DNA from: a virus | Taxonomy: Duplodnaviria; Caudoviricetes | DNA: 64,000 nucleotides | IMG/VR virus record: IMGVR_UViG_3300021255_001460 | Span: 26,107 to 90,106 of that record | Reading direction: 5' to 3' (one strand) | Part shown: piece by piece, positions 1 to 64,000 of the stretch | Numbering within the stretch: position 1 is the stretch's first letter | How the letters are laid out: each line of letters begins with the position of its first letter | The notes under the pieces: generated by a model | Database searches by the model: none | What the model saw: the letters and a program-made list of their open reading frames with translations, nothing else | What the model was told of the DNA's origin: nothing | Made by a program: the position numbers and the translations under genes

Positions 1-1
1 T

Positions 2-1294
2 CAGGTTGTGTATAGTCTCAATCAACCAGCCGCCGCAAGAGGTTCGCAGTCAGTATTTTGGAACATCGCATACCTAGACAAATACTATTTTGAACAGCTT
101 TTCGACGGCTTCGTTTTTCCTGATGGAACGGGTATGCAATGGGAGTCTGTGAGTTGGCTTCAGAAGGCATTCATGAAGTGGTTCAACAATGAGCGGCTCA
201 AGAATATTCTTACCTTCCCTGTCGAAACTCTGTCACTGCTGAATGATGGTAAAGAATATTGTGATAAAGAGTGGGCTGACTTCGCCGCACAAATGTACTC
301 AGAAGGACATAGCTTCTTTGTTTACACATCCGATAGCGTTGACAGTCTTGCCTCTTGTTGCCGCCTCAGAAATGGCATACAGGACAACCAGTTCTCGTAC
401 ACACTTGGTGCTGGCGGTGTTTCAACCGGAAGTAAGTGTGTTATGACTATCAATATCAATCGCCTTGTACAGAAAGCCATTATTGAACATCAGGCATATA
501 ACAAGGATCTTGATTACCAACTCAAGTTAATTGAAGACGCAGTGCGCGAACAGGTTCAGAAGATTCATAAGTATCTGATTGCATTCAACTCAATCATACT
601 CGATATGCGTGACAATCATATGATCTCGATTTATGATGCCGGGTTTGTTGCTCCAGAAAAGCAGTATCTGACGGTTGGTATTAATGGCGCTGTTGAAGGT
701 GCTGAATATCTTGCAATTAAGATTACCGATAATGATGATTATCAGAAATATATCAACGCTATTCTTCGCCCAATTAACGAGGAGAACAAAAAGAACCGCA
801 CTAAGGAAATCATGTTCAACACTGAGTTTGTTCCCGCAGAAAACCTTGGTGTAAAGAATGCAAAGTGGGATCTCAAGGATGGTTATTATGTGCCGCGAGA
901 TTGTTACAATTCTTACTTCTATATTGTGGAAGACGAAACAACCAATCCCATCGACAAGTTTAATCTGCACGGCAAGAAGTACACGCAGTTCTTGGACGGC
1001 GGCTCTGCTCTGCATTGTAATCTCGCAGAACATCTTTCCAAACAACAGTATGAGTTGCTGTTGAATTATGCTATCACAACGGGATGCAACTATTTTACAT
1101 TTAATATTCCGAATACCATTTGCAACAAGTGCGGCTATATCTCAAAGCACAAGTTGGATGTATGCCCAATATGTGGTAGTGAAGATCTTGATTATGCACT
1201 ACGCGTTATTGGGTATCTTGGACGAGTATCAAAATGGTCAATCGAACGTCAGGCAGAAGAAAAACGCAGATACTATGCGAAAGGAATCTCGTAA
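2..1294 (+). CDS. nrdD: Anaerobic (class III) ribonucleoside-triphosphate reductase, 5'-truncated by the window edge
   Basis: Frame is open from base 2. It has a C-terminal Zn-ribbon (CNKCG...CPICGS) and the glycyl-radical motif RVIGYL, and lies directly upstream of an activase. Confidence 0.93.
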   Translation, partial: QVVYSLNQPAAARGSQSVFWNIAYLDKYYFEQLFDGFVFPDGTGMQWESVSWLQKAFMKWFNNERLKNILTFPVETLSLLNDGKEYCDKEWADFAAQMYSEGHSFFVYTSDSVDSLASCCRLRNGIQDNQFSYTLGAGGVSTGSKCVMTININRLVQKAIIEHQAYNKDLDYQLKLIEDAVREQVQKIHKYLIAFNSIILDMRDNHMISIYDAGFVAPEKQYLTVGINGAVEGAEYLAIKITDNDDYQKYINAILRPINEENKKNRTKEIMFNTEFVPAENLGVKNAKWDLKDGYYVPRDCYNSYFYIVEDETTNPIDKFNLHGKKYTQFLDGGSALHCNLAEHLSKQQYELLLNYAITTGCNYFTFNIPNTICNKCGYISKHKLDVCPICGSEDLDYALRVIGYLGRVSKWSIERQAEEKRRYYAKGIS

Positions 1295-1779
1295 TGATTC
1301 TATTTCAGGGGTTTACTATTACATTCCAAGAAGTTCCAGATGAGATCAGTCTTGTCTTTAACATTGCTGATTGTCAGATGAGATGTAAAGGATGTCACTC
1401 GCCCAATCTACAAAAACATGAAGGCGATGTGTTACTTGATTATTTGCAACAAACAATTGATCAATATCGTGCCGCCATCACTTGTGTTTGCTTTATGGGT
1501 GAAGGTAATGATTATGACGGACTACTACAGTGCCGCCAGATTGTTGCCAATAATGGATTAAAAACCTGTCTCTATACCGGGGTTGACTCAACAAATCCCG
1601 GTGTAGATTATTGCGGCTGGGATTACATTAAAGTCGGACATTATGACGCAAGTAAAGGTGGTCTTGATTCCAAGACTACAAATCAGCGGATGTACAAACT
1701 TGTCGATGCCGCATACAAAGATATCACATACAGATTCCAAGAGAAGAATATGAATCTTGGTCGAATCGAGGTGAACTGA
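1294..1779 (+). CDS. nrdG: Anaerobic RNR activating protein (radical SAM)
   Basis: ATG overlaps the nrdD TAA. Motifs FQEVPDEISL, CQMRCKGCHS (CxxxCxxC), CVCFMGEG and YIKVGHY...GGLDSKTTNQRMY are typical. Confidence 0.92.
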   Translation: MILFQGFTITFQEVPDEISLVFNIADCQMRCKGCHSPNLQKHEGDVLLDYLQQTIDQYRAAITCVCFMGEGNDYDGLLQCRQIVANNGLKTCLYTGVDSTNPGVDYCGWDYIKVGHYDASKGGLDSKTTNQRMYKLVDAAYKDITYRFQEKNMNLGRIEVN

Positions 1780-2385
1780 ATGCCCGTCACATCATTCTCA
1801 GAACACATCAACGTAAATGATCTGGGTAAGGCTGGCACATTAACCTTGTAGTGCCTCGACCTGTCTATGCGTCGTCCGGGTTTCGCCGTAATCGAATACG
1901 ACAAAGAAACCCGCGCCACAAGGGTTGTCGAATCCTCAGTGGTTGACAACAAATCCACCAAGGCTTTAAGAACGCACGGACAGATGTTGCTTGCTACTGC
2001 CGCCGAACTCAGGCGCTACTTCGAGAAATACAAAGACCGCAAACTGATCCTTGCCAAAGAGGATGCGGTTATGTCTTACCGCAACATTAACACCAGTGTA
2101 ACCATCAGCAAAGTACACGGTGTTGCTGACATGATTGCCGCCGAGTATGGCTACTTCGATTTTCAAGGTATTGGCACAACCGCAATCAAAAAGATGTTAA
2201 CTGGTCGCGGCGATGCACAGAAGGACGAAGTGGAGCGCGGCACACGGGTCTTCATCGGACAGGAGTACGAATACCAATTCGATGATGAGTCCGACGCTGT
2301 GGCTGTTGGGCTGGCGTGGCTTATTCAGGGCGGCTTGCTCAAGATGCCGAAGAACTGGAAGCTTCCAGAAAAAGAAAATGGTTGA
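1780..2385 (+). CDS. ruvC: RuvC-like Holliday junction resolvase with an in-frame TAG at codon 24 (1849-1851)
   Basis: SD GAGGTG and an ATG abutting the nrdG TGA. The frame reads ...GTLTL*CLDLSMRRPGFAVIE..., then KEDAV, IKKMLTGRGDAQKDEV and DDESDAVAVG. The first catalytic Asp (CLDLS) lies upstream of the ORF-track start at 1867. Confidence 0.85.
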
Positions 2386-2393
2386 TCTCATTA

Positions 2394-2425
2394 AGGGGTT
2401 GTCGTTATGGCAACCCCTCTTTTTT
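2394..2425 (+). terminator. Intrinsic terminator after ruvC
   Basis: AGGGGTTGTC-gttat-GGCAACCCCT stem followed by a T-run. Confidence 0.75.
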
Positions 2426-2436
2426 ATTTGTCTGGA

Positions 2437-2498
2437 TGTAACAAATTTGTGTCATCGTGCCAGCCGCTTACCAAATCCACTATTTTTCCACATTACCT
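2437..2498 (+). promoter_or_regulatory. Conserved ~62-bp upstream element, copy 1
   Basis: TGTAACA-AATT-TGTGTCA..GTGCCA..CTTACCA..CACTATTTTTCCACATTACC closely matches the reverse complement of 55941-55998. Confidence 0.6.
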
Positions 2499-2518
2499 TA
2501 ATGAGGAGTGGAAAGGCG

Positions 2519-3079
2519 GTGATAGAGATTTCACACGACGAAGGCATTCCGTTCTGGAGATGCCGAGACTGTAAGTGGTGGTCGAAGCTACCCATGACTT
2601 CCAAGTGTCCATGCTTCGACTACCACTGGATTTGCCCAGCCCGTGACCCAGCCGCCATATTTGGTGGATTTACGTCGCACTGGCAAGGGTACACCAATGG
2701 GTCGCATCGAATTTGTGCGGCCTTTCAACCAACGCATGACCAGCAGTTCTGGGATGGGTTCGACTTCTACTACAACCACTACTGTCCAGAGGCTGGGCGA
2801 CATGTGATCATCCACCCTATCACGCCACTTGGTATTCACAGGAGCGGTGTGGATGATGTGTTTATCGTTCCCGAGATTGATTTCGTTGAGTGCAAAATCA
2901 TCAAGGGCGACAGGATTCGCTACCTGCATCACTATGAGCCGCGAACAACTTTTACCAAAACAAAGGCCGAAATGATCTCATCACAGCACGGGGGCGAAAT
3001 CATACTGGGCAAAGATTTTGTGCGGTTCGACTGGGATTATTACGGTAAGCCGCCAGAAGAGGAAAATGGATATGGTTAA
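2519..3079 (+). CDS. Hypothetical Cys-rich protein
   Basis: SD AAAGGCGGT and GTG start at 2519. Contains CRDC/CPC/C motifs. Confidence 0.7.
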   Translation: MIEISHDEGIPFWRCRDCKWWSKLPMTSKCPCFDYHWICPARDPAAIFGGFTSHWQGYTNGSHRICAAFQPTHDQQFWDGFDFYYNHYCPEAGRHVIIHPITPLGIHRSGVDDVFIVPEIDFVECKIIKGDRIRYLHHYEPRTTFTKTKAEMISSQHGGEIILGKDFVRFDWDYYGKPPEEENGYG

Positions 3080-3942
3080 GAGGCTGAACGGCAAACGTGG
3101 CCCAATCATTGTGCGCGAGTGGAAACATACGGTCGGTTGCCATGATGACTGGGGATCTGAGTACTACACTGTTGAGTATTGTGTGCGGCTCTTGCTCGAC
3201 CGACATGGGTTTAGCTGGTTAATTGAGGCTGGCGACTTTACATGCCACGAGAAGAAATTGATTGACTGCGCGGTGTTCGCTTTACAGGTTATGGAACAGT
3301 GTTCGCCGCGCTACAAACGATTGATGGATCATTTATTCAAAACCAGACTGATTGAAAGGTTGTAATTTATGACAGGCCGCGAACTGATTGAGTACATCCA
3401 GCGCCACAAACTTGAAGACTGTGTGGTCGAAGTCCAATACCGTGATGATGGCGGGTACTACTTCGGTACTGACCCAGAACCGATACTTTACAAGATCGAA
3501 GCACTTGAGGATGACAGGTGGGCTTACACAGTGCCGTTCGACAGGCTGATTTTATAAGGAGTACTTTGATGTTAAGACTTGATTATGACATTATGCACTG
3601 CGGCGACGAACTAAAGAAGTTGATTGCCGCACATCCTGACCTGCCTATCGTGTTCGAGGCAAATGATGAAGCAAACTTTGGCGATTATGAAGTGACGATC
3701 TGCACTAGTGTTCACGCCAGAATCGGCGAAATCCTTGATTGTCAGCAGGAGATCGCCGACGACTATATCTTCACCGACAGAGATCAGTTTGCGGATTGTG
3801 TTCAGGATTACATTTACGATACCAGCCCATATGATGACCGCCCAGATGATTATTACATACAGAAAGCAAAACAACTTGTCGAAAGCTACGAACCTTACTG
3901 GAAGAAGTGCATTCTTGTGACGGTCGGCAACTGAGGTGGATT

Positions 3943-4374
3943 ATGAGATACGGAAAATGGATTGACCCAGTTCCAGAAGGTGTTATGTACTGGGATGAAC
4001 GAGCGTATCAACAATGTTCGCTATGTGGCAAGAAGCAATTTCTATCATATGGGATGAAGTATTGTCCGCATTGTGGGGCAAGAATGGACGGCACTGAGGA
4101 TAAATATTGGATCAGCGTTCGTGATCGACTTCCAGTTATCGATGAAGATGTGCTGGTTTGCGCGGTTAACAAAACAACTGGCGAACAAAGCATCTTGATT
4201 ACAAGCATGGAAGATACGTTGTACTACGGCGCTAGTAATTCGGTAAAGATAGATCCAAGATGGAGAAGTCCGTACCAGTATTTTTCTGAAAACAATACGA
4301 TCACTCACTGGATGCCGCTTCCACAGCCACCAGACAAGGAGCAAGATCAAGATGAAAGAAAAGCTGACAAGTAA
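3943..4374 (+). CDS. Zn-finger plus DUF551-like protein
   Basis: CSLCG...YCPHCGARMD is followed by WISVRDRLP...ITHWMPLPQPP, the DUF551 signature. Confidence 0.75.
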   Translation: MRYGKWIDPVPEGVMYWDERAYQQCSLCGKKQFLSYGMKYCPHCGARMDGTEDKYWISVRDRLPVIDEDVLVCAVNKTTGEQSILITSMEDTLYYGASNSVKIDPRWRSPYQYFSENNTITHWMPLPQPPDKEQDQDERKADK

Positions 4375-7300
4375 TGAAATCATAAAGGTTCTGGACACAC
4401 TGATAGGGCCGACAGAAGCTATTGGAGACTCAGCCGCAGACCATACTATTGAACATAATCTCATGACTCTGATTGACATTGTGAACTGGTGTCTTGACGG
4501 CATAAGTTATAGCGCATCCACTAGACACAGGTTTGAAGCCAGTATGCGTGATGTGGGCGAACGGGCATTCGCCGCACTGGATGAGTGGCGAAACTGGCTG
4601 GACGAAAGGATCAAGGAGGACTAACAGTGGATACCGTGAACGCTCTCATGATGGGTGAAATGAATCGCGGCAAAGAAATGAAGGTCTTCGACTGGAACAA
4701 GGCGGCGAAGATCATCAAAGAAAGAGGAGCGCAAGAAGCCAGTGCTGGGTTAGCAGAGGATTATAGTTATACTGGTGGTTTTATTCTTTACAACGGTATG
4801 ATCATAAGAAATAGTTGTACATACCTAGCATCAACTTGGGCAACACCAACCCTGTATGTCGATAGCGAAGAGATTCCATGCTATGTTATGGAATCGCAAA
4901 CCAACTGGAATGAATACACAAGGTGGCCTGAGTCTGCGGTCAAAATATTGATGGGTGATAAGTATGACTAACATCGATAAGGTTATCGAAGGACTGGAAT
5001 GCTGTCAGTATTCTTCAAAGGCACATTGCGATGAATGCCCATATGTAAATGATGGTTTATGCAGTATCGACGCTTGTACTGCTGATTTAGCAAGCGATGC
5101 TCTTGACATGCTGAAAGAGCAGGAAGATACGCGCCTTATTTCAAGGAAGCCGTATCATACAAAGGTCGAATATGCGAACGGTGGCTCTTGGATTACTGAC
5201 CAATGCCCCGAGTGTGTGGAGCGCGGCGTTGGTATTTGGGACACGCTTGTTGATAGATACGTCAAGTATTGCCGTCGATGTGGTCAGGCCCTTGACTGGA
5301 GCGAGTATAACGACCGTGACAAGATAGACTGGGATGAATACATGAGCCATGTCGGAGAGCGTGCTAATCGCATAATTAAAAGACGGTGAAGTGAAAATGA
5401 CAAAGGAAGAAGCGTATCGTTATATTGACAATCTTAAATGGTTAAAGGGGTACGACAATACAACAATCGACGGAAAAACCGTTGGCGAGATATTGGACGA
5501 AATTAAAACTCTGCTGAAAGAGCAGGAAGCGAAACCAATGACAGAATACGACGATGGATGGGATTGCCCAAGATGCGGACTTAAACTTGTAGGAAAAACA
5601 GCAAGTGGATATCCGTATGATGAGTTGGATTTACCAAATGATGAAATTGTGAAGTATTGCCCAGTATGCGGACAGGCGGTGAAATTGGATGATTGACAAA
5701 CGGCAACTTATCGAATCGTTAACCATATGTATCAATGACGAATGCGATAAGTGTGTTTACAGAAACAAAGGCGAGTACTGTAGCCTTGCATTGCTCCATG
5801 ATGTCCGCGAACTATTAACAACTCAAGACGGTTACAGACCAGCCGACATCGTTCGTTGTAAAGACTGTAAATATGGATATATGCTACCAAATTCTAGCGA
5901 TTATGTTTACTGTACCAAACCATATAGCGGCACGACCTCACATAAACCTGATTGGTTTTGCGCTGATGGAGACAGGCGGTGAAGTAGGAATGAATACGAA
6001 AAAGAAAAACGCTTTATTCGGACGGTATCCATCGTGCGATATGCTCAACAATGCTCTGCGTTTTATCCATGAAGGGAAAATTGATGTTGCTTGTTCTGAG
6101 ATTGTTTTTGCCATTGAAAAAGCAGATGGATATTTCCATGAAGATATTGTACCTATTGTTGAAAAGATTAAAAGCGACTGGATGAAAACACATTAGGAAG
6201 GTCAGTGAAGTGGAATGACGCTACAGGTTGAACTTCAAGACTTGCGGAAAATGCTCAAAGAAAAATGCGAAGAGATTATCAGCGATAAAAAACTCGTATG
6301 CGAGTTTTATTGGAGAATCTGCGAAATCGAAGAAGATGATAGGTTCACGGTTGTAGATGATTTGCATGATGGGCAGTGAAGTGGAATGACTGATTCTGAT
6401 AAAACAAAAATAATAGATGGATTTGCATATTGGATTGAGAACGAGGAAAACGGGGTTTGTTATATTCCGTTGAATCTTTGCGAAAAAATTATGGAACTGC
6501 TGAAGGAGCAAGAAAAGGAAATCAAAGGTACGACAGCACTAGTTTCTTGGAACAGCAAGCTCTGGAACACAAGAGTGTAATAAGGAAGTGAGAATTTGTA
6601 CGGCGATTTAAACGATTGTTATGGACGAGCGTTACAACAGGAACTTGCTGAAGCAAACAGACTTGAGCATGAGTTGATCGAAGAATCGAACCGCGAAGCC
6701 GATGCTTATTACGCAGAAATGGCTCGTCTTGAAGAGCAGAATAAGATGGAGAGTGAGTCATGAAAGAAATTATCATTGAAGTCCATGATAACTTTGTTTG
6801 TACTAACGACGAAGTGATCAGATGTCGCAACTGTAAATGGTGGAGACAAGACAGTATTCAGCACAATGTAAATGATGGCGGCGAGTGGGATGACGCTTAC
6901 TGCGAACGTTTGTGTGATATAGATAGATGGGGCGATATCTTTGATATATACAAACGAACACCATCAGATTTCTATTGTGCCGCCGCTGAAAGGATAAGTA
7001 AATGAGAGAAGTCATTGTCGAAGTTCCTGACAACTATGCATTTAATCAAGAAGCTGTTCCCGTAAAAGGCAACCTAACTAGATGCAAGAACTGTATACAT
7101 GGTAGGCCGTACACCAATGGCATCATATGCGACAGAGATTTGTTTATTGTGCCAGAGGAGCATTATTGTGGTATGGCAAAGCCGAGGATGTATGAAAAGA
7201 AAGACTTGATCGTTCGTAGATCCATCACTATGATTGACGGAAAGCCGCATGTTGAGACATATTCGGAGCAACCGCTGATCAGATGTAAGGACTGCAAGCA

Positions 7301-9685
7301 CTATGGTGAACAGTGGAAGACATGTGAAGAATTTAACTATTGCCAAGTTCCAGAAGACTTTTATTGTGGTAATGCTGAAAGAAGAGATGAACAATGAAAG
7401 AACTTATAGTGCCGTTCACAGATGATGAGTTTGCATTCCACATGAAACACTATGGAGAATATCAGGAACTGATCAGATGCCGCGATTGCAAGTATTATAT
7501 TTTGGACGACAGGGATCATATGGTGTGTGACTACGATGAACGGATCAGATATCCAGAAGACTATTACTGTGCATCCGCAGAAAGAAGAGATGAACAATGA
7601 CCAAACTTGAAAAGGTCTTTGCAGGACTTAGCTGTCATAGCGTGGATAACCGCTGTTATGAATGTCCATACTCAGGTTCAAGTTATTGTTCCGAAGCACT
7701 GGCTCTTGATACTATAGAGGTAATATCACTATTACAAAATCAGATCGTAGATACAAAGTCATGCAAGACTTGTGCATATTATGATCGCTGTGATCCAAGT
7801 GCCGCATCTTGTTCACCTGAATTCAGAACGTTTGCAGAGTGTCGCGGAAGTGCGAAATGGAATTGGAAATGGAAAGGCGTGGATTTGGAATGACAATAAA
7901 AGAAGAGCCGCACAAAATCACTGCACATCTGGATGTTACAATCACTGGCAGATTTCACGACGATGAAGCTTCAGAAGAAACTGTTCGTCAATGTCTTGAG
8001 GAAGAGTTGAACGAATTATGGGAAGACGTTGAAGTGCGGTTGATTAAAGACGACAAACCAGCGGAAAACATCATATCAATACATTGCAAAGACTGTCTAT
8101 GGTGGCAACCGGGTTTTGTCTATGGTGAAAATTATTATCCACCACATTGTGACAAGACTGGTGCTGGGCGATCTTCCGATGACTCTTGTCCAGATGCAGA
8201 GATAGACTTTACGATAAGAGAGTTAGTATGAGGAGGCCAATAAGCCGTGTTCAGAGACTTGACAGAATTCGTGTGTGCGAAGTGCGGCGAAAGATTTCTT
8301 GCCTACACCTACGGTTGCGATCTTCAAATCGATCTCAAACGCGATGATTGGTTTTACGTAAGTAGTTGTCCGTCTTGCGGTGCTGATTGCTTAGCGCCTA
8401 TAGAATGATCTGAATATGCATGAAGAGTATCTCGCATCAATCGAGCATTTGGCAAAGAATTGATCCGATGTTTGGCGAAGAAAGGAAGAACAATGGATAG
8501 AGATGATGTAATCAAACGGCTTGAACGTGCTTGTCAACTCGTGTGGAACGGCGAACGTTGTAACATCAGGGGTGCTAATGATGCGCTGGATGTCGCTTAT
8601 GCGATACACGATGCGATAGCTTTGATTCAGAAACAAAAAGCAGTTAAGCCCGAATGGTGGCAAGGAAAAGCTTATTGTGGTGGCTGTGGCGCTAAATTGC
8701 CAAAAAAGAAATACAGTATGAATTTCTGCGGCAAGTGTGGACATATGATTGATTGGGGTGATGACTGATGGCGGTTCTGATTCGCGATATGGAGATGCCG
8801 AAGTCATGCATTTATTGTGTATTTTGTCATGAGTGTGAATGCATTCTGACTGGACAATATCCACTAGATGATGAACTTATAATAGGTTACATGGTTCACC
8901 CAGATGAGTGTCCGCTGGAAGAAGTAACATGGGTCGCTGGGAACGAGGTGAAGTAAATGAGTGATCCAAATTTTCCGATAATCGAAGGTGTGCGGCTGTT
9001 GAACATAACCACACATCTACCGGATTGGGCAGGCATAATTATAGCAATATTATCCGTCATTGGTGGTCTGTGCTTGTTGACGGTGCTTGGTGCGTGGGAA
9101 GACATGTCTATACGGAAGAAAACATGGATGTGCGCTATATCCGCAATAATGATATTCGGTGCATTACTGTTTGCCGTACTTGTACCCAAGCAGTCAGTTT
9201 ATCAATGCCTAGTCGATCCGTCTGTGAGTTATCAAAAGCTGACAGAGATATTTAATGTTATCGAACAGCACGGCGAGATCATTGATCTGATGCCCAAGTA
9301 ATGAGAAAGGAGCGGTGGAATGAAACTCTACCACACGACCCACGCATACGACCCTACAGTGCCAGAAGAAGATTTTGTGACAGAGTTTGAGATTGACGAG
9401 AAATTAACAATCTCACAACTCGAAGCGAAAGCAGGACTTGAACCAAACATCTGCTACTACAACCGGGCTTGCCTCGATGATGATGACTCCCCCACCCGCC
9501 TCATTATCGACTACGGCTCATGGAGTTGGTTCTTGGTTATTACTGGCACACAAGAAGAATTAAAGGAGTTGATAAATCTATGGTTTTCCAGACAGTAATG
9601 TATCTCGTTTTCGCGGTCAGTGGCCTCGCGCTTGGACTACTGATCGGCTACACCCGTGGCATTGAAGATTCGAGGAGGTACTGAG

Positions 9686-9955
9686 ATGAATCGTAAAGAG
9701 GTTCTTGAAGCCGCACAGACTTGTGTTTGCGGTAACCGTGAAGATGACTATGGTTCGCCCGAAAACAATTTCGCCCGTATCGCTAACCTGTGGAACGCTT
9801 ACCTTGGGGTGGACAAGATCAAACCCCATGATGTGGCGGCAATGTTGGCTCTGCTGAAGGTGGCACGGATCGCTTCCGAAGGTCACGGCAAAGCTGATAA
9901 TTGGATTGATCTCGCGGGGTATGCGGCTTGCGGGGGTGAACTACAGGATGTCTGA
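9686..9955 (+). CDS. DUF6378-like phage protein
   Basis: REDDYGSPENNFARIANLWNAYL...KVARI...DNWIDLAGYAACG pattern. Confidence 0.75.
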   Translation: MNRKEVLEAAQTCVCGNREDDYGSPENNFARIANLWNAYLGVDKIKPHDVAAMLALLKVARIASEGHGKADNWIDLAGYAACGGELQDV

Positions 9956-10769
9956 TTCTGACCTTGTGGTAAAGTTTACCCCAGCCAGTATCCGCGACAT
10001 GATCGACAACAATGGTTACGGCGATATAAAGGCCACACCATTTGTCCGCACAACAATCCTTGATAAAAACTTAATAGCATCGGCTAAACCTCATGAAGTT
10101 GTTTCCTGCCCTCACCTGCGGCTAAACAACTTCATTTTATTTGACGGCAAACCGATCAGTGAGTTCGCGCAAGATCCAAACTGGAAACCAGTTCCCAAGC
10201 CGCTACGAAGTCATCCACAGTACATGCAACTGCTGGAGCAAAGGTTCTCGCACAGCCCCGAGTACGACGAAGCAAGAGCCGCGCTGAAAACCATGCGCTC
10301 CGATTGCCCTGACGATATCTTAGCCGCATACAAGAAAGGCTGGATTGTTGAGGCGGCGGTATTAAAGCGCCAGCCCCGTATCACAATGGAGTTCAAGAAG
10401 GGCCTGACCGCATACAAAGCTGTGCGTGAACATGTCAGTTGGACGTTGCGCTACGCCGAAGAGCCGTCTGACTTCGCAACAGAAGTGTGTCAACTTTACG
10501 ATAGTTATGACAAGGCGCTAGAAGTGGCGAACGTGTTATGTGCCGACTGGATGGACTCAATGCTCCGTACCGCAGGAAAAGACTGGCGCGAGGATATCGA
10601 GTGGGCGCTTGAACGTGTGCCAGACAAGTACAAGATGAACGCACGACTGGCGCTTGACTTATGTCAACCAATACCGGGCGCTGTGATCCGGGTCTGTAAT
10701 AACAAGATCTATCGGCGCGAACGACAGGGCTACGAATGGTCTGTAATCTTTGATTGGGAGGATGAATAA
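9948..10769 (+). CDS. Hypothetical protein
   Basis: 273-codon ORF coupled to its neighbours; no motif recognised. Confidence 0.65.
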   Translation: MSDSDLVVKFTPASIRDMIDNNGYGDIKATPFVRTTILDKNLIASAKPHEVVSCPHLRLNNFILFDGKPISEFAQDPNWKPVPKPLRSHPQYMQLLEQRFSHSPEYDEARAALKTMRSDCPDDILAAYKKGWIVEAAVLKRQPRITMEFKKGLTAYKAVREHVSWTLRYAEEPSDFATEVCQLYDSYDKALEVANVLCADWMDSMLRTAGKDWREDIEWALERVPDKYKMNARLALDLCQPIPGAVIRVCNNKIYRRERQGYEWSVIFDWEDE

Positions 10770-11172
10770 GATGCTTGGTGATTTGACGGGTACATACACT
10801 TGTGATCTGATTATGGTCATTCTCGCGGTATGTGCTGGTGTCCATTGGATTATTGGAGCAATCATTGGCGACGACGATGACGATGATGACGACGATGAGG
10901 AGTAAATGATATGACGAAAGCAAATGCAGAGCAGTGGCGATCTGGTGAGGCTGGCGCTTGTGGCCTGTGCCGCCGCGAAAAGTATTGCCACAAACCTTGC
11001 CTGAATAACAAGGAGAGACTTGCCACCATTGCTGTCAGAATGCTCGAACAACTGGGCAAAGATCCCGAGTTTGATGATAAGGTTGCTGGAGTGCTTACGG
11101 TTGCGAACCAGCTTGCTAAGAGTGCCATTATGATCAAAAACATGAACCTTGGTCTGGACGAGGAGCAGAGCG

Positions 11173-11916
11173 ATGAAGTTTAAGGATTTCGACAAACAGA
11201 TGCGGCAGTACGAACTAGTCCGCGACACGTTTATCCCTATGGGCGGCTACACAGTTGTGCGGCTTGATGGACGTAGTTTCTCGAAGTTAACCAACCGCAA
11301 AGGATATGCCAAGCCGTTCGATGATCGGTTCAAAGATGCGATGTCACAGGTTGCCGCAGAACTCATGAAGTGCGGCTTTGATGTGCGGTTCGTCTACGTG
11401 CAGTCTGACGAGATCAATATCTTGTTCGACGATGAATGTACCACATTCAACCGCAAGGAGCGCAAGTGGTTGTCGATACTGGCTGGGGTCGCCTCTTCTG
11501 TGATGTCGCACTGTATCAACTGCATGGCGGTATTTGATGCTCGTGTGATCTGGTTGCCCGACGAAGAAGCTTGCAACCACTATTTTGCTTGGCGGCAAGG
11601 AGATAGTGAGCGCAACTGTCTGAACAGTTACTGCTACTGGACATTGATCAACACTGGCATGAGCAAGTACAAGGCCGCATCAAAGCTGGATCACATGAAG
11701 TACGACGATAAGCTGGATCTGCTCACACAGTACGGTATTAACTATGATGCCGTTCCCATCTGGCACAAGTATGGATACGGGTTCTATTGGAAGCAGTACG
11801 AGAAGACTGGTCGCAATGGCGAGAAAGTTACCCGGATGCGAGTGTGGCGAGATGAGGAGTTGCCGCACTTCAAATTTACATTGGAGACTATAAAACAAAA
11901 TGAGTCACACGATTGA
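11173..11916 (+). CDS. tRNA(His) guanylyltransferase Thg1-like 3'-5' polymerase
   Basis: VVRLDGRSFSKLT...KPFDDRF, YVQSDEINILF, FNRKERKW.S, VFDARV and YFAWRQ.D..RN.LN motifs. Confidence 0.9.
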   Translation: MKFKDFDKQMRQYELVRDTFIPMGGYTVVRLDGRSFSKLTNRKGYAKPFDDRFKDAMSQVAAELMKCGFDVRFVYVQSDEINILFDDECTTFNRKERKWLSILAGVASSVMSHCINCMAVFDARVIWLPDEEACNHYFAWRQGDSERNCLNSYCYWTLINTGMSKYKAASKLDHMKYDDKLDLLTQYGINYDAVPIWHKYGYGFYWKQYEKTGRNGEKVTRMRVWRDEELPHFKFTLETIKQNESHD

Positions 11917-13051
11917 AGATCTTAATACACTGGTAGCACTGCCCCACCCACATAAAGTAGCACTCACGAAGGAACGCATCAAGGAGTGGTATGATCACTG
12001 GGACGGCAACGTTTATGTTTTATTTTCTGGCGGCAAGGACAGCACGGTTCTGCTCCACATTGTTCGCCAGATGTACCCGGAAGTAAAGGCCGTCTTCAGC
12101 AACACAGGTCTTGAATATCCTGAGACTGTTAAGTTTGTGAAGTCTTTCGATAACGTAGACCTTGTTCGCCCCAAGATGACGTTTGCCGACGTAATCACAA
12201 CCTATGGTTATCCCATCATCAACAAGGAAACAGCAGAGACAATCCATTATGCACGGTCACGAGATCCGCGCCAAGAAGCAACTGCCAGACGCAAACGGGA
12301 AGAACTTCTTGGTCAGCGGATTTACGTTGACCCAAGTGGGAATGATCCGCGCATCAATTACAACAAGCGACCATTTGCCGATACCGCAGAATCAAAGGGG
12401 CGGCTCAGTAAATATAACAAGGACAAGTGGTTGCCGCTCTGTATGGAAGCGCCATTCAAGATCTCCCACTACTGTTGCGAGATCATGAAGAAGTCGCCAA
12501 TGGGTATCTATGACCGCCGAAGTGGTTTGTATCCTATGGTTGGCACAATGACAGAAGAAAGTAGATTGCGGCGAGGGGCATGGCTCAGACACGGATGCAA
12601 TGTGTACGAAGCGAAACATCCGGTTAGCCAGCCTCTTTCTTTCTGGACAGCGCAGGACATCCTGTACTACATCAAGGAAAACAATCTGCCCATCTGCTCA
12701 TTGTACGGCGACATTGAGGTTAACCAGTTTGGCGAACTCTACACCACTGGTTCATCCCGGCTGGGTTGCTCTGCCTGTCTCTTCACACTACACCGCGAAA
12801 CCAAGGGCGACACAAGATTCCAAGTTATGAAGCAAACCCATCCAAAGCTTTATGAGTTCTGTATGGGCGGCGGTCAGTGGATCGATAATCCCGACTATGA
12901 TCCCACCTATGACGGCACACCGGATGATATTGGCTGGGTTTATTGGAATCCACCAAAGCTGTGGATACCGTCAAAGGAAGGGCTTGGAATGAAGTTTGTC
13001 CTTGATTTCGTGAACGACATTTATGGAAAACGGTTTTGCCGCTATGAATGA
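11900..13051 (+). CDS. PAPS-reductase-family (PP-loop) protein with Fe-S Cys motifs
   Basis: FSGGKDSTVL, FSNTGLEYPET, HYCCEIMKK and RLGCSAC. Confidence 0.88.
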   Translation: MSHTIEDLNTLVALPHPHKVALTKERIKEWYDHWDGNVYVLFSGGKDSTVLLHIVRQMYPEVKAVFSNTGLEYPETVKFVKSFDNVDLVRPKMTFADVITTYGYPIINKETAETIHYARSRDPRQEATARRKREELLGQRIYVDPSGNDPRINYNKRPFADTAESKGRLSKYNKDKWLPLCMEAPFKISHYCCEIMKKSPMGIYDRRSGLYPMVGTMTEESRLRRGAWLRHGCNVYEAKHPVSQPLSFWTAQDILYYIKENNLPICSLYGDIEVNQFGELYTTGSSRLGCSACLFTLHRETKGDTRFQVMKQTHPKLYEFCMGGGQWIDNPDYDPTYDGTPDDIGWVYWNPPKLWIPSKEGLGMKFVLDFVNDIYGKRFCRYE

Positions 13052-13286
13052 AAATGAACTTGAGATTCTCCCCTGTTACAAATGTGGTTCGCACAACGTG
13101 ATGCTCAACACATGTGCGTCCACCATTATGTGTGTCGAGTGTCTGGCAAAGAGTCCACCTTTCAGACTGCCAGATGGGCGACGCAAGAAGATGTCAAAAG
13201 AAACTGTGATTAAGGCTTGGAATAGCGTACCACGAAAAGCTATTCCGCGAAAAAGTGAGGATAATACCAATGGACATCAGACATGA
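13044..13286 (+). CDS. Small Zn-finger protein (Lar-like)
   Basis: LPCYKCG...CVEC...AWN pattern. Confidence 0.6.
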   Translation: MNENELEILPCYKCGSHNVMLNTCASTIMCVECLAKSPPFRLPDGRRKKMSKETVIKAWNSVPRKAIPRKSEDNTNGHQT

Positions 13287-14370
13287 ATTTCCGTTCTTTG
13301 AGAAAACCGATGTGACCTATCTCGACTCTGCCGCCACAACTCAGAAGCCATATAAAGTGATAGACAGCATCGTACAATCCTATTCAGAATTCAACGCCAA
13401 TCCGGGAAGGGGTTCGCACACCCTTTCCCTTTTTGCTACCTCTCGTTACGAAAAGGCGAGAGAACATGTTGCGGCCTTCTTCGGTTGCGATCCTGACGAA
13501 CTGATCTTTACGTCGGGCGCTACTGAATCGCTCAACATTATTGCCAAAAATCTCTCCCCACTTACCCGCCACGTAAACTTCGCCACCGCACCATTTGACC
13601 ACCACTCTTGCATTCTCCCTTGGTTCTATTGCTACGACAGCGAAGACATGACAACCAAACCGTTCAAGTCTGTGGATGTTTATACAGTGGTGTCCAACGT
13701 AATTGGCGATGTGAAACTGCCGCATCAAGAACATACAGAGGATAGAGTTGTTGTTGCGGATCTGACCCAAGCTGTCGCCCACATGCCGATCAACCTGCAC
13801 GAGATGAGCATTGATTGCGCGGCCTTCTCTGCCCACAAGATGTATGGCCCAATGGGAGTTGGTTGCCTATACATCAAACGGGATCTCCAGAAGTATTTTA
13901 TCAACATTAACTATGGTGGCGGCATGGTAGAGGATCTGGTGGACGAAGAGTTCAGGTTCAAATCTGGGCCGCAAAAATTTGAAGCTGGCACAAGAGATGT
14001 TGCCGGGGTAGTCGCCCTTTCTGCGGCTTGTTCATTCCTCGAGCAGTATGGCTGGATAAACATCATGGCTCACGAGAAAGACCTGATGGATCATCTGCTC
14101 TACGAGTTTGCACAGGATGACCGCATCGAAATTTATGGTCACAACCAGCAGAGTCTCGTGTCGTTCAATGTGCGCGGCTTTCACTCATCTTATGTTTCCG
14201 ACCACCTTGATGGCTGGAACATTGCAATCCGGGCTGGGCATATGTGTGCGCTGAACACCATGAGGGCGCTCGACATCGACTCTTGTTGCCGTGTAAGTCT
14301 GGGCATCTACAACACACACGAAGATATTGATTATCTCGCAAGATCACTGAAGGAGTTGAAAGAAGAATGA
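13270..14370 (+). CDS. Cysteine desulfurase (SufS/class V PLP enzyme)
   Basis: YLDSAATTQKP, FTSGATESLN, AFSAHKMYGPMGVG, FEAGT, AIRAGHMCA and RVSLGIYNT. Confidence 0.92.
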   Translation: MDIRHEFPFFEKTDVTYLDSAATTQKPYKVIDSIVQSYSEFNANPGRGSHTLSLFATSRYEKAREHVAAFFGCDPDELIFTSGATESLNIIAKNLSPLTRHVNFATAPFDHHSCILPWFYCYDSEDMTTKPFKSVDVYTVVSNVIGDVKLPHQEHTEDRVVVADLTQAVAHMPINLHEMSIDCAAFSAHKMYGPMGVGCLYIKRDLQKYFININYGGGMVEDLVDEEFRFKSGPQKFEAGTRDVAGVVALSAACSFLEQYGWINIMAHEKDLMDHLLYEFAQDDRIEIYGHNQQSLVSFNVRGFHSSYVSDHLDGWNIAIRAGHMCALNTMRALDIDSCCRVSLGIYNTHEDIDYLARSLKELKEE

Positions 14371-15413
14371 GACATCTCGCAAGTATACAGAAGATCTGGA
14401 AGATTGAACCTATCGAAGGCGCTGACCGCATCGAACTGATCCATGTGTGTGGCTGGCAGTGTGTGGCAAATAAAGGCCAGTTCAAGCCTATGGACAACGC
14501 CATCTATTTTGAAATTGATAGCTTCCTGCCGATCCGACCTGAGTTTGAATTCCTGCGCTCATCCAGCTACAAAAAGACCGACATTATGGGCGAAGGCTTC
14601 AGACTCCGCACCATGAGGTTCAAGGGGCAGATCTCTCAGGGTCTTGTCCTGCCGCTGAGTATGTTCCCGGAGATTGATCCCGGCACAGAAGTTGGCGTGG
14701 ATGTAAGTCAGGCACTGGGGGTGAAGAAGTGGGAAGTCGAAGAACGTGCAACAACGCAAGGCACAATTATTGGCACACTGCCGCCATCAATCCCAACAAC
14801 TGATGAATCGAGAGTGCAAGAATGTCCTGAGCTAATCCAAGACTTCGGCAACCTTGAATTCTATATCTCCAGCAAGATGGATGGCACATCCTGCTCTGTC
14901 GCCATTGATGAGGATGGCTGGCATGTGTGCGGTCACCACTATGAGTACGCCGATGATGGCAAGTCCTCATTCTACAACTTCATCAATAATCTTGGTCTGC
15001 GCGAAAAGATGGAAAAGTATGTTAAGGAGATGGGCTATAAATCGCTCGTGATCCAAGGCGAGTTCTGCGCTCCCGGCATTCAGAAGAATCCGCTGAAACT
15101 AATAAAACCTGAGTGGTATGTGTTCACAATCCGTGTTGATAACAAGCGTGTCGGACTCATCCCCATGCAAACCATCTGTCACGAACTTGGGCTGACCCAT
15201 GTGCCAATCGAAGAAGTCGCCAACAATCTGAGCGCCCACTACCCAACCGTTGAAGCGCTCCTCGCCCGTGCTGAACAGGGTACATATCCGAGCGGCAGTA
15301 TGAAAGAGGGCATCGTGATCCGACCAACCGAGCCAGTCTATTGTCCGCGCATCAGTGCTTCCCTGTCCATGAAAGTTGTCAGCAATAAGTATCTGTTGAA
15401 GAAAGGTGAATAA
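14367..15413 (+). CDS. RNA ligase (DRB0094/Rnl2-like)
   Basis: N-terminal RHLASIQKI...PIEGADRIE, KMDGTS adenylation motif, QGEFCAPGIQKN, EGIVIR and KVVSNKYLL. Confidence 0.88.
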   Translation: MRHLASIQKIWKIEPIEGADRIELIHVCGWQCVANKGQFKPMDNAIYFEIDSFLPIRPEFEFLRSSSYKKTDIMGEGFRLRTMRFKGQISQGLVLPLSMFPEIDPGTEVGVDVSQALGVKKWEVEERATTQGTIIGTLPPSIPTTDESRVQECPELIQDFGNLEFYISSKMDGTSCSVAIDEDGWHVCGHHYEYADDGKSSFYNFINNLGLREKMEKYVKEMGYKSLVIQGEFCAPGIQKNPLKLIKPEWYVFTIRVDNKRVGLIPMQTICHELGLTHVPIEEVANNLSAHYPTVEALLARAEQGTYPSGSMKEGIVIRPTEPVYCPRISASLSMKVVSNKYLLKKGE

Positions 15414-15984
15414 GATGCCAAAGAAACCGGAAGACATTGAACTGGAAGAGCAGAATATCTTTTGCCGCATACCAAAGAACACATTCAAAATGAAAATTGA
15501 ATGTGTCGTCATTATTGGCGGCAAAGAGCAGAAGGTACACAAAGAATTAATGCTCGACGAGATAAATAAAGCACGGGAAGATTTTCTTGAGTATGTCGAA
15601 GATGGCGACGACTATGATGCCCGCTATGAACTAACAGATGAAGGCCGCAAACTATTGGAGCAGATGCGAAATGATAAACTCTTGTGATTGGTGTGGTAAC
15701 CAGCATCTCAAGGTGAATATTTTAACCGACTACATTACGGTGGACGAAAAGCATTATGTGTGCGGCAGAGGAGTGGTGTATTGCCCGATCTGTGGAGCGA
15801 CCTATACCAAGTGCGACGCATACACCCAACTGTTCGACCCGATCCTGCCCAGCATGATAACCGACACAACGCATCGTTTACGTGTTGGAATTCTCAATGA
15901 ATTAACTGCATAAAACACCCCCATCAGCCGCCTCTCGTGTGGTTGGTGGGGATTTACTTTACCTTTTTCTGGAGGCGATTTGAC

Positions 15985-17151
15985 ATGCAAAAACTCAATG
16001 ATTATACTGGGGTCGAGATGAACCTTGAAAACTGCAAAGCGGATACAGACAAGGGGGCTATCTCTATGGCGACAGCGAGAATCCGGTTACCCATTACACT
16101 ACCAATTGTCGGCAAAGTATGGATGACAGGCCGCACATATCAGGAAGCGGTGACAAACCTCATGGCGAAGTATGCGTGGCTTTATCCAGACAGCGCACCA
16201 CCAGTAAGCGCAAAGTTCACAACGCCACAAACTCCCACAGTACGCGAGATGGGCGAACGATGGATTGCAGAAGATGTTGATCAGCGTGTGGGCGAAGCAA
16301 GACTGAGAAATTTGAGCCGCACACTATTGAACCATATCTATCCCATCATTGGAGAAACACATGTCGGGGATATTAAGTTCAGCGAGGCAAATCAGTTCTA
16401 TATGCGTTTCAATGGATATGGCGTTGGTGTTGTCAGAAATATCAAAACCTGTATGAGAGGTATCTTTGACTTCTGTATTGATTGCGGCATAGTGGACGAG
16501 AATCCGTTCCGTAACGGACATTTGAAAGTCCGCAACGTTAAGCCTTGCGAGACACGCGAACCCATACCTGACCGCGATCTGATTGCCGCACTCAATAAGT
16601 TAAACAACTTAAACTTCCAGCAACTTACCGCTTTTCTATTTGGCCTCTATGCTGGTCTTCGTTCTGGTGAGGTGTTCGCGCTACGATGGGAAGATGTTCA
16701 TCTTGAAACACCGGGCAAAGAATATGTGTCGATTAGCAAAACAACAGCCTATGACAGGAATCTTCATACGATCATAAAGTCACCGAAGACAAAGGCTGGT
16801 GTGCGAAATGTGCCACTTAACGCGACAATTGTTGAACATTTGAAAAAAGTTGACCCCTTAAACCGCTCTGGTTATATCCTACACAAGAGGGGCAATACAG
16901 AATGTTATATAGCGAAGAACAGTGCCACACGTACATGTAAAATTGCGCTGTGTAATATTGGGCTTGGTCAGTACACATTCCACCAGTTGCGGCACACTTT
17001 TGCGACCAAGATGCAACCGCACACAGATGTCAAAACCTTGCAGTACCTTATGGGGCATAGCAGTGCGTCAATCACGTTGAACACCTATGCCGCACTCGAT
17101 GTGACCCAGTTGGAGAAGACAAGGGATGTACAATTCGTGTTTGCCAGTTGA
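15985..17151 (+). CDS. int: Tyrosine integrase
   Basis: GLRSGEVFAL, KTKAG, HQLRHTFAT, MGHSS and TLNTY catalytic residues; SD GGAGG. Confidence 0.9.
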   Translation: MQKLNDYTGVEMNLENCKADTDKGAISMATARIRLPITLPIVGKVWMTGRTYQEAVTNLMAKYAWLYPDSAPPVSAKFTTPQTPTVREMGERWIAEDVDQRVGEARLRNLSRTLLNHIYPIIGETHVGDIKFSEANQFYMRFNGYGVGVVRNIKTCMRGIFDFCIDCGIVDENPFRNGHLKVRNVKPCETREPIPDRDLIAALNKLNNLNFQQLTAFLFGLYAGLRSGEVFALRWEDVHLETPGKEYVSISKTTAYDRNLHTIIKSPKTKAGVRNVPLNATIVEHLKKVDPLNRSGYILHKRGNTECYIAKNSATRTCKIALCNIGLGQYTFHQLRHTFATKMQPHTDVKTLQYLMGHSSASITLNTYAALDVTQLEKTRDVQFVFAS

Positions 17152-17605
17152 CAACTTTGTTGATGGTATATGGTGGCGAGAATCGTTGCGGCAGTAAGAG
17201 TTTCGGCGATTGGTAATGTACATGGTTGTTGACACAAAACTGGCATTTATGCATATATGCATATTTTATTGCATAAATATACAGTGTCAAACAAAAGTCA
17301 AATAATGTCAACAAAGAAAAAGAACCGTTACAAACAAATAGATTTGAAAAGCATTGATCTTTCTTCACTTTGACCTTCAAATCAAAATTGTTGCACTTTT
17401 CTACTGAAACAGATACATGTATAAATATACATAATATTTCCACGTATCCGCTTTGCATATTTCAAGGGGAAGACTTGTTTCAGCCAATGATTTCGTTAGT
17501 TGAACCAAGTCCTGCTCAAACAAAAATAAGCCCTGTTAACAAGATTTATTTCTCGTTAACAGGGCTTTTGTTATTGTCAAAGATCTTATGTTATTATAAA
17601 TCTTC

Positions 17606-17634
17606 TTGACAATCTGTGCGTTAAACTTTATCAT
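17606..17634 (+). promoter_or_regulatory. Sigma70-type promoter for the shufflon recombinase
   Basis: TTGACA-17 bp-TATCAT. The spacer contains GCGTTAAAC, part of the crossover repeat. Confidence 0.6.
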
Positions 17635-17765
17635 AAAAAGAGCGTCAGCGTGTACCAGACGCTTGCGCTCTTATATGGTGAAAGATGTGGGGTAAGCACA
17701 TCCAACACAAAGGGAATTGTAACACATCCTTTCACCAATATCAATATATGGGAGGATGTGTTTTT

Positions 17766-18764
17766 ATGTCCAATAATTCCGAATCTTTCCGCAACGAATT
17801 GGTAACACGGCTGTTTGACCAGATTCCGCAGGAGCAACTCAAGAACGTGATCTCAATCCTTGACGCAACCATGAGTAGCTACGACATTACTCGCAAGCCT
17901 GTCGAACTGATTCCCGCCAACGGTCTTCCAGAAGTTGTGAAGTATTTTCTCGCCAGTAAAGCGGTGGAAAATCTCAGCCGCAAAACGTTGAAGATCTACA
18001 AACTTCGCCTTGAAGATTTCTTCGCGACGGTACGCAAACCTTTTCAGGATATCCGCGCTAATGATATCAGGCTATACTTGTACTACTACAAAGACCAGCG
18101 TCACGCATCAGATGCTTACCTTGACGACATCCGCAGAATCCTCAACTCGTTCTTTTCTTGGCTCGTCAATAACGAGTACCTGCTCAGAAACCCTTGTGCC
18201 ACCGTTGACCGCATCAAGTATCAAACAAAAGAAAGAGAACCTTTAACCGCATATGAACTTGAAGTCCTGAGATGGAACTGTAAGAATGTGCGCGAAAAGG
18301 CTCTGGTAGATTTTCTGTATTCAACTGGTGTTCGTGTCAGTGAGTGTCATGATATCAACCTGTCAGACATTGATTGGGATAGACGGTCGGTCATTATTCA
18401 ACACGGTAAAGGCAACAAGCGCAGGACTGTTTTCTTCAATGCTGAGTCAGAGTTGTCGTTAAGGAAATACTTGGAGTCGCGGTCTGACGATAACGATGCG
18501 CTGTTCGTTTCTATTCGTAATCCGCACAACAGATTATGTGTACGGGCATTGGAAAGCATTATTACGAAGGTTGCCGCCCGTTGTAATATGCATGTGTTCC
18601 CGCACAAACTTCGCCACACATTCGCAACCAGTGGACTTCATGGCGGCATCTCTCTGGAGAAGCTTCAGGCATTGATGGGTCACGCGAAGCCTGAGACTAC
18701 GCTGATCTATGCAAAGCTTGATAGTATGGATCTCCAGAGAGAACACCAAAGAGTCTATGCTTAA
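17766..18764 (+). CDS. XerD-like tyrosine recombinase (invertase of the adjacent tail-fibre switch)
   Basis: STGVRVSE, HGKGNKRR, FPHKLRHTFAT, LMGH and TLIYA motifs; adjacent to a 14-bp inverted repeat pair. Confidence 0.88.
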   Translation: MSNNSESFRNELVTRLFDQIPQEQLKNVISILDATMSSYDITRKPVELIPANGLPEVVKYFLASKAVENLSRKTLKIYKLRLEDFFATVRKPFQDIRANDIRLYLYYYKDQRHASDAYLDDIRRILNSFFSWLVNNEYLLRNPCATVDRIKYQTKEREPLTAYELEVLRWNCKNVREKALVDFLYSTGVRVSECHDINLSDIDWDRRSVIIQHGKGNKRRTVFFNAESELSLRKYLESRSDDNDALFVSIRNPHNRLCVRALESIITKVAARCNMHVFPHKLRHTFATSGLHGGISLEKLQALMGHAKPETTLIYAKLDSMDLQREHQRVYA

Positions 18765-18791
18765 TTGCTTTATTTTTGGCGGTTTGGTCTT

Positions 18792-19049
18792 GCGTTAAAC
18801 AGCAATATTCAGACGATGCAAAACAACCAAATCAAATATATGGATATAACAGATACTACACCGGTAAATGTCAACTCGAAAAGTGGGCAAGTTATAACCA
18901 TCAATAATTTTATCGGTTACGCCGCACTAACTAACGGGGTATTGCCCATGCCTTATACGAACAGCGGTGTCCAATACATTAAACTTGTAAACTACAACGA
19001 CCTATCCGCTTTTTCCGGGTCGGCAACTATACGAGTTTGGTATAGATAA
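18792..19049 (+). CDS. Silent alternative C-terminal cassette of the small tail-fibre/receptor-binding protein
   Basis: ALNSNIQTMQNN...ATIRVWYR* begins at the repeat, has no start or SD of its own, and ends in a fibre-like aromatic terminus. Confidence 0.75.
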   Translation, partial: ALNSNIQTMQNNQIKYMDITDTTPVNVNSKSGQVITINNFIGYAALTNGVLPMPYTNSGVQYIKLVNYNDLSAFSGSATIRVWYR

Positions 19050-19056
19050 TCAGCAA

Positions 19057-19162
19057 TTAAGCGGGTGAGGATTTGCACCTCACAACTGTCGCTCCATTGG
19101 GGTCTTATCGACAATTTCCCCCAGCGCTTTCGGAGTGCGTCTACCTATTCCGCCACCGCTCA
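19057..19162 (-). ncRNA. tRNA-like structured RNA without a canonical anticodon arm
   Basis: 7-bp acceptor TGAGCGG/CCGCTTA, Leu-like D arm GGCGGAATAGGTAGACGC, T arm GTGAGG-TGCAAAT-CCTCAC, and a central domain with nested stems and an 8-bp pseudoknot. Confidence 0.7.
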
Positions 19163-19175
19163 ATTCATTATACAA

Positions 19176-19589
19176 TCATTTAATCGCCAGAATCTTATAC
19201 GGAATCATTTTTGTGTTGTCCGTTGCACTACCGCTAGTGGATGTATGAGCGTAACAATCCCCAAAGATAATGTTATTACTATCTGGACGAACCACAACTT
19301 CCCGGGTAACGATGGCAAACGAACCAGCCGAATTCGACATTATCGCCAAATCACGCTCATACGAATACGGTACTAGATGACTTGTACCCAGTGTGGCACT
19401 CGTGTTGTAGCGGAAATAGATAACAACCATACGAACCCCGGTCATGTTCACAGTAAGCGTTTGACCCCCAAAGGACTGTGAGGGGCTTGGGTTCGTCCAA
19501 ATTGTTTCAAAACGATTCGCAAGCTTGCTGTTTAACGCTTCAACATCTGCCGCCAATTTTGTCTGTGATCCTGCTACCTGATTAGCCAT
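19176..19589 (-). CDS. Small tail-fibre/receptor-binding protein, currently expressed cassette
   Basis: SD GGAGG and ATG at 19589. A 17-aa constant N-terminus precedes ALNSK; the C-terminus is ...KMIPYKILAIK. Confidence 0.75.
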   Translation of the reverse strand: MANQVAGSQTKLAADVEALNSKLANRFETIWTNPSPSQSFGGQTLTVNMTGVRMVVIYFRYNTSATLGTSHLVPYSYERDLAIMSNSAGSFAIVTREVVVRPDSNNIIFGDCYAHTSTSGSATDNTKMIPYKILAIK

Positions 19590-19950
19590 TTGCCTCATCC
19601 TCCTTATCAACACCAAGCATTACATTTTCTGTCGCGGCCTCTTCCTTCAGTCCAATCGCAATCTGGTCGAGGTTCATGTTGTACCAAGCCGCCTCAAGTG
19701 CTTCAACGATCTGTTCTTCATCCAGCTTGATACCCTTGCTCTTCATCATGGCAATAGCGCGGGTAAGCTTTTCGTGTCCGCTCAGTGTCTTGTACAGAAC
19801 CTCAACACTGCGAACCACATCATGTGCGGTTGTAGTGAGATGCTCTTCCTCAAGCCACGGGATCAGGTATGTTTTAACCGCCCACGATCCAATCAAACTT
19901 ACAAGCGAAATAATCGCGAGGAATAATTCATTCCAAGGAAACGTATTCAT
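19582..19950 (-). CDS. LL-H-family holin-like protein
   Basis: N-terminal TM segment, then VRSVEVLY...GHEKL..A...GIKL...I...LEAA; sits in the lysis module. Confidence 0.75.
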   Translation of the reverse strand: MNTFPWNELFLAIISLVSLIGSWAVKTYLIPWLEEEHLTTTAHDVVRSVEVLYKTLSGHEKLTRAIAMMKSKGIKLDEEQIVEALEAAWYNMNLDQIAIGLKEEAATENVMLGVDKEDEANG

Positions 19951-19973
19951 AATTCCTATCATCCTTTCTGGCC

Positions 19974-20405
19974 TTACATATCAATAGGGGCTTCGTGTAG
20001 CTTTTCCACAAAGTCCGTTGGTACATGATTATGTCGTCCGCACTTCACGTACTGTTCGTACATGCGCTCGAGCGAACTTCTCGTATCCAGTGATATTGGG
20101 TTCTTCTTAACACCATAGTGGACGTATGCCCAAGTCAATTTTTCGTTCTGTAGCGTAGCTGTCTGCTCGTCGGTCTGTGCCAGCCGCCCATCAATCTCAT
20201 CAAGCCGCTGAACAATCTTGTCAATCTTCTCATCAATCGATTCAATGCGTCGCTGTGCTTCAAGCTTGCGCTCTGCTCTTTTTAACACCCAGTCATGAAC
20301 GGCCTCAAACGTTTTAACAGCGCCAACGACTACGCCAATCTAGGCAATTACTCCTACGAAAGCACCCCACCCAGAAGTGAGCCACTTAACTGCTTCCTCT
20401 CCCAT
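19974..20405 (-). CDS. Holin/haemolysin-like membrane protein with an in-frame TAG at codon 22 (20340-20342)
   Basis: ATG at 20405 reads MGEEAVKWLTSGWGAFVGVIA*IGVVVGAVKTF..., in frame with the track ORF 19974-20288. Confidence 0.8.
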
Positions 20406-20427
20406 TGGTGTCACCCTACCTTATCTT

Positions 20428-21285
20428 TTAAATTGCCGCTTGTAATGCTTTCAGTAGTGCGGCGGCTACTGGTCTGTCGAGTTCGAGGATTACCTTCTGT
20501 CCAAGGATCTCCTCGTCGGCTGAAACAATGTCGGGTTCTGGATCTTCAGCAGGATTCATAGTTTCCACTTCTTCCAGATACTCGCTCATGACATATCCGG
20601 TCTTACCGTCGTACTCAACAAACGACCACATAGAGTTGTGCGGTGTGGCGGTTACAATTTCGCCAGCATTGATCTTTGTCACACGGTCGGCTTTCTTGTC
20701 AGGCTTCACACGCATATTGACATAGCCGCCATTCGGTGTAGTCACTTTCATAAACATCATCTGTTCGTCCGCTTCTTCAACAGGAGCGTCATTAAATGCT
20801 TCGGGAATACCCACTCTGTTCCATCCCCCATTCTTTATAGTCTTGCCAGCAAACTTGGATTCGGCTACGCAACCCCGCGAAGAGGATGCATGAACCGCGC
20901 CAAGCCCCTGACCTGTGTAAACCCCAACGTGGCTTGCGTTGCCCTCATTGTCGTTGTAGCCTCTGACTTTCTCGCCGCCATCATCTTTCACAATGAATAG
21001 CCAAGCCCCCACTGGGATCTTTCCAAACTTTGCTTTACACTCTTCCGGTGTGCCTTTCCAAGACAGAGCGTGTCGCCACATGTCGTTTGAGCCGCGATAA
21101 TTGTGCGGCTTGCCGATCTGACGCAAACACCACTCGATCAGTCCTTGGCAGTCCATTCCAGTAAGTGAACTGCCGTTATTGACGTAAGGGATTATGCCGT
21201 CGCGGTTGCCACCATGAGCCGCAACAAAGCTTGGGTCAACCAGATTCATAGCAAAGGCGGCGAACCGTTCGTTAATAGCATCCAT
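20428..21285 (-). CDS. Endolysin (NlpC/P60-type amidase plus SH3b cell-wall-binding domain)
   Basis: MDCQGL, SHVGVY and AVHAS catalytic motifs; C-terminal VNMRVKP...WSFVEYDGKTGYVMSEYL. Confidence 0.85.
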   Translation of the reverse strand: MDAINERFAAFAMNLVDPSFVAAHGGNRDGIIPYVNNGSSLTGMDCQGLIEWCLRQIGKPHNYRGSNDMWRHALSWKGTPEECKAKFGKIPVGAWLFIVKDDGGEKVRGYNDNEGNASHVGVYTGQGLGAVHASSSRGCVAESKFAGKTIKNGGWNRVGIPEAFNDAPVEEADEQMMFMKVTTPNGGYVNMRVKPDKKADRVTKINAGEIVTATPHNSMWSFVEYDGKTGYVMSEYLEEVETMNPAEDPEPDIVSADEEILGQKVILELDRPVAAALLKALQAAI

Positions 21286-21291
21286 TGGTTA

Positions 21292-22425
21292 TCACCTCTT
21301 GCGGCACATCAACTGTCCACTATAGATATAAATCTCATATGGTGTGTTGGTGGCCTCGTCGCGGATTACAATGCCTGTGTCACCATTGATCAGGATGCCA
21401 GCGGGAGCAATCTCGTTGTCCTTGCCCACAGCCAGAACCTTCTCAACATTTCCATCAGCGGCAGTGGTCGAAAGCTTGCATTCCATCAGGTAGTCGAGCC
21501 GCTGGTTGATCTCTTCGTAGAGCGCATCAATACGTGCCTGAATTGCCGCCGCCTGAGAGTTTGCCAGCAGTTCTTCGAGTGCGGTAATCCCCTCTTCGAT
21601 TGCCAGAAGCCGCTCCTCATACTCCGCAAGGGAACTCATATCGATGTGGTGGTCGATCAGAACTTCCCAGTGTTCTGTGTCTGCATCAGGGGCTAACGCT
21701 TCATCCTCTTCGCCAACACCAGCAACCGCCGCTTTGCATAGGTACGTAATTGCATCATAGTCAGCCAGATCAAGTTCTTCATAGCTGGTAGTCTTGTTCC
21801 ACTCACCCGTATATCTTGGGCGAACTCTTCCAGCCACCTGAGTCTCGCCGCCATCAACTGTGTACTCAAGCTGTCCGTCAGCAACGCTCAGTTCCAGATC
21901 AACGTGCGGTTCTGGGAAGGTAAAGTCGAACGAAGTTGTGTCGCCGCCAATCGTGTTCGCCGCCACGCCCAATTCATCGCCAGTCTGTGCGGTTGCCTCG
22001 ATATTTGTAAGCTTTGCAATCTTGTCGAGCAATTCCTGTGCGGTTGCGATCAGCTGACCAATCGCGGTTTCCTCTTCCTGCGTACTCTCATAGCTGACTG
22101 GTTTGCTCCGCGCCACAACTGGCAACCGGATCTCATAGTAGACGGTCACGCCTTCATTGTCGGTTACCTCGAGGTACACAAATACTTGCTTGCCGCGAAT
22201 CAAAACCACATCAGGTACTGTGATCAGAATATTCGGGGGATCAACAGTAACGGCGGCTGGTACTGCGGCTTGCTGTCCGTCAAAAGCGGCTTGGGCGCTA
22301 TAAATCATATCGCTTGGAATGCCGCTCAAACTGATCTGCACACCTGTATCCCACTGATATGCGGAAGTCGAACAGGTGGCGACCGTTTCGCCATTCTCCA
22401 TGATGGCGTATATTTTCTTAGCCAT
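21292..22425 (-). CDS. BppU-like baseplate/tail protein
   Basis: YQWDTGVQI...VPDVVL...YL...EIRLPVVARSKP N-terminal pattern; located in the tail tip module. Confidence 0.6.
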   Translation of the reverse strand: MAKKIYAIMENGETVATCSTSAYQWDTGVQISLSGIPSDMIYSAQAAFDGQQAAVPAAVTVDPPNILITVPDVVLIRGKQVFVYLEVTDNEGVTVYYEIRLPVVARSKPVSYESTQEEETAIGQLIATAQELLDKIAKLTNIEATAQTGDELGVAANTIGGDTTSFDFTFPEPHVDLELSVADGQLEYTVDGGETQVAGRVRPRYTGEWNKTTSYEELDLADYDAITYLCKAAVAGVGEEDEALAPDADTEHWEVLIDHHIDMSSLAEYEERLLAIEEGITALEELLANSQAAAIQARIDALYEEINQRLDYLMECKLSTTAADGNVEKVLAVGKDNEIAPAGILINGDTGIVIRDEATNTPYEIYIYSGQLMCRKR

Positions 22426-22438
22426 AGGTATCACCTCA

Positions 22439-22804
22439 TTAAAGCGCATTCTGTGGCGGCTTTGCGTGTCGGATCACGGGTATCCTGATTTGTCGCACAG
22501 TCTTCCACTGCTTCTCGCCCACTGGGTCAAAGATGTAGCACAAAACATCAATGGCGGTCTGAAACAAGCTGTCCGGGATTGCAAACTTCAAAGTGCCGTC
22601 AGCCGCAACAGTTACGTTCTCAACCTCAAATGTTCCGTACACACCAACATTCGCTTTGGTAATGTGGGCAACGTATCTTGTCTGCGGCGCTGGAACTCCG
22701 GTCAGTTCCATCCTGACTCCGTTCTGCCACTGATAAACGGGAGCAGAGATCGCGAAGAAATCTACTCCCGTTTCAAGGTTTGTCATATCAAGTTTTAACG
22801 TCAT
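22439..22804 (-). CDS. BppU-like small tail protein
   Basis: YQWQNGVRMEL...IPDSLFQ...IRIPVIRHAKP, a paralog-like match to the downstream N-terminus. Confidence 0.55.
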   Translation of the reverse strand: MTLKLDMTNLETGVDFFAISAPVYQWQNGVRMELTGVPAPQTRYVAHITKANVGVYGTFEVENVTVAADGTLKFAIPDSLFQTAIDVLCYIFDPVGEKQWKTVRQIRIPVIRHAKPPQNAL

Positions 22805-22998
22805 TCGGCATCAACTGCCTTTGCTTCATGTTCCTTGTTGTAATTATCCAAGTACTGACCGATTGCGTTCAGGTCGTTATCAATTGCGGAAACAATGCGA
22901 CAGCTCTGAGTCCCGATTACTGTCAACTGTCCAAGCGTCTGAAGAATTGCAATGATTCCTTTTACACAATCTTTGATAGAATTAAATCCCTGTTCCAT
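22801..22998 (-). CDS. Small hypothetical tail-region protein
   Basis: SD AAGGAG; coupled ORF. Confidence 0.6.
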   Translation of the reverse strand: MEQGFNSIKDCVKGIIAILQTLGQLTVIGTQSCRIVSAIDNDLNAIGQYLDNYNKEHEAKAVDAE

Positions 22999-23016
22999 AA
23001 TCCTTGCTCCTTTATG

Positions 23017-23223
23017 TTAATCCTCAAATGTCTCAGCAATAGACTGACCAAAATTCAGAAAGTCTTGAGCCATCTTAACCTCAGAGTCTTTGGTTAGCAC
23101 AATGTTCTTTTTGATATTTGATTTCACAATACTACGTGTCGCCTCATCAATAACATTGTACGTAATTGCAACACGCATACCAGTAGGATCATTCCATGTA
23201 GTCATCGCAACTACTTTATTCAT
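23017..23223 (-). CDS. Small hypothetical tail-region protein
   Basis: SD GAGGT; coupled ORF. Confidence 0.6.
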   Translation of the reverse strand: MNKVVAMTTWNDPTGMRVAITYNVIDEATRSIVKSNIKKNIVLTKDSEVKMAQDFLNFGQSIAETFED

Positions 23224-23233
23224 AATATCAACC

Positions 23234-26200
23234 TCACATAATACCTGATGTTTGATAGTCTGGTAGTGCTTCCAGTCGTTCCATTCTTGTATTGATATAA
23301 TCCTTTTGCGGTGATTTTACTTCCCAACCAAACCGCATATTGGGTGTACCACATACAATGAAGTAAGCTGGATATCTTTCTTTAACAAAGCACATGCCAT
23401 CGTCATAGGCTTGAATAAAGACTTGATACGCACTTGTACTAATAGTTTCGGCAAATACTGGATCGAGATCAACATATGCGTATCCGTCCGCACCAATTAT
23501 TCCCTCGCCAATATCTCCAAACATTGGTGTCGGTGTTTCGTATGCGGACATAGTAACCGCGCCATAATGTTCCGTGGTAAATAATCTATTCTTCTGTCCA
23601 CCACCAACTACAGTGAAATAATGGCCTGATGGAATATTCATGGATATATCGCCGTTTTGGTAAAACCGCATGTAACACCCGGCACTCTCTGCATCCGGTT
23701 CGTCGCTATATCCAAGTTCAAATGCATTTTGGTATCCAGATACACCCTGTAAAAAACCACGATAATAACCACCAGCAATGATGTTAATCGTATTATTGAA
23801 TCCGCATCTGCCATCATTCCAAAAATACATTTGCCCACCACTAGACACAAGAGTCATCGTCATCGTGCCATCGGAACTCCATACACAACTTGATGCATTG
23901 CCAATCACCATATTCCCGGCATGGTCAATAAAGCATCCGTGGGTTTGGTTTACATTTGAGGAACGAAAAGTCCAACCAGCACTCGTTGGTGGTCGAAGTA
24001 CTGTATAACTTGTACTGCCACCAATATTGGAAGCACTATATAAGTTCCCGTATTGATCAATTGTCCAACCGCCAATCTTACCGCCAGTTGCAGTAATATT
24101 ACTACACGTAACAGCGCCAGCCGTAGTTACTTGGAAAGCACCATTCCCGATATTAATCGATGCACCACTGATAGACCCACCAGTGACAGTCAGATTGCTA
24201 CAACTCACAGCACCAGCAGTAGATACGGTAAAAGCGCCGCTACCAATATTGATAGATGTACCACTGATCGACCCACCAGTGACAGTAAGGTTTGTACAAG
24301 TAACCTTACCACTCGCAGTTACCCTGAATGGCGCTGATGCAAGTGTCGAACTACCAGCATAAATAACAACATTGTCACCAGTCACACCAGAGCGCAACCC
24401 AACACGGGAAGCACCAGTGCCGCTATATAACGTATCTGTTCCGATTGTCCAACCAGCAATACTGCCGCCATTCTTTGCGGTCATATAGCCGTTTTGGTCA
24501 ATCGAGAAACCGTTGTTAATTGTGGTATGACCAATCAAGCTGATCTTGGATGCATTAATGGTCGCACCTTCGGTTGACACATTGATCGCATTGATTACGC
24601 CGTTCTGATCAACCTTTGCCGACCACGAAGATGCGTTCTGTTCAACTGTGGTCTTTACGCCGCTATAAGTATTGTTGACGGTTTGCATGATCGACTCTGG
24701 CATCAGCCTAATAGTAGTCTGCATCCCAGTGATCGTGCTGTTCGCCGACAGGTCAATGCTTTGCCCCACACCAGCCGCCAGATGACTTGCGGTAATTGTT
24801 CCAGCTTCAATTCGCGCCGCAGAAAGATAACCAGTGATTATCTCGTCGGCACTAAAGCCTCGTCCTGCACATGATTCCATTATTACTAATGGCGTAGACT
24901 ATCTCTTAATCCACTTGGGATTCAGTGCGCTTCGACTGGTAACTCATCTTCCAGCCTACATAATAGTCGTTACACCTTCCGCTTTGTTGCGGCTTGGCAC
25001 GGTATTATCCACGAAGGACTTCACCGTTAGCAACTTACGTCACACCCCTGAGTAATAGGGTTCACACTGTTTAACCAATATGTCGCCACATTGGTGGGCC
25101 TGAACGTTGACCCAAATGTTCTCCAGTTCCAATTACCGTTTTCATCTTTGCCGTTCGCGATCATAAATCCGTCGCCGCACAACATCATCGCGGCCTCATC
25201 GTTTGCCTCGACAAACATCATGTTTCCGTTGTCGTCCGTATACCATGAAGATCTGGACGACATGAACTGATGCTTCAGCACATCGATAGTTCCTTCGAGC
25301 CGCTCAGTAAATATCGAGCCATCCATATTGATAATGTTTGTGCGGTTATAAATGTCTGCTCTTGATTGCAGTTCGCTTGTTACTTCGCTGATGCGTTGCA
25401 GTACAGATCCAAGATCCTTGCCGCTCAACGAAATATCTTCATCCGTGATCTCGATCTTGTCATCCCACGGGTGATCCATATACCGTGTAATCTTCTTGAC
25501 ATACAACAGTGCATTTACGTTCAGGATTGCATCGTAAACTCGCACCTCTGTATTAATCTCAAAGTCATAGATGTCGCGCCCCAATACCTGTGCCATGTTT
25601 GTGCGGGTCACAGAGTAAGTCACAACTGGGCGGCTCATGCGTTCCATTACATTCTGGGCATCAGCATACAGGGCGGCTTCCTGACCGACAATGTAGTTCG
25701 GATTGTTCCACTTGCCATCCTTAATCAGGTCGCCCAGAGAAGAATGCATGAAGGTAGACTCCGCATCAATCTGCTGTTGCTGAATGTTCGCCACCGCAAG
25801 CGAATTTTTATACACGGTGTAAGCCAGATCAGCCGCACGATACATGATAACTTTCAGGCCAAGTTCCTTTTCGGTTGTACTTCCCCAGCCGTCATAGATC
25901 TTATTGATCTCGGTCTGAATCTCGGCTATCTGTGCGCGGTATGTGGCTTTCTTTTCCTCACTCGCTGTTGCCGCAATCATTCGGTTCAGCGACTTGATGC
26001 TCTCCTGCTTTGCCGCAATCGAAGCTTCCATCGAGCCAACCCAGCCAGCCGATGTACCAGTACCAGACTTCGACAGGGTGGCGTATTTCACCGCATACTT
26101 GTCAGTGCTGTTAAAAGTGATAGCGCCGCCAGCACCTACGGTTACCGCACGATAAACCTTGTTCGGGCCAACTACGATAACATAGTCGCCCTCGAGCAAT

Positions 26201-27234
26201 CTCTGCTTATCGACTGCTACTTCGCCGCCAATAAACTGGTCAACGATTTGCCCATTCTGAAGCACAAACTCAACATAGTTGTATTGACCCCAGTATGTGT
26301 TTAGCTTGTTTGAGTTGGTGTTATATGTTGCAGTTGCGGCCTTAATCTGCTGGTTGAGCGAGATCCGCGAGTTAATATAGTTGTCGTAAATTACCTGATG
26401 TTCCGCAGTGAATAAGCCGATCTCTTTATAGTAGTCGAAGTTCATGAGGAAGTTCAGCCCAGTCGGGTTCACTTCATCAATTCCGACATACCCATCGTCG
26501 CCATACTCGCCCTCAACATACAGGCGGGTAATGATATCTTCCGTATTGTACGAAACAGTCAGTGCGGTCAGGTCGCGCCCAATAGCCATCTCACGAAGAT
26601 CGTTGCGGTTCTCCATACACTTGAAGGCAACAGTCTTCTTGTCGGTGTCCGCGATCAGATAACCATTGAACAGTTCGCACAGGGTTACCAGTAACTTGTA
26701 CGCCCCAACGCCGCCACTCATATCCAAGCTTCGGATCTTTTCGGTTGTGCCGTCAGCTTCGTAGAATGTATCGGTTTTGGTAGTGTCCAGCGTCCACCCA
26801 GTTCCGTTAAGAATATCGGTGGCGAGATTCGGCAGTGTATCAATACCAGTTTCGTCGCCGTCATATTCTTTGTAGATCTGCTTGGTTCGCAACTGAGAGA
26901 GTAAAGTGGTACAGGTAACAGACTCGCTGATCGCCTTATCACTTCGCGTCTTCTTTGGGATGTGAATGATGAACCATACGTTGCGGTCACGTTCAGTAAG
27001 CCGCACCAAGTATTCATTCACCACAAAATCCCAGCGATGGTTGCGCGATCCATCTGGTAACCTGTACGGCATGTCAAACCTTAATGTTTCCCAAGCTTCG
27101 TAGTCGGATGTGTATTCGATGTTGTACGCTTGTCCGGGCGACTGTACTTCGGAATCGTAGAGGTCGCACACTTTCTCGCGGTTAAGGTTGAATATGCTTA
27201 ATGTACACTTTGGATATTCGTTTAGTTGTGCCAC
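23234..27234 (-). CDS. Tail tip/Tal-like endopeptidase-domain tail protein, split by a group I intron (exons 27234-25110 and 24867-23234; ~1252 aa)
   Basis: Splicing joins NWNWRTFG to SGRGFSADEIITGYLS in frame. The N-terminus has the prophage tail endopeptidase pattern ITRLYVEG; the C-terminus has Gly/Thr-rich beta repeats. Confidence 0.85.
24868..25109 (-). ncRNA. Group I intron (242 nt, no ORF)
   Basis: P1: exon UGGGU pairs with IGS GCCCA, with U.G at the splice site. Core elements GCTAACGGTGAA, AATACCGTGCCAAGCC, TGTAACGACTA and GAGATAGTCT are present; terminal G; P10 with CAGGACG. Confidence 0.9.
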
Positions 27235-27246
27235 TTGCCCACCCCC

Positions 27247-28332
27247 TTACCGCATCAGGCCATCAAAGGTGATGGTAAGTTTGGACAAGCTGGCATTTCC
27301 AGATCCGCTCTGCCCGGTAATGTTCTGCGTAGACACAATGAGTTCATTCATCTTGCCGACCAGACAAACATCGCCCTTAGTTGCTGGCATGTTCGCGTTG
27401 ATTGTACAAGAGCCGCCATCATCAGCTACCGCCAGAATCTTTCGCCAAGCGCCCTGTACGTAAATGTAACTGCCTACATCTTCTGGGAAAAACTTCGCGG
27501 TTGTTTTCAGCAAAGCAGATCCTTGAGCGCAGATCACATAAATGTCGCGCCTGTACGGGAAGCAAGGCTCAAGATTGATGTACCCTTTGTCGTGGTATGC
27601 AAACGCATAGTTCGAGCCAACCGTGATCTTCTGGTACTTACTGTCGATGACCAGATCCTGACCAGAGGGCAACCCGACAATTTCGCACGTATCATTGTTG
27701 GCGCTGTTTACGATCACAAGTTTACGGCCTGTCGGAATTGTTCCGCGCACAGTAATGGTCGCCGGGGTTGGCTCAGTGCCGGGATTCCACACAAGCTTTG
27801 TACCCATTGCAGTTGACACGGCTGGGATCATGGAGTGGCGAAGTATGCCGCAAAAAGATTCGATGCGGTACTCGTCTACCTCGTTGTCAGTGAGTTCCAA
27901 CGTGTTCATTGTGCCGAATGGATAATACGCCGTCAGGTTGAGCGTGATTGTGCCGCTATACACTGTGAGCAGATTACGGTTCGTGTGTTCCTGATAGCGG
28001 TCGCCAGTGGGCAGTTTGCTAGGCCGCACCATGTAGGTGATCCAAGGGCGCTCGTCAAAAACCAGTTCGCCCAGTACGCCAACGTGAACCCACTGGTAAA
28101 TCTTGTCAAGCTGTGCATCGGTCAGGTCTTCAAAGTAGCAGTACAAGCTGAAGTCCTTTTGCTGAACGGTCGCCCCATTATAATAAGCGCCGGGAAAGTT
28201 TGTTACTGTTGCTGTGTTCACTTTGTACGGTGTGCCAGCATCCAGCAATGTCTTGGAATTGGGTATATAGGTCTATCCCATCTCGGTACAGTGGATGCCG
28301 CGAAAAGTAAACCCCATCACATCCGCTTTCAA
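27247..28332 (-). CDS. Distal tail (Dit)-like protein with an in-frame TAG at codon 20 (28273-28275)
   Basis: Reads MKADVMGFTFRGIHCTEMG*TYIPNSKTLLDAG..., in frame with the track ORF. GFTFxGxH is the usual Dit N-terminus, and the gene follows the tape measure gene. Confidence 0.85.
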
Positions 28333-28338
28333 TGGTCA

Positions 28339-28599
28339 TCACCGCCTGTTGGTATTTAAATTAATGCCCTCAATTTCTGCGCGGCGCTCCAGAATTCCAA
28401 GCAGGTCATCCATCACGCTCAACTGATACTCCAGCAAATTGTAAGGGCAGTTTGGTTCAAAGTTCAGTTCGTTGCGACGGTGTCGATTCAATATCACTTT
28501 CATCTTGTCGGCACGTATCCGCAACTGCCAGTATTCCGCACGAAATCGATCACGATAATCATCAGATAACATCAAATCCACAGTGTCTTGTAATTTCAT
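28339..28599 (-). CDS. Small conserved phage protein (crAss001_48-like)
   Basis: DTVDLMLSDDYRDRFRAEYWQLRIR...CP..LL..QL..M..YL.ILERRAEIEGI-type pattern; SD AAGGAG. Confidence 0.65.
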   Translation of the reverse strand: MKLQDTVDLMLSDDYRDRFRAEYWQLRIRADKMKVILNRHRRNELNFEPNCPYNLLEYQLSVMDDLLGILERRAEIEGINLNTNRR

Positions 28600-28624
28600 G
28601 ACGCTTCGCTCCTTTTGCCTCAAT

Positions 28625-28656
28625 AAAAAGGGAGAGGCGCGAAGACCCCTCCCTTT
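28625..28656 (-). terminator. Hairpin/terminator after the tape measure gene
   Basis: On the minus strand AAAGGGAGG-GTCTTCGCG-CCTCTCCCTTTTT. Confidence 0.55.
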
Positions 28657-28673
28657 ATATAATATCAAATAAA

Positions 28674-31600
28674 TCAGTTGAATCTGATGCCGCCAACAGA
28701 CATTCCCTTCGACATATCTGCCACAATGGAATCCTTGACACGGGTGGCAACTTCTTCAAAGTCCGCATCATCATTCAGGGTGTCAACCTGTACGATAATG
28801 TCGCCCACATTAATTGTGTTCGCCGTAGTGTTTGTGCCAGCCAGACCGCCAAAGGAAGGAAGCTGGAAGTGCATCATGCCGATGGTGTCGAGCATATCGT
28901 TCAGCGCCTTCAAGCTGTTGGAGCGGTCGGCGTTGATCAGCAGTCGAGTCAGTTCCGCATCGTTGATACTTTCCGGGTTCGTCTTTGTGCCGTCGAGCCA
29001 AGCATAACCTGTGCGGTCAATCAAGCCGCCAGATGCATAAGCACGATGTGTATTACCCATTGCACGAGCCGCCACAGAAGCAACAGCCGACACAATGTTT
29101 GTGCTTGTGCGTTCAACCGCTTGATTTACCATATTACTAAGCCACCCGCCACCGGAACTCCCGGACGAATTTGCGTTGTTGGAATTTGTAAACCGCGAGA
29201 ATGCTGTACTAACTGTTTCTGGATTCGCTTGGTTAACTGTCCGGCTAATACTACTCAGGAAGCCACCGCTACCAGAACTACCAGACACAGGCGTTGTGTT
29301 AACACGATCCTGCGTCTTTCTCGGAATATTATAAGCACGAACATAGTCAGCAGAAACAACACCGCCACCGGGCAGATTCTTGTTACGCCAATTCACACAT
29401 TCGGTCTGACTTGCTGGGCCATAATACCAATACTTGTCATCCACAACATAGAATTGCCCATTGCTATCAGCAAGCATAAACAGGTCGCTACCCTGTCCAA
29501 GATGGTTAATTGTTCCAGAACGGATAGGCACTTGAGAAGTTGTCGGTTGTCCATTGCCTCCAGATCCTCCTCTGCCTCCACCGCCGCCAGATCCACCAGT
29601 CGCAGATGCCGCCGCCGCACTAGCAGAAGCCGCCGCAGACTGTACCTGACTCAATGCCTGAAGCGCGGTATTGGTGAATTCCATCAACTGCTCTGTTGGG
29701 AACATATCGATGTATGCTCTTCTCAGATTCTCAATAGCATCCTGCCAGCCCTGTGTCATCAGTTTCTGTGCATAGCTATTGGCTTCAAGGAACTCCTGAC
29801 TGTTCTCCTGTAGGAACTGTATGATGTAGTCGCCGCCCTTGGAGATGATCTCTTCAACCTCATCCCAGTTGGTCTTAATGATGCCAAACATTTTTTCAAG
29901 AGTTTCTGTCCAACTATCAGAATACTCTTTCTGCATGTTGGCGGTCGCCTTAATATACTCTTCGTCGTTCGCTTTAAGCCACTCGAGGATTTCGGTCATA
30001 GACATCTTCATGATATTGTTGACTTCTGCCTCAAAGTTCCTCGGATCTTTCAGCAGTTCCTCATAGTAGCTTTCGATGTAATCCGCATAGTCTTCAAGAG
30101 ATTCAACCTTTTCTGTGATAGCTTCCTGCTGGGCTTCAACTTCCTGTTCAGCCGCATCCCAAGCGATTTCTTCCTGAAGTTCCGCAATCTCTTTGGCAAT
30201 CTTCTGGGCATCTTTGGCGCGGGTCGGGTCAGCAGAAATACGAGCGTACTGTGCCTGTAAGTTGGACAGTCGCATCGCTTTGTCTTCCTGTTCAGCAAGC
30301 TGTTTGCGCTTGTTCAACTGGTTGGTCAGTTCGGAAGACTCTTTGTTCAGCGCCTTGATACGGGTGTTGGTGGTTTCAAGGATCTCGTCGCGCTCTTTCT
30401 CATAACGCTTCATGACCACTTCGAGGATCTTTTCTTCCACCTCACGCGATGCTTCAAACGCTTCTTTCTCGCGTGCTTTCCGGTCTTCGATTGCCGCATT
30501 GATGGTGTCGCGCAGGTCGCTTTCCATCTGCCAGATCTGTTTGCGGTATTCCTTGATAGCCTTTTCGTTGGCCTTGATCTGGGCGGTGTTCTGAAGAATG
30601 GCTTTGTTATAGTCGGCGTACTTCTTTTCAAGTTCGGTCAGGCGCGATGCAACGGAGTCATAAACTTCGCTGTTCGCATCTGTGCTGGCGAGTTCGGCTT
30701 TGGTTTCGTCAATCTTGGATCTCAGCTGATCCATATTGCTCTGGTAAACCTCAGACTGTTTTGCCAGCCACTTGTTTTCTTCGGTCAGAGTATTGATTAC
30801 GCCAGTGAGATAACCTTCGTCAGCCCAAGATTTTTCAATAATGCCAAGTCGGTCGAGCAGATCTTTAATGGCATCGATCTCATTGTCGATACTATCAAGA
30901 AAGAGTTTTTGTCTCCTACTTGCGGCTTCTTCGGCTTTCTGTGCTTCTTCAGCGGCAATTTCTTCGGCAGTCTTTTTAGTACCACCACCGCCTCCACCGC
31001 CACCTCTCTTGCCAGTGGTTGTCGCTGTTTCGTTATTATTTTTCTTACTACTTGTTGCCGATGCGGCTTTTGCGGCAAGACCTGTTAACCTACTAGTCGC
31101 GCTACCACCACCGCCGCCATTCACAGTCGCAGTCACCAGTCCATTAGCATCAACACCAATCCTCACGCCGTTCAAAGACATAGCCTTGTTCAACAGATTG
31201 GCAAGCGCAACCTCTGCTTCGGTGGCTGTGGATTTCATTCTGATAAAACCGTTTGTAAACGATGACGGGTCAAATCTTGTGCCAGCCATGTTCACCAAAG
31301 CCTGTGTTAAGACTTGGATGGATGCTCGGACTTGTTCGGTTTGCCCGTTCAGAATCTGAAGCGCAGTGTCAAGGTTATTTTTGACAGAATCGGCAGTCAT
31401 ACCAGTTACGGATGCCAGAAGCGAATATGCACTGGTCATTTCCTTGGTATCAGCCCCGGCATTCGCAGTGACATAATCCAAAGCTTCATATGCTCGTCTT
31501 AACTTGTCGGACTGGTCAATCATCTTTGCCATCGCTTCGGTAAATGTACCCTGATCTTCACCAGCCGCACTAAAAGCTGTCGCATACTGTTTGATAATCT

Positions 31601-34600
31601 GTCCACTTGCACCAAGCTTATTTAAATCCATCTGAGCAATCTGCTTGGCGAATCTTGACAAATCCTCTTCGCCATCTTGTAGTGCCTTACGCAGATCTTC
31701 GATAAAATCGTCGGTAATAACACCAGCACTCTTCAAAGATTTCTGCGTTGCTTCATCAAGTTCATCATAAGCCTTAATCAACCCACGGGCTTCTTCTGGC
31801 GACTTCATGGCTTCAATGATCTGCTGATAAGAATTAATCGCCACACGACCAGAGTTTACCCACTGCTGGTTGACGGTATTGAGCGCAGTACCCATACGCT
31901 TGGTTGCGTCCTCAACACCCTGACTCATCTGGGTAGATACGGTACTGAAGTCGTAATTGTTAATCTTCTCCTGAAGCTGATCAAGCCACACAACCAGCGG
32001 ATGATCCTCGCCAAGATATTCACGCATCATATCAATCGACTCGAGCCATGCGTTCAGCTTTTCGATAAGCATCGTATAAATGCCATCGAGATTACCTTCA
32101 ACATCTTCGGTATCGATTTTAAATTCAGATGCAAGAAGTTTTTGCGCTTCCTGTAATTCCTTGGCAGAAGCAATACCATCGCCCTGTGCTTCTGAAATCA
32201 GTTTCCATGCATCGTACAATCTTCCAAGTTTTGCCGCCCCAGCTTCCGCATCCATTTGTAGCGGCACAAAACTTCCAATCTCATCGTTGCGGTGTTCAAA
32301 GAGTGCATATAATTCATCGACAAATTCGCCAGCATCATTTAGTGCCTCGGCCTCTGCATTATGAACATCAGCTATGGCGGTCGAGAAATCTGTCGCGCCC
32401 TGTACCCAAAGCACCTGAAGCTTACGGATAAAATCTTCGGTCAATCCGGTCGCGCTCAAGAAGGTTTTCTGCTGTTCTTTTGTGAAGTTATCATAAACTT
32501 CAAGCACAGCCGCCACACCTTCACGAGAACCAAGACTTTCAGCAAATTCTCCGAAGAAGTCCACATTTGCCTTACCTGTGGTATTGTTCGCGGTTGCCGT
32601 CATCAGAGTGGAAAGGTTATTCAGACCGCCGTAATTCTGCGACTGAGTTTTAACCGCATCACCAAATGATATGCCAGCCAGTTCCTCGAATTGGTCGATC
32701 AGTACTTGTAGATCTCCAAGTGTTGCGCTATCTGGGGCAATCGAGTTAACTATTTCTGAGAATTCGGTTAGCTTTTCTTTTGCTCCATCAACCTTCAGAC
32801 CAATCAAGCCAAAGACTTCATCAAGATGCTGTTCCACATATTCCTTATCCAGCCCAAGAGCATCGGCAATTGTTTTGTACCTTGCCTCGTCCGCTTCCTT
32901 ATTTGCAAGATGATCTGGCGCGGTGAGTTCCTGATATGCCTTTGCCGCCTCAATGATCTTATTGTAGTCCTGACGGATTTTTTCAAATGCCGCCGTATAC
33001 TCTACTTCCTTCTTCGGGTCGAGACTCAGCGTAAAGGCTTCGGCAAGAGACTTATTATCAGAACCCATCTTACCATACAGTTCGAGGCGGTACTCATTCA
33101 TCTGCTTGATGAACTCGTCAAAGTTTACTTCGCCATGTTTGAAAGAAACTTCCAGCCCCTTGATCCAGTCATCCGTAATACCAGTCATGGACTTGAATGT
33201 CTTGAGTGTTTCTTCATCCATTGAGCCAAAAGCACGAATCAAAGCCTCCGCGCCAGAACGATCCTGTAATGCTTCGTTCATGATACGCCATGCATCTTCG
33301 ACATCTTCGGTATCAACCGCAAACTTATCAGTGAAGACATTCAGGTAGCTAAGAATCTCGCTTGTCTGATCCTGAAGTTCTGCGTTGTGTTTTTCTGCGA
33401 TAGTGTAGAACTCTGCATTATCCAGCAGATCATTCATGTCGTCGATAAACTCAGCCACAAGACTGTTTTGATCGTAATCTTCAGAGGCAGTAAATGCATC
33501 GTTCAGTGCTTCGACAGAATCAACAGTCTGATTATACTTCGCAACCAAGACATCCAGCGCTGGTTCAAGGTTGTTCTTGAGATTATCCGCATCAAGTCCG
33601 GTAACAGTAGATAGTGTCTTATAAGCTTCTTCAAGTTCGCTACCAGACAAAGCATCTTCCTTGATATTCTTGTATGCTTCCCATGCCTTAACCAGTGTGG
33701 CAAAATCAGCTTTCTGACCTTCCATCAATGGATACAATTCAATGATATTCTGGTTGCCGCCAATAGTATCACGATTATCAAAGATGTCGCTATAGCCTTT
33801 GAGGATGTCGCCACTCTTGGCACGAGCCGCCAGAGATTTTGCAGGACTTGCTTCCTCGTCCGGGTTCGCACCGTCAATCGCGCCTTCGCCATCCTGCACT
33901 GCTTTATCGACAATATCGGCAACCTTCGCCACAGCAATCCCGTAGATCTCGCTATAGTCCTGTGCGATCCGATTGTATTCATCGACATCTGCCTGAGTTG
34001 CTCCTTCGGCAGTGGCTTTCTTGTAAGCTTCGTCAACCATCTGCCAACGGTCACGCTGGAGATATCCTGCATCAGCATATGCGTTCTGGGCATTCTGGCT
34101 GATCTGCGTAACAGCATCAATTGCCTGTCGCGCCCTTGCTTTCAGGCCGCTGTCAAGTGTGTAATCAAATCCATCAATTACGCTCTGATACTGCTGTTTG
34201 TATCCTTCTGCCAACCACTGTGGAACGTTATCCAGATCAAGGAAGTTGCTGAATATATCACGCACTTGGCCTTTCAGATCTTCCTTCTGCCGCTCCAGAT
34301 TAGCAAGGTCAGATACGGTCTGCATGTATTCTTCTTGAGCATAAGAGATATTGCTGTTATTCCAATAGTCCTGATTGTTGATGGCTTCATGATGTGCATT
34401 ATCTTTAATCCACTGATCAAATGTGCCGCCATAATTGAAAGCCATATTGCCGCTTGTCCAAAGATCATACTCCTTAAAGATCTTGGAGAAAGCGTCAATA
34501 TCAGTACCTCTCCTGAACCGTTCAAGAATATCCTCGCCGTATGCTTCCTGTAGTGCCGCCGCATAGTTATCGACGAACTGATTCATGTCGGTATAATAAC

Positions 34601-37385
34601 GTCCATGAGCAGTGGGAATTTGATCTTCCTGCCGCCTGATCTTACTGGCGGTTGCGTCGATGGTATTCAAGGTTTCATAAGCGGATCGTTTCGATGCCTC
34701 TTTTTGTAGCCGCAGATTTTCAGCAAGTGATTCGTTCAGCTTGTCTACCATATCTTTCTGGTAGCTATACTTATCACCAATATTCTGCACACCGCTGGTA
34801 ATACCGGGAATTAATCCTTCAAGAGCCGCATAAATTTCATTCAGCTTTTGCTGATCTTCTGCGGTCTTGTCTGTTTTCTTGGAAAGTTCTTCATACTCAT
34901 CGCGAAGTGCGACAATAGCGTCATTTTTCTGTGCAAATTTTTCCTGTTCTTCTCTTGCGTCACTAATACTATTTTTAATGTCAGACAAAGACTGATCAAT
35001 ATCTTCGCTACGGTCGGCAATTTCCGTTTCAGCACCGCCAACCATTCCGATCAAAGAAGAGAACAGCGCAATCATCGCACCAACACCAGCCGCAATCATT
35101 GCATACGGATGGCCTGTGGCGAAGTTAATAATTGTGTCGAACAAGTTAAATGATTTGTGAGCATTCAGGAAAGTTACTAAAGATCCAATCAGACCAATGA
35201 GAACCGGGAGCGCGATATTCAGTCCACCAACAGCGCTGGTCACATCGAGGAAATCGGTGGCAAGATCAAGCAATCCCTTAGTGATTTCTGGAATGTGGAA
35301 GGCACTATATAGTTTTTCCAACGAAGCCTGAAGTCTACCTTGTGCCGCCGTAACTGATTCCTGCCAGACCGCGAAAGACTCAGTTGTGGTATTGGCACTA
35401 TCCATTGCGATTTGATATAGTGTCAGTGCGCGAGAAACTCCGTCTACACTTTCAGCCGTCTTTGACAAATCTTCCATCAAGCCGATAAAGAAGTTCTGTC
35501 CACGAGTACCAGCCATAACTGTAGCCAGATAGGATCGGGTCTTGCTATCCATGTCTGCCCACTTTTCACCGATCTCGTTAAACACTTGGCCCATCTTACG
35601 CCACTTGCCATTCGCATCCATCAGAGCAATACCCTGTGTGGCAAGTGCTTTTGTAACATCATTCAGTTTGGTTTCGTCATCACTATTGAAACCAGTCTGC
35701 TTGATCTGACGCATACGTGCCAGAATTGTGTTCAGCGCAGTACCGATAGATTCAGGGGCAAGACGAGTACGCTCGGACAATGTGGCAATCCAAGAAGACA
35801 ATTGCTCAAACGATACACCAGCATCAGATGCAACACTCGCAACCTTCTGCATTGCGGTTGCCATTTCAGCACCACTCGTTGCGGCGGCGTTTCCCATTGC
35901 GATAAACGTATCTGTGACATGTTCGATATTAAGTCCAACTTGTCCTGTGGCATCATCAACCCAACCGGAATAACCGTTCAGAGTTGCAGTCAAAAGTTCT
36001 GAAGCTTCGTCAAAATTCATCTTGGTAACCTTTGCGAACTCGGTTACCCATTTAAGTCTGTCGTCAACTTCATCATCACTCAAGCCCTGACGATAGAATG
36101 TAATTGCCGCTTCAGCAATCTCTTTGCTACTAACATTCATCTCACGAGCCATATCGCGATACTTAACAGCCAGTTCGTCTGCGGCTTGTTGGTTCATACC
36201 AGTAACCACACGAATTTCGTTCATCTGGTCATAGTATTCGTTAGCATATTGGGTTGCTTCCTGCCACATTTTTCGCAGAAGATTTTGGGCGGCATGAACA
36301 CCAATCTGCACCAATGATGTAAGAATCTTGTCAGCCAGCGTGGTGGTGACCGTTAGTTCAGAATTCGCGTCGGCAAACTTACCCCTGAGATCTGTGGCAT
36401 AATCGCCTGACTTGCGAATATAGTCAGCTTCCAGTTGAGTATTATCAGCGCCAGCATCAACAAGCGCATTAATCTCGGCTTCTACACCCCTCAACTGTTG
36501 TGCATAATGATAAGACTGTTCAATAGCCGCAGAACGTTTTTCTTCACTCGAAGATTCGGAATGTCCAACAGCATCTGCGGATGACATTTTCTTAAAGTAT
36601 TCAAGACGCTGTTTGTATAGTTCGTTAAGCCGCCTCTGATTGGCGATCTCATTTTGTGTAGCAGTTGTGTCGGCTTGCTTAGCCCTGACCAAAGCGGCTT
36701 CCTGCTCATATGTTCTGTTCAGCTGTTCAAGTGCATTGCGCTGTGTTTCAGTCAGAGTGATGTTCCGGGATCTCTGCTCATACTCCGCACGTAAAGCATC
36801 TGCCTGTGCATGTAAGGCCACAATAGAATTTGCATCTTTTGATGGATCAAGTTTTGCGGCCTGTAATTCATATGAGTTGATTTGCTTCTGGAGACTCAAC
36901 AACTGCTGATATTGTTCGACTTGCCTTTTGGAGGCTTCAGTTGCGGCCTTTTGATCGGCAACCTGTGCTTTGATTTGCTCAGTACGAGTCTGTCCTTTTG
37001 AAACAAGTTCCGCAAGTTGAAGCTTTTCTTTGTCATTGAACTTGATGCTATCTACAATCAGATTAACAATAGCACCTAACTTCTCCGCTCTTTTTTGTAG
37101 CGCTTGCAGTTCGCTGGCATTTGTCTCAGCACTTAACCGCGCATTCTGAGCAGATATGTTATTAAGTTCGGACAAAACCTTCTTGAGTTCATTATAAGCG
37201 ATAGTGGCTTCCTTGGCAGACTTTGCCGCGCCAGACTGGTTACCCATATCAGCGATTGCACCATCAACGCCACTGATCTACCCTTTGATTTTGTCCATCT
37301 GTTCTGCGGTGAACGATGTTGCACTAACTAGCGCATCATGTAATGGTTTCCAGTTAATGACTAGTTCGCCAACATTAACAGCCAT
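28674..37385 (-). CDS. Tape measure protein (~2903 aa) with an in-frame TAG at codon 36 (37278-37280)
   Basis: Strong SD GGGGAGGG and ATG at 37385; MAVNVGELVINW...DKIKG*ISGVDG is in frame with the 2857-aa track ORF. TP901-type TMP core (AITFYRQGL, ATSGAEMATAMQK, ESIGTALNTILAR). Confidence 0.92.
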
Positions 37386-37441
37386 AGGTTATCCCTCCCC
37401 TAGTAAAACAAGAAAAAGGGGGTTGTTACACCCCCTCATAA

Positions 37442-38086
37442 TCAGTTAACTTTGCGCGGTTTCAGGTCGATAACATTGCCAGCAGTGCCAACAACTCTTA
37501 CACCATTCGCCTTTTTCGCTTCGGTATTCTTATTAGGAAGGCTATTAAGGACTTCCATAACATCGATCATCCGTTCAGTCAGCCCACTCTGATCTGCAAG
37601 CTGTGCCGCAACATCTGGATTGTCAAACACAAAACCAAAACTCTTCATAAAATTGTGAGACAGACTATGCCGCGACATAAATGTAGAAACGACAACAGTG
37701 CGAACATCAAAAACATTTTCCATGCATATCGATTCATCCTTGATCACCGCACAAATCTGTTCTGCGATTCCACTCGACCAAAGATAATCATAAACCTTGT
37801 CGCACTCTTCAGCGTTATTGATATCAAACTTGATGTTTGTATAATACTCGGCATTAAGCAATGTCCGCATCATTTTCTCGTTCGTGAAGAAACATTCGCC
37901 AATATCGTCGTCCTCAGTAATGGTTCTCGCACAATATTCGACTGCGTACTGCTCACGCTCTTCAGGCCGCAACATTGTGCGAACCTTGATCTCATTGCCG
38001 TTGTTATCATAAATGTCTACTGTTTCAGTATACTTTTCTTCCAGTTTATCGAGCGGAAGCACAACATTCTTTTCTTCCATCGCCAT
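37442..38086 (-). CDS. Hypothetical tail-region protein
   Basis: SD AGGAG; 214 aa. Confidence 0.7.
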   Translation of the reverse strand: MAMEEKNVVLPLDKLEEKYTETVDIYDNNGNEIKVRTMLRPEEREQYAVEYCARTITEDDDIGECFFTNEKMMRTLLNAEYYTNIKFDINNAEECDKVYDYLWSSGIAEQICAVIKDESICMENVFDVRTVVVSTFMSRHSLSHNFMKSFGFVFDNPDVAAQLADQSGLTERMIDVMEVLNSLPNKNTEAKKANGVRVVGTAGNVIDLKPRKVN

Positions 38087-38101
38087 AATCCTATCTCCTT
38101 C

Positions 38102-38904
38102 TTACTTAACAACGCCGCCGAAAATGGTGGCAAGCTGTTGCTGGGTTTCGCCATTCTTCTTGTTCTTTGTCTGAGCAAGCGGATACTGTTCCTGCACAAT
38201 CTTGCTGGAGTCCTCAACAGAATAGTTGGAGTTGCCAACAAGGTTGACATATGCTTCGTACATAAGTTTATGTCCAAGGTGGGTCAGGATGTCGTCGAAG
38301 AAATCAAAGTGCATGTTATTGATCTTCTCTTCATCGACGCAACCCAAGTGGACAGCAACGACGGCGACTGCCTCATCGAGTGTCAGCGCACCGCCTTCTG
38401 ACTCCCCTGTTTTTTTAGATTTTCACGCTTCTCGTCGATGCGGTTGACTCGCTTGTAAATCTTGAGAATCTCTTCAATCGTATCCGTATCGAGATTGTTA
38501 TACTCGCGCTTTACAAGTTCCTCGTCATCGGTAACAGCCACAAGCCAGTTGAACAGTGCGGTGTCGCCATCGCCCCAGCCGGGAAGTTCGGTCACAAAAA
38601 GTTCTGGGAGCGGGATCTGTTCAAGTACCAGATAGAAGGCCGCAAGATTGCTCCGCTGGTAACCAACTTTGGTGGACTTAATTTCAATGGGTGTGTTGCC
38701 AAACAGTACTGTATTTTCAGGATGCTTGAACTTCTGGACTTCAGGCATCTCTTTATTTTCTTCTGTCTTTTTGGGAATCGGCTTGTCGGTCTTCGCAGTT
38801 TCGGGAAGTTCTTTTTTCACTTCTTCAACTTCTGGAAGTGCTTTAGCTGTCGCGTTAGCTGTCGCGTTAGCCGCCGATCCACTTACCTTTTTCCTTGCCG
38901 CCAT
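38102..38904 (-). CDS. Tail assembly chaperone G (38383-38904) and its -1 frameshift extension GT (to 38102)
   Basis: Slippery A-AAA-AAA at 38410-38416. The -1 frame reads KTGESEGGALTLDEAVAVVAVHLGCVDEEKINNM... into track ORF 38102-38347. It sits between the tube and TMP genes. Confidence 0.8.
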
Positions 38905-38980
38905 AATTATCTCCTTATTCCAAAATAACCCCCTGTAGGTTTTAAGTACAGGGGGTTAGTTATTACCTTATGGTATCTGA

Positions 38981-40803
38981 TTACCAGTCAACTGTGCTGG
39001 CGCTGGACTTGGTTACCATGTCGCCCTTGTTGTCGAAAGGCTCAAAAATCATACGGTTGGTACGCTTATCAGCACGTTTCGGGTCGATAACAGAGAAGGT
39101 AATGCTGTTGGTTGCATGAGACTTGTCATTGATCTTCAACATGATTCGCTACGTCATGTCCGCTTTTCAGCCGCTATGTGTCACCACATATGATGAGACT
39201 ATATCTTCACCCTCGCATCTCAGCGTAGGGGTCTTCCCATTTCAGCTTCGCTTGAAGCTTACTCTACTCGCTTCTTCCTGCATATCCTTGTATGCATTCT
39301 GCTTTCGATAGTCGTTAGGCTTTTATAAAACATCATCAACATATTCCCAATGGTAACCGCCACATTTATATCCGGTCTTACAAGCCCTCGTCAGATTGCC
39401 TCGCGACACATTATATTTTGTAGCGGCATCAACCATAGTATAGAAAACTTCGTTGGTTTCAATACAACGAATTGTTCGATGACAAGTAGCAATTACTTGT
39501 TCAACCGTCTTTGCTTTGAACTCAGCATCCTGCCATCTTGCTGTTGCCTGTTCAGATCTTCGTTTGCGTTTTTCTGGATCTTTCCAAGCACTCTTCATTC
39601 TCCGCTTCATATCATCTTTATACTGCGGATCACTCCATTGACGAATCAAATTGTCAATGTTTGGAATGTTCCCGCCGCCACTTATATTGTAGCCATACTG
39701 ATGATCTGTTGCGTTGAATTGAGTAATCAGTTCAATTTCCTTGCGGCAAGCTTCGTCGTATGTCAACCCGGTATATAAAATTTTGTGATCAAAATTTTCC
39801 CACCCATATTTCTGAATTGCTTTCCAGAACTATGTGCAAGACTGATATCGTTTACCATCAGATCCCCAACGATGTGTTGGTTTCTGACAAGTAATACCAA
39901 TATACACCTTACCATTAATACGATTGGTATGTTGATAAACTATATACTTCTTATTCACTTGTACCCCTTAATAACAAGTGATGATGTTTTACTTCAGCAC
40001 GGTAGGTTTTCTTTACACTGCAACCTATGGTGTAAAGACGTTCCCCGTTTAAGGAAGATATTTTTCATAAACATTACTGTTTACGCAACCTGTTTTGTTA
40101 AGCTGTTGTCGAATCCGGGAGCGGCGGTAGCACGTACCTTGTAGAACAGCCAGTGGAGCATACCCTTGAGAGTAGCTTCGGAGCAGTCCGTGCCGCTGGA
40201 GTACAGAGGCCAGTGAGCAGTCAGAGAACCCTTTGCCATCGTGCTGTCGGTGTACTCGTTCAGTTCGTAGCCATTCACAACCCGGCGGGTATAGAATACA
40301 CGGAACTCATCGCCAACCGCAACATCGGAAGCATTGAGTGTGATCTCGGTCTTGCCAGCAACTTCAGCAGTAGAAGCAGTGATAGCAACCTTGAACTTGC
40401 CTTCTGCGGCGGTTTCCTCTTCGGTTTCCTCAAGTCCGCGAATATACACAGAACCAGCTTCAACCTCGAACGGCAGTACGACCTTCGGGCCAGTCTCAAC
40501 CTGAACCAGCGTGGCTTCATCAACACCAGCGTCAACAACTTCGATTTCAGCGTTGTTCGCCATCATGAAGATATCCATCGTGAACAGAGAAGAAGCGAAG
40601 GTAATTTCAACAGTCTTATCAGTTTCGATGTAAGCCAGCGGCAGAGACTTCTGACCACCAGTGATAGTAACGACGTTATTGGTACGACTGATAGATGCGG
40701 TGTTCACTTCGTCAAAATGGAAGTGTACACCATCACAACGAGTAAAGTCCTAGTCAGGGTTATCAACAATATAACCCTCATACTTGGGAATATAAATCGC
40801 CAT
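38981..40803 (-). CDS. Major tail (tube) protein, exons 40803-40101 and 39126-38981 (~282 aa), with an in-frame TAG at codon 18 (40750-40752)
   Basis: SD GGGAGG; reads MAIYIPKYEGYIVDNPD*DFTRCDG.... Splicing gives APGFDNS-Y-KSHATNSITFSVIDPKRADKR...VDW*. Confidence 0.85.
39127..40100 (-). mobile_element. Group I intron (974 nt) carrying a homing endonuclease
   Basis: P1: exon CAGCU pairs with IGS GGUUG. Core elements TTAAACGGGGAACG, AACCTACCGTGCTGAAG, CTAACGACTATCGAAAG and GAAGATATAGTCT; terminal G at 39127. Confidence 0.92.
39323..39958 (-). CDS. GIY-YIG homing endonuclease (C-terminal NUMOD1-like domain) with an in-frame TAG at codon 43 (39830-39832)
   Basis: GTG start; YIVYQHTNRINGKVYIGIT...RW...CT*FWKAIQKYGWENF...EIELI...YGYNISGGG; C-terminal CKTGYKCGGYHWEY. 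Confidence 0.88.
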
Positions 40804-40867
40804 AGTGTTTTTCCTCCCTTACGATTATATTACTTCATCATTCGCCTCCTACACAAATGACGAGGTA

Positions 40868-41350
40868 TTATATCGTAGTAGTATATGCAAAGGAGATACG
40901 AGCCACTCGGTAACTCGTAGCCTTTGTCCACAGAGTATGAGTATCTCTTGCCAGCGTGTACCGCATCCGCTGGACATATCGCCGCCCCAACAAGAGATAT
41001 TTGAGGCGGTTCGCTATCAGATCATAGCGTGTTTGCAAACGGTCTTCCGTCGCGGTACGCAATACATCTTTATTAACATAGATCAGGAAGGTCTTGTACA
41101 TATGGTGTACATGAGGATCATTGCCGCTTGCTGGTTCATCATAGTAAATGATACGCACAGCTTCGTCGGTCAATACGTCCGTGCCACTTCCATCCTCTAT
41201 GAAATATTTATCTACAAAATCCATGATGCCGCAATCTTTTGGAATGCACATCAATTCTTTAAGCTTGTCATCCTTGAACAGGACATATCGGATTACATCA
41301 TTCCAATTATCGTCCCAAGAATGACTCTTCTCAACATATTCGGAATACAT
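40868..41350 (-). CDS. Putative tail terminator/neck protein
   Basis: Immediately upstream of the tube gene; SD AGGTGA. Confidence 0.55.
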   Translation of the reverse strand: MYSEYVEKSHSWDDNWNDVIRYVLFKDDKLKELMCIPKDCGIMDFVDKYFIEDGSGTDVLTDEAVRIIYYDEPASGNDPHVHHMYKTFLIYVNKDVLRTATEDRLQTRYDLIANRLKYLLLGRRYVQRMRYTLARDTHTLWTKATSYRVARISFAYTTTI

Positions 41351-41369
41351 GCAATCACCTATATGTTAG

Positions 41370-42056
41370 TTATATAAACGAATCCCAGTCAATCGTGTCG
41401 TCAGGCACATAACCCCAATCGGTAAATGCGTCTGGGGCATCATAATTATTCCTATGATCAACACTGCTGTGAATAGCCATATTATTCAACGTCGCCGCAA
41501 ATGCTTGTGGTATAAAACTAGCCAGTGCATTTTGTAAAATATCCTTCGCCTTGTGTTCCATATTCTGTGCGGCATCTTCGATATAATACTGTCCTTCTTC
41601 TGGCAAGATTTTCATATAACCAAGAACATCATGTGCAGATTTTGACTTGCTCAATTCCCTTCCAGACAAATCGTGATTCCATACTTCCTGACCCGGTTTC
41701 GTGAGCAACGTGCCATCCTCGTCTGTATTACCTTCTTGGATCACAAGACTGCGTTCCTTTACATATGGCTCAACAGCATCTCCAAGACCAGCACGAATAG
41801 TAATCACAGCATCATTCATCTCTGGCTTGAACGTTTTGTTGGAATCATCAATTGCTTGTTGGACACTGCGTACCCAATCCTGAGTCTCCTTCACACGTTC
41901 AACACCATGACTATTTGTATACGATCTATGTTCAAGGTTCATTGTGTCGGCGGCAATCCGTACAGTCTTCTTCAACTCTTCAGCAAACTCATTTTGAATT
42001 TCCTGACATGCACCAGCCAGTCTATTTGCCACGGCATTAACAACACTTTCAGCCAT
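41370..42056 (-). CDS. Putative neck/tail-completion protein
   Basis: Position in the head-tail joining block; ATG overlaps the upstream gene end. Confidence 0.5.
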   Translation of the reverse strand: MAESVVNAVANRLAGACQEIQNEFAEELKKTVRIAADTMNLEHRSYTNSHGVERVKETQDWVRSVQQAIDDSNKTFKPEMNDAVITIRAGLGDAVEPYVKERSLVIQEGNTDEDGTLLTKPGQEVWNHDLSGRELSKSKSAHDVLGYMKILPEEGQYYIEDAAQNMEHKAKDILQNALASFIPQAFAATLNNMAIHSSVDHRNNYDAPDAFTDWGYVPDDTIDWDSFI

Positions 42057-42888
42057 TGACAACACCACCCTGAACACGTTTGCCGTACACAACAATCACA
42101 CCGTGTTTCTTATGAATATCCACCTCGGCAGTAGATATATCAACCGCACGATATGTGAACTTATGGATAACAAACTCATCGTCAATCATGAGTTGCTTCG
42201 TCTTATCATTCCACTGGAGCGAAACCGTAATCAAGTCGTTCGGCGTAATACCCGGAATGGCAGTACTTGCAGAATAGTCAGGTCTGCCTTGGTACAACGT
42301 CCAGCTTGCCGGGATGTTGTCCACAATGACCAGCCGCCCACGTTTGTCCAGATCCACGCCCGTCTTATGAATCACAAATCCGTTCTCGTCGGTGGGCGCT
42401 TCATACTTCCGTGTAAACGTCAGGTAGTTGTTGCACTCTGTACTCTGCGTCGCCAGATTGTTCGCGTGGTTCATTACGTTCCAGCTACAGAGGAACACAA
42501 CACCATCTTCGCGGATGACATAATCACCCTTGTGGATCTCCAGTGTCCGCTCCACTTTCAGGTTGGTGGACATATCGGAGTTGCCGATCTTGGATTTCCA
42601 GTCAATAGGTGTTTGCTGACCGCGAAAGAAAAGCCCCGGAGTCTGGCGGTTGTACCAGTCATGAATCATCTCGAATGTATAATTTACACCGGGTTTATAT
42701 TCAAGCAGTTCGTTCTTCCAGTCAGAATACAGGGTTTCCGGGTCGAGGAATCTGTCGCCATTGTATGCCTGTTGATTGTAGGTCACACTGGCTTCGACTT
42801 CCTCTTTTGTGCCGATACTTATATGTGAACCCGCTGAAGTAACGTAGTCGGGCTACTCACTCCTGCGGACTGCAAATACCTTGCCCAT
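42049..42888 (-). CDS. Putative head-tail joining protein; probable start 42888 with TAG at codon 12 (42853-42855), alternative GTG start 42786
   Basis: SD GGTGAG and ATG read MGKVFAVRRSE*PDYVTSAG...ASVTYNQQAY..., in frame with the track ORF. Confidence 0.6.
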
Positions 42889-43198
42889 CTGTCTCACCAC
42901 TCTCGTTACGGAGTCGTAGATTATCAGGAAGGCGCTCAATCTCTCCTGCCTTGTCCAGCAGTTTGTGCTTGATGGCACAGTACTTCGCCCACGTATCATC
43001 CGTCCAGTCATTCTTTGACGAACCGTTTGTGGCTCGATAAATGACATCTTCGACATCCGTGATCAATGTCCACAAATTGTTGCGGAAGATGTTGCACCAC
43101 TCGCGCAGAGGATACAGATCGTTCGACACTTCCTTCATGTCGCGATCATGTTCCACAACATTGACGTATACTTTCTGCATGATCCTTAATCCTTTCAT
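42857..43198 (-). CDS. Hypothetical head-tail region protein
   Basis: Coupled ORF in the morphogenesis block. Confidence 0.65.
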   Translation of the reverse strand: MKGLRIMQKVYVNVVEHDRDMKEVSNDLYPLREWCNIFRNNLWTLITDVEDVIYRATNGSSKNDWTDDTWAKYCAIKHKLLDKAGEIERLPDNLRLRNESGETDGQGICSPQE

Positions 43199-43201
43199 CC
43201 A

Positions 43202-43630
43202 TTATAGACAAACCATGTTGTATCTGGTCATCTTGTGCCAGATCTCAATTTTCCGCGCCCTCAGTAGTGCGATAGTATCCTGAAGGTTTTTGTACGGTTT
43301 GTCCGCATTGGTTCTGGACATAGCATCAGTAGAATAACTGACAATGTTATTCACGGTTGTCTGCACCTTTTCAAAGAAGAACACTTTGGCGGCGGCAAGA
43401 ATGTATTCCTGCTCATCCAGCTTGAAGGTCGCAGTAAATGCAATAGGCACAGCCCCATCATAAACAACCATGCTGTCATCGTACTGATCCGCTTTGCCAG
43501 CCATGATATAAAATTCTTTGATGGCCTTAACCAGCATTGGGGTCAGGTCATCCACACTCATATCTTCGGGGATTGTCTGCCACTCGATTTCCTTGGCAAG
43601 TTCTCCCGCCAGAACGATAAGGTCTGTCAT
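43202..43630 (-). CDS. Putative head-tail adaptor
   Basis: Position after the capsid genes; VSYSTDAMS..NADKPYKNL motif. Confidence 0.55.
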   Translation of the reverse strand: MTDLIVLAGELAKEIEWQTIPEDMSVDDLTPMLVKAIKEFYIMAGKADQYDDSMVVYDGAVPIAFTATFKLDEQEYILAAAKVFFFEKVQTTVNNIVSYSTDAMSRTNADKPYKNLQDTIALLRARKIEIWHKMTRYNMVCL

Positions 43631-43650
43631 GCCTATCACATCCCCACTGT

Positions 43651-44067
43651 TTATTTCTGGATACGAGCCGCCTTCTCAATGACTTCCATTTTGCTTGCGG
43701 GAAGATCAAGCTTCTTTGCGTATTCGTAAATGTTCGCAATCACAACCATATCATGGATGCTACCCAGCCACTTACGAATATTGTCGGCACTTGCCCTCAG
43801 ATGCTTCTTGAGTTCATCTTCGCTCATAAAAGCGGCGTTCTCTTTGACATCGATGTTCTGCTCTTCGATTACCTGTTTCTCGACCGCAACATCTGCCACC
43901 CGGACATGTCCTTTGGCGAAGCTGTCGCAGATAGAACATGCATAATCAATATCATCCTTGCTCATTCTGGTAAAAGAGCGGGGCTGGATGATGACCTGAG
44001 TGCCGTCCATCTTGGGCAGACCGATGATACAGTTCGTAGTGTTATTCACTCGAATCAGTTCACTCAT
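43651..44067 (-). CDS. Hypothetical protein downstream of the capsid gene
   Basis: SD AGGAG; 138 aa. Confidence 0.65.
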   Translation of the reverse strand: MSELIRVNNTTNCIIGLPKMDGTQVIIQPRSFTRMSKDDIDYACSICDSFAKGHVRVADVAVEKQVIEEQNIDVKENAAFMSEDELKKHLRASADNIRKWLGSIHDMVVIANIYEYAKKLDLPASKMEVIEKAARIQK

Positions 44068-44146
44068 GATGTAATTCCTTTCTCCTTAAAAAACCAAGGG
44101 GGTTGGCATCTCGCCATTCCCCCTTGATCGAGGTCATAGATTAATC

Positions 44147-45169
44147 TTACGCTCTGGTGTCGTGGAACACGCTCATGTAAGGACGGTCGCCGTACACAAT
44201 GCCAGCGCCGAATTCCTGATCGAGGCGTACTTCCCAAGTCTTGTCGTCGATGTTCTGACCTTCCATAGACACAACATCGCCAGCAATGTGGATCTTCAGA
44301 GGCCGCATCTCAGGATCAACAGCGCGAGGCAGGATATACAGGTTCTTCGTGGACAGGGCGGGAGTATCAGTGCCAGCCAGATACGGGTTGGCAAGAGTTA
44401 CAACATCCTGACCCTTATAACGTCCGATGAAACCAAACATGTTCTGCTCTTCGATAATACCGTTAGCGAACTGCACAGTAGCAGGAGAATTCACGGTAGC
44501 GAATCCGGTCAGGGCGGCAAGTTCAGAAGTCTGAGCAATATCGCCAAGGATGGTCGCGCCACCCATTCTTGCCCAGAACTGGACAACGGGATCGAGCAAC
44601 TGAGCATTCACACCAGCCCCACTCACATAGTAAGGAGAAGCCATAGCGGTTGCATTGTACTGGGAGTCGAGAACGTTGCCGATGTAGCCCAGCATAGCAT
44701 TTTCCATTTCAATGCCAGCGCGGACAACCATCTTGGGCAGGTTAGCCACATTGCGGATCAGTTCGGAATAGTTCACAGCAGGACGAGCAGAAACCGCAAC
44801 AGTGTCCAGAATTACGTTCTTGGAAGCCATGCGGCTACGAGGCGTGGTAGCATCCAGCGCCTGAATATAAGCATGTACGCCTTCCAGTTCAGCCTTGAAG
44901 ACAGGATGATCACCAGCGGCGGTACGCTTGGTATCAGCAATCCGGTCGAGGAAATCAGTGCGCGGCTGGAGATAATCGGTCACAGCATAGCCGATCAGCT
45001 GTGCCATCAGATAACGGTTGTGCGGATTGGGATTCTCAGCCAGCATCTTGATGGTAGCTTCCCAGTTGGCACGGACTTCGGAATCAATCTTTTCGTTATT
45101 GGACTGGGCAACCAGTACCTTTACGACATTGTCATCGCGGACAATCCGTTCAATCTTCACATTTTCCAT
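44147..45169 (-). CDS. Major capsid protein
   Basis: 340 aa; follows the protease/scaffold and decoration genes; followed by the hairpin AAGGGGAATGG...CCAACCCCCTT. Confidence 0.8.
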   Translation of the reverse strand: MENVKIERIVRDDNVVKVLVAQSNNEKIDSEVRANWEATIKMLAENPNPHNRYLMAQLIGYAVTDYLQPRTDFLDRIADTKRTAAGDHPVFKAELEGVHAYIQALDATTPRSRMASKNVILDTVAVSARPAVNYSELIRNVANLPKMVVRAGIEMENAMLGYIGNVLDSQYNATAMASPYYVSGAGVNAQLLDPVVQFWARMGGATILGDIAQTSELAALTGFATVNSPATVQFANGIIEEQNMFGFIGRYKGQDVVTLANPYLAGTDTPALSTKNLYILPRAVDPEMRPLKIHIAGDVVSMEGQNIDDKTWEVRLDQEFGAGIVYGDRPYMSVFHDTRA

Positions 45170-45183
45170 TTCTCTTCACCTCA

Positions 45184-45633
45184 TTAACCTGCGGCTTTCA
45201 CGAATACACCATTAGCGCCAGCGTTCACAATGTCGCCGACGTTCAGGGATTCGTACAGTGCCTGAGTAACATCCTTGTAGATTTCGTCACCCTTCAGCGG
45301 CTGACGCATACGGACATAACCGCCAGCAGGAATCTTCCACTGGGTACGGTCACCCGGCAGATCCGCATCAAGAGTGCAGATGGTATGGTTGAACCACAGG
45401 CCAGCATCAGCTTCGGCGATCACAACAGCGCCGATCATGTACATACCATGCTCTTTGCGCTTTTCAACAACCTGAAGCTTCAGATTGGTATTGGCAGAGG
45501 CAAGCGGAATAACCTTGCCGCTGGCATTCAGTTCTACGAAAATGCCGTTTTCAAGTTCGGCATTAGCAACATAACGGCCTTCATAAACAGCGCCGTTATT
45601 AGCCTTGAAATATCCCCACATATTAATTGCCAC
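45184..45633 (-). CDS. Capsid decoration/minor head protein
   Basis: 149 aa, between the scaffold and MCP genes. Confidence 0.6.
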   Translation of the reverse strand: MAINMWGYFKANNGAVYEGRYVANAELENGIFVELNASGKVIPLASANTNLKLQVVEKRKEHGMYMIGAVVIAEADAGLWFNHTICTLDADLPGDRTQWKIPAGGYVRMRQPLKGDEIYKDVTQALYESLNVGDIVNAGANGVFVKAAG

Positions 45634-45639
45634 CTCTCA

Positions 45640-46851
45640 TCAATAAATGACATGTTTGACCATAGCGGAAACGGGGTTGTTTAATTTGGCATCCGGTAAG
45701 GTCATTTCGGAAACCAGCATTCCGACCTGTTCGTCGGGCTTGGCTTCGAGATTCATTTCAGCAAGCAGTTCAAAGTTCGCGCTGTTCACAGCTTCTGCAA
45801 CCTTCTCAGCATTGAGATCCAGCCCAGATTTTTCCGCAAACAGCCTTGCCTTGCCCACACGTTCAGCCAACTCGAGAGCGGCCTTTTCAGCACGGAGGGC
45901 TTCAAGTTCTGCCTGAAGCTGGTTAAGAGTTGCAAGCTGTGCTTCCAGTTCGCAAATCCTATTCTGCTGTTCACTGATCTGATTCATTGCACGAGTAAGT
46001 TCATCCTCATCGTCGGGTTTGTCCGGTTCATCCACTTCAGGTTCTTCATGTTCCGGTTCTTCCGGTACGATGGGATTGTCTTCGGCGGTCGCTTCAACAG
46101 TTTCAGCATTCGCATTTTCAGCATTCGCGTCAGCGGCATTCACGTTAACTTCGGTTTCAGCGTTTGCTACTTCAGCGGCTTCAGGTTTAACTTCCTCTGC
46201 AACAGTCTGCATGTTTTCGTTTTCCATTGGTTGACTCACTTCCTTGTCGTCTGCTTTCTGCTCCGCGACAAGATCCAAAGCAGTTGCCTCGTCAAACGCA
46301 GGATGAGTGACCACACACATTCCGGTCAGCACATTCTGCGGATTCGCGTCAATATACATGACATCGCCCACACGGATCACACCAGACGGATACACGTATT
46401 TGATCTCGCACGAAAAATTCAGCATTCCAAGTCGGTACAGTTCAAGTACCGCATCACAAATCTGCTTTTCCCTCTTGGGTATTCGTGCTTGTCCATAGAG
46501 GCTCACACCATACTGATCATTGACTTTCTTGAAAGTGATAAAGCTTCCAATCATTGTCGTTCCGTATGTAAGCGTCAGTTTGTCGTACATGTGTGTCAGT
46601 TGATCAAACTTCCATGCAGTCAGATTATCAACATCGGCGTACAACGGAATGCCGCACAACATTTCAGCATTGGCAATAACCGAATCAATAAATGCTTCCG
46701 TTACGCCCTCACCATTGTTGTTGGGTTGCGTACTCATCATACGAAGGTCAATGACCATCATCGGGTTGTTTGGATCTCTTGTCACAGATATGTCAGACGC
46801 TTGCAAATATAGTGTTTGAGAAACCACGTTTGTCTGAATCGTCTGATCCAT
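45640..46851 (-). CDS. Prohead protease/scaffold-like protein
   Basis: N-terminal beta domain (NNNGEGV, GIPLYAD, HPAFDEATAL), acidic linker, coiled-coil C-terminus. Confidence 0.7.
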   Translation of the reverse strand: MDQTIQTNVVSQTLYLQASDISVTRDPNNPMMVIDLRMMSTQPNNNGEGVTEAFIDSVIANAEMLCGIPLYADVDNLTAWKFDQLTHMYDKLTLTYGTTMIGSFITFKKVNDQYGVSLYGQARIPKREKQICDAVLELYRLGMLNFSCEIKYVYPSGVIRVGDVMYIDANPQNVLTGMCVVTHPAFDEATALDLVAEQKADDKEVSQPMENENMQTVAEEVKPEAAEVANAETEVNVNAADANAENANAETVEATAEDNPIVPEEPEHEEPEVDEPDKPDDEDELTRAMNQISEQQNRICELEAQLATLNQLQAELEALRAEKAALELAERVGKARLFAEKSGLDLNAEKVAEAVNSANFELLAEMNLEAKPDEQVGMLVSEMTLPDAKLNNPVSAMVKHVIY

Positions 46852-46940
46852 TGGACTTCATCCTTTATACTGCGCTATTAGGAGGACTAGCCAGTATTCG
46901 GTATATTTAAAAAGCCTCGCCCGTAATTGAGCGAAGCCTT

Positions 46941-48548
46941 TTATCCAGTTTGTGCCTGAGATCCTTCAGGGTTACTTGGTTTGGGTTGTCTTCCTGTCTG
47001 GGAATTGGTCGGGTCGCTCTGCCGCACAGAAACATCAAGTGTAGGTCTGCCACGCTCCGCTTCCGCTTCGCTATCGTTGCCGCCAGAAGAATTACTGGTC
47101 GCGCCAGTTTCCTCAACAGAAAGAATCTTGTCGATGCCGTTAGCCTTTTCATCCTTCTTGCGCTCGACTTCCTGCTTCATATCAAATCCATGAGTCTGGA
47201 GCAATGTTTCGCGGCTAACAACACCTTTGTCATACAGTGTGCGGCAGATCTCCTGAAACTGTTTACTTCCGTTCAGATCAACTGGTGGGAAGGTAAACTC
47301 AGGGATCTTGTCTGGCGATCCGTGAGCAATACCCCGGAAACCCGGTTCGTTCAGCCGCCTGTTGATCTTGTTCATCATGTTGCAGAACAGATCACGGGCA
47401 ACCTTGATCCTGATAGCCGCCGTCTGCATACTCACCTGTGCTGTTGCAAAGGTTGAGGATGAAGATGTGTTGCCGCTCACCATGATCTCGGAAATACCAC
47501 CAGCCGCCAGAATCTGCTGGTTCACACTGTTGTACTTTTCATAATGGAACAGTTCGTCAAGGTCGGGCTGAATAAAGTCGGCCTGTGCCCAAGTGTTTGT
47601 TACCACAAGAGCAGATCCGGTCATGGCTTTCTTGAAGCCTTCCTTAATGGCGTTCAACTGTTCGTTATTCGGTAGCACCTGTCCGTCCTTGTCGCCATAG
47701 CGCACATGAACGAAAGACCGCATACCAAGCCGCAAGTTGGCATCTTCCCAGTCGCTGATCTTGCGCTTCTTTGCCAGCGGCATTAAAGCGGAAGCAATCA
47801 TCGGCACTGAGTATTTCTGCCACTCTTCTTTCGGCTCTTGTAATGTGAACGTGTGTCGGGGATCAAGCTGAACCCAAGGCATACTGTTTCGTATAGCCAT
47901 CGCAATCTCGGGCGGGTAACCACATAGCCTGACAGAAAGATCTTTATCATCGATCACATTGTTGGCGGTGGTGAAACTATCAAAGCCAAGATCGTTGACT
48001 ACCGACATGACATCGTACTCGAGAACAGGTTCTCCACCGATTGCCACGCCACAAATCCTTATATTATGAGGCGGCAGTGTAATTAATCTGCCGTCATCAA
48101 AAAGATAAGAATACACATTGGAATACTTGAAATACTGCGTAAATACAGACAACCTGTAGTTCGTGAAGTTGTGCTGTTTGTAATACGTCATGTATTTCTT
48201 CTTGGTCGCCTCGTCAGCGCCCACAAGCTTCGGATCATCGGCACAGGCGAAAGGTATGTAAACCTCGCGCAGAATGCCACGGTAGATCGAATCATAATCG
48301 TAGTAGTAATCACTCAGTTTGAACAGCCTGTTGATGTTGTGCTGTTTGTCTCTGAGGATTGCGTCATAATCTGTATCTTCGATCTATCCAACCTGTGCGA
48401 CCCGGTTCTCGGAGAAAGTCAGCGTGATATCGTTGTCACTCACCACGCCAAGATCTTTCCGTGCAGTAGGCATCCCAGTGGTATTTGTGCCAGTGCTGAT
48501 CTGAGGTGTTCTTGTGAACAAACTCGCCAGCCTCGGGAATATTGCCAA
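46941..48548 (-). CDS. Portal protein (~535 aa) with an in-frame TAG at codon 55 (48384-48386)
   Basis: SD GAGGAG and TTG at 48548; reads ...SENRVAQVG*IEDTDYDAILRDKQHNINRLFKLSDYY..., in frame with the track ORF; directly downstream of terL. Confidence 0.82.
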
Positions 48549-48567
48549 CGGTGTTCACGCTCCTCTC

Positions 48568-50313
48568 TTACATGTAATCGACCAGAACGATGCATTCGTC
48601 TGACGATCCACTTCTATATTTTCTAGTCCTCTCGTCTTCAAGATCCGCAATAAAAGCGAGTCCGTAAGACAATGAGGAATAACGGTCTTTATGCTGGGTG
48701 GATTTGGCAGTGCCAATAATCGGGTAACCGCTTGCGCTAGGCCGCGACACAATGTTGCCCATCTCGATCTGGAGCGCATCTGCTTCGTACAGGATTGCGA
48801 TCTCCTCGGTAGTTAACTTGTGGCGGTTATCCTCGCCCTCTTCAATGATTGTGCCGTCCTTCGATACGGTAACACGTTCGGTTGAAGCATCAGCGATCTT
48901 GCCGTTAACCAAGCGCCGCGACTCAACTGGCAGTTCCAGCGTACCCTTCTCAAGCGCAATCGTGGTCACGTTCACACACTTCTGGTTGAACGCATTGTTT
49001 GCATCGATTGCTCTTAACAGCGGCACAGCGTTCTGAATGGAATAAGGATCTGTATCAAGTACCAGCGGCGGGTACTCCTTGCCAGTATTTGGATCAAGCC
49101 AAGGCTCGGAAAGGAACTGAGGGAAAGCGTTGCCCACACCATGATGGTCGAATACGACTTTAATGGTTCGCGGGAACTTCACCAGTAGCCGCCTCAATTC
49201 ATCTGCCAACATGGTCAACGTGTAACCGTGATAGGTTCGCATGTAAACCAGCTTTCGCTTGATGAATCCTTCGCCAGCATCAATCAGCTTGATAATACTG
49301 ATTGCGGTATTGTCAGCAGAGGTCGCACCTGACACAGCAATATCGATTGCTATTACGTAGTCGGCCTTGCTTCCTGCTGGCATCGCCACTTCCACTTCTT
49401 TTAATGTGCGGCACTTCTGTGTCTTCTCATACGGGAACAGACTGCCCGACTCCGCACCAAGGAAGATGGACTCATATTCTGTCATCCACTTCTCTTCGGT
49501 CATGCGCTCTTTCTGATCCAAGAACCACTCTCGCGAGGTGATCCCGATTCGTGCAGAGCATTCCCAGTTCAGCGCACAGGCGAACACTCCGTCGCTCCGT
49601 TTGGTAGGATCGGCGATTCGCTTGAGTGCGTCGGTAAACTTATCGTAGAAGTGGTTGCTCTTCAGACAGGCTGATGTGATACTGCACACCGCAGAAGGAT
49701 GATCCTTGAAGCCGTGCTGAATTGCCACGCCGCGAGTTGTGTTCAGAACGGGCAGTGCAACAGCTTCCCAGTCTGCCGCATTGACTTCCGGGGCTTCGTC
49801 TATGATTAACAGCTTGGCACGGTTGCCACGGAATGTGCCGATGGAGAACGATTCAATAATCGAACCATTCTTCAGCACACAGCGCCCCTTGGCTCGTGTT
49901 AAGCTGACAGGACGGCGACCGCCGCTACAATTGATCTCACGCAACACGTTTTCGTTGCGAATGAAATCAGACTCGATCTTACGCAGAACCAGTGTCGCCT
50001 GTTCGCCAGTGCCAGAGATAACAGCCACCATGCTCCCGGGCCACAGCACTGCGTATGCGAGGCAACATACTGCCACCACCCAAGTCTTGCCAGCGCCACG
50101 GTTGTTGACCATCAGAACTTCTTTGCCGTTGCCAATCATCCGCGCCTGAATCTTTTGGGTGTCTTTTAACTTTATCTTGAAGTACTGTTCGATAAAGACA
50201 TCAAGATGCGTTCGCCAGTAATGAATCAGGAGTGCGACCGCCTGTGGATCTTTGATCTCATGACCGTTAATGCTCGGCTTAATCTTGCCGCTCTATAAAG
50301 CTTGCGAAATCAT
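48568..50313 (-). CDS. terL: Terminase large subunit (~581 aa) with an in-frame TAG at codon 7 (50293-50295)
   Basis: ATGA overlap with the upstream gene; MISQAL*SGKIK...YWRTHLDVFIEQYFKIKLKDTQKI, Walker A RGAGKT, Walker B LLIIDEA, nuclease IAIDIA and HKDRYSSL. Confidence 0.92.
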
Positions 50314-51203
50314 AAGACAGCGCCCACCGCCTCTTCAACATGGCGATAGTCTTCCAAGATCTTATCCACATCGTCGGGTGGAAACTCAACACCCTCGAAG
50401 TTATCCGGTGTCAGTACATCGATCTCTTCAAGCCACTCGGCAATCTCGCCCAGCGAATCAAATGAACCGCTATCATTGTTCCTCTTGGAAGCGGGAGCAA
50501 TGTTTGCAGTCTTCATCAGATCGTTGAACACGTTCTTGGCGGTTTCCCACTCTTTCAGCGTTGCCTTGCCCTGACACATCTGGTTGTATACATGGTCGGT
50601 AAAGACCTGCGCTTTAACGATCTGCCGCACATAAGTATCCTGCACGGGATCGTCCTTCAATGTGTCGTCCGGGTTGTAGCGCTTATACACATCATTCAGA
50701 ATCTGAAGGTAATCTTGTGAGAAGAAGCCGCCCCATTCAGGACTATAGATTTTCTTTTCCGCTTCGGTTGCCTCGTCAGCTTTCGGCGCTACATCCTCTT
50801 CGGTGTAACTTTTATCCTGATGATTTACGTAGCGGTAGTAGGCTTTGCCGTTCATTATCCCGAAGAATGCTTGAGCCGCAACATGGTTGAAGATCTTCAG
50901 CCTGTTCGCCTCATTGGCCTCGAGGTATTCAGCATCGGTCGCCACCTTGTACTGGGCTTTTGTAACCAGCGTGTTCCACCAGTTATCATTCCACAGTCTG
51001 TTGTTGTCGTGGCAATAAACTTGCAGATCCTCGAGCGAATTGACATACTTGTTCGCACAATCTTTGCACCAAGCATCATGGTACGACTGCGACTGCCAAT
51101 CCTGATTCTTGTAGAAATCTGTTAGCGGAAGCACTTTTCCGCACCGCACACATAGCTTGCTTGGCACTTTTGCTTTTACTGTTTCCTTTGCTACTCGCGC
51201 CAT
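50310..51203 (-). CDS. Zn-finger protein upstream of terL (small-terminase position)
   Basis: CVRCG...WCKDC motifs; translationally coupled to terL. Confidence 0.55.
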   Translation of the reverse strand: MARVAKETVKAKVPSKLCVRCGKVLPLTDFYKNQDWQSQSYHDAWCKDCANKYVNSLEDLQVYCHDNNRLWNDNWWNTLVTKAQYKVATDAEYLEANEANRLKIFNHVAAQAFFGIMNGKAYYRYVNHQDKSYTEEDVAPKADEATEAEKKIYSPEWGGFFSQDYLQILNDVYKRYNPDDTLKDDPVQDTYVRQIVKAQVFTDHVYNQMCQGKATLKEWETAKNVFNDLMKTANIAPASKRNNDSGSFDSLGEIAEWLEEIDVLTPDNFEGVEFPPDDVDKILEDYRHVEEAVGAVL

Positions 51204-51229
51204 ATAATTCCTCTCGCCTTGTTTATACT

Positions 51230-51272
51230 AAAAAACACTACAACACTGCTTGGGATTACAGTGTCGTAGTGT
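51230..51272 (-). terminator. Intrinsic terminator just upstream of the packaging genes
   Basis: ACACTACGACACTG-TAATCCCAAG-CAGTGTTGTAGTGT-TTTTT on the minus strand. Confidence 0.65.
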
Positions 51273-51480
51273 TGTAGTGTAGTGTTATTGGCAGGTAAAT
51301 TTGAAAGGAGATGTGGAGGACTAACCATGAGTAAGGCTGGCGCAATCCCAATTTTGTAGCCAGCACGTAACAATCAATCTATGTGGCGGCTTGAACCGAT
51401 TCATTCCACCGCCAGAATTTTGACACATGTTTCAGTGCGGTATAGCTTCTATATACTCGCCAGTATGGCGCTATACAAGC

Positions 51481-51783
51481 TTAAAAAATATTCCACCAGT
51501 ACTCCGAAGCCCTGTGGTAGTAGCCCGGAGTCGCGGTGAAATCAATGTCCTGTCGCCGCATTTTTCGATTGCACATTTTCTTCACATAACCAGTGAAGCG
51601 GCTTTTGCTCCGATGCAGGACAAGACCTTTGATGTTGCCGTGCCTGTTTGTTCTTTCCGCAAAGTAGAAGTTTGGTCGCCAGAGATAGCCGTCAAACATT
51701 GTGGCACATTCGACCATTGCTCTCTTCTTTTTGCGGTTCATTAATCTGCGGTACGCTCGACCACTTTTTCGCACGACAATCAC
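51481..51783 (-). CDS. Small basic hypothetical protein
   Basis: SD GAGGT and GTG; Arg/Lys-rich. Confidence 0.55.
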   Translation of the reverse strand: MIVVRKSGRAYRRLMNRKKKRAMVECATMFDGYLWRPNFYFAERTNRHGNIKGLVLHRSKSRFTGYVKKMCNRKMRRQDIDFTATPGYYHRASEYWWNIF

Positions 51784-52065
51784 CTCAAATATTTAAATGC
51801 CGGGTGTGCAGTAGGCATATGTATTTCGATATGCTTGGAATCACACGAAGCCCGCGCGGATTTCACACCGTTGTTAAGCAGATAACGTACAACTCGTCCA
51901 GCGTCTGCCTCGACTCGCTGACCGGGTCACCTACGAAGTCACTTGCTCCGCATCTCTCTTAGCCGTTGTACGTGTCGGAGTTCGGCCTCCGGGCGTTCCG
52001 CTTACCGGGTAGCTATTGTCTTACAGTCTTTCAATACTTGACTACCGACATTAAATAATATTATG

Positions 52066-52163
52066 TACGGGGAGTGGGATTCGAACCCACAAGAATCAGG
52101 TGAAAGTGCCTGATTTTACTGGGATTTTAGAAATCCTTGACTTTGCCGTTTGCCTATCCCCGC
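52066..52163 (-). tRNA. Amber suppressor tRNA (anticodon CUA), class II, leucine-type body
   Basis: GCGGGGA TA GGCAAACGGCAAAGTC A AGGAT-TTCTAAA-ATCCC [30-nt variable arm, stem AATCAGG/CCTGATT] GTGGG-TTCGAAT-CCCAC TCCCCGT A. G1.U72, A73, A15:U48; CCA is not encoded. Confidence 0.9.
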
Positions 52164-52196
52164 TTGAGCCGCAACAAATATAATTTGCGGCTTTGT

Positions 52197-53390
52197 TTAT
52201 TTCACCTTAATTGGGTACACGCACCGTCTGCCATACCCATTTTCGATCACCATCGCAGTAGCACCCGGACATGCCCCACGCTCCAAGCTTTGTGCGTACT
52301 TATCAATGCCGCACAAAGAAGGAACACGGACAATGGTCGAGTGACCGTCTGGTGAAGTACCAACCGAAAACTCTGCGTCGTTGTGGAGATGCCCAACCAC
52401 AAAGTAATCAATTGGTTCACCATATAGGTTGATGCTGTCACGAGCCAGATCAGTAAGTGTCTTGCCACTGATACTGTCGCCATGCATCAACATAAATTTG
52501 TAGCCGCACACTTCGACCAGTTTACGCCGCTCACAATCGGAACAGATCTCAATATTGTCTATTCCATCCAGCCGCGCTTTCAAGTACCAGATAACGATAC
52601 GCTCGAGGTTCTCATCCTCGAATTCGCGCGATTTGGCTCGGAGTGGTCGGACTTCAGAATGGTTGCCGCTCACAGCGTAAACCTTAATCTGAGTTCCAAA
52701 TCTGGCTAAGTGTTTCAGCCACAACGCAAGGTGTTCGCCAAGTTTCATTACCTGATCGACAATGCCGTACTCAAGTCGCGTCAGTTGACTTTGCCGCAAC
52801 ATTCCATCAATCAGGTCGCCTACGAGGAAGATGTTCATGGTGGCAATCTTTTCTTTTCCAAGAATCAACTCAGTCTGCATCGCCACTTGCAACATCCGGT
52901 GAACGAATATATCTGAGTTGTACACGTTCATCTTCTCGCCACGTAAGCCGCGCACTTCAATGTCCGCACCAAAGTGAAAGTCTCCAAGGGCAAGAACAAG
53001 TTCTTTGGATTCAGCTTTGGATTCGACTTTGCTTTCAGCTTCGCGACTGGCGGCTTCAAACTCTCCCCGCAAGTCAGGCATTGCTTTCGCGGCTCGTTCA
53101 ATAGCGTTTGCTAATTCTGTTCGCCGCGCATCGCTTCTGCGGTAAGCCATAACTTCATTACGAAGATCACGGAGTGTCTGCTCTTTCGCGAAGTTGTCGC
53201 CTTCGCACCGCATCACTGCATCCGCAAGCATTACTCCAACGCCAGCCTTCCGCAGTGTATCGGGGCTGACATCAAGGTGGTACTTCTCTACAAGATCAGC
53301 CCACTCATATTCTGTCAGACCATTCTTCTTTGCCACAATATCTTCAACGAGCAAAGCCTGATCTTCTCGTGTAAGTTCTGTCTAAAGCAT
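52197..53390 (-). CDS. Calcineurin-like metallophosphoesterase with N-terminal helical domain; in-frame TAG at codon 3 (53382-53384)
   Basis: LGDFHFG, VGDLIDG, SGNH, MHGD and VGHLH motifs; SD GAGGT then ATG CTT TAG ACA GAA..., in frame with the track ORF. Confidence 0.8.
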
Positions 53391-53420
53391 CCTTCAACCT
53401 CGCGTTCCTCTTATGCCAGC

Positions 53421-54164
53421 TTACGCCGCGACAGCTACGCTATCAATCTTCGCAAACTTCATATCAAAAAATACCGGGTCAGCTTGCGCGGATTCCGGTA
53501 TTCCCGCAATGACGAAATCCATTTTGTAGAAGTCGCCATTCTTGGTTTCCACTGGAGCATATTGCTTCGCGGCCTGTAGATCAATCTTCCACACCTTGCC
53601 GCCCAGTGAAAATGTTCCGTCAGTTTGCACGACGCAACGTATGAAGTTCTTGATTCGATAGTCTCGCCTCGCCGCACAAACTAATGTGTAGCGGTCTGGC
53701 TTTCTGCTGTGCCTCGGCTTCGGCATCCTTGCTCTGGTCACCTTTTCTCTGAGTTTGGGCGGCATCTCGTTATCCCAGTCATCTGCCATGCGGTTGAAAG
53801 CAATTCTTTGGTTGCGGTCAACCTTTGTCATGTCCAGATCCTGATTGGACTCGATCATGTCCTGATAGTCAAACGGGCAAGACGAAACCGGAATCTCATG
53901 TGCGTTGATTACCGCGCTCTTGTATGCACTGATCACATCATCCTGACCCCCACATAGCAGGAATGTTCCCAGTGAATCAAGGAAGCGCCGCACCTTATCT
54001 CCCGGAGTTATCATGCCGCCAGAACTGTTATCCCAATTCGTCAGGCAATAAGATTCCCAGCGGTTCAGTAAGTCATTCGCGATCTTCTCCCGCTCTTCAG
54101 CAGTAGTGGCTTTCACCATTTCCGCTCGTCCACGGGGAGTCGCTATGTGATAGCCTCTCGCCAA
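53421..54164 (-). CDS. Hypothetical protein
   Basis: SD GGGGAGGGG and TTG at 54164. Confidence 0.65.
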   Translation of the reverse strand: MARGYHIATPRGRAEMVKATTAEEREKIANDLLNRWESYCLTNWDNSSGGMITPGDKVRRFLDSLGTFLLCGGQDDVISAYKSAVINAHEIPVSSCPFDYQDMIESNQDLDMTKVDRNQRIAFNRMADDWDNEMPPKLREKVTRARMPKPRHSRKPDRYTLVCAARRDYRIKNFIRCVVQTDGTFSLGGKVWKIDLQAAKQYAPVETKNGDFYKMDFVIAGIPESAQADPVFFDMKFAKIDSVAVAA

Positions 54165-54584
54165 TGAAATACCCCTCCCCATATATAATATCAAAAGTTA
54201 GTCGCTTAAAACGCAGTTTTTCAACGAAAAATTTTAAAAAATTTACAATTGTGCAAATTCGTCAACTTTGTTTTGAGTTTTTCGCCCGGATCACATCGCA
54301 CGATTCGTAGAGCGGCACAGCTTCGTTATCCAGAAACACTTCAACAAAAGCAAAAGAACTGTTGCCGAAACATGTCATCACGTACCCAACCCTCATCTGG
54401 CGATCAAGTGACTCGAGGAAATCGTGCGTCCACCAGACATGCCCATCATCCTTAGTCATCCGCTCCAGATACGCAGGAGAAACATTGATGGCGGCAAGCC
54501 CTTCCAATAACTCGCCGCCACCAAGATAACGCTTCGCCATCAGTTCCGTACAGTATCTGCCGCCACAAATTGTACACAGCGGCC

Positions 54585-55382
54585 TTACTTGATCTTCAGC
54601 CATTTGTTGACCTCATTCAGCACAAGTGGCGAGTCTGTGTTGTACGCGAAGTCCAACTCCTTCATGTACCACTTCTTAATGTCGTCGAACTTCACAAACT
54701 GGAAGCCATGATCGTCGACCCGTGTAAACATTACGCCGTACAATCCTGCGGCAAGATGCTTATACATGTAGTCGATATCGTTGGCATCTTCAAGTATGAT
54801 CTTGTTGGTCTTCGTGTTGCAATCTCCGCAGGTCAGCAGGACATTGTACTGTTTGCCATTCTTGCCCGCAAAGGTCGCCACCCAAACAGCGCTGTTATTG
54901 TTCCCTGTCATTCTGTCGCTTACGTACTTGATGCCTTCTATAGGAATCATTGCCGCAAACGAATTCATCATGTTCTTGTGAATGTCACCGATCGGGTCTT
55001 CGTCGGCTTCGCGTTCTCCGCTGTATTCGCAATCATCGCTGAACTCGCAGTCTTCGCAGTCTCCGCAGTAGTCCTCGTCTTCTTCAGCTTCTTCGTCTTC
55101 AGCTTCGTCTTCCTCTTCGCCAGCTTTAGCTTCCTCTTCTTCGCCGCCGAAAACATCCATGCCGATGTTGACGAGATCCTCGACCAGACTATTGTAAGCC
55201 GCCGCCAAAGCTTTCATGGCGTAGGTATCCTCGAAGAATTCGTCGTCCGCTTTCCGCAACAACTTGCTCACCTTCACAGCCGTCGTAAGCCGCTCCAGCA
55301 CCATCACCACATACATCTTTGCCTCTTCGTTCCAGTCGCCGTCCTTCACAGCTTCGCGCAACTGTTCAAGATCTTTGTTCAT
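54585..55382 (-). CDS. Hypothetical protein with an acidic low-complexity linker
   Basis: Long ORF with a D/E tract and a CGDCEDC motif. Confidence 0.65.
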   Translation of the reverse strand: MNKDLEQLREAVKDGDWNEEAKMYVVMVLERLTTAVKVSKLLRKADDEFFEDTYAMKALAAAYNSLVEDLVNIGMDVFGGEEEEAKAGEEEDEAEDEEAEEDEDYCGDCEDCEFSDDCEYSGEREADEDPIGDIHKNMMNSFAAMIPIEGIKYVSDRMTGNNNSAVWVATFAGKNGKQYNVLLTCGDCNTKTNKIILEDANDIDYMYKHLAAGLYGVMFTRVDDHGFQFVKFDDIKKWYMKELDFAYNTDSPLVLNEVNKWLKIK

Positions 55383-55881
55383 AAGCATCCCCCTTATTCA
55401 TTTCTGCAATAGCCTCGTCGATCACTTCATAGACGAGTGCAATCTCTTTATCAATCTCTGCGGCCTTCTGCTCGTCAGGAGTCGCATCCAAAATGTTCAA
55501 CAAATGTCTCCGCACATCTTCAGCCACCGAACTGTCACTAAGCACCATGCCCACACGACAGATCGCACGTTTGGGCCACAAGAGCAGACCGAAATCTGGA
55601 ATAGTGATTTCAGTGCCATCATTCAAGGTCAACACTGTTTTTGGTTCGTCTGGCTTCCACGCACCAACGCCATCTGCCTCGAATTCGTCATCATACAATG
55701 TCAAGTTCATCAAGATCTTGCTCACAGGTACTTCATAAAACTCAGCGACCTGTTCTGTGGTGGCAAGTTCGATACCGCCCACCACAAAGAGAGACTTGAT
55801 ACGCTGAAGCGATTCAACATGGCTGGCAATTGCGTCGCAGTATTCTCTGTTTTCCTGTTCCAACTTATCGAGGTAATCCAT
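55366..55881 (-). CDS. Antirepressor-like DNA-binding protein (tentative)
   Basis: ATTEQVAEFYEV and KRAICRVGMVL.DS.VA..VR..LL segments resemble phage antirepressor N-domains. Confidence 0.45.
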   Translation of the reverse strand: MDYLDKLEQENREYCDAIASHVESLQRIKSLFVVGGIELATTEQVAEFYEVPVSKILMNLTLYDDEFEADGVGAWKPDEPKTVLTLNDGTEITIPDFGLLLWPKRAICRVGMVLSDSSVAEDVRRHLLNILDATPDEQKAAEIDKEIALVYEVIDEAIAEMNKGDAYEQRS

Positions 55882-55940
55882 ACAATTTCTCCTTTCGTCT
55901 TACCCGACCTGAAGAGATTGCTCTACTCATCTCTTCACTG

Positions 55941-55998
55941 GGGTAATGGGGAAAAATTGTGCGGATGGTAAGTTGGCACATGTAACAAAAGTGTTACA
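55941..55998 (-). promoter_or_regulatory. Conserved upstream element, copy 2
   Basis: TGTAACA-CTTT-TGTTACA-TGTGCCAACTTACCATCCGCACAATTTTTCCCCATTACC; matches 2437-2498. Confidence 0.6.
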
Positions 55999-56113
55999 AA
56001 ACTGCCCATTCATTTTATTGGACTTTTTGACCCATTTAGCCGCCTCTGGAAGTGGGGGTGGACAAATACCCAGCCCCGACCCCAGACCCGCCTGTTTGGG
56101 GTCGCGAAGCCCG

Positions 56114-56380
56114 TTAATTAATTGGTTTCGAGAAAAGATTCTTCGCCCGTTCCCTCGCGGCTTCGCGCTGGCTTTCGCTCACATGTCGCGGTGGACGAAT
56201 TTTGACCCACTTGAACGGAACGCGAACCACCATCATGCCGTCGTTGTCCTCGGGCAGTGCATCCACTATTACGTCGCCCGGGTGTGCCGCCACCAGTTTC
56301 TTCAGCTTGGTGATGGTGGCGCGGTCGTCTGCGCTTACACAAGCGATCTTGCCGTCGCAACTATCAATACCAAAATCCAT
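56114..56380 (-). CDS. Conserved-looking small phage protein
   Basis: SD AAGGGG; ...PFKWVKIRPPRHVSESQREAARER. Confidence 0.6.
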   Translation of the reverse strand: MDFGIDSCDGKIACVSADDRATITKLKKLVAAHPGDVIVDALPEDNDGMMVVRVPFKWVKIRPPRHVSESQREAARERAKNLFSKPIN

Positions 56381-56396
56381 AAGTCAGCCCCCTTAC

Positions 56397-56723
56397 TTAT
56401 CCTCGCGAAGTCGAAGCGCCAGCGTAGACTTCGCTCCATCGTTCGTTGTTTGCCGACACAATTTTAGCTACCGCTTTCGCAAAGGGCTTTGCGGAATAGT
56501 CTGCTAGTGCGACAGCGTCCGCTTCTTCCAACGTAAGCCCCGCGCCAGCGATTAACTCATCTAATGCCAAGTATGTGAGCCGCACAGGTGAGTCCACCTC
56601 GAGTTGCCCCGCTTCATATTCGTCCCGGTGAATCAGCAGAGCGGCGACCACCCGTGGCTCGGATAGCGGCGTGTACGACCAGTCATCGATCTCATACTTC
56701 TTTGACGCTCTTTTTCGCCGCAT
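56397..56723 (-). CDS. Hypothetical protein (possibly a degenerate sigma region-4-like domain)
   Basis: YLALDELI..AGLT...AVAKIVSANNERW pattern. Confidence 0.4.
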   Translation of the reverse strand: MRRKRASKKYEIDDWSYTPLSEPRVVAALLIHRDEYEAGQLEVDSPVRLTYLALDELIAGAGLTLEEADAVALADYSAKPFAKAVAKIVSANNERWSEVYAGASTSRG

Positions 56724-57180
56724 GTGATTTGTTCCTTGTAGTTACTTTGGTATCCGGGACTTCAGCTAACGCATCGGCTGACGCTTCGCCGCCACTCTTT
56801 GCTCCGCTTCGCTCCGCGCCGCACAACAATTCCTCATCCATGACGCGACTGCTCGGTTCGCTATCGCTCCCCTCGCTTTCGCTTGTGTGGTTCGCGCCAG
56901 AAGTTGCGCTTGGAACAAAGGTGGCGCTCTTCAGTTCGCGGAGATCCCGCTCAAGCGACACCAGTTCGCGCTCGAGGTTTGTATTCTCCTTGTCAAGACC
57001 TGCGTAGCTGTCCGCTAACGCTTGGATCAGTTCCACATTGTTGAGCAGGTAGTTGACCAGTGCTTCGCGGCTGGCGACCTCTTTCATGCGAAGCTGTCGC
57101 GCCCGCTCCAGCCCCCTCGCCAGCACCTTGAGCCGCGCACCAAACTCGCCCACCTTGTTCTTGACTTCGATTTGATTCAT
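56692..57180 (-). CDS. Coiled-coil hypothetical protein
   Basis: SD GGGGG and ATG; heptad-rich N-terminal half. Confidence 0.55.
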   Translation of the reverse strand: MNQIEVKNKVGEFGARLKVLARGLERARQLRMKEVASREALVNYLLNNVELIQALADSYAGLDKENTNLERELVSLERDLRELKSATFVPSATSGANHTSESEGSDSEPSSRVMDEELLCGAERSGAKSGGEASADALAEVPDTKVTTRNKSHAAKKSVKEV

Positions 57181-57229
57181 CTCGTTGACCCCCTATATAT
57201 AGAGTTCTGTTTAAAGTAAATTACTTAGT

Positions 57230-57550
57230 ATGCAAGTATTCTCTTTAACTATTACTCTTATTCAAAGAAGGAAATATAGTAATTAACGCACCAACAAGAG
57301 TATTTGTTATGAGTAATGTTGGAGGTAACAAGAATTCTGCTTAAGAGGGAAAGATTACTAGTAGAGTACACTCTTGTAGTAGAATTCTTGTTAGCTATAA
57401 AGAGTACTGTTAACAAGAACTCTTGTATTGATACTCTACTTAGTGATAAGAGTTCTTGTTAAAGAATACTCTTGTATAGATATTCCTTGTTTGTTATAAG
57501 AGTACTTGCTAAAGAGAATACTGTAGCTAAAGATAATTCTTGTTAGCTAC
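57230..57550. repeat. AT-rich cluster of degenerate palindromic AAGAGTACTCTTGT-like repeats
   Basis: About ten variants, e.g. AACAAGAACTCTTGT, AAGAGTTCTTGTT, AAGAATACTCTTGT, AGAATTCTTGTTAGCTA; no credible ORF. Confidence 0.6.
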
Positions 57551-59358
57551 ATATATTCTCTATATAGAATATATATATTAATAATAATACGCGCACGCAC
57601 GCGCGTATATAGAAGGGAAAATTTTGATGCGGTCACGAAAGTCCTTGAGCCGCAACAGGTTGAGGCACTTTTGACGTACCCTGATGAGGAGTGTTTTGTG
57701 GCACGTTCTGAGGCTCTCCTTGAAATTCTCTCTTCACTAAGATAATGTGGAAAAATTCTCGATTTGGTAAGCGATCAGGAAAGAAAAATTTTCTTGGTCG
57801 AAGCTTCGCTATAGGCCGCAACAGCACCATGTGTTTGCGATGTGGAATGAGTTGCGTGACAGGTGGAACAGGTTGGCACAATTTGTATGCGGCACGAACG
57901 AAGTGAGTACGAGTGAACGGAGTGAACGAGTTGAACGTAGCGAGTTGAATGAGCGAAGCGAATGAGTATGAGCCGAAGGCGAATTGAGCGTAGCGGCGAT
58001 ATAAAGTTAATGTACATATTTTCGTACAATTTTTGCGGGTTTTGTACATATTTTCGTGCGAATTTCTGTGATTGTTGTGCGGTTTTTCTGGGGATGTTGT
58101 ATTAAAAATTTCTATATCCGCATCAATATTTTTGTAGCGCTTGCGAAACGAAATAGCTACATATACCCAACGTTGAGAAATTTGTGGGTTCGATTTTGTC
58201 AATTTCAGTTTTGTGCGAGGGTGAAAATTGTACGAAGTGTTACGCGATTCTGGGGCGATTGGCGTAACAGTTAAAAACGGGAAATTTGTTTTTAGTTGTG
58301 GGATATGGTAGGTGTGTGGAGATGGCTGGAAGAGGTCAAATAGGTTGCGGCGTAAAGGGTCTGGGTTTTGCGAAAGCTGTTATGGGTGGAGTACTAAAAA
58401 ATGAATTTTATGTTGATAGATGTCGCCCCCGCCAACTTGAAACCGTCTGGTCATTGCGTAACGTAAAACCATATTACGTTTCGCCGGGCAGGAGCAAAGG
58501 CCATTTACCTACTAGCTGACTAGGTAATACATATGAACAGTCATTCATATGAACAGTCATTCATATGTTCATAATTATGAACACGTTCATATATATGAAC
58601 ATGACTAACTTCTATTTCATCACACAATAAACCGCATTTCAATACATTTCCTCTTCCTGCTCAAAATAGGCGAATCGCTGTAAAGCCCTCTATTTTTCGT
58701 TCTAAGACGTTCGTTTTCCCCATGACATATTTATCATCCCCAAAAACAGCCAGTCAGACGCGAAAATAGATACCTTCCCATTGATTGCCATATTTTACCA
58801 ATTCTTCCAATTTGCATATTTATACAGTATATTCTGTATATTTATGCATTATACCTATACATGATATCTATGATACTATACTCTTTTTGGTTATATCGTT
58901 ATACCTATATCTTGTTTAGTATTGGTATACTTTTTTCTTACCATTCAGTATAGTATTTTTAAACTTTCAGTTTAATAATTTCAATCCTCTTTCCTACTTC
59001 TATTCCATTTATCATGTCAAGCCATCGCCGAAGTAGTTAACCGTGTTTAACCTATTTTCCCTCATTGCTCCGCTTGATAGTTAGACGTGTCTAACCGTAT
59101 CTCCTGCCCGATGGCTGAATCCCACATGAAAATGATCAAATTCGACTCGAAAAAAATTTAGCAAGATGCCGATCCGTAAACCCACACGAAAGTCTACTAA
59201 CCTACTAGACTAATAGGTAATTCTTCCCTATTCCAGCCAGCTAACCAGCAGGAAACGACTTTCCGTTTTTTGCTATATAATGAAGGAAAAATATCACAAA
59301 AACATGAAAAGCTTACTGGCAGTAAGAGATTCAGCGTTTTTATGATATTTTTTGAAAC

Positions 59359-59414
59359 TGTCACAATTTTGTTACATCAAACTACTTGCAATGATACGTA
59401 TCATGCCCTATAAT
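59359..59414 (+). promoter_or_regulatory. Sigma70 promoter with an upstream TGTNACA-N4-TGTTACA operator
   Basis: TTGCAA (59386) -17 bp- TATAAT (59409); TGTCACA-ATTT-TGTTACA at 59359-59376. Confidence 0.75.
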
Positions 59415-59620
59415 ATGCATAGTTCCTGATGAAGGAACTGCCCGGGAGGACTTACAATCCTGCGGTTTCCCTCTCATTTGAGAGAAAAGGCAATTCTGCT
59501 GGATACCTAAGTGTTTCTTGACAACTCAACAAAACAAGCGCGTTTCCTGTATATATGGCATGGAACAAGTTACGACTATTAAACCATGTATAAAAACATA
59601 TGTATAGGAGGATATGAAAA

Positions 59621-60601
59621 ATGTCTACAAATTGTATGGTACTTAAGGATTGCAAGCGCTATGATGAAATGATATCTGTAATGACCAAAGTCAAAGAATA
59701 CCTGTTGAGTGATGATCATCACTTGACAGATTTGGAATTGACGGCTGACATGGAAAGTTTGAAGGATATCATGAAAGATATTAATCTTGAAATTCTTACA
59801 GACTATGTAACGAACAAAGTTACTAATCCCGTCGAAGCTTTACAGAATCCAATCTATATGCGCTACAAAGTCAATTTCACAGACGACGGAAAAGCTAGCA
59901 CAGATGGCACAAAATGCTTCTTGTCTCTTTCTCTTGTTCTTGACTTAATCCCATCAATTGCTGACAAGCTTTCAGCAGAAAACAAGATTCAAGCGCTTTT
60001 TGAAAAGACAGAAAGCCTTGTAAATGGACACGTTGAAAGCAATACTTCCATCATAAGCGCTTTGAATGCTATCTTGAAACTGATGGGAAGTGAGGCACAA
60101 GCCATGGCATCACATGCACGTGACTTCAAGTCTCAATTCATGGGATATAGCAAGCTGGCTAATGGCTACAATGGTACTTCTGCAAAGCGTTTCGCAGATA
60201 TCCTTGTTAAAACGCTTGCTATCATTCAGCAGAGAAGAACATTGTCTATCCTGACAAATGAACAGCAGAAAGAAGAAAAGAGTGTTTTACATGCCTTTAC
60301 TCTTCTGCCGGATGGAAAAGAAACTGCACTGAAAGCACAAGCAGACAAGGAAAAAGCAGACATGGAAGCAAAACAAGCCATGAATGCAGAAGCAGTCAAA
60401 GAAGCCCACGAAACTGCTGAATTGATTGAAAAGACTATGCAGATTGTCAAAGCAGAAGTGATTAAGAGTCAAACAGAAGACAATGACAAGAAAGCACAGA
60501 AAGCGCAGGAAAGAGCAGTCAAGGCAAAGCAGTACAACGATAACAAGCGCAAGGCAGAGCAGAAAAAAGCACAGCAGGAAAAGAAAGCACTCACAGCATA
60601 A
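59621..60601 (+). CDS. Hypothetical early protein with a K/Q/E coiled-coil tail
   Basis: SD AGGAGG; first ORF after the consensus promoter. Confidence 0.75.
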   Translation: MSTNCMVLKDCKRYDEMISVMTKVKEYLLSDDHHLTDLELTADMESLKDIMKDINLEILTDYVTNKVTNPVEALQNPIYMRYKVNFTDDGKASTDGTKCFLSLSLVLDLIPSIADKLSAENKIQALFEKTESLVNGHVESNTSIISALNAILKLMGSEAQAMASHARDFKSQFMGYSKLANGYNGTSAKRFADILVKTLAIIQQRRTLSILTNEQQKEEKSVLHAFTLLPDGKETALKAQADKEKADMEAKQAMNAEAVKEAHETAELIEKTMQIVKAEVIKSQTEDNDKKAQKAQERAVKAKQYNDNKRKAEQKKAQQEKKALTA

Positions 60602-61165
60602 CATGAACAGCCATATGACAGGAAACGCGCACATTAAGAGATTATACACAAACTTGTGTATAGTCTCTTTTTGTGTGCATTTTTTTTGATTCCATGCCAT
60701 GCATACAGGAAGCGCGCAAGCTATACAAGCACATTACAGCAGGAAACTAGCCAACTAATAGAATTCTACTCTTACATGGGAATTGTAGGAATACCACCAG
60801 CAGGATAACTATAAATTTATACCTACATGGCTATCGTCTGGGAGAATCCCACATGAACCATGTACTGATTGAGATTCTCTTGTATATGGGATTGTCTCGC
60901 CCATCAGGAAAAATACAGGATTGAGTGCTATCACTAAGTTGGAGCAGTTTAAACCGTGAAATCCCTTCCTGCTGACATTGTGCAAGTGTACAAAAAGCCT
61001 TTACGTAGCACCTTGCCTTGACCGGGATATAAGTATGCGTATACTATTATTTCGGAAGTAGTATCTTTATGCGGCCCATGAGGAAACCATTGTAGGTTTA
61101 AACCGTGAAATCACTTCCCATGAATCCGCATATCGCCGCAGAAAATTGAAAGGAACAGGTGAAAT

Positions 61166-61423
61166 ATGACTGAAAAGGCAAGTCAGGTTGATAGTGATAA
61201 CCGCAAGGGAAAGCAAAATGTAGCAAAACAGAATGAGTGGCGACGCAATAATACTATCCGTATAAACGTTAGCTTTACCATTCTGTCAGGGATTCCGCAA
61301 GCTTTGGAAAAGGCTTGTGAAGCAACTGGGCAAACTGTTCCGCAGTACGCCCGTGCCGCGATCATTCAAGCTTTGCAATGGGATGGTTTCAATCCCGAGG
61401 ATTATAAGCCGTCCCAAAAGTGA
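61166..61423 (+). CDS. Small putative DNA-binding (ribbon-helix-helix-like) protein
   Basis: RINVSF...IPQALEKACEATGQTVPQYARAAIIQAL. Confidence 0.5.
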   Translation: MTEKASQVDSDNRKGKQNVAKQNEWRRNNTIRINVSFTILSGIPQALEKACEATGQTVPQYARAAIIQALQWDGFNPEDYKPSQK

Positions 61424-61661
61424 TAAGTGTATAACTTCTCAGCAATATTGAATAGTGTGCGGCAAGCGAAGCGCAACAACAGCGAAGGTTTGCCCACAAG
61501 CGAAGCGAAACGACAGTTAAGCTTTGCAAATAAGCGCAATAAGCGAACCGGAGCGACAGCGAAGGTTCGCCCATTTTGAAAGACCAACTAGCTTATATGT
61601 TAGCTGGTCTTTTTAAGTGGGCGAAAACTATATAACGCTCACGAAGAAAGGAAGTTGGATT

Positions 61662-61997
61662 ATGAAAAACAAAATGAAGGCAGTGTGGGTAAGCTATACC
61701 CAACTCAGATGGACGCTCAGTTCCATCAAGCGCAACGGCAACGGATTGTCCATTATTATGCGGCCTGATGCATTCACTGCATGTTTCTTCAAAGACCGCG
61801 AAATCACAGGAATTGAAGCGGAACGTCTTTTGAACTTTGCGAACACATACAAGATGAACGACATTGAAATTGATTTCTGGAATAATATTATCCTTATGCG
61901 TGAAGATGCAGAATATCTCTATCATCTCAAAGATAATACAATATGTCATAGAGGATGGGGCGAATTCGATATCTGGACGGACTGGGAACGGTTCTGA
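61662..61997 (+). CDS. Hypothetical protein
   Basis: SD AAGGAAG and ATG inside the track ORF 61617-61997. Confidence 0.55.
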   Translation: MKNKMKAVWVSYTQLRWTLSSIKRNGNGLSIIMRPDAFTACFFKDREITGIEAERLLNFANTYKMNDIEIDFWNNIILMREDAEYLYHLKDNTICHRGWGEFDIWTDWERF

Positions 61998-62377
61998 CCA
62001 TAACTTTCCTACCATAATTCCGCATTCGTTAAGTGTGGTTGATGATATAATCCTACACTTCTATACGGTTCAATGCGGAATTTTTGTGTGCGGAATTTTC
62101 GGAATTTAAATTATCGCGAATTATCGCGAACAAGAAAGGAAGTTTGCTATGTTACTGTTTGCTCGGAAAGGTGCAAGCGCGATATTCTTGGAAATCATCG
62201 CGGAATCTCAGGACGTTGTTACGGTTATCCGTGTGAAAACTTTGTGCGGAATGCGGAATGATCGCGTTCCGTACTTCACCACTTGGGGCGAAAAAGTCGG
62301 GAAGACGTTCAATATTCGCAAGGCTTATCTTCGCAACTATGTTCGCACTCAATACGGAACTCAGATGCTGTGACTGA

Positions 62378-62749
62378 ATGCGGAAATTTGAAAGGAGAAT
62401 CACTATGACTATTCGTGAACAGATTCGGAACTTGTTTGTGCTTATGGTTGCTCTTCTGGTTGTGAGCGGAATTGTTGCGGTTGCGAAAGCCGATGAGGAT
62501 TGTTTCATTGAGGACGAATACGTGATTATCACGCCTTTCGGGGCGAAGGTTGTGTATGAGGATGAACTTGTTACGGAATCGCTCAACGGTCGCGTCTACG
62601 ACTCTTGGTTCGTTGACGGCGACGGCCTCATACCTTGTGAGGTGCTGAGTATGCCGACCGGAATCTACATCCGCTTGTTCCGTGTCAAATACAACTATGC
62701 GGAAACCATCGAAATCTGGAAGTGTGAGTGGTGTCCAGATCTCGATTGA
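62378..62749 (+). CDS. Secreted/membrane-anchored hypothetical protein
   Basis: Signal-peptide-like LFVLMVALLVVSGIVAVAKA; the true start is probably the MTIRE ATG. Confidence 0.55.
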   Translation: MRKFERRITMTIREQIRNLFVLMVALLVVSGIVAVAKADEDCFIEDEYVIITPFGAKVVYEDELVTESLNGRVYDSWFVDGDGLIPCEVLSMPTGIYIRLFRVKYNYAETIEIWKCEWCPDLD

Positions 62750-62855
62750 ATGCGGAAAAATCGCAAGTTAATTCTACTGGAGAAGGCACGGTCTTATGAT
62801 CGCGCCTTTTGTAGTGGAATTGATTTCCACAAATTAATAGTAGGAGGACATTGTT

Positions 62856-63719
62856 ATGTCGAAAAAATTTGATCTGGAATCTGCCCGTGTGTACGAACTT
62901 GCGGATATTCAAAAAACCCGTCCGCTGACTTATGCGGAAAAACTGGAACTGCTGACGATCTACCAGACTCCGTTCCATGATTCTGGAAAGATTCGCGGAA
63001 TTAAGTCGATGGATTCAAGTTGTCATGGATGTGAGTTCTGCAACAAAATGCGGAAATTCGCAGAAGAAGAACCTGCTTGTATTTGTGGCGAGTGCTATGA
63101 CGATGCACAGGAAAGCAGATGGAAGAACGTTGAAAATCGTCACGGACTCAACATGTTCATCATGTCCAACTTTGAATTCACGGTTGAGGAACTTGCAATG
63201 TTGGATCTGGAATGCACACCAATGCAGAAACTGAAGGCTGGAATTTCTGTTGCGGAACAGATTGTCCGTCAGAATTCTTCCGGTGATATCACTGGCAGAA
63301 TCATGGCTGGAAATTATCTGCGGACAATTATCGCCCATCCGAATATTCACATCGCATTGTGGGCAAAAAACGTCGCCCCAGTCGATGCCGCAATCGATGA
63401 AATTTGTGGCGGCGTGAAGCCCGCGAACATGGTATTCATCCGCAGTTCTGTTCTGATCGGAATTCCCGCAAAGCACTGCAAATATTCGGATTACATCTTT
63501 ACGGTGTACCCGGATAAGGAAACCTTGATGGCGGCTCTTAAAGAGGGCGGCTGTGAGTGCAATGGCAAGGAATGCCCGGAATGCGGATTCAAATGTTACT
63601 TACGGAAATGGGCAAATGGCGCGAATATCTGCGAACTTCTGCGCTGTCCAGAAAAGGATCGCCAGAAGTACGTGGATGCGTACAAGAAACTGGTCGCCAA
63701 AATGCAGAATCGTGAATAA
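62856..63719 (+). CDS. GP88-like Cys-rich phage protein (tentative)
   Basis: SCHGCEFC...CICGECY, R.NSSGD and ALWAKN pattern; SD AGGAGG. Confidence 0.5.
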   Translation: MSKKFDLESARVYELADIQKTRPLTYAEKLELLTIYQTPFHDSGKIRGIKSMDSSCHGCEFCNKMRKFAEEEPACICGECYDDAQESRWKNVENRHGLNMFIMSNFEFTVEELAMLDLECTPMQKLKAGISVAEQIVRQNSSGDITGRIMAGNYLRTIIAHPNIHIALWAKNVAPVDAAIDEICGGVKPANMVFIRSSVLIGIPAKHCKYSDYIFTVYPDKETLMAALKEGGCECNGKECPECGFKCYLRKWANGANICELLRCPEKDRQKYVDAYKKLVAKMQNRE

Positions 63720-63831
63720 GGGGATTTCTTATCCCCTTTAGTTCACGAAATGCAGAAAAATAAAATTCGTGAACTGCTTACCAAACAACAATCGCGAACT
63801 GCTTATATAAAAAGTGAAAGGACTGAACCGA

Positions 63832-64000
63832 TCATGACAACTATCATCACGTTCGATGAACTTCTCAAGCGCATCAAGAACATGGAAGAAGATGCAACCC
63901 TTGATGTCTGGAATCCGCGATACGGAACTTGGTCGCGGATTATTCGTGTCCCCGACTTGGATAATATGACAATCGTGATCAAAGAAACTTGGGGGGGATC
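63832..64000 (+). CDS. Hypothetical protein, truncated by the window edge
   Basis: SD AAAGGA and ATG ACA ACT ATC; open to the window end. Confidence 0.5.

Follow-up and report, generated by a model that had tools for sequence, protein, structure and literature searches.

In-frame TAG codons in late genes

The window analysed here is a 64,000-nucleotide stretch of a 90-kb rumen phage genome that holds 16 in-frame TAG codons in all, mostly start-proximal and in late genes. By its sequence the phage appears to belong to an SPbeta-like family of ruminant guts; Pfam YonB (capsid), YomU (tube), and YomX were found on orthologs in the related loci L005, L007, and L012; neither the tube nor the neck protein encoded in the window had a Pfam match. 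The first-pass annotation had described ten window genes with a single early TAG and none later, and this inventory was reproduced in full: all ten codon positions were confirmed against the window ORFs, no further TAG occurs in any coding-frame ORF of the window, and the base following the TAG is A in six of the ten.

The packaging and portal genes give the clearest view of sequence that lies between a TAG and the first possible start. In the large terminase gene terL (48568..50313, minus strand), whose ATG overlaps the stop of the preceding gene, the TAG is codon 7 (50293-50295), and the 52 codons from the TAG to the first ATG, GTG, or TTG align to more than 100 homologs, with which they share an invariant YWRTHLDVFIE motif. 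The portal gene (46941..48548, minus strand) has its TAG at codon 55 (48384-48386), where the phrog_2739 match begins; the next 54 codons contain no ATG, GTG, or TTG, and the sequence on either side of the TAG aligns with relatives, one of which (G004) has a TAG in the same column.

The gene first annotated as a neck protein encodes a YomX-like virion protein (42049..42888, minus strand; TAG at codon 12, 42853-42855), whose ortholog in relatives bears Pfam YomX_C; its N-terminus, MGKVF..RRSE# (with # for TAG), matches MGRVY..RRVDV of relative G001, and the TAG is present in L002 too. The tail tube gene (40081..40803, minus strand) has the Shine-Dalgarno sequence AAGGGAGG before its ATG and a TAG at codon 18 (40750-40752). 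In the distal tail protein gene Dit (27247..28332, minus strand) the TAG at 28273-28275 is codon 20 from a TTG start, or 15 from an ATG, and phrog_33 matches across it over aa 2-251.

Three further genes encode DNA-processing or nuclease functions. The RuvC-like resolvase gene (1780..2385, plus strand; TAG at codon 24, 1849-1851) matches Pfam RuvC over aa 27-178 and phrog_159 over aa 20-197, the latter across the TAG, and its catalytic motif CLDLS sits after the TAG and before the next ATG. The calcineurin-like phosphoesterase/exonuclease gene (52197..53390, minus strand; TAG at codon 3, 53382-53384) has Pfam Metallophos and phrog_284 matches and an N-terminus, ML#TELT, comparable to LLEELT of relatives. 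The GIY-YIG homing endonuclease gene (39323..39958, minus strand; TAG at codon 43, 39830-39832) is spanned by phrog_314 (aa 1-209) and Pfam GIY-YIG (aa 4-83), both across the TAG; it had been called an intron endonuclease, which proved mistaken, as the gene is free-standing, and the entire 981-bp block is missing from related strains.

Read-through is thus backed by homology, profile matches, or conserved sequence for eight of the ten genes, and the evidence is weaker for the other two. The 2903-codon tape measure protein (TMP) gene (28674..37385, minus strand) has a single TAG at codon 36 (37278-37280); its profile matches begin at aa 58, C-terminal to the TAG, and its N-terminal homology is weak; read-through is suggested by the strong Shine-Dalgarno sequence GGGGAGGG before the ATG at 37385. 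The TMP TAG is also kept in an independent sheep-gut strain despite 11 differences nearby. The remaining gene (19974..20405, minus strand; TAG at codon 22, 20340-20342) encodes a membrane protein beside the holin and endolysin, and here a hydrophobic helix that runs across the TAG, with the first subsequent start codon only past the helix, and one homolog, with Ile at the TAG site, point to read-through. Its earlier description as holin-like does not extend to holin identity, the true holin being the TAG-free gene at 19585-19962 (phrog_6918).

These alignments bear directly on the possibility that the TAGs are ordinary ORF boundaries with true starts downstream. About 18% of stop triplets are TAG, and at 23237-24880, 50313-51203, 56695-57180, and the primase gene an upstream TAG is indeed a mere boundary followed by a good start. 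Conversely, in terL, portal, ruvC, and GIY-YIG, and likewise in Dit, tube, and phosphoesterase, conserved domains cross the TAG or precede the first possible start; in the eight genes together, each TAG is either crossed by homologs or profiles, or followed by conserved sequence without an intervening start. Moreover, a matching tRNA is present and 174 TAG events were validated by homology in the whole family. These comparisons rule out a boundary artefact in eight of the ten genes, and as a general account it is very improbable. Assembly error is likewise contradicted, since a 97%-identical contig from another sample has the same TAGs in terL, portal, neck, and tube.

A phage tRNA that reads UAG

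A tRNA gene with anticodon CUA was identified at 52066..52163 (minus strand) by Rfam RF00005, at 44.8 bits against a gathering score of 29. Its anticodon loop (UUCUAAA) and predicted fold, a cloverleaf with an extra hairpin, bear out the earlier claim that the phage carries a genuine CUA tRNA; the 28-nt variable arm, which is accompanied by discriminator A73 and a G1-U72 pair, is probably why ARAGORN did not detect it. The gene lies on the late strand directly upstream of terS/terL, and 23 other related loci have their tRNA on the terL strand too, 2-6 kb upstream of that gene. A promoter-like site (52177-52205) and a strong terminator-like hairpin (51234-51273) were located on the late strand, though such sites are no commoner than in shuffled sequence.

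The tRNA and the TAGs go together. Genomes G000-G004, which have in-frame TAGs, each carry exactly one tRNA(CUA), and G005 has neither; among 87 related loci, tRNA and TAG presence are associated (22/24 vs 35/63, p=0.002). On the sequence evidence, the window TAGs are genuine sense codons that require the phage tRNA(CUA).

Two other views of the tRNA can be weighed against this co-occurrence. The host might itself read TAG as an amino acid, the phage only matching the host code; the only MAG contigs with related terminases are two that could be mis-binned. However, this phage ends its integrase gene, its Cas4-like exonuclease gene, and at least two small genes with TAG, its replication genes have no in-frame TAG, and the tRNA is encoded by the phage and tracks TAG use among close relatives, so that we regard a recoded host as most unlikely. 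Alternatively, the tRNA might serve mainly another purpose (host-protein extension, countering a defence that cuts tRNA-Leu, or replacing a depleted tRNA), with the TAGs in phage genes a side effect. At 11149-15410 the phage does have Thg1-like and RNA-ligase genes, of the kind usually involved in tRNA repair. Nevertheless, no sense codon is read by a CUA anticodon, so that the tRNA cannot replace one of the host, and the tight co-occurrence with TAGs in essential late genes shows that the phage depends on the tRNA, which leaves this option with little probability.

The amino acid specified by TAG

The precedents offered by the first-pass annotation were recoding to Gln or Trp only, and both the aligned residues and the tRNA point elsewhere, to Leu. 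Across the 87 related loci, the majority residue at TAG columns is Leu in 75 of 145 independent events (52%, against a background of 7.6%) and Gln in five (3%, i.e. background level), and genetic code 15, in which TAG is Gln, was rejected on this comparison. One of the invariant-Leu columns is in terL of L010, where the sequence reads WRTH#DVFIE and the site is Leu in 7/7 others. Among the sites of the window itself, relatives have Leu or another aliphatic residue at ruvC (L in G001), Dit (L, L, V, V, L in five relatives), phosphoesterase (L, L, L, I), and tube, where the column is mainly I/V (18 I, 8 V, 4 L, and 3 M). Other columns of this genome are not Leu in relatives, namely portal (D/E/T/N), GIY-YIG (Y in the L010 homolog), and fibre (K/S/E/Q), and at one position where this genome has CAG (Gln) a sister strain has TAG.

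Among 28 other phage tRNAs, the closest comes from the non-recoded relative G005, whose tRNA-Leu(UAA) is identical at 60 of 83 positions. Discriminator A73 and a long variable arm are expected of a Leu-type tRNA body, but an arm of 28 nt is out of the ordinary, and the CUA tRNAs of close relatives that show the same Leu signal have short variable loops, so that the identity rules of these tRNAs are uncertain. From this similarity and the aligned residues, the tRNA(CUA) most likely accepts Leu, and TAG in this phage most likely means Leu rather than Gln. A LeuRS-type or other class-Ia synthetase and a release factor were looked for in the phage and none was found.

Distribution among genes and along the gene

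The genes with a TAG in this genome belong to the virion, packaging, lysis-adjacent, and late DNA-processing groups; its replication and nucleotide-metabolism genes (primase-helicase, DNA polymerase, and NrdD) have no in-frame TAG. To this extent the proposal of a late programme holds for this genome; in relatives, stray single start-proximal TAGs occur in a few early-block genes other than ruvC. The further proposal of exactly one TAG per key gene or module, a lock for each, is not sustained. The pattern is no more regular than random scatter would give: nine TAGs placed among the roughly 37 late-strand genes have a probability of about 0.35 of hitting nine different ones. Of the six extra in-frame TAGs beyond the window, two are mid-gene; the fibre genes there have two TAGs each, one gene at codons 114 and 125 of 214. 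Nor was a clear gene-family preference seen after allowing for gene length. Because TAG counts per gene fit scatter and no gene preference is clear, an adaptive lock is not needed to explain the data.

The related idea that this is not a uniform code change is true only as a matter of degree. Relatives span the range from genomes with no TAG and no tRNA(CUA) to TMP genes with 16-27 TAGs spread throughout, and this genome is therefore one sparse case within a graded series of ordinary recoding.

Conversely, the placement of TAGs near gene starts is beyond chance and had been correctly noticed. Even scatter along genes is contradicted in this genome by Fisher tests (p=6e-6 for the ten TAGs, 2.5e-6 for all sixteen) and across the family by a KS test (p=4.9e-17), with 51% of 147 events in the first fifth of the gene. 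Control codons (TTG, CTG, CAG, and AAG) are flat along genes, and the rare Leu codons TTA and CTA have a weak start-proximal excess, with 26-27% in the first fifth. TAG-dense loci retain the bias (57%), and the same genes are hit repeatedly by independent events, with 18 in terL and ten in phosphoesterase, where eight of the nine that could be placed lie within 31 codons.

A proposed feed-forward gate

We hypothesize that TAG is a rare sense codon, likely Leu, in late genes, and that its decoding by the phage tRNA(CUA) acts as a feed-forward gate, an account that we hold to be probable, if by no wide measure. TAG would serve as a rare Leu codon in packaging, virion, lysis-adjacent, resolvase, and nuclease genes, decoded by a single tRNA that may derive from a Leu-type tRNA and that the host LeuRS, blind to the anticodon, presumably charges. 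The anticodon independence of LeuRS and a working engineered analogue have been described (PMC7969014). Because decoding hinges on this lone tRNA, full-length late proteins would be made only once it is present, and the outcome would resemble a natural suppressor-tRNA feed-forward gate that damps leaky expression. With TAGs clustered in the first ~50 codons, failed suppression would cost only a short harmless peptide, whereas failure further along the gene could yield a long fragment that might poison assembly. Both the expression timing of the tRNA that this supposes and an adaptive rather than merely tolerated gate are inferred. Were the tRNA transcribed together with the late genes, the gate would add delay and leak-damping and would be no independent checkpoint. 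A role in timing and lysogeny has already been proposed for TAG-to-Gln phages (Borges et al.; bioRxiv 10.1101/2021.08.26.457843).

A simpler account, which we consider possible though distinctly less likely, is neutral recoding shaped by cost, in which, given a Leu-inserting tRNA(CUA) late in infection, TAG is a rare Leu synonym drifting into late genes and nothing is regulated. Competition with release factor 1 would raise the cost of a TAG with its distance from the gene start, and drift alone would then leave a start-proximal gradient. Consistent with this are the continuous range of relatives from none to dense, even TAGs, the Leu codon usage at TAG columns, which equals background usage, the Poisson scatter of counts per gene without clear preference beyond length, and the weak excess shared by TTA and CTA. 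However, neutral drift leaves unexplained why the phage keeps a suppressor tRNA and why this tRNA has a constant place at the entrance of the packaging module. Moreover, the TAG bias is far above that of the other rare Leu codons and remains in TAG-dense loci, and start-proximal gains are repeated independently in the same genes.

Comparison with known systems

Gut phages with suppressor tRNAs are known to recode TAG to Gln (code 15) or TGA to Trp (code 4), among them crAss-like, Lak, Garnet, Topaz, and phAss-1 phages (bioRxiv 10.1101/2021.08.26.457843; PMC10607447; PMC9523058). The phage described here shares with them in-frame TAGs in late, structural, and lysis-region genes, including conserved genes that need read-through, a phage-encoded tRNA(CUA), early genes and an integrase that fit the standard code, and a proposed role as a gate on late and lytic genes and on the choice between lysis and lysogeny. 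Unlike in the code-15 phages, the aligned residue is Leu, and while a bias towards gene classes has been described for recoded gut phages, position within the gene is not mentioned; here half of the events lie in the first fifth. Neither a Leu meaning of TAG nor its placement near gene starts is reported in the searchable phage literature, stop-codon gating itself being an established idea. With only 16 TAGs in 90 kb, such a genome would probably be missed by screens based on gene fragmentation or coding density.

Another parallel is supP of E. coli, an amber suppressor in which the anticodon of leuX is changed from CAA to CUA, and which has been engineered into a 'leak dampener' feed-forward loop where few TAGs per gene (2-3) are optimal in RF1-containing cells (PMC7969014). 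Both involve a CUA tRNA that accepts Leu, putatively so in the phage, and a LeuRS blind to the anticodon, here presumed, and TAG in place of Leu codons ties translation to expression of the tRNA in the circuit and would do so in the phage. Whereas supP is a laboratory mutant and its circuit synthetic, the phage system is natural, phage-borne, conserved in a family, and known from sequence alone. In Streptomyces, the bldA tRNA-Leu(UAA) for the rare codon TTA gates late developmental genes (PMC10732093). There too one tRNA, for Leu in bldA and most likely in the phage, serves a rare codon confined to late-acting genes, with special expression seen for bldA; in contrast to the stop codon used by the phage, TTA is a standard sense codon, and the organism and tRNA differ. 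TAG means Leu in NCBI genetic codes 16 and 22, of chlorophycean and Scenedesmus mitochondria respectively. Those codes are organelle-wide reassignments, whereas the system proposed here would be a virus-borne, stage-limited suppression in a host with the standard code.

In-frame TAG codons and their translation

In a stop-to-stop scan in which TAA and TGA alone were counted as stops, the coding-frame ORFs of the window carry single TAGs near the 5' end and no later ones. The codon numbers that the first-pass annotation had assigned to ten such TAGs (in ruvC, a holin-like gene, Dit, the TMP gene, a GIY-YIG endonuclease gene, tube, a YomX-like neck gene, portal, terL and a phosphoesterase gene) were all correct. 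These TAGs might be ordinary upstream stops with the genes starting downstream, as an in-frame stop precedes every ORF and 18% of stop triplets are TAG, and it is homology that removes this explanation for most of the genes. In terL, the 52 codons after the TAG lack any ATG, GTG or TTG and contain a YWRTHLDVFIE..KLKD.QK..AR block common to more than 100 homologs, which are 553-562 aa long; this terL is present in the public database solely as a truncated call of 523 aa. Likewise, 54 codons without a start follow the TAG in portal, where relatives align to both flanks, the catalytic CLDLS motif of ruvC falls between the TAG and the next ATG, the GIY-YIG domain extends over its TAG, and the N-termini of Dit, tube, phosphoesterase and the YomX-like "neck" protein align with relatives across theirs. 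Homolog alignment is a weaker argument for read-through in TMP, where the case is a strong SD and ATG with weak N-terminal homology, and in the holin-like gene, whose product has a membrane helix across the TAG. The latter gene, called holin-like in the first-pass annotation, is not the holin gene, which lies at 19585-19962 and is TAG-free.

Assembly error can be excluded, because the terL, portal, neck and tube TAGs are kept in a 97%-identical contig from another metagenome and the TMP TAG is kept in an independent sheep-gut strain despite 11 nearby differences. This strain comparison covered the TMP TAG alone of the ten, among the differing letters listed (40 of about 700), and the contigs from RNA libraries cannot show transcription.

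Six further in-frame TAGs lie in a + strand tail-fibre module in the first 26 kb of the genome, upstream of the window: two in one fibre paralog (codons 32 and 38), two in a second (codons 114 and 125 of 214, upstream of the fibre domain), and one TAG in each of two other genes (codons 14 and 9). The notion of exactly one TAG per gene, always N-terminal, is thus accurate within the window and fails genome-wide. Genuine termination at TAG also occurs in the integrase, a Cas4-like exonuclease and small ORFs. The integrase gene (within 7752-9767 of L003, a stretch upstream of the window) ends in a TAG in frame with the next gene, a phrog_1366 ATPase, seven codons away; suppression would give an integrase-ATPase fusion of about 680 aa, an arrangement that may be a coincidence.

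TAG as a probable leucine codon

Relatives were gathered as six contigs via terL homologs, 80 IMG/VR loci via terL alignment, and five whole related genomes (G001-G005). A coding-frame filter followed by all-against-all BLASTP yielded 333 TAG sites with conserved flanks, representing 174 independent events. Two or more informative homologs were available for 145 events, and their majority residue was Leu in 75 of these, Lys in 13, Ile in 9 and Gln in 5, against a Leu background of 7.6% in the same analysis. At the TAG (#) in the WRTH#DVFIE stretch of terL from the related locus L010, Leu occupies the column in 7/7 others, and invariant-Leu TAG columns also occur in portal, phosphoesterase and neck. 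The window's own sites align with L in ruvC, with L, L, V, V and L in Dit, with L, L, L and I in phosphoesterase, and with I/V/L/M in tube; those not aligned to Leu are portal (D/E/T/N), GIY-YIG (Y) and the fibre sites. Leu codon usage at TAG columns follows background proportions, and one additional TAG, in mid-gene, stands in a sister strain at a CAG of the window.

The 13/145 Lys-majority events, found in loci L054, L064, L063 and others, exceed those for any other non-aliphatic residue. We did not adopt a second decoding as Lys, as these events are not concentrated in any genome; the Lys columns may reflect AAG-to-TAG mutation at tolerant sites or Lys mischarging of short CUA tRNAs.

The window encodes a tRNA(CUA) at 52066-52163 on the - strand, missed by ARAGORN and detected by Rfam (44.8 bits), with a UUCUAAA anticodon loop, a 28-nt variable-arm hairpin, A73 and G1-U72. 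Its nearest neighbor among 28 other phage tRNAs is the tRNA-Leu(UAA) of the non-recoded genome G005 (60/83 identical), which is also nearest to the tRNA of related locus L012 (64/80 identical). No LeuRS-type synthetase or release-factor gene was found in five related genomes. Given the Leu columns, this likeness to tRNA-Leu(UAA), and the lack of a phage synthetase or release factor of these kinds, the best reading is that TAG is decoded as Leu, presumably through the host LeuRS. Variable regions of related CUA tRNAs measure 5-7 nt, 13-17 nt or 28 nt, with similar acceptor and T arms, and ARAGORN labels the short ones "tRNA-Pyl".

Genome organization and the suppressor locus

The source IMG/VR virus record is a linear sequence of 90,106 bp with an estimated completeness of 78%, and the window spans its bases 26107-90106. 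Early, replication and nucleotide-metabolism genes (including NrdD, Thg1-like, RNA ligase and integrase genes) lie on the + strand, and a long late block occupies the - strand between about 57210 and 19179, comprising the phosphoesterase, a terS-like gene, terL, portal, capsid genes, tube, TMP, Dit, tail proteins, endolysin and holin. The window's tube, neck, portal and holin-like proteins had no Pfam match, and orthologs in relatives bear the SPbeta families YonB, YomU and YomX. Sheep and bovine gut runs from 13 studies contain near-identical DNA. The terL-portal region had no blastn match among 50,697 phage records, and a close-relative scan of IMG/VR returned one contig, an alignment-based scan being needed for more. 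Host candidates from species genomes were two MAG contigs (Alloprevotella, and a Clostridia MAG from sheep omasum) that are probably binned phage DNA, and we claim no host.

Several other features of this genome are of note. An Rfam group I intron (60.2 bits; L004:4386-4673, an upstream stretch, corresponding to genome positions 20386-20673) is flanked by two ORFs that match DNA polymerase, so that a self-splicing intron appears to interrupt the polymerase gene. A cluster at 11149-15410, encoding a Thg1-like tRNA 5'-end repair enzyme, a PAPS-reductase-like protein, a class-V aminotransferase of the cysteine desulfurase type and an RNA ligase, looks like either a tRNA repair/thiolation module or a DNA-sulfur modification module. 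Two tyrosine-recombinase genes stand side by side at 15937-18761, making three recombinases in one phage with the upstream integrase. The GIY-YIG block at 39122-40102 is a presence/absence polymorphism: in the 97%-identical contig and in strains from three other runs, 39121 is joined to 40103/40106 with 7-10 other letters between, and another variant is missing just 39334-39990. The block takes the place of the final codons of the tube gene, a pattern characteristic of free-standing homing endonucleases and not of introns.

Across related loci, tRNA(CUA) always shares the strand of terL and precedes it by 2-6 kb. In the window, a promoter-like site (52177-52205) ends 14 nt before the tRNA, and the tRNA and the terS-like gene are separated by a terminator-like hairpin (51234-51273; 16 bp plus a T run), with about 780 nt between them whose sole ORF has 100 codons. 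Sites of this sort are no commoner here than in shuffled sequence, and this layout is therefore only a hint. In one sheep-gut strain (run X4), 52035-52195, which holds the tRNA, is swapped for 1335 other letters; by sequence comparison, the suppressor locus is a variable cassette among strains 95-99% identical.

Distribution of TAGs among relatives and along genes

TAG use forms a continuum among relatives, from no in-frame TAG and no tRNA(CUA) in G005, through a few TAGs in G002 and sixteen in the window genome, to more in G003; in G001 and G004, the TMP gene carries 16 and 27 TAGs, respectively, spread along its length. Every TAG-using whole genome has exactly one tRNA(CUA), and its presence is associated with TAG use across loci (p=0.002). 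The sparse state grades into ordinary dense recoding, and the distinction from a uniform code change drawn in the first-pass annotation is a matter of degree. The proposal of an evolved checkpoint with one lock per module is not supported by the counts, since one TAG per gene is an outcome of random scatter with a probability of about 0.35 (9 TAGs, about 37 late genes), and gene families differ in TAG number mainly by length.

The early placement of TAGs, on the other hand, is borne out by comparison with uniform placement, both for the ten window TAGs (Fisher p=6e-6) and for all sixteen of the genome (Fisher p=2.5e-6). When 147 family events were mapped onto TAG-free orthologs, 31% fell in the first decile and 51% in the first fifth of the gene (KS p=4.9e-17), and half lay at most 60 codons from the start, where 22% were expected. 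This test is conservative, because the requirement for conserved flanks should disfavor start-proximal sites. The bias is present in TAG-sparse (70%) and TAG-dense (57%) loci and recurs within genes: terL shows 18 independent events (codons 13, 18, 21, 24, 30, 42, 55 and later), eight of the nine phosphoesterase events lie within 31 codons, and tube and portal show the same pattern via many independent events. TTG, CTG, CAG and AAG controls are flat along genes, and TTA and CTA have a weak start excess (26-27%). An AT-rich or rare-codon ramp was rejected as the sole cause, as TTG is flat and the weak TTA/CTA excess makes a general rare-codon ramp insufficient. The phage phAss-1, in which TAG is assigned to Gln, was discarded as a positional control, because in its first 50 kb the frames free of TAA and TGA were very long and held many true TAG stops, and the annotation of the record is fragmentary.

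A possible amber gate and its known counterparts

Judging from the genes themselves, we hold firmly that the late proteins of this phage would not be completed without its own tRNA(CUA). Whether such dependence is adaptive can be weighed from the comparative data. The conserved position of the tRNA, the recurrence of start-proximal gains in the same genes, and the persistence of the bias in TAG-dense genomes modestly favor an adaptive gate of feed-forward or leak-damping design. A less favored explanation is that TAG, as a rare synonym for Leu, has drifted in, with the cost of failed suppression shaping its spread. It is quite possible, if short of probable, that a natural amber gate based on tRNA-Leu has evolved across this whole family of ruminant-gut phages (~90-130 kb), with TAG meaning Leu and selection repeatedly placing TAGs in the first ~50 codons of late genes. 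Such a gate would tie late-protein synthesis to the phage's own tRNA at minimal cost, acting like a coherent feed-forward loop: the lytic switch would become sharper, and leaky late genes would be kept silent in lysogens.

If true, TAG to Leu would be a third phage stop-to-sense reassignment, beside TAG to Gln and TGA to Trp, and an anticodon-blind LeuRS would be a route to code change. Sparse recoding of this type is probably missed by gene callers and by recoding screens based on fragmented genes, which may leave late genes wrongly annotated in many gut phages. The start-proximal gradient offers a quantitative signature able to separate regulation from drift.

The phenomenon belongs to a class already known, in which stop-codon recoding goes together with a suppressor tRNA. 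Borges et al. saw only Gln and Trp recodings in their phages (bioRxiv 10.1101/2021.08.26.457843), and we found neither a TAG-to-Leu recoding in phages nor a strong start-proximal gradient in the literature searched. A role in gating late genes has already been proposed for Gln-recoded phages (bioRxiv 10.1101/2021.08.26.457843), and the design of the proposed gate corresponds to that of an engineered supP leak-damping, feed-forward loop (PMC7969014). The phage system would be a natural counterpart of engineered suppressor-tRNA leak dampeners.

Follow-up and report, generated by a model that had tools for sequence, protein, structure and literature searches.

A RuvC resolvase gene carries an amber codon, probably read as leucine, in a ruminant-gut phage

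Introduction

Can a resolvase gene whose frame is interrupted by an amber codon just ahead of its first catalytic residue still yield an active enzyme and, if so, which amino acid would the codon encode and what would the interruption be for? This question is raised by a RuvC-type Holliday-junction resolvase gene in a ruminant-gut phage known from a 90,106-bp IMG/VR virus record (IMGVR_UViG_3300021255_001460; 78% complete according to CheckV). The DNA under study, hereafter “the window”, is the whole 64,000-nucleotide stretch at positions 26107–90106 of that record, and coordinates refer to the window unless stated otherwise. A preliminary description of this DNA had proposed that the catalytic aspartate of the resolvase can be reached only via amber read-through, and that debranching of replicated DNA is tied to the same switch as packaging. 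Here, we evaluate both proposals from the gene and its predicted product, the fate of the TAG codon in relatives, the tRNA and amber codons found elsewhere in the genome, and TAG use across five syntenic phages.

Results

The read-through frame encodes a complete RuvC

When TAG is taken as sense, the RuvC gene spans 1780..2385 on the plus strand (201 codons) and is the final gene of an NrdD / NrdG-like / RuvC run. Its ATG at 1780 abuts the TGA of the ORF at 1234–1779, 22 sense codons precede a TTG, and the order from there is TTG, TAG (1849–1851), TGC, CTC, GAC (1858–1860), CTG, TCT, and ATG (1867). Between this TAG and the GAC there is no in-frame ATG, GTG, or TTG, just as the preliminary description had it. 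A table 11 ORF listing contains only 1867–2385 (172 aa), compared to 1780–2385 (201 aa) for the TAG-as-sense ORF, and standard-code gene callers choose the ATG at 1867..1869 (+), i.e., Met30 of the longer product, as the start. The RuvC translation start is the ATG at 1780. A 6-nt Shine-Dalgarno sequence (GAGGTG, 1768..1773, +) lies 6 nt ahead of it, and none was found for the ATG at 1867 in the same genome-wide survey, which recovered Shine-Dalgarno sequences of at least 5 nt at 57 of 103 predicted gene starts vs 11 of 1134 internal in-frame start codons. At the other end of the gene, an intrinsic-terminator-like element (2394..2428, +), consisting of an 11-pair hairpin (2394–2418) and a T-run, is found 9 nt past the stop codon.

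The preliminary description had suggested an alignment to RuvC-like families, and here Pfam, PHROG, AlphaFold2, Foldseek, and the catalytic tetrad all agreed on RuvC. Residues 27–178 of the read-through protein matched positions 5–146 of the Pfam profile PF02075 (RuvC; 40.6 bits vs a cut-off of 22.2), with residue 27 falling on profile position 5, the catalytic Asp, and a six-frame search of the genome with the RuvC profile gave 41 bits. For phrog_159 (“RuvC-like Holliday junction resolvase”), the E value was 1e-17 with the long form and 2e-14 with the short form. Four residues, D27, E94, D169, and D172, were invariant in an alignment of 18 full-length homologues and paired with D7, E66, D138, and D141 of E. 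coli RuvC (1HJR) in a PDB profile search. All are encoded on the plus strand: Asp27, the first catalytic residue, by the GAC at 1858..1860, Glu94, the second, by the GAG at 2059..2061, and Asp169 and Asp172, the third and fourth, within GAT GAG TCC GAC at 2284..2295.

The AlphaFold2 model of the read-through protein (pLDDT 86.5) begins with a low-confidence tail of ~19 residues and places strands at residues 20–27, 34–41, 46–54, 89–94, and 129–131, in the β1-β2-β3-α-β4-α-β5 order of an RNase-H-like fold. Foldseek returned RuvC for all of the top 10 matches, the closest solved structures being the RuvC of Pseudomonas, Deinococcus, Thermus, and E. coli (TM 0.81–0.84). Since β1 corresponds to residues 20–27, the TAG at codon 24 (1849..1851, +) lies in the middle of this strand, three residues N-terminal of the catalytic Asp. 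Only the read-through product includes the complete catalytic tetrad, while the product of ATG 1867 lacks both strand β1 and Asp27. The proposal that the catalytic Asp is reached only through the amber codon is thus borne out by the sequence and by the RuvC profile and alignment alike, and the gene at 1780–2385 is an intact RuvC-type resolvase gene written in the phage’s private code, and its product, as a RuvC, is predicted to cleave four-way junctions as a Mg-dependent dimer. A second RuvC, RusA, or Endo VII was not found in the 90 kb, although with a record that is 78% complete these absences are weak.

The amber codon is conserved in independent sequences

The TAG could mark a gene that is decaying or dispensable and has acquired a nonsense mutation, or the functional product could be the 172-aa protein from ATG 1867, as implied by standard-code public gene calls: database cluster P0002 was called from Met30, and P0003, P0005, P0013, and P0014 begin at the same “MRRPGFA” Met. 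The preliminary description had held that a sense codon in close relatives would indicate such a mutation. Instead, G001, an independent IMG/VR contig (33 kb, ~95% nucleotide identity), retains TAG at the same RuvC codon, with synonymous changes on both sides: within codons 11–29, 7 of the 8 altered codons are synonymous, and codons 4–10, in the disordered tail, vary freely and are still open. Contigs from four ruminant-gut runs (separate studies; sheep, cattle, and other gut) span the TAG, with no change to it among the differences listed. The frame upstream of the TAG is also open in four metagenome variants besides G001, and in one variant it is kept through compensating +1/−1 differences at 1795/1798. 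A contig from an RNA library spans 1773–1979, which is not proof of transcription.

Relatives also carry the amber codon elsewhere in this gene. Across 73 IMG/VR RuvC sequences, TAG occurs at 10 different internal alignment columns, 9 of which fall within the first 77 residues. Alongside the retention in G001, the open upstream frame, and a short product that would lack β1, Asp27, and a Shine-Dalgarno sequence, this recurrence largely refutes a nonsense mutation or a functional short form, to which we assign a very small probability. Even less credible, to the point of being negligible, is an assembly or sequencing error, given that the same codon is present in the independent contig G001 and unchanged, among the differences listed, in contigs of four separate studies.

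Separately, we considered a dominant-negative short RuvC produced by re-initiation at ATG 1867, 15 nt past the TAG. This candidate was rejected because the central strand β1 would be missing, the ATG has no Shine-Dalgarno sequence, and Met30 (M or L) is found family-wide and is not specific to TAG-bearing genes.

The genome encodes a cognate tRNA and other amber-interrupted genes

The sole tRNA of the genome (52066..52163, −; Rfam tRNA 44.8 bits) has an anticodon loop UUCUAAA and hence the anticodon CUA, which reads UAG. It was detected by Rfam/Infernal only and missed by ARAGORN, and displays a discriminator A73 and a 7-bp hairpin in the variable region. The tRNA gene is located upstream of HNH-like, TerL, and portal genes on the same strand. 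A tRNA(CUA) is also encoded by four syntenic genomes, G002 (97 kb), G003 (119 kb), G004 (85 kb), and G005 (108 kb), there as an ordinary tRNA of 76–80 nt, and in 5 of 5 genomes the HNH-TerL-portal block follows the tRNA gene on the same strand, at a distance of ~0.1 to a few kb. Compared to the tRNA of G003, the one studied here is alike in its acceptor stem, G1-U72, and T arm, with ~22 extra nucleotides (the hairpin) in the variable region. Judging from sequence, this insert would be a class-I to class-II-like conversion of the suppressor tRNA. The tRNA(CUA) of the relatives has no long variable arm, so structure by itself does not readily reveal a “leucine body”. A 15-nt anticodon-arm pattern searched over the viral collection gave 100 matches, mostly unrelated, and was not used.

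Around the tRNA gene, a weak sigma-70-like site (GTGAAA, 17 nt, TATATT) at 52177–52205 (−) ends 14 nt ahead of the tRNA, and a GC hairpin without a T-run lies between an SbcD-like gene and the tRNA gene. Promoter-like matches, in this region too, were no commoner than in shuffled sequence. In the plus-strand arm, a four-gene run at 11149–15413 (+) comprises a Thg1-like tRNA-His guanylyltransferase, a PAPS-reductase-like gene, a phrog_12787 gene, and an RNA ligase; it may be a tRNA repair/maturation module in a phage dependent on one special tRNA.

In-frame TAG codons in this genome occur in packaging, virion, and lysis-related genes, and replication genes are without them. Examples include TerL (codon 7), a tail-tube-like virion protein (codon 18), Dit (codon 20), a GIY-YIG endonuclease (codon 43), and the portal (codon 55), for all of which homology extends across the TAG or upstream of the next possible start. 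The genome thus combines two features by which recoded phages are recognized, i.e., in-frame stops in conserved genes with homology on both sides and a phage tRNA matching the recoded stop. Of its 14 in-frame TAGs, 12 occur no later than codon 55, and the affected genes usually have a single one. The bases 3′ of the in-frame TAGs have no common context. A release-factor gene was not found in the 90 kb, a weak absence in a record that is 78% complete.

Since TAG also terminates some genes, e.g., an integrase, the code is mixed. The suggestion that RuvC is the only interrupted gene of the left plus-strand arm holds within the window (1–19400) and fails for the whole genome: the arm extends 26 kb left of the window, where tail-fibre-like ORFs with early TAGs and an integrase with a real TAG stop are found. 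At this locus (genome coordinates 7725–9770, left of the window), the tyrosine integrase ends in TAG with an AAA_24 / phrog_1366 gene in frame 7 codons on, so amber suppression there would fuse the two proteins. Two closely spaced tyrosine-recombinase (integrase-family) genes, at 15937–17151 and 17685–18764 (+), are located at the end of the plus-strand arm. The left part of the genome contains a third.

Several other loci were noted in the course of this survey. In a small gene at 5873–6208 (+), a TAG at 6194 stands three codons ahead of the TGA, and G001 has a Ser codon at that place. A likely lysis cassette at 19974–21285 (−) includes a small hydrophobic protein whose codon 25, in a membrane-helix-like stretch, is TAG, and an adjoining NlpC/P60 + SH3 endolysin-like gene that is TAG-free. 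The GIY-YIG gene, of the homing-endonuclease type (39323–39958, −), adjoins the tail-tube-like gene.

TAG pairs with leucine in homologous proteins

Among the other 70 RuvC sequences, the column of codon 24 is occupied by Leu in 56, Phe in 9, Ile in 3, Val in 1, and Trp in 1, and the nearest relative free of TAG at this column (G002, 54% identity) has CTG. A similar pattern was found genome-wide. When 38 pairs of homologous genes from this genome and G002 were compared, Leu stood opposite TAG in 12 of 25 cases (background 7.5%, p = 7e-8), one of L, I, V, M, or F did so in 20 of 25 (p = 3e-8), and Gln in a single case. The Leu codons opposite TAG were mostly CTG, CTT, and CTC, each separated from TAG by two substitutions, so that this is not a mutational-neighbour effect. 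In G002, G003, and G005, 43–52% of TAG positions paired with Leu, and Gln accounted for 2–3% across the clade, in counts that are not independent.

Based on the Leu-rich, non-polar RuvC column and on the genome-wide excess of Leu over Gln, TAG probably stands for Leu in this phage, not Gln, and codon 24 of RuvC would be read accordingly as Leu. Our confidence in this assignment is limited to about 70% since the phage TAG recodings found in the literature searched are all to Gln (PMC9523058, PMC10607447). Gln is also the meaning of TAG in published code 15, as assumed by gene callers and earlier papers, and the TAG of the G004-type RuvC does stand opposite Q in its nearest database relatives. 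Here, however, TAG did not align with Gln in homologues as code 15 would have it: the RuvC column is 80% Leu and corresponds to a buried β1 position with no polar residue among the 70 sequences, Gln is rare opposite TAG both in the comparison with G002 and across the clade, and a hydrophobic, membrane-helix-like stretch elsewhere is interrupted by TAG (VGVIA-TAG-IGVVV). We consequently regard Gln as highly improbable.

Amber codons are enriched in RuvC across five syntenic phages

We next compared TAG use across the five syntenic genomes (this one and G002–G005). Gene calling treated TAG as a sense codon, and genes were assigned labels from their homologues in this genome. Every one of the five has in-frame TAG in RuvC, at codons that differ: 24 in this genome, about 54 in G002, 27, 36, and 72 in G003, 33 and 38 in G005, and 34 in G004. 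A TAG at +1 from the catalytic Asp is common to the RuvC of G003 and G005. When the five genomes were pooled, RuvC displayed 9 TAG in 954 codons (9.4 per 1000), virion and packaging homologues 85 in 38092 (2.2 per 1000), and replication homologues 5 in 15391 (0.32 per 1000), i.e., a TAG density in RuvC ~4 times that of virion genes and ~29 times that of its replication neighbors, for genomes that share ancestry. Fisher tests, in which this shared ancestry is ignored, yielded p = 1e-8 for RuvC vs replication genes and p = 5e-4 for RuvC vs virion genes. With the same disregard of ancestry, virion/packaging genes were denser in TAG than replication genes (2.23 vs 0.32 per 1000, p = 6e-8), RuvC being the exception.

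The primase/helicase, DNA polymerase, PD-(D/E)XK exonuclease, NrdD, NrdG-like, RNA ligase, and AAA_24 genes were essentially TAG-free in all five genomes. In replication-class genes, the few TAGs that did occur fell at codon ≤25 or at the very C-terminal end, positions that probably lie beyond the bounds of the real gene. In G004, all virion/packaging genes compared were TAG-free, and RuvC carried one TAG. This genome encodes RuvC at 10107–10670 (−), a virion block at 60868–85201 (+), a tRNA(CUA) with an encoded CCA end, and ~10 in-ORF TAGs; it may represent an early or reverting stage of recoding, in which TAG is possibly decoded otherwise. The five-genome TAG counts describe codon usage rather than timing.

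A proposed timing gate on RuvC and its neutral alternative

Taken together, the best overall explanation, to which we give a probability of roughly 75%, is that RuvC is interrupted by TAG but intact, that tRNA(CUA) reads the codon as Leu, and that the resolvase would rise with the packaging genes. Specifically, tRNA(CUA) would place leucine at codon 24, a step with strong comparative support, and yield a 201-aa RuvC with the full D27-E94-D169-D172 tetrad. When charged tRNA(CUA) is too scarce, the host release factor would stop translation at a 23-residue peptide and no active resolvase would be formed. Because a phage tRNA reads the TAG, active RuvC is probably made only once this tRNA is present. 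With the tRNA gene located at the head of the packaging block, production of the resolvase is proposed to increase in step with that of terminase and portal. A branch-cutting nuclease would be kept off replicating, recombining DNA until packaging needs debranching. The proposal that debranching sits on the same switch as packaging is sustained in one respect, since RuvC carries TAG in 5 of 5 genomes, while its timing component is suggested by gene content and synteny.

A stronger form of this idea can be put forward more tentatively, at somewhat short of even odds: in a clade reading TAG as Leu, RuvC would be the most stringently amber-gated gene and the sole TAG-bearing gene of the replication operon, a dedicated safety catch protecting recombination-dependent replication intermediates until packaging. 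The main rival is that read-through is real and not regulatory, with TAG acting as a rare synonym for Leu that drifts into any gene translated while tRNA(CUA) is present, RuvC being expressed in the middle or late phase under no selected gate. Such drift would be consistent with TAGs scattered through gene bodies like ordinary codons in G002, G003, and G005, with the turnover of RuvC TAG positions among relatives, and with the lack of a common context 3′ of the TAGs. It does not readily accommodate the excess of TAG in RuvC over both virion genes and replication neighbors (pooled, with shared ancestry), or G004, which retains the TAG in RuvC when the virion/packaging genes compared have none; both argue against it. 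Likewise, in the present genome the early position of the TAGs, mostly one per gene, is more in keeping with a gate than with drift or a code changed throughout. On balance, we consider neutral drift the less likely reading, and favor a resolvase that is probably read through as Leu and may be timed with packaging.

Discussion

Amber-bearing RuvC recurs in five related phages, which may point to recoding as a general means of restraining resolvases. Standard gene callers produce a 172-residue RuvC without its first catalytic residue, and code-15 callers place Gln in a buried strand; if TAG is Leu, both annotations of RuvC are wrong. The locus also offers a compact and testable case of a private codon that would control one dangerous enzyme, involving a single codon and a single tRNA and open to a simple activity assay. 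More broadly, the notion of recoding as a late-gene timer, put forward for lysis and virion genes and for Gln, would be extended to DNA processing and to Leu.

A leucine meaning for TAG has a counterpart in mitochondrial codes 16 and 22, where TAG is Leu in chlorophycean algae (NCBI tables). The codon and its proposed meaning are the same here. However, in codes 16 and 22 the reassignment is organelle-wide, whereas in this phage it would be virus-borne, partial, and probably time-dependent, within a standard-code host. Widespread use of Shine-Dalgarno sequences, together with the nearest cultured phages, points to a Firmicute host, these phages being distant Firmicute phages (TerL <30% identity to Clostridium phage c-st).

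The closest parallels are recoded gut phages with their own tRNA-Sup(CUA), which include crAss-like, Lak, Garnet, Amethyst, Topaz, and phAss-1 phages (Borges et al., bioRxiv 10.1101/2021.08.26.457843; Peters et al., PMC9523058; PMC10607447). Borges et al. found recoded stops in structural and lysis genes with replication genes in standard code, proposed a role in timing, and described a recoded intron endonuclease inside an early gene; their text makes no mention of resolvase, Holliday, or recombination (10.1101/2021.08.26.457843). The present phage is similar in its in-frame TAGs in structural, packaging, and lysis genes, its standard-code replication genes, and its phage-encoded CUA tRNA. 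The timing block on late or dangerous proteins proposed for those phages is the same idea as proposed here, and the GIY-YIG gene with TAG at codon 43 (39323–39958) resembles the recoded intron endonuclease of Borges et al. It differs in that TAG pairs with Leu instead of Gln and that genes in this genome mostly contain a single TAG, close to their 5′ end. Unlike the cases of Borges et al., the gated gene here would be a junction resolvase within the replication operon.

As a protein, the resolvase is close in architecture to bacterial RuvC (E. coli 1HJR, T. thermophilus 4LD0, P. aeruginosa 6LW3), with which it shares the RNase-H-like fold, and the Asp-Glu-Asp-Asp tetrad is conserved relative to both these enzymes and the RuvC of Lactococcus phage bIL67 (4KTW). 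It is distinguished from them by ~20% identity, a poorly conserved 19-residue N-terminal tail, and one structural codon that is TAG.

In terms of regulation, phage T4 provides the nearest analogy. The ribosome-binding site of T4 gene 49 is masked by an RNA hairpin in the early transcript, and its product, Endo VII, has an HNH-type fold. Translation of this junction resolvase gene (gene 49, endonuclease VII) is reportedly delayed, a finding attributed to Barth et al. in 1988. In both phages, a debranching nuclease required for packaging, with a gene transcribed alongside earlier ones, would be withheld at a post-transcriptional step, as is proposed here, and nested long and short products are possible. 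In contrast to T4, the block in this phage would consist of a stop codon readable only with a phage tRNA, and the enzyme is RuvC rather than HNH-type. Overall, the phenomenon belongs to a known kind, phage stop-codon recoding, and what is probably new is the proposed gating of a RuvC resolvase, by a TAG that is probably read as Leu.

Follow-up and report, generated by a model that had tools for sequence, protein, structure and literature searches.

Ten genes on a 90-kb phage contig each carry exactly one in-frame TAG, all within the first 68 codons, and the question is whether these codons are decoded and, if so, as which amino acid. Gut phages of the crAss-like, Lak, Garnet and phAss-1 groups encode their own tRNA-Sup(CUA) and use genetic code 15, in which TAG is read as glutamine (bioRxiv 10.1101/2021.08.26.457843; PMC9523058; PMC10607447). 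The preprint by Borges reports only TAG-to-Gln and TGA-to-Trp in phages with a code unlike that of their host (bioRxiv 10.1101/2021.08.26.457843). Across the literature searched, TAG-to-Gln was the only TAG reassignment reported for phages, and TAG-to-Leu was not found. An earlier note on this DNA had argued for leucine rather than glutamine. Here, we evaluate that proposal for a 64,000-nucleotide stretch of the contig (the window), which comes from a temperate siphovirus of ~115 kb, from the ruminant gut, whose virion genes appear to be of SPbeta type. The explanation as a whole, in which TAG is read as Leu through a phage suppressor tRNA and acts as a suppressor-dependent gate in late genes, we regard as probable.

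In-frame TAG codons in late genes

The ten TAG-bearing genes are listed below, followed by the integrase gene and an early-strand ORF.

1780..2385, plus strand: RuvC-like resolvase gene, TAG at codon 24 (1849-1851); Pfam RuvC, E = 3e-10
19974..20414, minus strand: holin-like gene, TAG at codon 25 (20340-20342), inside a predicted membrane helix; same TAG in L028
27247..28332, minus strand: Dit (distal tail protein) gene, TAG at codon 20 (28273-28275); Pfam Sipho_tail; same TAG in L028
28674..37385, minus strand: tape measure gene (TMP), 2903 codons, sole TAG at codon 36 (37278-37280)
39323..39958, minus strand: GIY-YIG endonuclease gene, TAG at codon 43 (39830-39832)
40081..40803, minus strand: tail tube gene (YomU_Tube type), TAG at codon 18 (40750-40752)
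42049..43056, minus strand: YomX-like virion gene, TAG at codon 68 (42853-42855)
46941..48548, minus strand: portal gene, TAG at codon 55 (48384-48386); 40-54% identity to relatives' portal
48568..50313, minus strand: large terminase gene (terL), TAG at codon 7 (50293-50295), kept in L029
52197..53390, minus strand: metallophosphoesterase gene, TAG at codon 3 (53382-53384); Pfam Metallophos_2 and Metallophos
17685..18764, plus strand: tyrosine integrase gene, no TAG; Pfam Phage_integrase, E = 2e-33
5873..6196, plus strand: early-strand ORF with a tandem stop, TAG and then an in-frame TGA four codons on

Eight of the ten are virion, packaging or lysis genes, and all ten are key late-function genes. 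Every TAG falls within the first 20% of its gene (10 of 10; Fisher combined p = 2e-5), a pattern that is beyond chance. The five contexts quoted in the earlier note are real and all present in the sequence, namely holin-like AFVGVIA(TAG)IGVVVGAV, Dit GFTFRGIHCTEMG(TAG)TYIP, tube DNPD(TAG)DFTRCDG, GIY-YIG CT(TAG)FWKAIQKYG and RuvC TL(TAG)CLDLS. The interval that it gave for them, 20340-40752, runs from the first base of the holin TAG to the last base of the tube TAG, and the RuvC context, on the plus strand, falls outside it.

As a terminator, TAG is depleted in the phage contig: at most 2 of ~90 credible ORFs of at least 100 aa end in it, compared with 48 in TAA and 40 in TGA, and both TAG-terminated ORFs are early-strand genes. 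An integrase-family early gene has TAG as its stop, followed by AAAGGAG and ATG, and at least two early genes still terminate at TAG. The tyrosine integrase gene adjoins the lysis end of the late block, as in the close relative L028, where integrase likewise follows the lysis genes, and it marks a temperate phage.

Animal guts and Clostridia bins are the sources of the relatives, which are uncultured phages of ~100 kb whose virion genes are of SPbeta type; their virion proteins match Pfam YomU_Tube, YonB and YomX_C. The tube protein of the window has 183 homologues, most with PF27173; it has no Pfam match of its own at E <= 0.01, yet is ~60% identical to PF27173-bearing proteins, and neighbouring genes in relatives match YonB and YomX_C. 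The YomX-like protein is 40% identical to L003 over residues 3-330, and the Pfam GIY-YIG match (E = 6e-4, 20.5 bits) is below the curated Pfam cut-off of 22.6. The nearest GenBank-phage terminases belong to the SPbeta, Clostridium phage c-st, phiCD211-like and Tsamsa-like groups, with TerL identity of only 24-30%. No close relative was found among 50,697 GenBank phage records, and recoding in these four groups is not reported in the literature searched. The host is probably a member of the Clostridia and probably uses the standard code; that relatives are binned with Clostridia MAGs is weak evidence on the host and none on its code.

The suppressor tRNA of the phage

The tRNA(CUA) and its surroundings are as follows.

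52066..52163, minus strand: suppressor tRNA, 98 nt, anticodon CUA; Rfam RF00005
52177..52205, minus strand: promoter-like site (GTGAAA, 17 nt, TATATT) from a consensus scan, ending ~14 nt before the tRNA 5' end
51234..51273, minus strand: terminator-like hairpin, 16 pairs then a T run; pattern match only
50310-51203: gene directly preceding terL; the hairpin lies between it and the tRNA unit

This is the only tRNA in the 90-kb contig, directly downstream of the metallophosphoesterase gene. It scores 44.8 bits against RF00005 (gathering score 29) over the full model, 1-71, and its computed fold is a cloverleaf plus an extra arm (z = -3.7); ARAGORN did not detect a tRNA at 52066-52163. Judged by its sequence, it is a real tRNA and is predicted to read UAG. 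It has A73, G1.U72, A14-A15 in the D-loop, U48 (forming the A15:U48 pair) and the anticodon loop UUCUAAA, without an encoded CCA. The promoter-like site is a lead only, because such sites are no more frequent in the region than in shuffles. One sheep-gut strain has 1335 other letters in place of the 161 bp that hold tRNA(CUA). The contig is estimated to be 78% complete, and hence other tRNAs or factors may exist.

Two elements of bacterial tRNA-Leu identity (E. coli set) are met, the discriminator A73 and the tertiary pair A15:U48. The tRNA is atypical for tRNA-Leu in its D-loop and extra arm: the D-loop, AACGG, leaves 1 nt between A15 and G18G19, and so departs from canonical tRNA-Leu, which has 2, and no relative has an extra arm as long as this one (~28 nt, 7-bp stem). 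The G010 suppressor likewise has a spacing of 1 nt, and other relatives have AAUUGG or AACUGG.

All recoded relatives for which the tRNA region was fetched encode a tRNA(CUA), except G029, a 21-kb fragment with six tRNAs in which CUA was not found. The relatives' distinct tRNA(CUA) all carry A73, U48 and an A14-A15 D-loop (17 of 17), features also present in 10-11 of the 12 tRNA-Leu genes of these phages, and several are canonical tRNA-Leu bodies (D-arm GGCGGAAYUGGCA) sited among tRNA-Leu genes. The tRNA-Ser genes of the same phages have G73 (9 of 11), G15 and mostly C48, and their one tRNA-Tyr gene has G15. On these nucleotide features, the family's suppressors resemble the phages' own tRNA-Leu and not tRNA-Ser. 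G1.U72, U8-A9, the D-loop AACGGC and the T arm are common to the tRNA of the window and the suppressor carried by G010/L039, a complete 119-kb relative whose 25 TAG sites score +30.5 for Leu versus -54.8 for Gln. Extra arms across the family's suppressors range from ~5 to 28 nt, as would suit a synthetase indifferent to the arm.

An unusually long extra arm could also mean that this tRNA(CUA) is charged by SerRS or TyrRS and that TAG stands for serine or tyrosine. SerRS and bacterial TyrRS use a long extra arm, and amber suppression by Tyr tRNAs, as with supF, is effective. A73 and U35-A36 also suit tRNA-Tyr, the D-loop spacing is shorter than in canonical tRNA-Leu, and Ser and Tyr are among the residues at the portal and GIY-YIG columns, respectively. 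We nevertheless consider this reading very unlikely. tRNA-Ser and tRNA-Tyr have G15, as do those of these phages (G73/G15/C48 for tRNA-Ser), whereas the window's tRNA has A73 with A15:U48; the TAG sites served by the homologous, short-armed suppressor of G010/L039 fall at Leu columns, the variable arm length is what an arm-ignoring synthetase would allow, and the column totals of the window (below) are -11.1 for Ser and -14.9 for Tyr compared with +0.1 for Leu.

Charging with leucine has a known precedent. E. coli LeuRS does not read the anticodon, which is the basis of the leucine amber suppressor supP, an E. coli tRNA-Leu with anticodon CUA; as LeuRS recognizes its substrate through A73 and the tertiary core, this tRNA inserts Leu. 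Hence, the host LeuRS is expected to charge tRNA(CUA) with leucine, although in the absence of aminoacylation data this charging is inferred. The phage tRNA is like supP in joining a tRNA-Leu-type body to a CUA anticodon; the laboratory suppressors are single-mutation selections from cellular genes, whereas here we have a natural, conserved phage tRNA gene family.

Residues at the TAG columns

In the relatives, alignment columns show that TAG is Leu. Leu is the majority residue in 95 of the 154 columns at which one or more lineages have TAG and makes up 49% of the pooled residues, compared with a background of 7.6% (6.5-fold), whereas Gln is at 0.4 times its background. Leu ranks first in each of the 19 TAG-recoded lineages, in which Gln scores range from -4 to -64; a lineage has only 0-3 in-frame TAA or TGA codons. 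In a control, the column method recovered the true residue in 398 of 400 draws and separated Ile from Leu.

The window itself is less informative. Its 8 usable columns give, in nats, Leu +0.1, Ile -0.2, Val -5.3, Ser -11.1, Lys -13.1, Gln -14.8 and Tyr -14.9; they reject Gln but cannot separate Leu from Ile and do not alone prove Leu. Five sites (TMP 36, GIY-YIG 43, tube 18, YomX-like 68 and portal 55) together score -6.7 for Leu, which matches random N-terminal positions (mean -7.0), and true Leu positions score +5.9 (sd 2.6), with 0 of 2000 draws as low as the five-site score. As these five columns look random, the case for Leu in this phage depends chiefly on the tRNA and the family.

The earlier note had taken the TAG positions in its quoted contexts to be hydrophobic. 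This is borne out at the tube column (I87/L21/V4/M3, where three other lineages also have TAG), in Dit (L/V/C/S at 18 loci), in RuvC (L3/F2 in relatives) and in the holin, where the residue is Ile in a single homologous lineage, but not in GIY-YIG, whose column is variable (H/N/A/Y/K). It had also set aside the phosphoesterase context, whose column, L53/I25/F8/M1, turns out to be informative. The portal TAG lies on a polar column (D/S/E/N/C) that is never Leu in 30 lineages and at which L039 has TAG as well. The YomX-like column is I/V in a gappy region, the TMP TAG is common to L005, L028 and L029 in a column that aligns poorly, and terL has no informative homologue column.

Glutamine, as in code 15, has in its favour that no other TAG reassignment has been reported in phages, that the database gene caller translated these genes with TAG as Q, and that the single relative aligning at the TMP site has Q there. 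The database evidence is circular, as Q at Leu columns in the relatives' proteins represents TAG codons translated by code 15. In the alignment of TAG columns, which the earlier note had proposed as a check, Gln is depleted across the recoded lineages, and for the genes of the window it is absent at the tube column (0 of 119), at the phosphoesterase column after removal of TAG-derived Q (0 of 87) and from the Dit and RuvC columns. The alignment with Gln expected under code 15 is met neither in the window, with its negative Gln total, nor in the 19 relative lineages. Nor does the tRNA have a glutamine-type body with a short variable loop: it has the ~28-nt extra arm, A73 and A15:U48 (assessed without an isotype-specific model) and resembles the phages' tRNA-Leu genes. 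We see hardly any room for glutamine. TAG is most likely Leu here, not the Gln assumed by gene callers; the proposal of the earlier note holds, with the phage tRNA(CUA) and its Leu-type features and the 19 of 19 relative lineages as the decisive evidence, and its own contexts supply only part of the reason.

That the TAGs are undecoded real stops, with internal starts or gene decay in a defective prophage, would suit their small number, the five unconserved positions and the standard-code ORF found downstream of the TAG in each gene, but it is scarcely tenable, given that a matching tRNA(CUA) is encoded, that the ten genes contain no in-frame TAA or TGA and no frameshifts, and that the same TAGs are kept in the independent assemblies L005, L006, L028 and L029 at 95-99% identity. 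The residues before the TAG align with homologues in the tube, phosphoesterase, Dit, portal, GIY-YIG and YomX-like proteins, and in the tube, Dit, phosphoesterase and RuvC they are conserved family N-termini. The RuvC TAG lies three residues before the Asp aligned with RuvC profile position 5, the holin TAG splits the protein's only membrane helix, and the genes pack closely only if the extended starts are used, as at terL, where the sequence ATGA combines its start codon with the stop of the gene upstream.

Placement of the TAGs and comparison with known systems

With TAG read as Leu, the extreme 5' placement suggests a suppressor-dependent gate, whose function and timing are inferred without expression data. 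Relatives share the 5' bias: the first 20% of genes holds 42% of their TAGs, compared with 16% of Leu codons. The phage tRNA(CUA) would be charged with Leu by the host leucyl-tRNA synthetase and would decode UAG as Leu against competition from release factor 1. Because each gene has one TAG in its first 68 codons, full-length late products would depend on an ample supply of the suppressor tRNA, without which only a short N-terminal peptide would be made; early genes, including the integrase-family gene, would keep TAG as a stop. A more specific form, in which the sparse 5' TAGs are a dedicated amber gate, a translational safety catch, and the suppressor tRNA-Leu body (arms ~5 to 28 nt) is freely remodelled because LeuRS ignores anticodon and arm, remains tentative, with the chances slightly against it. 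If such a gate is true, virion assembly, packaging and lysis all hang on one small phage tRNA.

Much of this is shared with the code-15 gut phages, which also encode a CUA suppressor tRNA and no synthetase, concentrate in-frame TAGs in virion, packaging and lysis genes, leave integrase and early genes without them, and have a proposed role for recoding in timing lytic genes. Unlike them, this phage has TAG as Leu and a tRNA body of tRNA-Leu type, its recoding is very sparse (one TAG per gene, at most 68 codons from the start), and it keeps TAG as a working stop in early genes. In the chlorophycean and Scenedesmus mitochondria (NCBI codes 16 and 22) TAG also means Leu, but those codes are organelle-wide and have no evolutionary link, whereas the phage imposes the meaning on its host and only for some genes.

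TAG-to-Leu would be a third stop-to-sense route in phages, beside TAG-to-Gln and TGA-to-Trp, and would show phage exploitation of an anticodon-blind LeuRS, and the extreme 5' TAGs offer a clean model for asking whether temperate phages use recoding for timing or as a safety device. Where current pipelines detect TAG recoding, they translate TAG as Gln, and in the protein collection searched, sequences of this phage and its relatives already have Q where Leu is conserved, a mistranslation that corrupts alignments, families and predicted structures. With ~10 TAGs in 90 kb the phage would escape coding-density screens, and such sparse recoding is overlooked, each TAG gene being called N-terminally truncated. 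The family occurs widely in gut metagenomes, from ruminants and other sources (13 studies), and a TAG-recoded phage family of this kind is no rarity.

The phage and its ten TAG-containing genes

The window covers bases 26107-90106 of a single IMG/VR record of 90,106 bp, which is linear, lacks terminal repeats and is 78% complete according to CheckV. Its late block runs in the order phosphoesterase, 297-aa gene, terminase, portal, head, tube, tape measure, Dit, tail, endolysin and holin, and the unnamed 297-aa gene directly before terL is probably the small terminase.

Layout of the window
Plus strand: replication and recombination genes
17685-18764, plus strand: tyrosine integrase
About 57,000 down to 19,200, minus strand: late block

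Even the closest named phage, Clostridium phage c-st, is distant (TerL identity 29.5%), followed in TerL nearness by phiCD211-like, Tsamsa-like and SPbeta-like phages, and no close relative is present among GenBank phages. Metagenomes hold hundreds of relatives at protein identities of 45-60%, with SPbeta-derived Pfam families on their tube, head and YomX proteins, and relatives are binned with Clostridia MAGs. Gut runs of 13 studies, from sheep, bovine and other animal sources, contain near-identical DNA, and RNA-library contigs span parts of the region, which does not in itself show transcription. The tube protein gave no match as a single-protein locus query and was replaced by an alignment query, the PDB match to RuvC did not cover its N-terminus, and the Dit search returned only a truncated near-identical form. 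In the part of the contig upstream of the window, a group I intron (60 bits to Rfam RF00028; L002:1386-1673, plus strand, equal to contig 20386-20673) interrupts the gene for a DnaE-type DNA polymerase III alpha.

Exon ORFs of DNA polymerase III alpha
Contig 19082-20452: ORF 1, PHP and DNA_pol3_alpha domains
Contig 20878-22701: ORF 2, DNA_pol3_alpha, finger and HHH_6 domains

The in-frame TAG codons are confirmed: ten genes carry one each, and none of the ten contains an in-frame TAA or TGA. Every TAG context quoted in the earlier note was found in the sequence; the interval it gave ends correctly at the holin and tube TAGs, but its RuvC context lies outside, on the plus strand.

In-frame TAG codons (codon of gene length; position where noted) and homologue residues at the aligned column
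RuvC: codon 24 of 201; 1849-1851, plus strand; L3/F2
Phosphoesterase: codon 3 of 397; L53/I25/F8/M1
terL: codon 7 of 581; not scored
Portal: codon 55 of 535; D/S/E/N/C
YomX-like: codon 68 of 335; I/V, gappy region
Tube: codon 18 of 240; 40750-40752; I87/L21/V4/M3
GIY-YIG: codon 43 of 211; H/N/A/Y/K
Tape measure: codon 36 of 2903; not scored
Dit: codon 20 of 361; L/V/C/S
Holin-like: codon 25 of 146; 20340-20342; I (one lineage)

The residues before each TAG are homologous to the N-termini of relatives, and the extended starts give tight gene packing, with for example the terL ATG overlapping the stop of the previous gene. Since the same TAGs recur in the related loci L005, L006, L028 (a 51-kb contig at 95% nucleotide identity) and L029, they are neither errors nor recent damage. 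None of the ten lies beyond the first 20% of its gene (Fisher combined p = 2e-5), and among credible ORFs of at least 100 aa TAG is the terminator of only 2, against 48 for TAA and 40 for TGA. The base right after the TAG is A at six of the ten sites, T at two, G at one and C at one, a sample too small to test; in E. coli a purine right after the amber codon favours suppression. The GIY-YIG endonuclease gene (39323-39958, minus strand), with its own TAG, has the tube gene on one side and the tail-assembly genes on the other, and a homologue with 54% identity occupies the same position in the related locus L003 with its TAG at a different codon.

The amino acid at TAG in the phage and its relatives

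The reading of TAG as leucine rather than glutamine, put forward in the earlier note, is supported, and its main evidence comes from tRNA features and from the wider family. We grouped 57 related loci into 37 lineages at 90% identity. In 20 lineages, including that of the window, the aligned late genes hold 3-27 in-frame TAGs, with in-frame TAA and TGA almost nil. Leu is the majority residue at 95 of the 154 alignment columns with TAG in some relative, and many of these Leu columns are invariant (for example portal 78, 108, 255 and 298; terL 49, 90, 248 and 304). Pooled over TAG columns, Leu makes up 49% of residues versus a background of 7.6%, and Gln is at 0.4 times its background. In per-lineage log-odds, Leu came first for each of the 19 relatives with recoding (+5 to +45 nats, with Gln at -4 to -64). 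In 400 control draws of Q, I, L, Y, S, K, E, V, M or F sites, this scoring returned the true residue 398 times and therefore separates Leu from Ile. In the phosphoesterase alignment, two relatives have Q at Leu columns, and these are TAG codons translated under code 15.

The window's own columns are less decisive. Tape-measure and terL sites were excluded from scoring because they aligned too poorly; the eight usable columns sum to +0.1 nats for Leu, -0.2 for Ile, -5.3 for Val, -11.1 for Ser, -13.1 for Lys, -14.8 for Gln and -14.9 for Tyr. As far as aligned columns can tell, Gln and other common suppressor residues are rejected, and Leu and Ile cannot be told apart. The GIY-YIG column, expected to be hydrophobic in the earlier note, is not, and the portal column is polar. 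At the five sites testable in one framework Leu scores -6.7, the level of random N-terminal positions (-7.0) and far under true Leu positions of the phage (+5.9, sd 2.6), so the TAGs of this lineage are not at long-conserved Leu codons. They occupy aliphatic or freely variable positions, a placement consistent with nonsense codons that became fixed at sites tolerant of Leu. The leucine call for this phage thus rests on tRNA features and family, not on its own columns.

Isoleucine, which ties with leucine on the window's columns, was rejected because IleRS depends on the tRNA anticodon and because the relatives' columns clearly split Leu from Ile. Pyrrolysine, merely the ARAGORN label for any CUA tRNA, was dropped on tRNA shape (standard cloverleaf plus extra arm) and the Leu columns.

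Some TAG columns are shared between lineages about 50% identical: tube column 18 also holds TAG in L036, L041-L044 and L049, and portal column 55 in L039, with the closest relatives having Ile (tube) or Asp (portal). This reflects either recurrent placement or old polymorphism.

A suppressor tRNA in the late region

Predicted suppressor
52066-52163, minus strand: tRNA, 34 nt downstream of the phosphoesterase gene, the single Rfam tRNA found

The anticodon loop is UUCUAAA and the anticodon therefore CUA. The tRNA has A73, G1.U72, A14-A15 in the D-loop, U48 and an extra arm of about 28 nt with a 7-bp stem, and folds as a cloverleaf plus extra arm (z = -3.7). ARAGORN reported no tRNA in the window or the whole contig, a false negative owing to the long extra arm. 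By pattern match only, a weak promoter-like site precedes the tRNA and a strong terminator-like hairpin separates the tRNA unit from the 297-aa gene before terL. An exact search of IMG/VR with the anticodon arm returned nine loci, none with a tRNA and hence chance matches, and the only blastn matches among GenBank phages paired the T arm with that of T4-like tRNA-Leu (E = 0.3), which we did not use as evidence.

A tRNA(CUA) is present in every recoded relative with a fetched tRNA region except G029, a 21-kb fragment (18% complete) with six tRNAs, none of them CUA; it is often the sole tRNA or lies within a cluster with tRNA-Leu genes. All 17 distinct tRNA(CUA) share A73, U48 and a D-loop with A14-A15, which matches the pattern seen in the tRNA-Leu genes of these phages. 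In the phages' tRNA-Ser genes the corresponding bases are G73, G15 and mostly C48, and their one tRNA-Tyr has G15. Several of the tRNA(CUA) have a textbook tRNA-Leu body. Their extra arms range from about 5 nt to the 28 nt of the window, a variation to be expected were the arm ignored by the charging enzyme, as it is by E. coli LeuRS. In the acceptor (G1.U72 included), the AACGGC D-loop and the T arm, the window's tRNA most resembles the 76-nt suppressor carried by G010/L039, the complete 119-kb relative with the clearest Leu signal (25 TAG sites, Leu +30.5).

The suppressor locus varies between strains: in a contig from the sheep-gut run X6, 161 bp of window 52034-52196, including the whole tRNA, are swapped for 1335 other letters, and the RNA-library contig X16 departs from the window at 52053 as well. 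Four relatives encode a tRNA(CUA) without in-frame TAG in their aligned late genes (L086 in G004, L087 in G019, L083 in G020 and L089 in G021), so that either their TAGs lie elsewhere or the suppressor precedes recoding. Relatives also carry long-armed 87-89-nt tRNAs with anticodon UAU, labelled Ile by ARAGORN alone (L018:177-263; L071 c[2365-2453] in G010), for which a long extra arm is unusual. Bacterial tRNA-Leu normally has a long extra arm; it is missing, judging by their length of 75-77 nt, from Leu-anticodon tRNAs (CAA, UAA, AAG) of relatives at L017:889-964, L019:7484-7637, L018:98-174 and L079:786-860.

Proposed mechanism and dual use of TAG

The phage tRNA is most likely charged by host LeuRS, an inference; UAG would then be decoded as Leu, with RF1 competing for the codon, and presence of the tRNA would open the whole late programme. 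No release-factor gene was found in the 78%-complete contig. Because each TAG lies within 68 codons of the start, only a short peptide would be wasted without the tRNA. Relatives have a similar 5' bias, the first fifth of their genes holding 42% of TAGs versus 16% of Leu codons. Both the gate and the time at which the tRNA is expressed are inferred.

Only TAG-to-Gln and TGA-to-Trp appear in the Borges preprint for phages differing from their host, TAG is read as Gln in phAss-1, and a theta-ribozyme survey predicted Gln, Trp, Ile and Tyr, with no Leu, as tRNA-Sup isotypes. In the full-text literature searched, which did not cover many subscription papers, TAG-to-Leu is not described for any phage. 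Mechanistically this is a form of the stop-codon recoding already known in phages, set apart by a new amino acid and by TAGs that are unusually sparse and placed near the 5' end.

An integrase-family gene still has TAG as its stop (8724-8726, within L001:7728-9770, plus strand, contig coordinates). Next come AAAGGAG, 11 further nt and the ATG at which a separate AAA_24 gene starts, 18 nt on in the same frame; suppressor read-through would yield a 680-aa fusion protein. An early ORF also ends in TAG, with a TGA backup four codons later. As TAG remains a stop in early genes, the codon has two meanings in one genome, the same dual meaning as in the temporal code-switch model that has been proposed for code-15 phages.

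Follow-up and report, generated by a model that had tools for sequence, protein, structure and literature searches.

In the 64,000-nucleotide stretch of Caudoviricetes DNA analyzed here (the window; positions 26,107 to 90,106 of IMG/VR record IMGVR_UViG_3300021255_001460), the neighboring genes for the large terminase subunit (terL) and the portal protein each carry an in-frame TAG near the start. Are these genes broken, do their proteins begin past the TAG, or is the TAG read through, and if so, as which amino acid and to what end? The early amber codons in both genes were first pointed out in a sequence-only reading of the window and are confirmed here (Table 1). The window was compared with 80 related IMG/VR loci, and alignments were built with about 70 TerL and portal proteins of relatives. 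Judging from these sequence comparisons, we think it probable that both genes are intact, that their TAG is read by a phage-encoded tRNA, most likely as leucine, and that the arrangement serves as a translational checkpoint.

Table 1. Features of the window considered in this work, in window coordinates
Feature	Position	Strand	Remarks
Late gene	19974-20414	minus	TAG at codon 25
Dit	27247-28332	minus	TAG at codon 20
Tape measure gene, 2903 aa	28674-37385	minus	single TAG, codon 36
GIY-YIG endonuclease	39323-39958	minus	TAG at codon 43
Late gene	40081-40803	minus	TAG at codon 18
Late gene	42049-42888	minus	TAG 42853-42855, codon 12 from ATG 42886-42888; start uncertain
Major capsid protein, HK97 fold	44147-45169	minus	TAG-free; AlphaFold2 model, pLDDT 78
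Head-module gene, 149 aa	45184-45633	minus	TAG-free
Head-module gene, 403 aa	45640-46851	minus	TAG-free
portal	46941-48548	minus	535 codons including one TAG predicted to be read through; TTG start at 48548
portal in-frame TAG	48384-48386	minus	codon 55; next base A
terL	48568-50313	minus	581 codons including one TAG predicted to be read through; ATG start at 50313
terL codons 8-58	50139-50292	minus	free of start codons; YWRTHLDVFIE block and K50/Q53 Q (adenine-binding) motif
terL in-frame TAG	50293-50295	minus	codon 7; next base A
First packaging-operon gene, TerS position	50310-51203	minus	N-terminal HNH/EndoVII-like match; TAG-free; stop overlaps terL start
Terminator-like 16-bp hairpin and T-run	51234-51273	minus	between tRNA unit and packaging operon; pattern match
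tRNA, anticodon CUA	52066-52163	minus	RF00005 (Rfam) match at 44.8 bits; gathering score 29
Metallophosphoesterase-type exonuclease	52197-53390	minus	TAG at codon 3 (53382-53384); adjoins the tRNA on its upstream side

Conserved sequence around the terL and portal TAG codons

The ATG of terL overlaps the TGA stop of the preceding gene (ATGA, 50310-50313), and the MISQA N terminus that it opens is also found in loci about 51% identical. Codon 7, where the TAG lies, is a variable column of the alignment. As the sequence-only reading had it, no ATG, GTG, or TTG occurs between this TAG and the YWRTHLDVFIEQYF segment; the first in-frame start is the ATG at 50139 (codon 59), and no Shine-Dalgarno sequence is visible past the TAG. 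The stretch up to Met59 is anything but dispensable in appearance: YWRTHLD, K50, and Q53 all lie within it and are nearly invariant among TerL proteins, and the Q motif sits about 20 residues ahead of Walker A (RGAGKT, residues 72-77). The protein matches phrog_2 (terminase large subunit) at 2.6e-22. A profile of TerL relatives also matched T4 gp17 (3EZK; E value of 3.5e-4), and in this comparison the RDYQRD segment of gp17 aligns with Q53 and RGAGKT is aligned as well. DEAPEV is invariant across the alignment. The elements of a TerL ATPase center, namely Q motif, Walker A, Walker B, and family homology, are all predicted to be present. TerL homologues are 553-562 residues long and span 97-99% of the read-through protein, aligning from about residue 8.

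The TTG start of portal lies 20 nt past the terL stop and is preceded by AGGAG. Its N terminus fits the M-G/A-[FLI]-[FW]-x-R conserved among relatives, some of which also use a TTG start. The next in-frame start past the TAG is a GTG at 48224 (codon 109); the amber at codon 55 and the lack of ATG, GTG, or TTG before codon 109 had both been noted from the sequence, and both hold. The protein matches phrog_2739 (portal protein) at 8.3e-33, with residues 57-519 on profile positions 46-494 of 501, such that residues 57-108, i.e. those before Val109, fall within the match. In about 70 portal homologues the alignment extends to either side of codon 55, a variable column with Asp, Glu, or Ser in most homologues; in two relatives (L047 and L066) this column also holds a TAG. 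With near-full-length family homology and terL adjoining, the gene product has the predicted features of a portal protein. At a threshold of 1e-3, Pfam yielded no match to TerL, portal, or the products of the head genes.

The same phage is also represented by another sample (L001), an independent metagenome copy in which terL differs by 62 nt and portal by 55. This divergence of 3-4% is synonymous, TerL is 99.8% identical, and both TAGs are retained. Because L001 keeps both despite the nucleotide differences, the TAGs are not a product of chance or error. The near absence of protein change points to purifying selection on both genes. Among the 80 related loci, 39 have an in-frame TAG in terL or portal, and TAA or TGA never occurs in those alignments. 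These comparisons support the interpretation of terL and portal as intact genes that would require read-through of an early amber.

The suppressor tRNA and the amino acid at TAG

The tRNA with anticodon CUA is the sole tRNA of the 90-kb record. It was found by the Rfam model only; ARAGORN detected none, whether in the window or across the entire contig, and a blastn search of this tRNA against the 80 related loci gave no match. It has a variable arm of about 29 nt with a 7-bp stem and discriminator A73, and CCA is not encoded. CUA tRNAs of relatives were detected by ARAGORN, many of them at a syntenic spot about 2.3 kb upstream of terL, and the core of the window tRNA is most similar to these syntenic tRNAs. 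The suppressor tRNAs of relatives are 74 to 92 nt long and in some cases have a short variable arm, and on account of this variation a single clade-wide amino acid identity cannot be assumed. ARAGORN labels the tRNAs of relatives as tRNA-Pyl, an effect of the anticodon only. Pyrrolysine decoding was considered for the window tRNA and, on tRNA shape, judged improbable, as its variable arm is very long, unlike the very short loop of tRNA-Pyl. Promoter and terminator matches near the tRNA do not exceed the number expected from shuffled sequence. The record yielded no release-factor gene; as it is about 78% complete, further translation factors could lie outside our view.

The identity of the inserted residue was approached through TAG-free relatives. 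At 61 TAG columns, these relatives have leucine in 44% of cases against a background of 7%, and glutamine is depleted (1.3% against 3.9%). Several of the columns are entirely leucine, in 63-70 of 63-70 homologues. Seen from the other side, a leucine of the window proteins faces 141 of 276 distinct TAG sites. In this phage, codon 3 of the exonuclease corresponds to Ile or Leu in homologues, and codon 18 of gene 40081-40803 to Ile, Leu, or Val. Because both terL codon 7 and portal codon 55 are at variable columns, the leucine assignment rests on the other sites and on relatives.

Gene callers and the literature assume glutamine by default, as in the published code-15 phages, and terL codon 7 does align with Gln in four relatives beginning MISQAEQ. 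The depletion of glutamine at TAG columns and the invariant leucine at many of them speak against this assignment, as does the tRNA itself. Glutamine tRNAs are class I, with a short variable loop, whereas the variable arm here is long. With TAG seldom opposite Gln and a tRNA of this shape, we give the glutamine reading little credence; TAG is most likely read as leucine by the phage tRNA(CUA). Literature searches turned up no case of TAG read as leucine in phages.

Distribution of TAG among early and late genes

The two packaging genes are part of a genome-wide pattern. About 10 in-frame TAGs occur in 90 kb, no more than one to a gene and close to its start; a virion structural gene at the tail-tube position is among the genes that carry one. 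TAG terminates none of the 36 late genes but does terminate two early genes, a recombinase and an exonuclease. In a 680-aa early ORF, an apparent TAG in mid-gene was examined as a further candidate and rejected: there are two genes, of which the first ends in TAG. As in recoded phages, in-frame TAG is concentrated in late genes, and TAG is a true stop in early genes. Reading TAG as sense adds no more than about 1.3 kb of coding sequence (the sum of the 5' extensions), or 1.4% of the 90.1 kb, and the marked gain in coding density that is the usual screening criterion was not found. Seven neighboring genes had no match in PHROGs. The base after TAG is a purine in 75% of cases clade-wide and A at 6 of the 9 sites of this phage; first codon positions are purine-rich in general, irrespective of TAG.

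The same 5' placement is seen across relatives. The first TAG lies within the first 100 residues in 33 of 34 unique recoded terL sequences, and of 29 distinct terL TAG positions, 15 belong to the opening quarter of the gene (binomial P of 0.0018). TAG makes up 19-31% of leucine sites in the first 50 residues and 1-5% further on. Of the 47 loci that carry TAG in some other late gene, 37 carry it in terL too, and these terL TAGs occupy at least 15 different early positions. TAG counts are continuous among relatives, running from 1 to 32 over the 16 genes tested.

Proposed read-through with a checkpoint and its alternatives

We predict that the tRNA(CUA) would be charged by the host leucyl-tRNA synthetase, an enzyme that does not read the anticodon. 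Until the tRNA is present, termination by host RF1 would end terL translation after 6 residues and portal translation after 54, and neither gene would offer a shorter product that functions. Once it is present, translation would run on to the complete TerL (581 aa) and the complete portal protein (535 aa). The terL and portal TAGs would belong to a genome-wide design in which TAG acts as a stop in early genes and as sense in about nine late genes. A likely role of such a checkpoint is to tie packaging, virion, and lysis proteins to tRNA expression, and packaging would probably wait on tRNA production.

Several other accounts of these codons have to be weighed. That the genes are broken, in a defective phage or through assembly error, has nothing but the stops themselves in its favor; the same TAGs in the independent copy with its 3-4% synonymous divergence, the restriction of in-frame stops to TAG, and the matching tRNA(CUA) leave it next to no probability. 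A closer competitor in form is that TAG is a true stop and that shorter proteins are made from Met59 of TerL and Val109 of portal or from a noncanonical start after the TAG. Standard-code gene callers give exactly those shorter ORFs, and a 523-aa form of TerL is recorded in 17 contigs (P0003). Yet the stretches that would be skipped are conserved, including the TerL Q motif and the portion of portal within the portal profile, in-frame conservation extends ahead of both TAGs, terL offers neither a start codon before Met59 nor a visible Shine-Dalgarno sequence, and the phage encodes a suppressor tRNA. Moreover, functional homologues beginning at 50139 and 48224, which had been named as the result that would count against amber interruption, did not appear: in the alignment, TerL and portal relatives continue across the TAGs and align ahead of both points. 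We therefore consider shorter products highly improbable.

Among readings that accept read-through, the proposal made from the sequence alone was that the gate singles out components that are low-copy, rate-limiting, or toxic and leaves head proteins needed in many copies ungated. Its factual basis is sound, as the capsid gene and the two neighboring head genes (one noted as a putative scaffold) indeed lack an in-frame TAG in this genome and terL and portal do not; the capsid model matches phage capsids by Foldseek (E value of 5e-11, probability of 1.0). The proposed targeting does not follow, however. In this same phage TAG also occurs in the structural gene at the tube position, in the genes for the tape measure protein and Dit, and in those for an exonuclease and a GIY-YIG endonuclease, and in recoded relatives so does the major capsid gene (24 of 25, usually in the first quarter), which makes the TAG-free capsid gene a peculiarity of this genome without significance. 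The 149- and 403-aa head genes have TAG in 12 of 27 and 21 of 28 related loci, and TAG density in head genes of recoded relatives equals that of terL and portal. Given a TAG in about 10 of the 36 late genes, chance would spare the three named genes about 4 times in 10 by our own arithmetic, and we find a gate specific to such components very doubtful. More weight, although still short of being likely, attaches to read-through that is real but serves no gate: once a leucine suppressor has arisen, TTG could drift to TAG and costly TAGs be purged, with early ones surviving since failed suppression there wastes only a short harmless peptide. The continuum of TAG counts, the prevalence of leucine sites, and a set of TAG-bearing genes that differs between relatives, capsid included, all fit such drift, and the 5' bias can be explained by it without a regulatory role. 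Set against it are the recurrence of terL TAGs at many early positions in 37 of 47 loci, which suggests repeated gain or retention; the roughly one TAG per gene regardless of length, with a single one in 2903 tape-measure codons; and the keeping of TAG stops in early genes together with their absence from the 36 late genes. Read-through by the phage tRNA with a checkpoint role is the explanation that we favor.

Implications

If this explanation holds more widely, the phage would represent a clade of rumen- or gut-type phages of roughly 60-120 kb in which TAG is leucine in a stage-specific manner and a tRNA-Leu(CUA) licenses the late program; we lean, if only slightly, toward this broader view. 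In such a clade, genes for terL, portal, capsid, tail, and lysis functions would each usually contain a single TAG, located no further than a few dozen codons from the start, and the clade would offer the first natural phage reassignment of amber to a residue other than glutamine. Because the gain in coding density is tiny, recoding screens and gene callers would be expected to miss the clade and truncate its genes. Both standard and code-15 gene calling would err, the former with a 523-aa TerL without its Q motif and the latter by putting Gln at probable Leu positions. Recoding this sparse, at about one TAG per gene, evades density-based detection. Since early terL TAGs recur at differing positions across lineages, the idea that recoding times late genes could be tested here in a minimal system of one tRNA and about ten codons. 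The predicted natural leucine-type amber suppressor, with its variable arm of about 29 nt, may also interest genetic-code engineering.

Comparison with known systems

Stop-codon recoding with a phage suppressor tRNA is of a known kind; what is new is TAG as a probable leucine codon and its sparse use, about one early TAG per late gene. In the Borges preprint (published as PMC9197471), the only recodings differing from the host are TAG to Gln and TGA to Trp, and 26-71% of genes have many in-frame stops; a 5' positional bias is not mentioned there. The present phage is like the published recoded phages in having TAG inside terL, portal, tape measure, and other late genes, a phage tRNA(CUA), early genes including a recombinase in the standard code, and a proposed role in late or lytic timing. 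It differs from them in its leucine signal, in having about 10 TAGs, one per gene and near the start, and in the 5' bias. The phages of a theta-ribozyme study (PMC10879173) also have amber suppressor tRNAs tied to a code switch. Predicted isotypes of their tRNA-Sup(CUA) are Gln (69%), Trp (19%), Ile (10%), and Tyr (1%), with Leu absent (PMC10879173); unlike that set, the window tRNA has its long variable arm. No ribozyme family reached the gathering score in the window in an Rfam search.

The closest precedents for leucine come from elsewhere. TAG encodes Leu in NCBI genetic codes 16 and 22 (chlorophycean and Scenedesmus mitochondria), the same codon change but organelle-wide, whereas here it would be a stage-specific phage device. 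The Escherichia coli suppressor supP (Su6) inserts leucine at amber codons, and laboratory amber phages are conditional-lethal. With amber mutants the present phage shares an early amber in an essential phage gene and predicted expression only with a suppressor tRNA. Synthetic suppressor-tRNA gates, reported as engineered leak dampeners (PMC7969014), follow the same logic. Unlike amber mutants and such synthetic gates, the arrangement described here is natural, phage-borne, and repeated across genes and lineages.

Early in-frame TAG codons in the packaging genes

The record is linear and 90,106 bp long, with an estimated completeness of ~78%, and its bases 26107–90106 make up the window. Late genes form a long minus-strand block running from ~58200 down to 19200, and in it terL and the portal gene each carry an early in-frame TAG (table). 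Re-reading of the frames showed the coordinates and codon numbers of the sequence-only reading, which had called both genes amber-interrupted, to be correct; terL reads ATG ATT TCG CAA GCT TTA TAG AGC GGC AAG and is open thereafter. The gene identities are likewise borne out, with the 581-aa read-through TerL matching phrog_2 (terminase large subunit, 2.6e-22) and the read-through portal matching phrog_2739 (portal, 8.3e-33; residues 57–519 on profile positions 46–494). A profile of TerL relatives also found T4 gp17 (3EZK) in the PDB (E 3.5e-4).

Features of the packaging region and early genes (L082 and L083 are stretches outside the window; G000:C1 denotes whole-record coordinates)
Feature	Position	Strand or class	Remarks
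terL start	ATG 50313	(-)	ATGA overlap with TGA stop of preceding gene
terL TAG	50293–50295	(-)	codon 7
terL next in-frame ATG/GTG/TTG	50139	(-)	codon 59
portal start	TTG 48548	(-)	20 nt past terL stop; AGGAG upstream
portal TAG	48384–48386	(-)	codon 55
portal next start codon	GTG 48224	(-)	codon 109
tRNA(CUA)	52066–52163	(-)	late strand
terminator-like hairpin	51273–51234		16 bp, with T-run
capsid gene	44147–45169		340 aa
gene in small-terminase position	50310–51203
tyrosine-recombinase-like gene and phrog_1366 gene	L082:129–2168 (G000:C1:7728–9767)	early	~18 kb before window; TAG between, in frame, ~8 codons apart
exonuclease gene (phrog_69)	L083:146–955 (G000:C1:18445–19254)	early	true TAG stop; overlaps DNA polymerase gene start

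In neither gene do functional homologues begin at the next start codon after the TAG; relatives align upstream of both positions. A protein search returned hundreds of TerL relatives of 553–562 aa, covering 97–99% of the read-through form, and thirteen residues are near-invariant in the alignment between the TAG and Met59 (I30, Y32, W33, R34, T35, H36, D38, F40, I41, K50, Q53, A57, and R58). In the gp17 alignment, Q53 corresponds to the RDYQRD segment, ~20 residues ahead of Walker A. In terminase ATPases, this segment is the Q (adenine-binding) motif; judged by this alignment, a TerL started at Met59 would be without it. The MISQA N terminus upstream of the terL TAG also occurs in five loci (L021–L024 and L056) that are themselves only ~51% identical. 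For portal, ~70 homologues in related loci can be aligned without a break, beginning ~20 residues ahead of the TAG and running well past codon 109, and the extreme N terminus, M/L-A-I-F-P-R, matches the M-G-[FLW]-[FW]-x-R starts of relatives, in two of which a TTG start is plausible. On sequence comparison, the two TAGs are not damage or error, because a second copy of this phage, L001, recovered in a different metagenome, retains both despite 62 nucleotide differences in terL and 55 in portal (TerL, 99.8% identical).

In the small-terminase position, the N-terminal part of the encoded protein matches HNH/endonuclease VII-like zinc fingers (phrog_2340, phrog_1035, and phrog_2255, E ~1e-6), and a small-terminase match to this gene was not found.

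A putative leucine-inserting suppressor

The tRNA 1.75 kb upstream of terL scores 44.8 bits with the Rfam tRNA model (gathering score 29) and has the anticodon loop UUCUAAA and therefore the anticodon CUA. It is the sole tRNA in the record, in which (at ~78% completeness) no release-factor gene was found. A ~29-nt hairpin stands where the variable loop would be, the discriminator base is A, and CCA is not encoded. ARAGORN reported no tRNA in the window or the whole contig, probably because of this arm, and pipelines based on it would score the phage as suppressor-free. Many relatives have a syntenic CUA tRNA of 74–92 nt, ~2.3 kb upstream of terL, and it is these that the core of the window tRNA most resembles. 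Four relatives (L017:2235–7507, L004, L079, and L063) have arrays of 10–21 tRNA genes upstream of terL, always with a CUA tRNA among them, whereas the window phage keeps the suppressor alone. The terminator-like hairpin between the tRNA and the packaging operon, just upstream of the latter, suggests separate transcription units; this hairpin and a promoter-like match ending 14 nt ahead of the tRNA 5' end are pattern matches no commoner than in shuffled sequence.

When the TerL alignment was used to scan IMG/VR, 80 loci were recovered, 39 of which have in-frame stops in terL or portal, all TAG. Genes were read through and unique sequences aligned, yielding 61 columns with TAG in at least one phage. 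TAG-free sequences have Leu in 44% of these positions (background 7%), Ile in 10%, Val in 6%, Met in 5%, and Gln in 1.3% (background 3.9%), and several TAG columns are otherwise invariant Leu (63/63, 68/68, 70/70, 69/69, and 64/64). Counted over 16 late genes, there are 276 distinct TAG sites, 141 of them opposite a Leu in the window's own proteins. The window's own TAG sites give a mixed signal: codon 3 of the late exonuclease gene and codon 18 of gene 40081–40803 lie opposite I, L, or V, and the columns of the terL TAG (codon 7) and the portal TAG (codon 55) are variable and carry little information on the residue. A long variable arm and A73 are class II features of Leu tRNAs. Because of the Leu at TAG columns, the long variable arm, and A73, the simplest reading is that tRNA(CUA) would be a leucine-inserting amber suppressor.

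Placement of the TAGs and a possible late-gene gate

About nine late genes of the window phage have exactly one TAG each, between codons 3 and 55; the 2903-codon tape measure gene has its one at codon 36. The clade as a whole shows this tendency too: 34 unique terL sequences are recoded, and in 33 of these the first TAG comes within the first 100 residues, while the first quarter of terL holds 15 of its 29 distinct TAG positions (P 0.0018). TAG takes 19% (terL) and 31% (portal) of Leu sites in the first 50 residues and 1–5% later, and in some relatives it sits at codon 3 of terL or at codon 6–7 of portal. For gene 42049, the start is uncertain (window 42786–42924): the likely ATG (42886–42888) overlaps the previous gene by ~30 nt, the TAG (42853–42855) is just beyond that gene's stop, and only three relatives aligned there.

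We infer that, early in infection, RF1 would stop translation at the terL and portal TAGs (codons 7 and 55, respectively), and nothing useful would be made; as the tRNA accumulates and is charged by host LeuRS, ribosomes would pass the TAG to give full-length proteins. A 5'-proximal TAG would keep abortive products short. As translation of terL would be coupled to that of the preceding gene and portal lies 20 nt behind, early termination may also reduce downstream gene expression. The main alternative to such a gate is that the phage may simply tolerate TAGs that have no use; the 5' bias would then arise because a failure costs less when it happens early in a gene.

If there is a gate, its targets are not the low-copy, rate-limiting, or toxic components proposed in the sequence-only reading, because the capsid and head genes carry TAG in recoded relatives. 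The capsid gene, which encodes an HK97-fold protein (model pLDDT 78; Foldseek E 5e-11), is indeed TAG-free in the window phage; its homologue has a TAG, mostly in the first quarter, in 24 of 25 recoded relatives. The two neighboring head genes have a TAG in 21/28 and 12/27 relatives. TAG density is about equal across late genes, at 3–5 per 1000 residues. With recoding defined by 14 other late genes, which avoids circularity, 47 loci qualified, and TAG is present in terL in 37 and in portal in 31 of them. Several relatives (L033, L034, L038, L045, L052, L055, and L006/L061) have a CUA tRNA and TAG-free terL and portal genes. They have just 1–3 TAGs in total, most of which lie in their counterpart of window gene 53421–54194, and recoding in them may be minimal or incipient.

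Comparison with other recoded phages

The Borges preprint reports only TAG→Gln and TGA→Trp in phages with a code unlike that of the host, the isotype survey (PMC10879173) lists Gln, Trp, Ile, and Tyr, and Gln is assigned in phAss-1; our literature search found no report of TAG→Leu in phages.

On the late strand, none of 36 genes ends in TAG; on the early strand, the tyrosine-recombinase-like and exonuclease genes do. A 680-aa read-through ORF was rejected, as it consists of the recombinase (residues 17–322) and the separate phrog_1366 gene (residues 342–642); such a fusion could arise once the suppressor is active. The Borges preprint describes early genes that keep the host code and late genes that use the altered one, and the window phage is like those phages in having TAG as a stop in early genes and a changed code in late genes.

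Follow-up and report, generated by a model that had tools for sequence, protein, structure and literature searches.

The closest described systems are those of gut phages using genetic code 15, in which TAG is read as glutamine and the phage carries its own tRNA-Sup(CUA), as reported for crAss-like, Lak, and phAss-1 phages (bioRxiv 10.1101/2021.08.26.457843, PMC9523058, PMC10607447, PMC11210395). The phage analysed here shares with them a phage-encoded CUA tRNA and in-frame TAG codons in late genes, among them terL, portal, and tape measure, with recoding proposed to time late-gene translation. It differs, however, in that TAG aligns with leucine, the tRNA has a leucine-type class II body, the TAG codons are sparse (about one per gene) and 5'-proximal, and no theta ribozyme was found beside the tRNA. 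Of the features by which code 15 is recognised, in-frame TAG codons in conserved genes together with a CUA tRNA are present, whilst alignment of TAG with glutamine in homologues is not, with leucine scoring best both across the clade and in the phage itself.

Amber codons read as leucine are known outside the phages. In chlorophycean and Scenedesmus mitochondria (NCBI tables 16 and 22) TAG encodes leucine, the same meaning as proposed here, and UAG reassignments have reportedly been described in ciliates; such organellar or nuclear reassignments are genome-wide, whereas the present case concerns a virus-borne suppressor in a standard-code host. In E. coli, the amber suppressor supP (Su6) is a tRNA-Leu with its anticodon changed to CUA, and a leucine tRNA body bearing CUA remains a substrate of leucyl-tRNA synthetase (LeuRS) because LeuRS does not read the anticodon. 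The leucine body and the CUA anticodon are shared by supP and the tRNA described here, but supP, a laboratory mutant of a chromosomal gene, has an ordinary variable arm, whereas the phage tRNA is a natural gene, has a 30-nt arm, and is matched by TAG codons that were deliberately placed. A long variable arm, and in some cases CUA, is also shared with the allo-tRNAs found in metagenomes and phages (PMC5389517), although these combine 8/4 or 9/3 acceptor/T stems with serine identity, in contrast to the canonical 7/5 arrangement and A73 seen here.

The DNA analysed, termed the window throughout, covers the right-hand 64 kb of a linear IMG/VR viral contig of 90,106 bp, whose completeness CheckV puts at only 78%, a limit on the case made below. 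Gut metagenomes of sheep and bovine origin from at least 14 studies contain the phage, with the exact TerL core protein found on more than 20 contigs, nine of which were fetched and share 94–100% nucleotide identity over the late region. Relatives comprised 34 related loci gathered through TerL, together with the full contigs of five larger relatives. The distant TerL matches are to Clostridium and Bacillus phages, which is only a hint of the host, and the host is not established. Under table 11 the contig is densely coded, indicating that TAG is not recoded wholesale, and the TAG density of 0.86 per 1000 codons is the lowest of the clade (2–6 in relatives), a usage sparse enough that screens based on coding density would miss this phage.

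We propose that this phage encodes a functional amber suppressor tRNA that inserts leucine, a reading to which we assign a probability of roughly 0.75, with both charging and expression inferred in the absence of aminoacylation, expression, or proteomic data. The phage literature that could be searched describes TAG as glutamine and TGA as tryptophan, with suppressor isotypes predicted as glutamine, tryptophan, isoleucine, or tyrosine and never leucine. A prior mention is not excluded, but relative to that literature, where glutamine is reported, a TAG that most likely encodes leucine through a phage tRNA is new. What this phage adds is the sparse one-per-gene layout, the oversized variable arms, and the allelic turnover of the suppressor gene.

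The CUA tRNA and its identity elements

The tRNA gene lies at 52066..52163 on the minus strand, the late strand, 1.75 kb upstream of terL, and encodes a 98-nt class II tRNA with a leucine-type identity set and no encoded CCA, as supported by Rfam, by its fold, and by strain variants. It matches RF00005 at 44.8 bits against a gathering threshold of 29 (E = 2.7e-6 for the 64-kb window), with model positions 1–71 matched in full and the 28 extra nucleotides placed in the variable region, and thus satisfies family membership: a cloverleaf with a 7-bp acceptor stem and D, anticodon, and T arms, scoring above gathering. This is the only tRNA match in the whole 90,106-bp contig. The anticodon CUA (52128..52130, minus strand) occupies positions 34–36 of a 7-nt loop, UUCUAAA, and the acceptor carries G1.U72, C2-G71, and the discriminator A73. 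The core comprises U8, A9, A14, A15, G18G19, A20a, and U33, and the T arm is standard, with the loop UUCGAAU. The 30-nt variable region (52091..52120, minus strand) consists of five unpaired nucleotides, a 7-bp stem, an 8-nt loop, and two unpaired nucleotides plus U48, and so meets the class II definition of a variable region of at least 10 nt with its own stem (PMC7609411). The minimum-free-energy fold recovers the acceptor, anticodon, variable, and T stems (z = -3.7, with none of 200 shuffles as stable). An earlier note made from the letters alone had claimed a CUA tRNA at this position, CTA at 34–36 of a TT-CTA-AA loop, G1.U72, A73, A15:U48, a 7-bp variable stem, a 30-nt arm, and a place on the late strand upstream of the terminase, and each of these readings is upheld.

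ARAGORN made no call on this tRNA in its default mode, with introns allowed, or in tmRNA mode, and at a lowered threshold gave 43 mostly spurious calls with the window tRNA misfolded; the oversized variable region is the likely reason for the default miss, although this is an inference. Where ARAGORN does call CUA tRNAs it labels them tRNA-Pyl. Membership of that family, defined by a 3-nt variable loop, a small D-loop without G18G19, and an elongated anticodon stem (PMC7609411), is ruled out for the window tRNA by its 30-nt variable region, its G18G19, and its 5-bp anticodon stem. An Rfam scan found no theta or HDV-like ribozyme or other family flanking the tRNA; no intrinsic terminator was found near it, and the one weak promoter-like site is no more than is seen in shuffles.

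The E. coli LeuRS depends upon A73, the A15-U48 Levitt pair, G18G19, and A20a, and is indifferent to the anticodon and to the sequence and fold of the variable arm, with G73 acting as an antideterminant against LeuRS and C2-G71 as one against E. coli SerRS (PMC9976931). The window tRNA meets this set of A73, A15:U48, G18G19, and A20a, and also carries C2-G71. The lineage's own reference tRNAs (L009, L013) have A15/U48/A73 in tRNA-Leu, G15/C48/G73 in tRNA-Ser, and G15 in tRNA-Tyr, with A73 and U48 found in 17 of 17 CUA tRNAs collected from the clade and A15 in 16 of 17, across variable regions of 6–59 nt. The leucine body inferred in the earlier note, the serine and tyrosine features it set against it, and its statement that bacterial LeuRS largely ignores the anticodon are all supported, the last as stated for E. 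coli (PMC9976931). The same is true of its remark that no phage synthetase is visible, with no class Ia synthetase, LeuRS domain, or release factor found in the 78%-complete contig.

The fit to leucine is not perfect in the D-loop. In canonical tRNA-Leu, G18G19 follows A15 by two nucleotides (AAUUGG type), a placement not met by the window tRNA, in which the spacing is one nucleotide (AACGG), as in the serine tRNAs of the lineage. The 7-bp variable stem likewise resembles those of lineage tRNA-Ser genes, and since SerRS recognises long arms in a largely sequence-independent manner, the tRNA could in principle be charged with serine, making TAG serine, alone or mixed with leucine. However, A73 stands in place of the G73 of serine tRNAs, A15:U48 in place of G15:C48, the C2-G71 pair is the reported antideterminant against E. 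coli SerRS, and the five unpaired nucleotides preceding the variable stem are unlike those of serine tRNAs, all of which renders serine charging unlikely. Formal membership of the tRNA-Ser family (G73, a G2-C71-type acceptor, and G15:C48) is ruled out by A73, C2-G71, and A15:U48, with the long arm alone being serine-like.

The short spacing of G18G19 is un-leucine-like, but an identical D-arm occurs in tRNAs with the leucine anticodon UAG. Phage tRNA-Leu(UAG) genes (L068-L072, L064/L070, L073) have the same 16-nt D-arm, GGCAAACGGCAAAGUC, and the same T-loop as the window tRNA, with the L068 group also carrying G1.U72 and A73, although these genes differ in their leucine sense anticodon, their short variable loop, and their unrelated acceptor and anticodon stems. 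A pattern scan with the D-arm core gave 11 matches, seven of which carry the leucine anticodon UAG.

Bacterial TyrRS uses A73, U35, and a long variable arm, and a tyrosine-type suppressor like supF would therefore be compatible with the A73, U35, and class II architecture of the window tRNA, and also with a D-loop length near that of bacterial tRNA-Tyr. The lineage tRNA-Tyr has G15, in contrast to the A15:U48 of the window tRNA, and formal tRNA-Tyr membership (G34, U35, A73, G15) is ruled out by C34 and A15, with only A73 and U35 present. Together with the alignment evidence given below, this leaves a tyrosine suppressor very unlikely.

Two further observations concern tRNAs other than that of the window. 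A 92-nt class II tRNA with the same D-arm core is found at L066:624-692 and L067:6235-6303, in viral contigs of 62 kb and 164 kb, with A73, a 25-nt variable region, and the anticodon loop CUAGAAA, which ARAGORN reads as Ser(AGA), an anticodon that is odd for bacteria on a tRNA body that is leucine-like. Additionally, several clade CUA tRNAs have C33 (loops CCCUAAA or CCCUAAC), and one has G33 (AGCUAAA), in place of the near-universal U33 (L080:1556-1653, L078:4476-4573, L009:7454-7545, L026:6426-6513, L021:5434-5512, L077:4318-4445, L076:6002-6094).

In-frame TAG codons and their meaning

Judging from sequence alone, at least six genes, and probably ten, hold a single TAG within their first 3–68 codons. 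Those verified, each with a single in-frame TAG near the 5' end, are terL, portal, tube-like, Dit, neck-region, and RuvC-like genes. In terL (48568..50313, minus strand), the ATG overlaps the upstream stop codon (ATGA) and TAG is codon 7 (50293-50295); no further ATG, GTG, or TTG occurs until codon 59, which precedes the Walker A motif by only about 12 codons, and an N-terminal segment conserved in all relatives lies between TAG and codon 59. The portal gene (46941..48548, minus strand) starts with TTG, followed by residues that match the conserved N-terminal motif of relatives upstream of its TAG at codon 55 (48384-48386), with the PHROG portal match starting at residue 55. Each of these two TAG codons is preceded by the aligned start and followed by conserved sequence, and no canonical start intervenes after the TAG. 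Pfam gave no match for TerL or portal, and PHROGs matched both. Additional verified TAG codons are found in a neck-region structural gene without a family match (42049..43056, minus strand; TAG 42853-42855), in a tube-like virion structural gene (40081..40803, minus strand; codon 18, 40750-40752) and a RuvC-like resolvase gene (1780..2385, plus strand; codon 24, 1849-1851), in both of which TAG lies inside a conserved block, and in the distal tail protein gene Dit (27247..28332, minus strand; codon 20, 28273-28275), where conservation extends to both sides.

Four further genes are candidates resting on Shine-Dalgarno motifs and gene spacing, with no support from homology across the TAG. These are the tape measure gene (28674..37385, minus strand; codon 36 of 2903, 37278-37280), with a strong Shine-Dalgarno motif before the extended start; a metallophosphoesterase/exonuclease gene directly upstream of the tRNA (52197..53390, minus strand; codon 3, 53382-53384), with a Shine-Dalgarno motif before the ATG; a GIY-YIG homing endonuclease gene (39323..39958, minus strand; codon 43, 39830-39832), with lysine in distant homologues; and a small gene without a family match, of 146 aa (19974..20414, minus strand; codon 25, 20340-20342). 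Homology gave no confirmation for the TAG codons of the tape measure, exonuclease, and 146-aa genes.

The placement of these codons departs from a uniform distribution, with Fisher combined p values for 5' bias of 0.0015 when the six verified sites are taken and 1.8e-5 when all ten are. The median relative position of TAG is 0.11 here and 0.18–0.33 in relatives, compared with an expected 0.5, making the 5' bias a trend of the clade, although choosing the first start of each open frame may have inflated these figures, notably those of the relatives. Across 7–9 strains no variation is seen in the TAG codons of the exonuclease, terL, portal, neck-region, and tube-like genes, whilst neighbouring bases do vary. 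Since several essential genes hold one TAG near the start, the phage is predicted to require its CUA tRNA.

It remains conceivable that the tRNA is not responsible for expression of these genes, with the short 5' segments acting as leader ORFs followed by re-initiation, or with a host suppressor reading the codons, and the tRNA-like gene being a relic or serving another role. Several TAG codons do lie very near the start (codons 3 and 7), and no expression data exist. However, those of the tube-like, Dit, RuvC-like, and portal genes fall inside conserved protein sequence, and terL offers no canonical start between its TAG and the conserved N-terminal segment.

The meaning of TAG was assessed by reading each in-frame TAG as X and tallying the residue of homologues at that site, with a substitution table derived from the same alignments. 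In the 34 related loci, leucine is the consensus at 87 of 155 independent TAG site groups, with log-likelihoods of -338 for leucine, -409 for methionine, and -568 for glutamine, and each of the five relative genomes separately gives leucine when only the best-scoring frame at each place is used. A blinded control recovered the true residue for 14 of 14 sense codons. TAG matches the four real leucine codons tested both in its margin of 92 (95–117 for the real codons) and in its leucine-consensus fraction of 0.64 (0.57–0.68), and its frequency is about equal to that of the rare leucine codons CTA and TTA. On these alignments, TAG in the related phages appears to be a genuine leucine codon.

The sites of the window phage provide a smaller sample. 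Homologues have leucine at the RuvC-like site (three of three), leucine or cysteine at the Dit site, isoleucine (8), leucine (3), methionine (1), or valine (1) at the tube-like site, and valine in the closest relative at the neck-region site; those of portal (aspartate, glutamate, or threonine) and GIY-YIG are polar, two of six alignable sites that count against leucine. Log-likelihoods over the six sites are -17.1 for leucine, -17.5 for valine, -21.3 for glutamine, -23.8 for serine, and -24.6 for tyrosine. On their own these sites are modest evidence, favouring leucine clearly over serine and tyrosine, the only other bacterial class II identities, and over glutamine, but not separating it from valine, isoleucine, or methionine, with the choice of leucine over these three resting on the tRNA body. 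Serine, in addition to the objections raised by the tRNA itself, aligns with none of the TAG sites of the window phage, scores 6.7 log units below leucine there, and is outside the eight best-ranked residues in relatives; tyrosine scores 7.5 log units below leucine at the window sites and is unsupported in relatives.

Glutamine, whether inserted by the window tRNA or by a host factor as in the published code-15 phages, deserves consideration as the sole meaning of phage TAG recoding in the searchable literature. A few sites in relatives do align with glutamine, and in one strain a TAG has arisen from CAG. Against this reading, the tRNA has a class II body with A73 and is not of the class I glutamine type, glutamine scores 4.2 log units below leucine at the window sites and 230 below in relatives, and blinded CAG and CAA controls behave quite unlike TAG. 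We consider glutamine highly improbable.

The CAG to TAG change lies in strain L077 (L077:10769-12031, orthologous to window 45640-46851), at codon 132 of a 403-aa gene after portal, and is either a fresh sense codon (glutamine to leucine) or a nonsense mutation, with the same change inferred from split gene calls in one ENA assembly. It is the sole change of its kind in the strain comparison, which found no polymorphism between TAG and a leucine codon. The same 403-aa gene contains an indel hot spot at window 46019-46180, where replacements of 30–78 bp and small insertions distinguish the strains.

At window 39122-40102, a segment of about 981 bp containing the GIY-YIG gene is missing from other strains at the DNA level, with contigs of three runs joining 39121 to 40103/40106 across 7–10 different letters; the segment resembles a mobile insertion, placed at the 3' end of the tube-like gene. 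Elsewhere in the genome, at 7725-9770, 18 kb before the start of the window, two ORFs, of 332 aa and 341 aa, share a reading frame with a TAG and 18 nt between them, and an active suppressor could join them into one product of 681 aa.

An exchangeable cassette carrying the proposed suppressor

The tRNA and an adjoining hairpin form an exchangeable cassette of 161 bp (52035..52195, minus strand), at which near-identical strains carry unrelated CUA tRNAs. Type A strains (L075, L082) have a tRNA identical to that of the window, and type A' strains (L078, L080) have the window tRNA with 10–12 substitutions. Type B strains (L076, L079) have an unrelated tRNA of 93–95 nt with a canonical leucine D-loop and a 23-nt variable region. 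In the type D strain (L081), a 128-nt tRNA with a 59-nt variable region (40.8 bits in Rfam) is followed by an HTH gene, and in type E (L077, and probably also a 1,335-bp replacement in run X4) a tRNA of about 128 nt with a similarly huge arm is followed by an HNH gene. The allelic tRNAs at this locus are all A73/A15/U48, with variable regions of 23–59 nt. Rfam run at its gathering threshold does not pick up the strain variants or the allelic tRNAs, which were recovered by motif, ARAGORN, or permissive Rfam scans.

The substitutions in type A' are partly compensatory, with pairs 29-41 and 30-40 changed on both sides, G11.U24 changed to G-C, and, in L078, G1.U72 also changed to G-C, which argues for selection on the tRNA fold. 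The variable region is unchanged in L080 and has one change in L078, in its unpaired 5' part. Ten randomly placed changes would all miss 30 of 98 positions with a probability of about 0.03, so that conservation of the arm is only weakly significant, and among the strain variants the variable stem is conserved without covariation. Furthermore, the CUA tRNA is kept by every strain examined and is present in all five larger relatives, being the sole tRNA in four. Selection on the fold and this retention both speak against the tRNA being a relic or a bystander to the expression of the TAG-containing genes, and with the conserved sequence around the codons make that explanation quite unlikely.

Since the tRNA gene lies in an exchangeable cassette, near-identical strains use unrelated leucine-type CUA tRNAs for the same TAG codons. 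With the TAG codons invariant, the tRNAs different, and the leucine signature common to them, the assignment of leucine to the window tRNA is supported by functional equivalence. The type B D-arm is 86–90% identical to that of phage tRNA-Leu(UAA), and types D and E have a D-arm in common with the relative L021, whose CUA tRNA has only a 7-nt variable loop. The long arms consequently look like expansions upon leucine-type scaffolds.

No homologue of the exact tRNA was found outside the species by pattern scans of IMG/VR and metagenomes. A search of the first 34 related loci with nhmmer gave none, and pattern scans for a CUA tRNA with the window D-arm found none in IMG/VR and one chance, non-tRNA match in metagenomes.

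Several structural features of the locus were also seen. A hairpin with an 8-bp stem (window 52164-52196) separates the stop codon of the exonuclease gene from the tRNA's first base, and having no U-run it is not a typical terminator. A similar hairpin is kept in type B strains, and in L077 this position is taken by a different one; as hairpins recur beside allelic tRNAs, hairpin and tRNA may be one module. The variable regions of about 59 nt in the 128-nt tRNAs of L081 (107-234) and L077 (4318-4445) form branched hairpins whose stability does not significantly exceed that of shuffles, with the L077 arm holding a hairpin that resembles an anticodon arm, with the loop CUUAUAA. A group II intron domain (RF02004, 183 bits) is present at L011:20262-20457, in a related phage or provirus contig.

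Proposed mechanism and implications

In the mechanism we propose for leucine insertion, the tRNA would be transcribed at the head of the late minus-strand block, and host enzymes would mature it and add CCA. The host LeuRS would then charge it, reading A73 and the core of A15:U48, G18G19, and A20a whilst ignoring the anticodon and the variable arm, and hence tolerating an arm of 30 nt. The charged tRNA would compete with release factor 1 at UAG. As the TAG codons sit near the 5' ends of their genes, it may be inferred that full-length product would be gated, appearing only after the suppressor had accumulated, with unsuppressed ribosomes aborting after a short peptide. Such an arrangement would gate packaging, virion, and resolvase genes at the level of translation and at little cost.

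A broader reading, which we offer only tentatively and consider doubtful as a whole, is that in a clade of ruminant-gut phages TAG is a rare, 5'-placed leucine codon serving as a translational checkpoint, that unrelated leucine-type CUA tRNAs are swapped between near-identical phages within a hypervariable cassette, that their conserved giant arms, expanded to 23–59 nt and so outside what default ARAGORN and the gathering-threshold Rfam scan recovered here, are functional, and that the turnover of alleles reflects an arms race over the suppressor. Under this joint reading, the arms would serve as a shield against host defences that target tRNAs, as a handle for a phage or host factor, or as a timing device.

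Phage stop-codon recoding by TAG is currently annotated as glutamine (table 15), and prediction tools assume that table. If a widespread clade of ruminant phages does read TAG as leucine, its proteins are mistranslated or truncated in databases. Natural leucine-type suppressors that tolerate arms of 30–59 nt would also be of interest for tRNA engineering and for the limits of acceptance by LeuRS, EF-Tu, and the ribosome. Furthermore, the layout of one TAG near the start of each gene would make the late-gene-timing hypothesis directly testable, with a single tRNA gene controlling about ten named genes.
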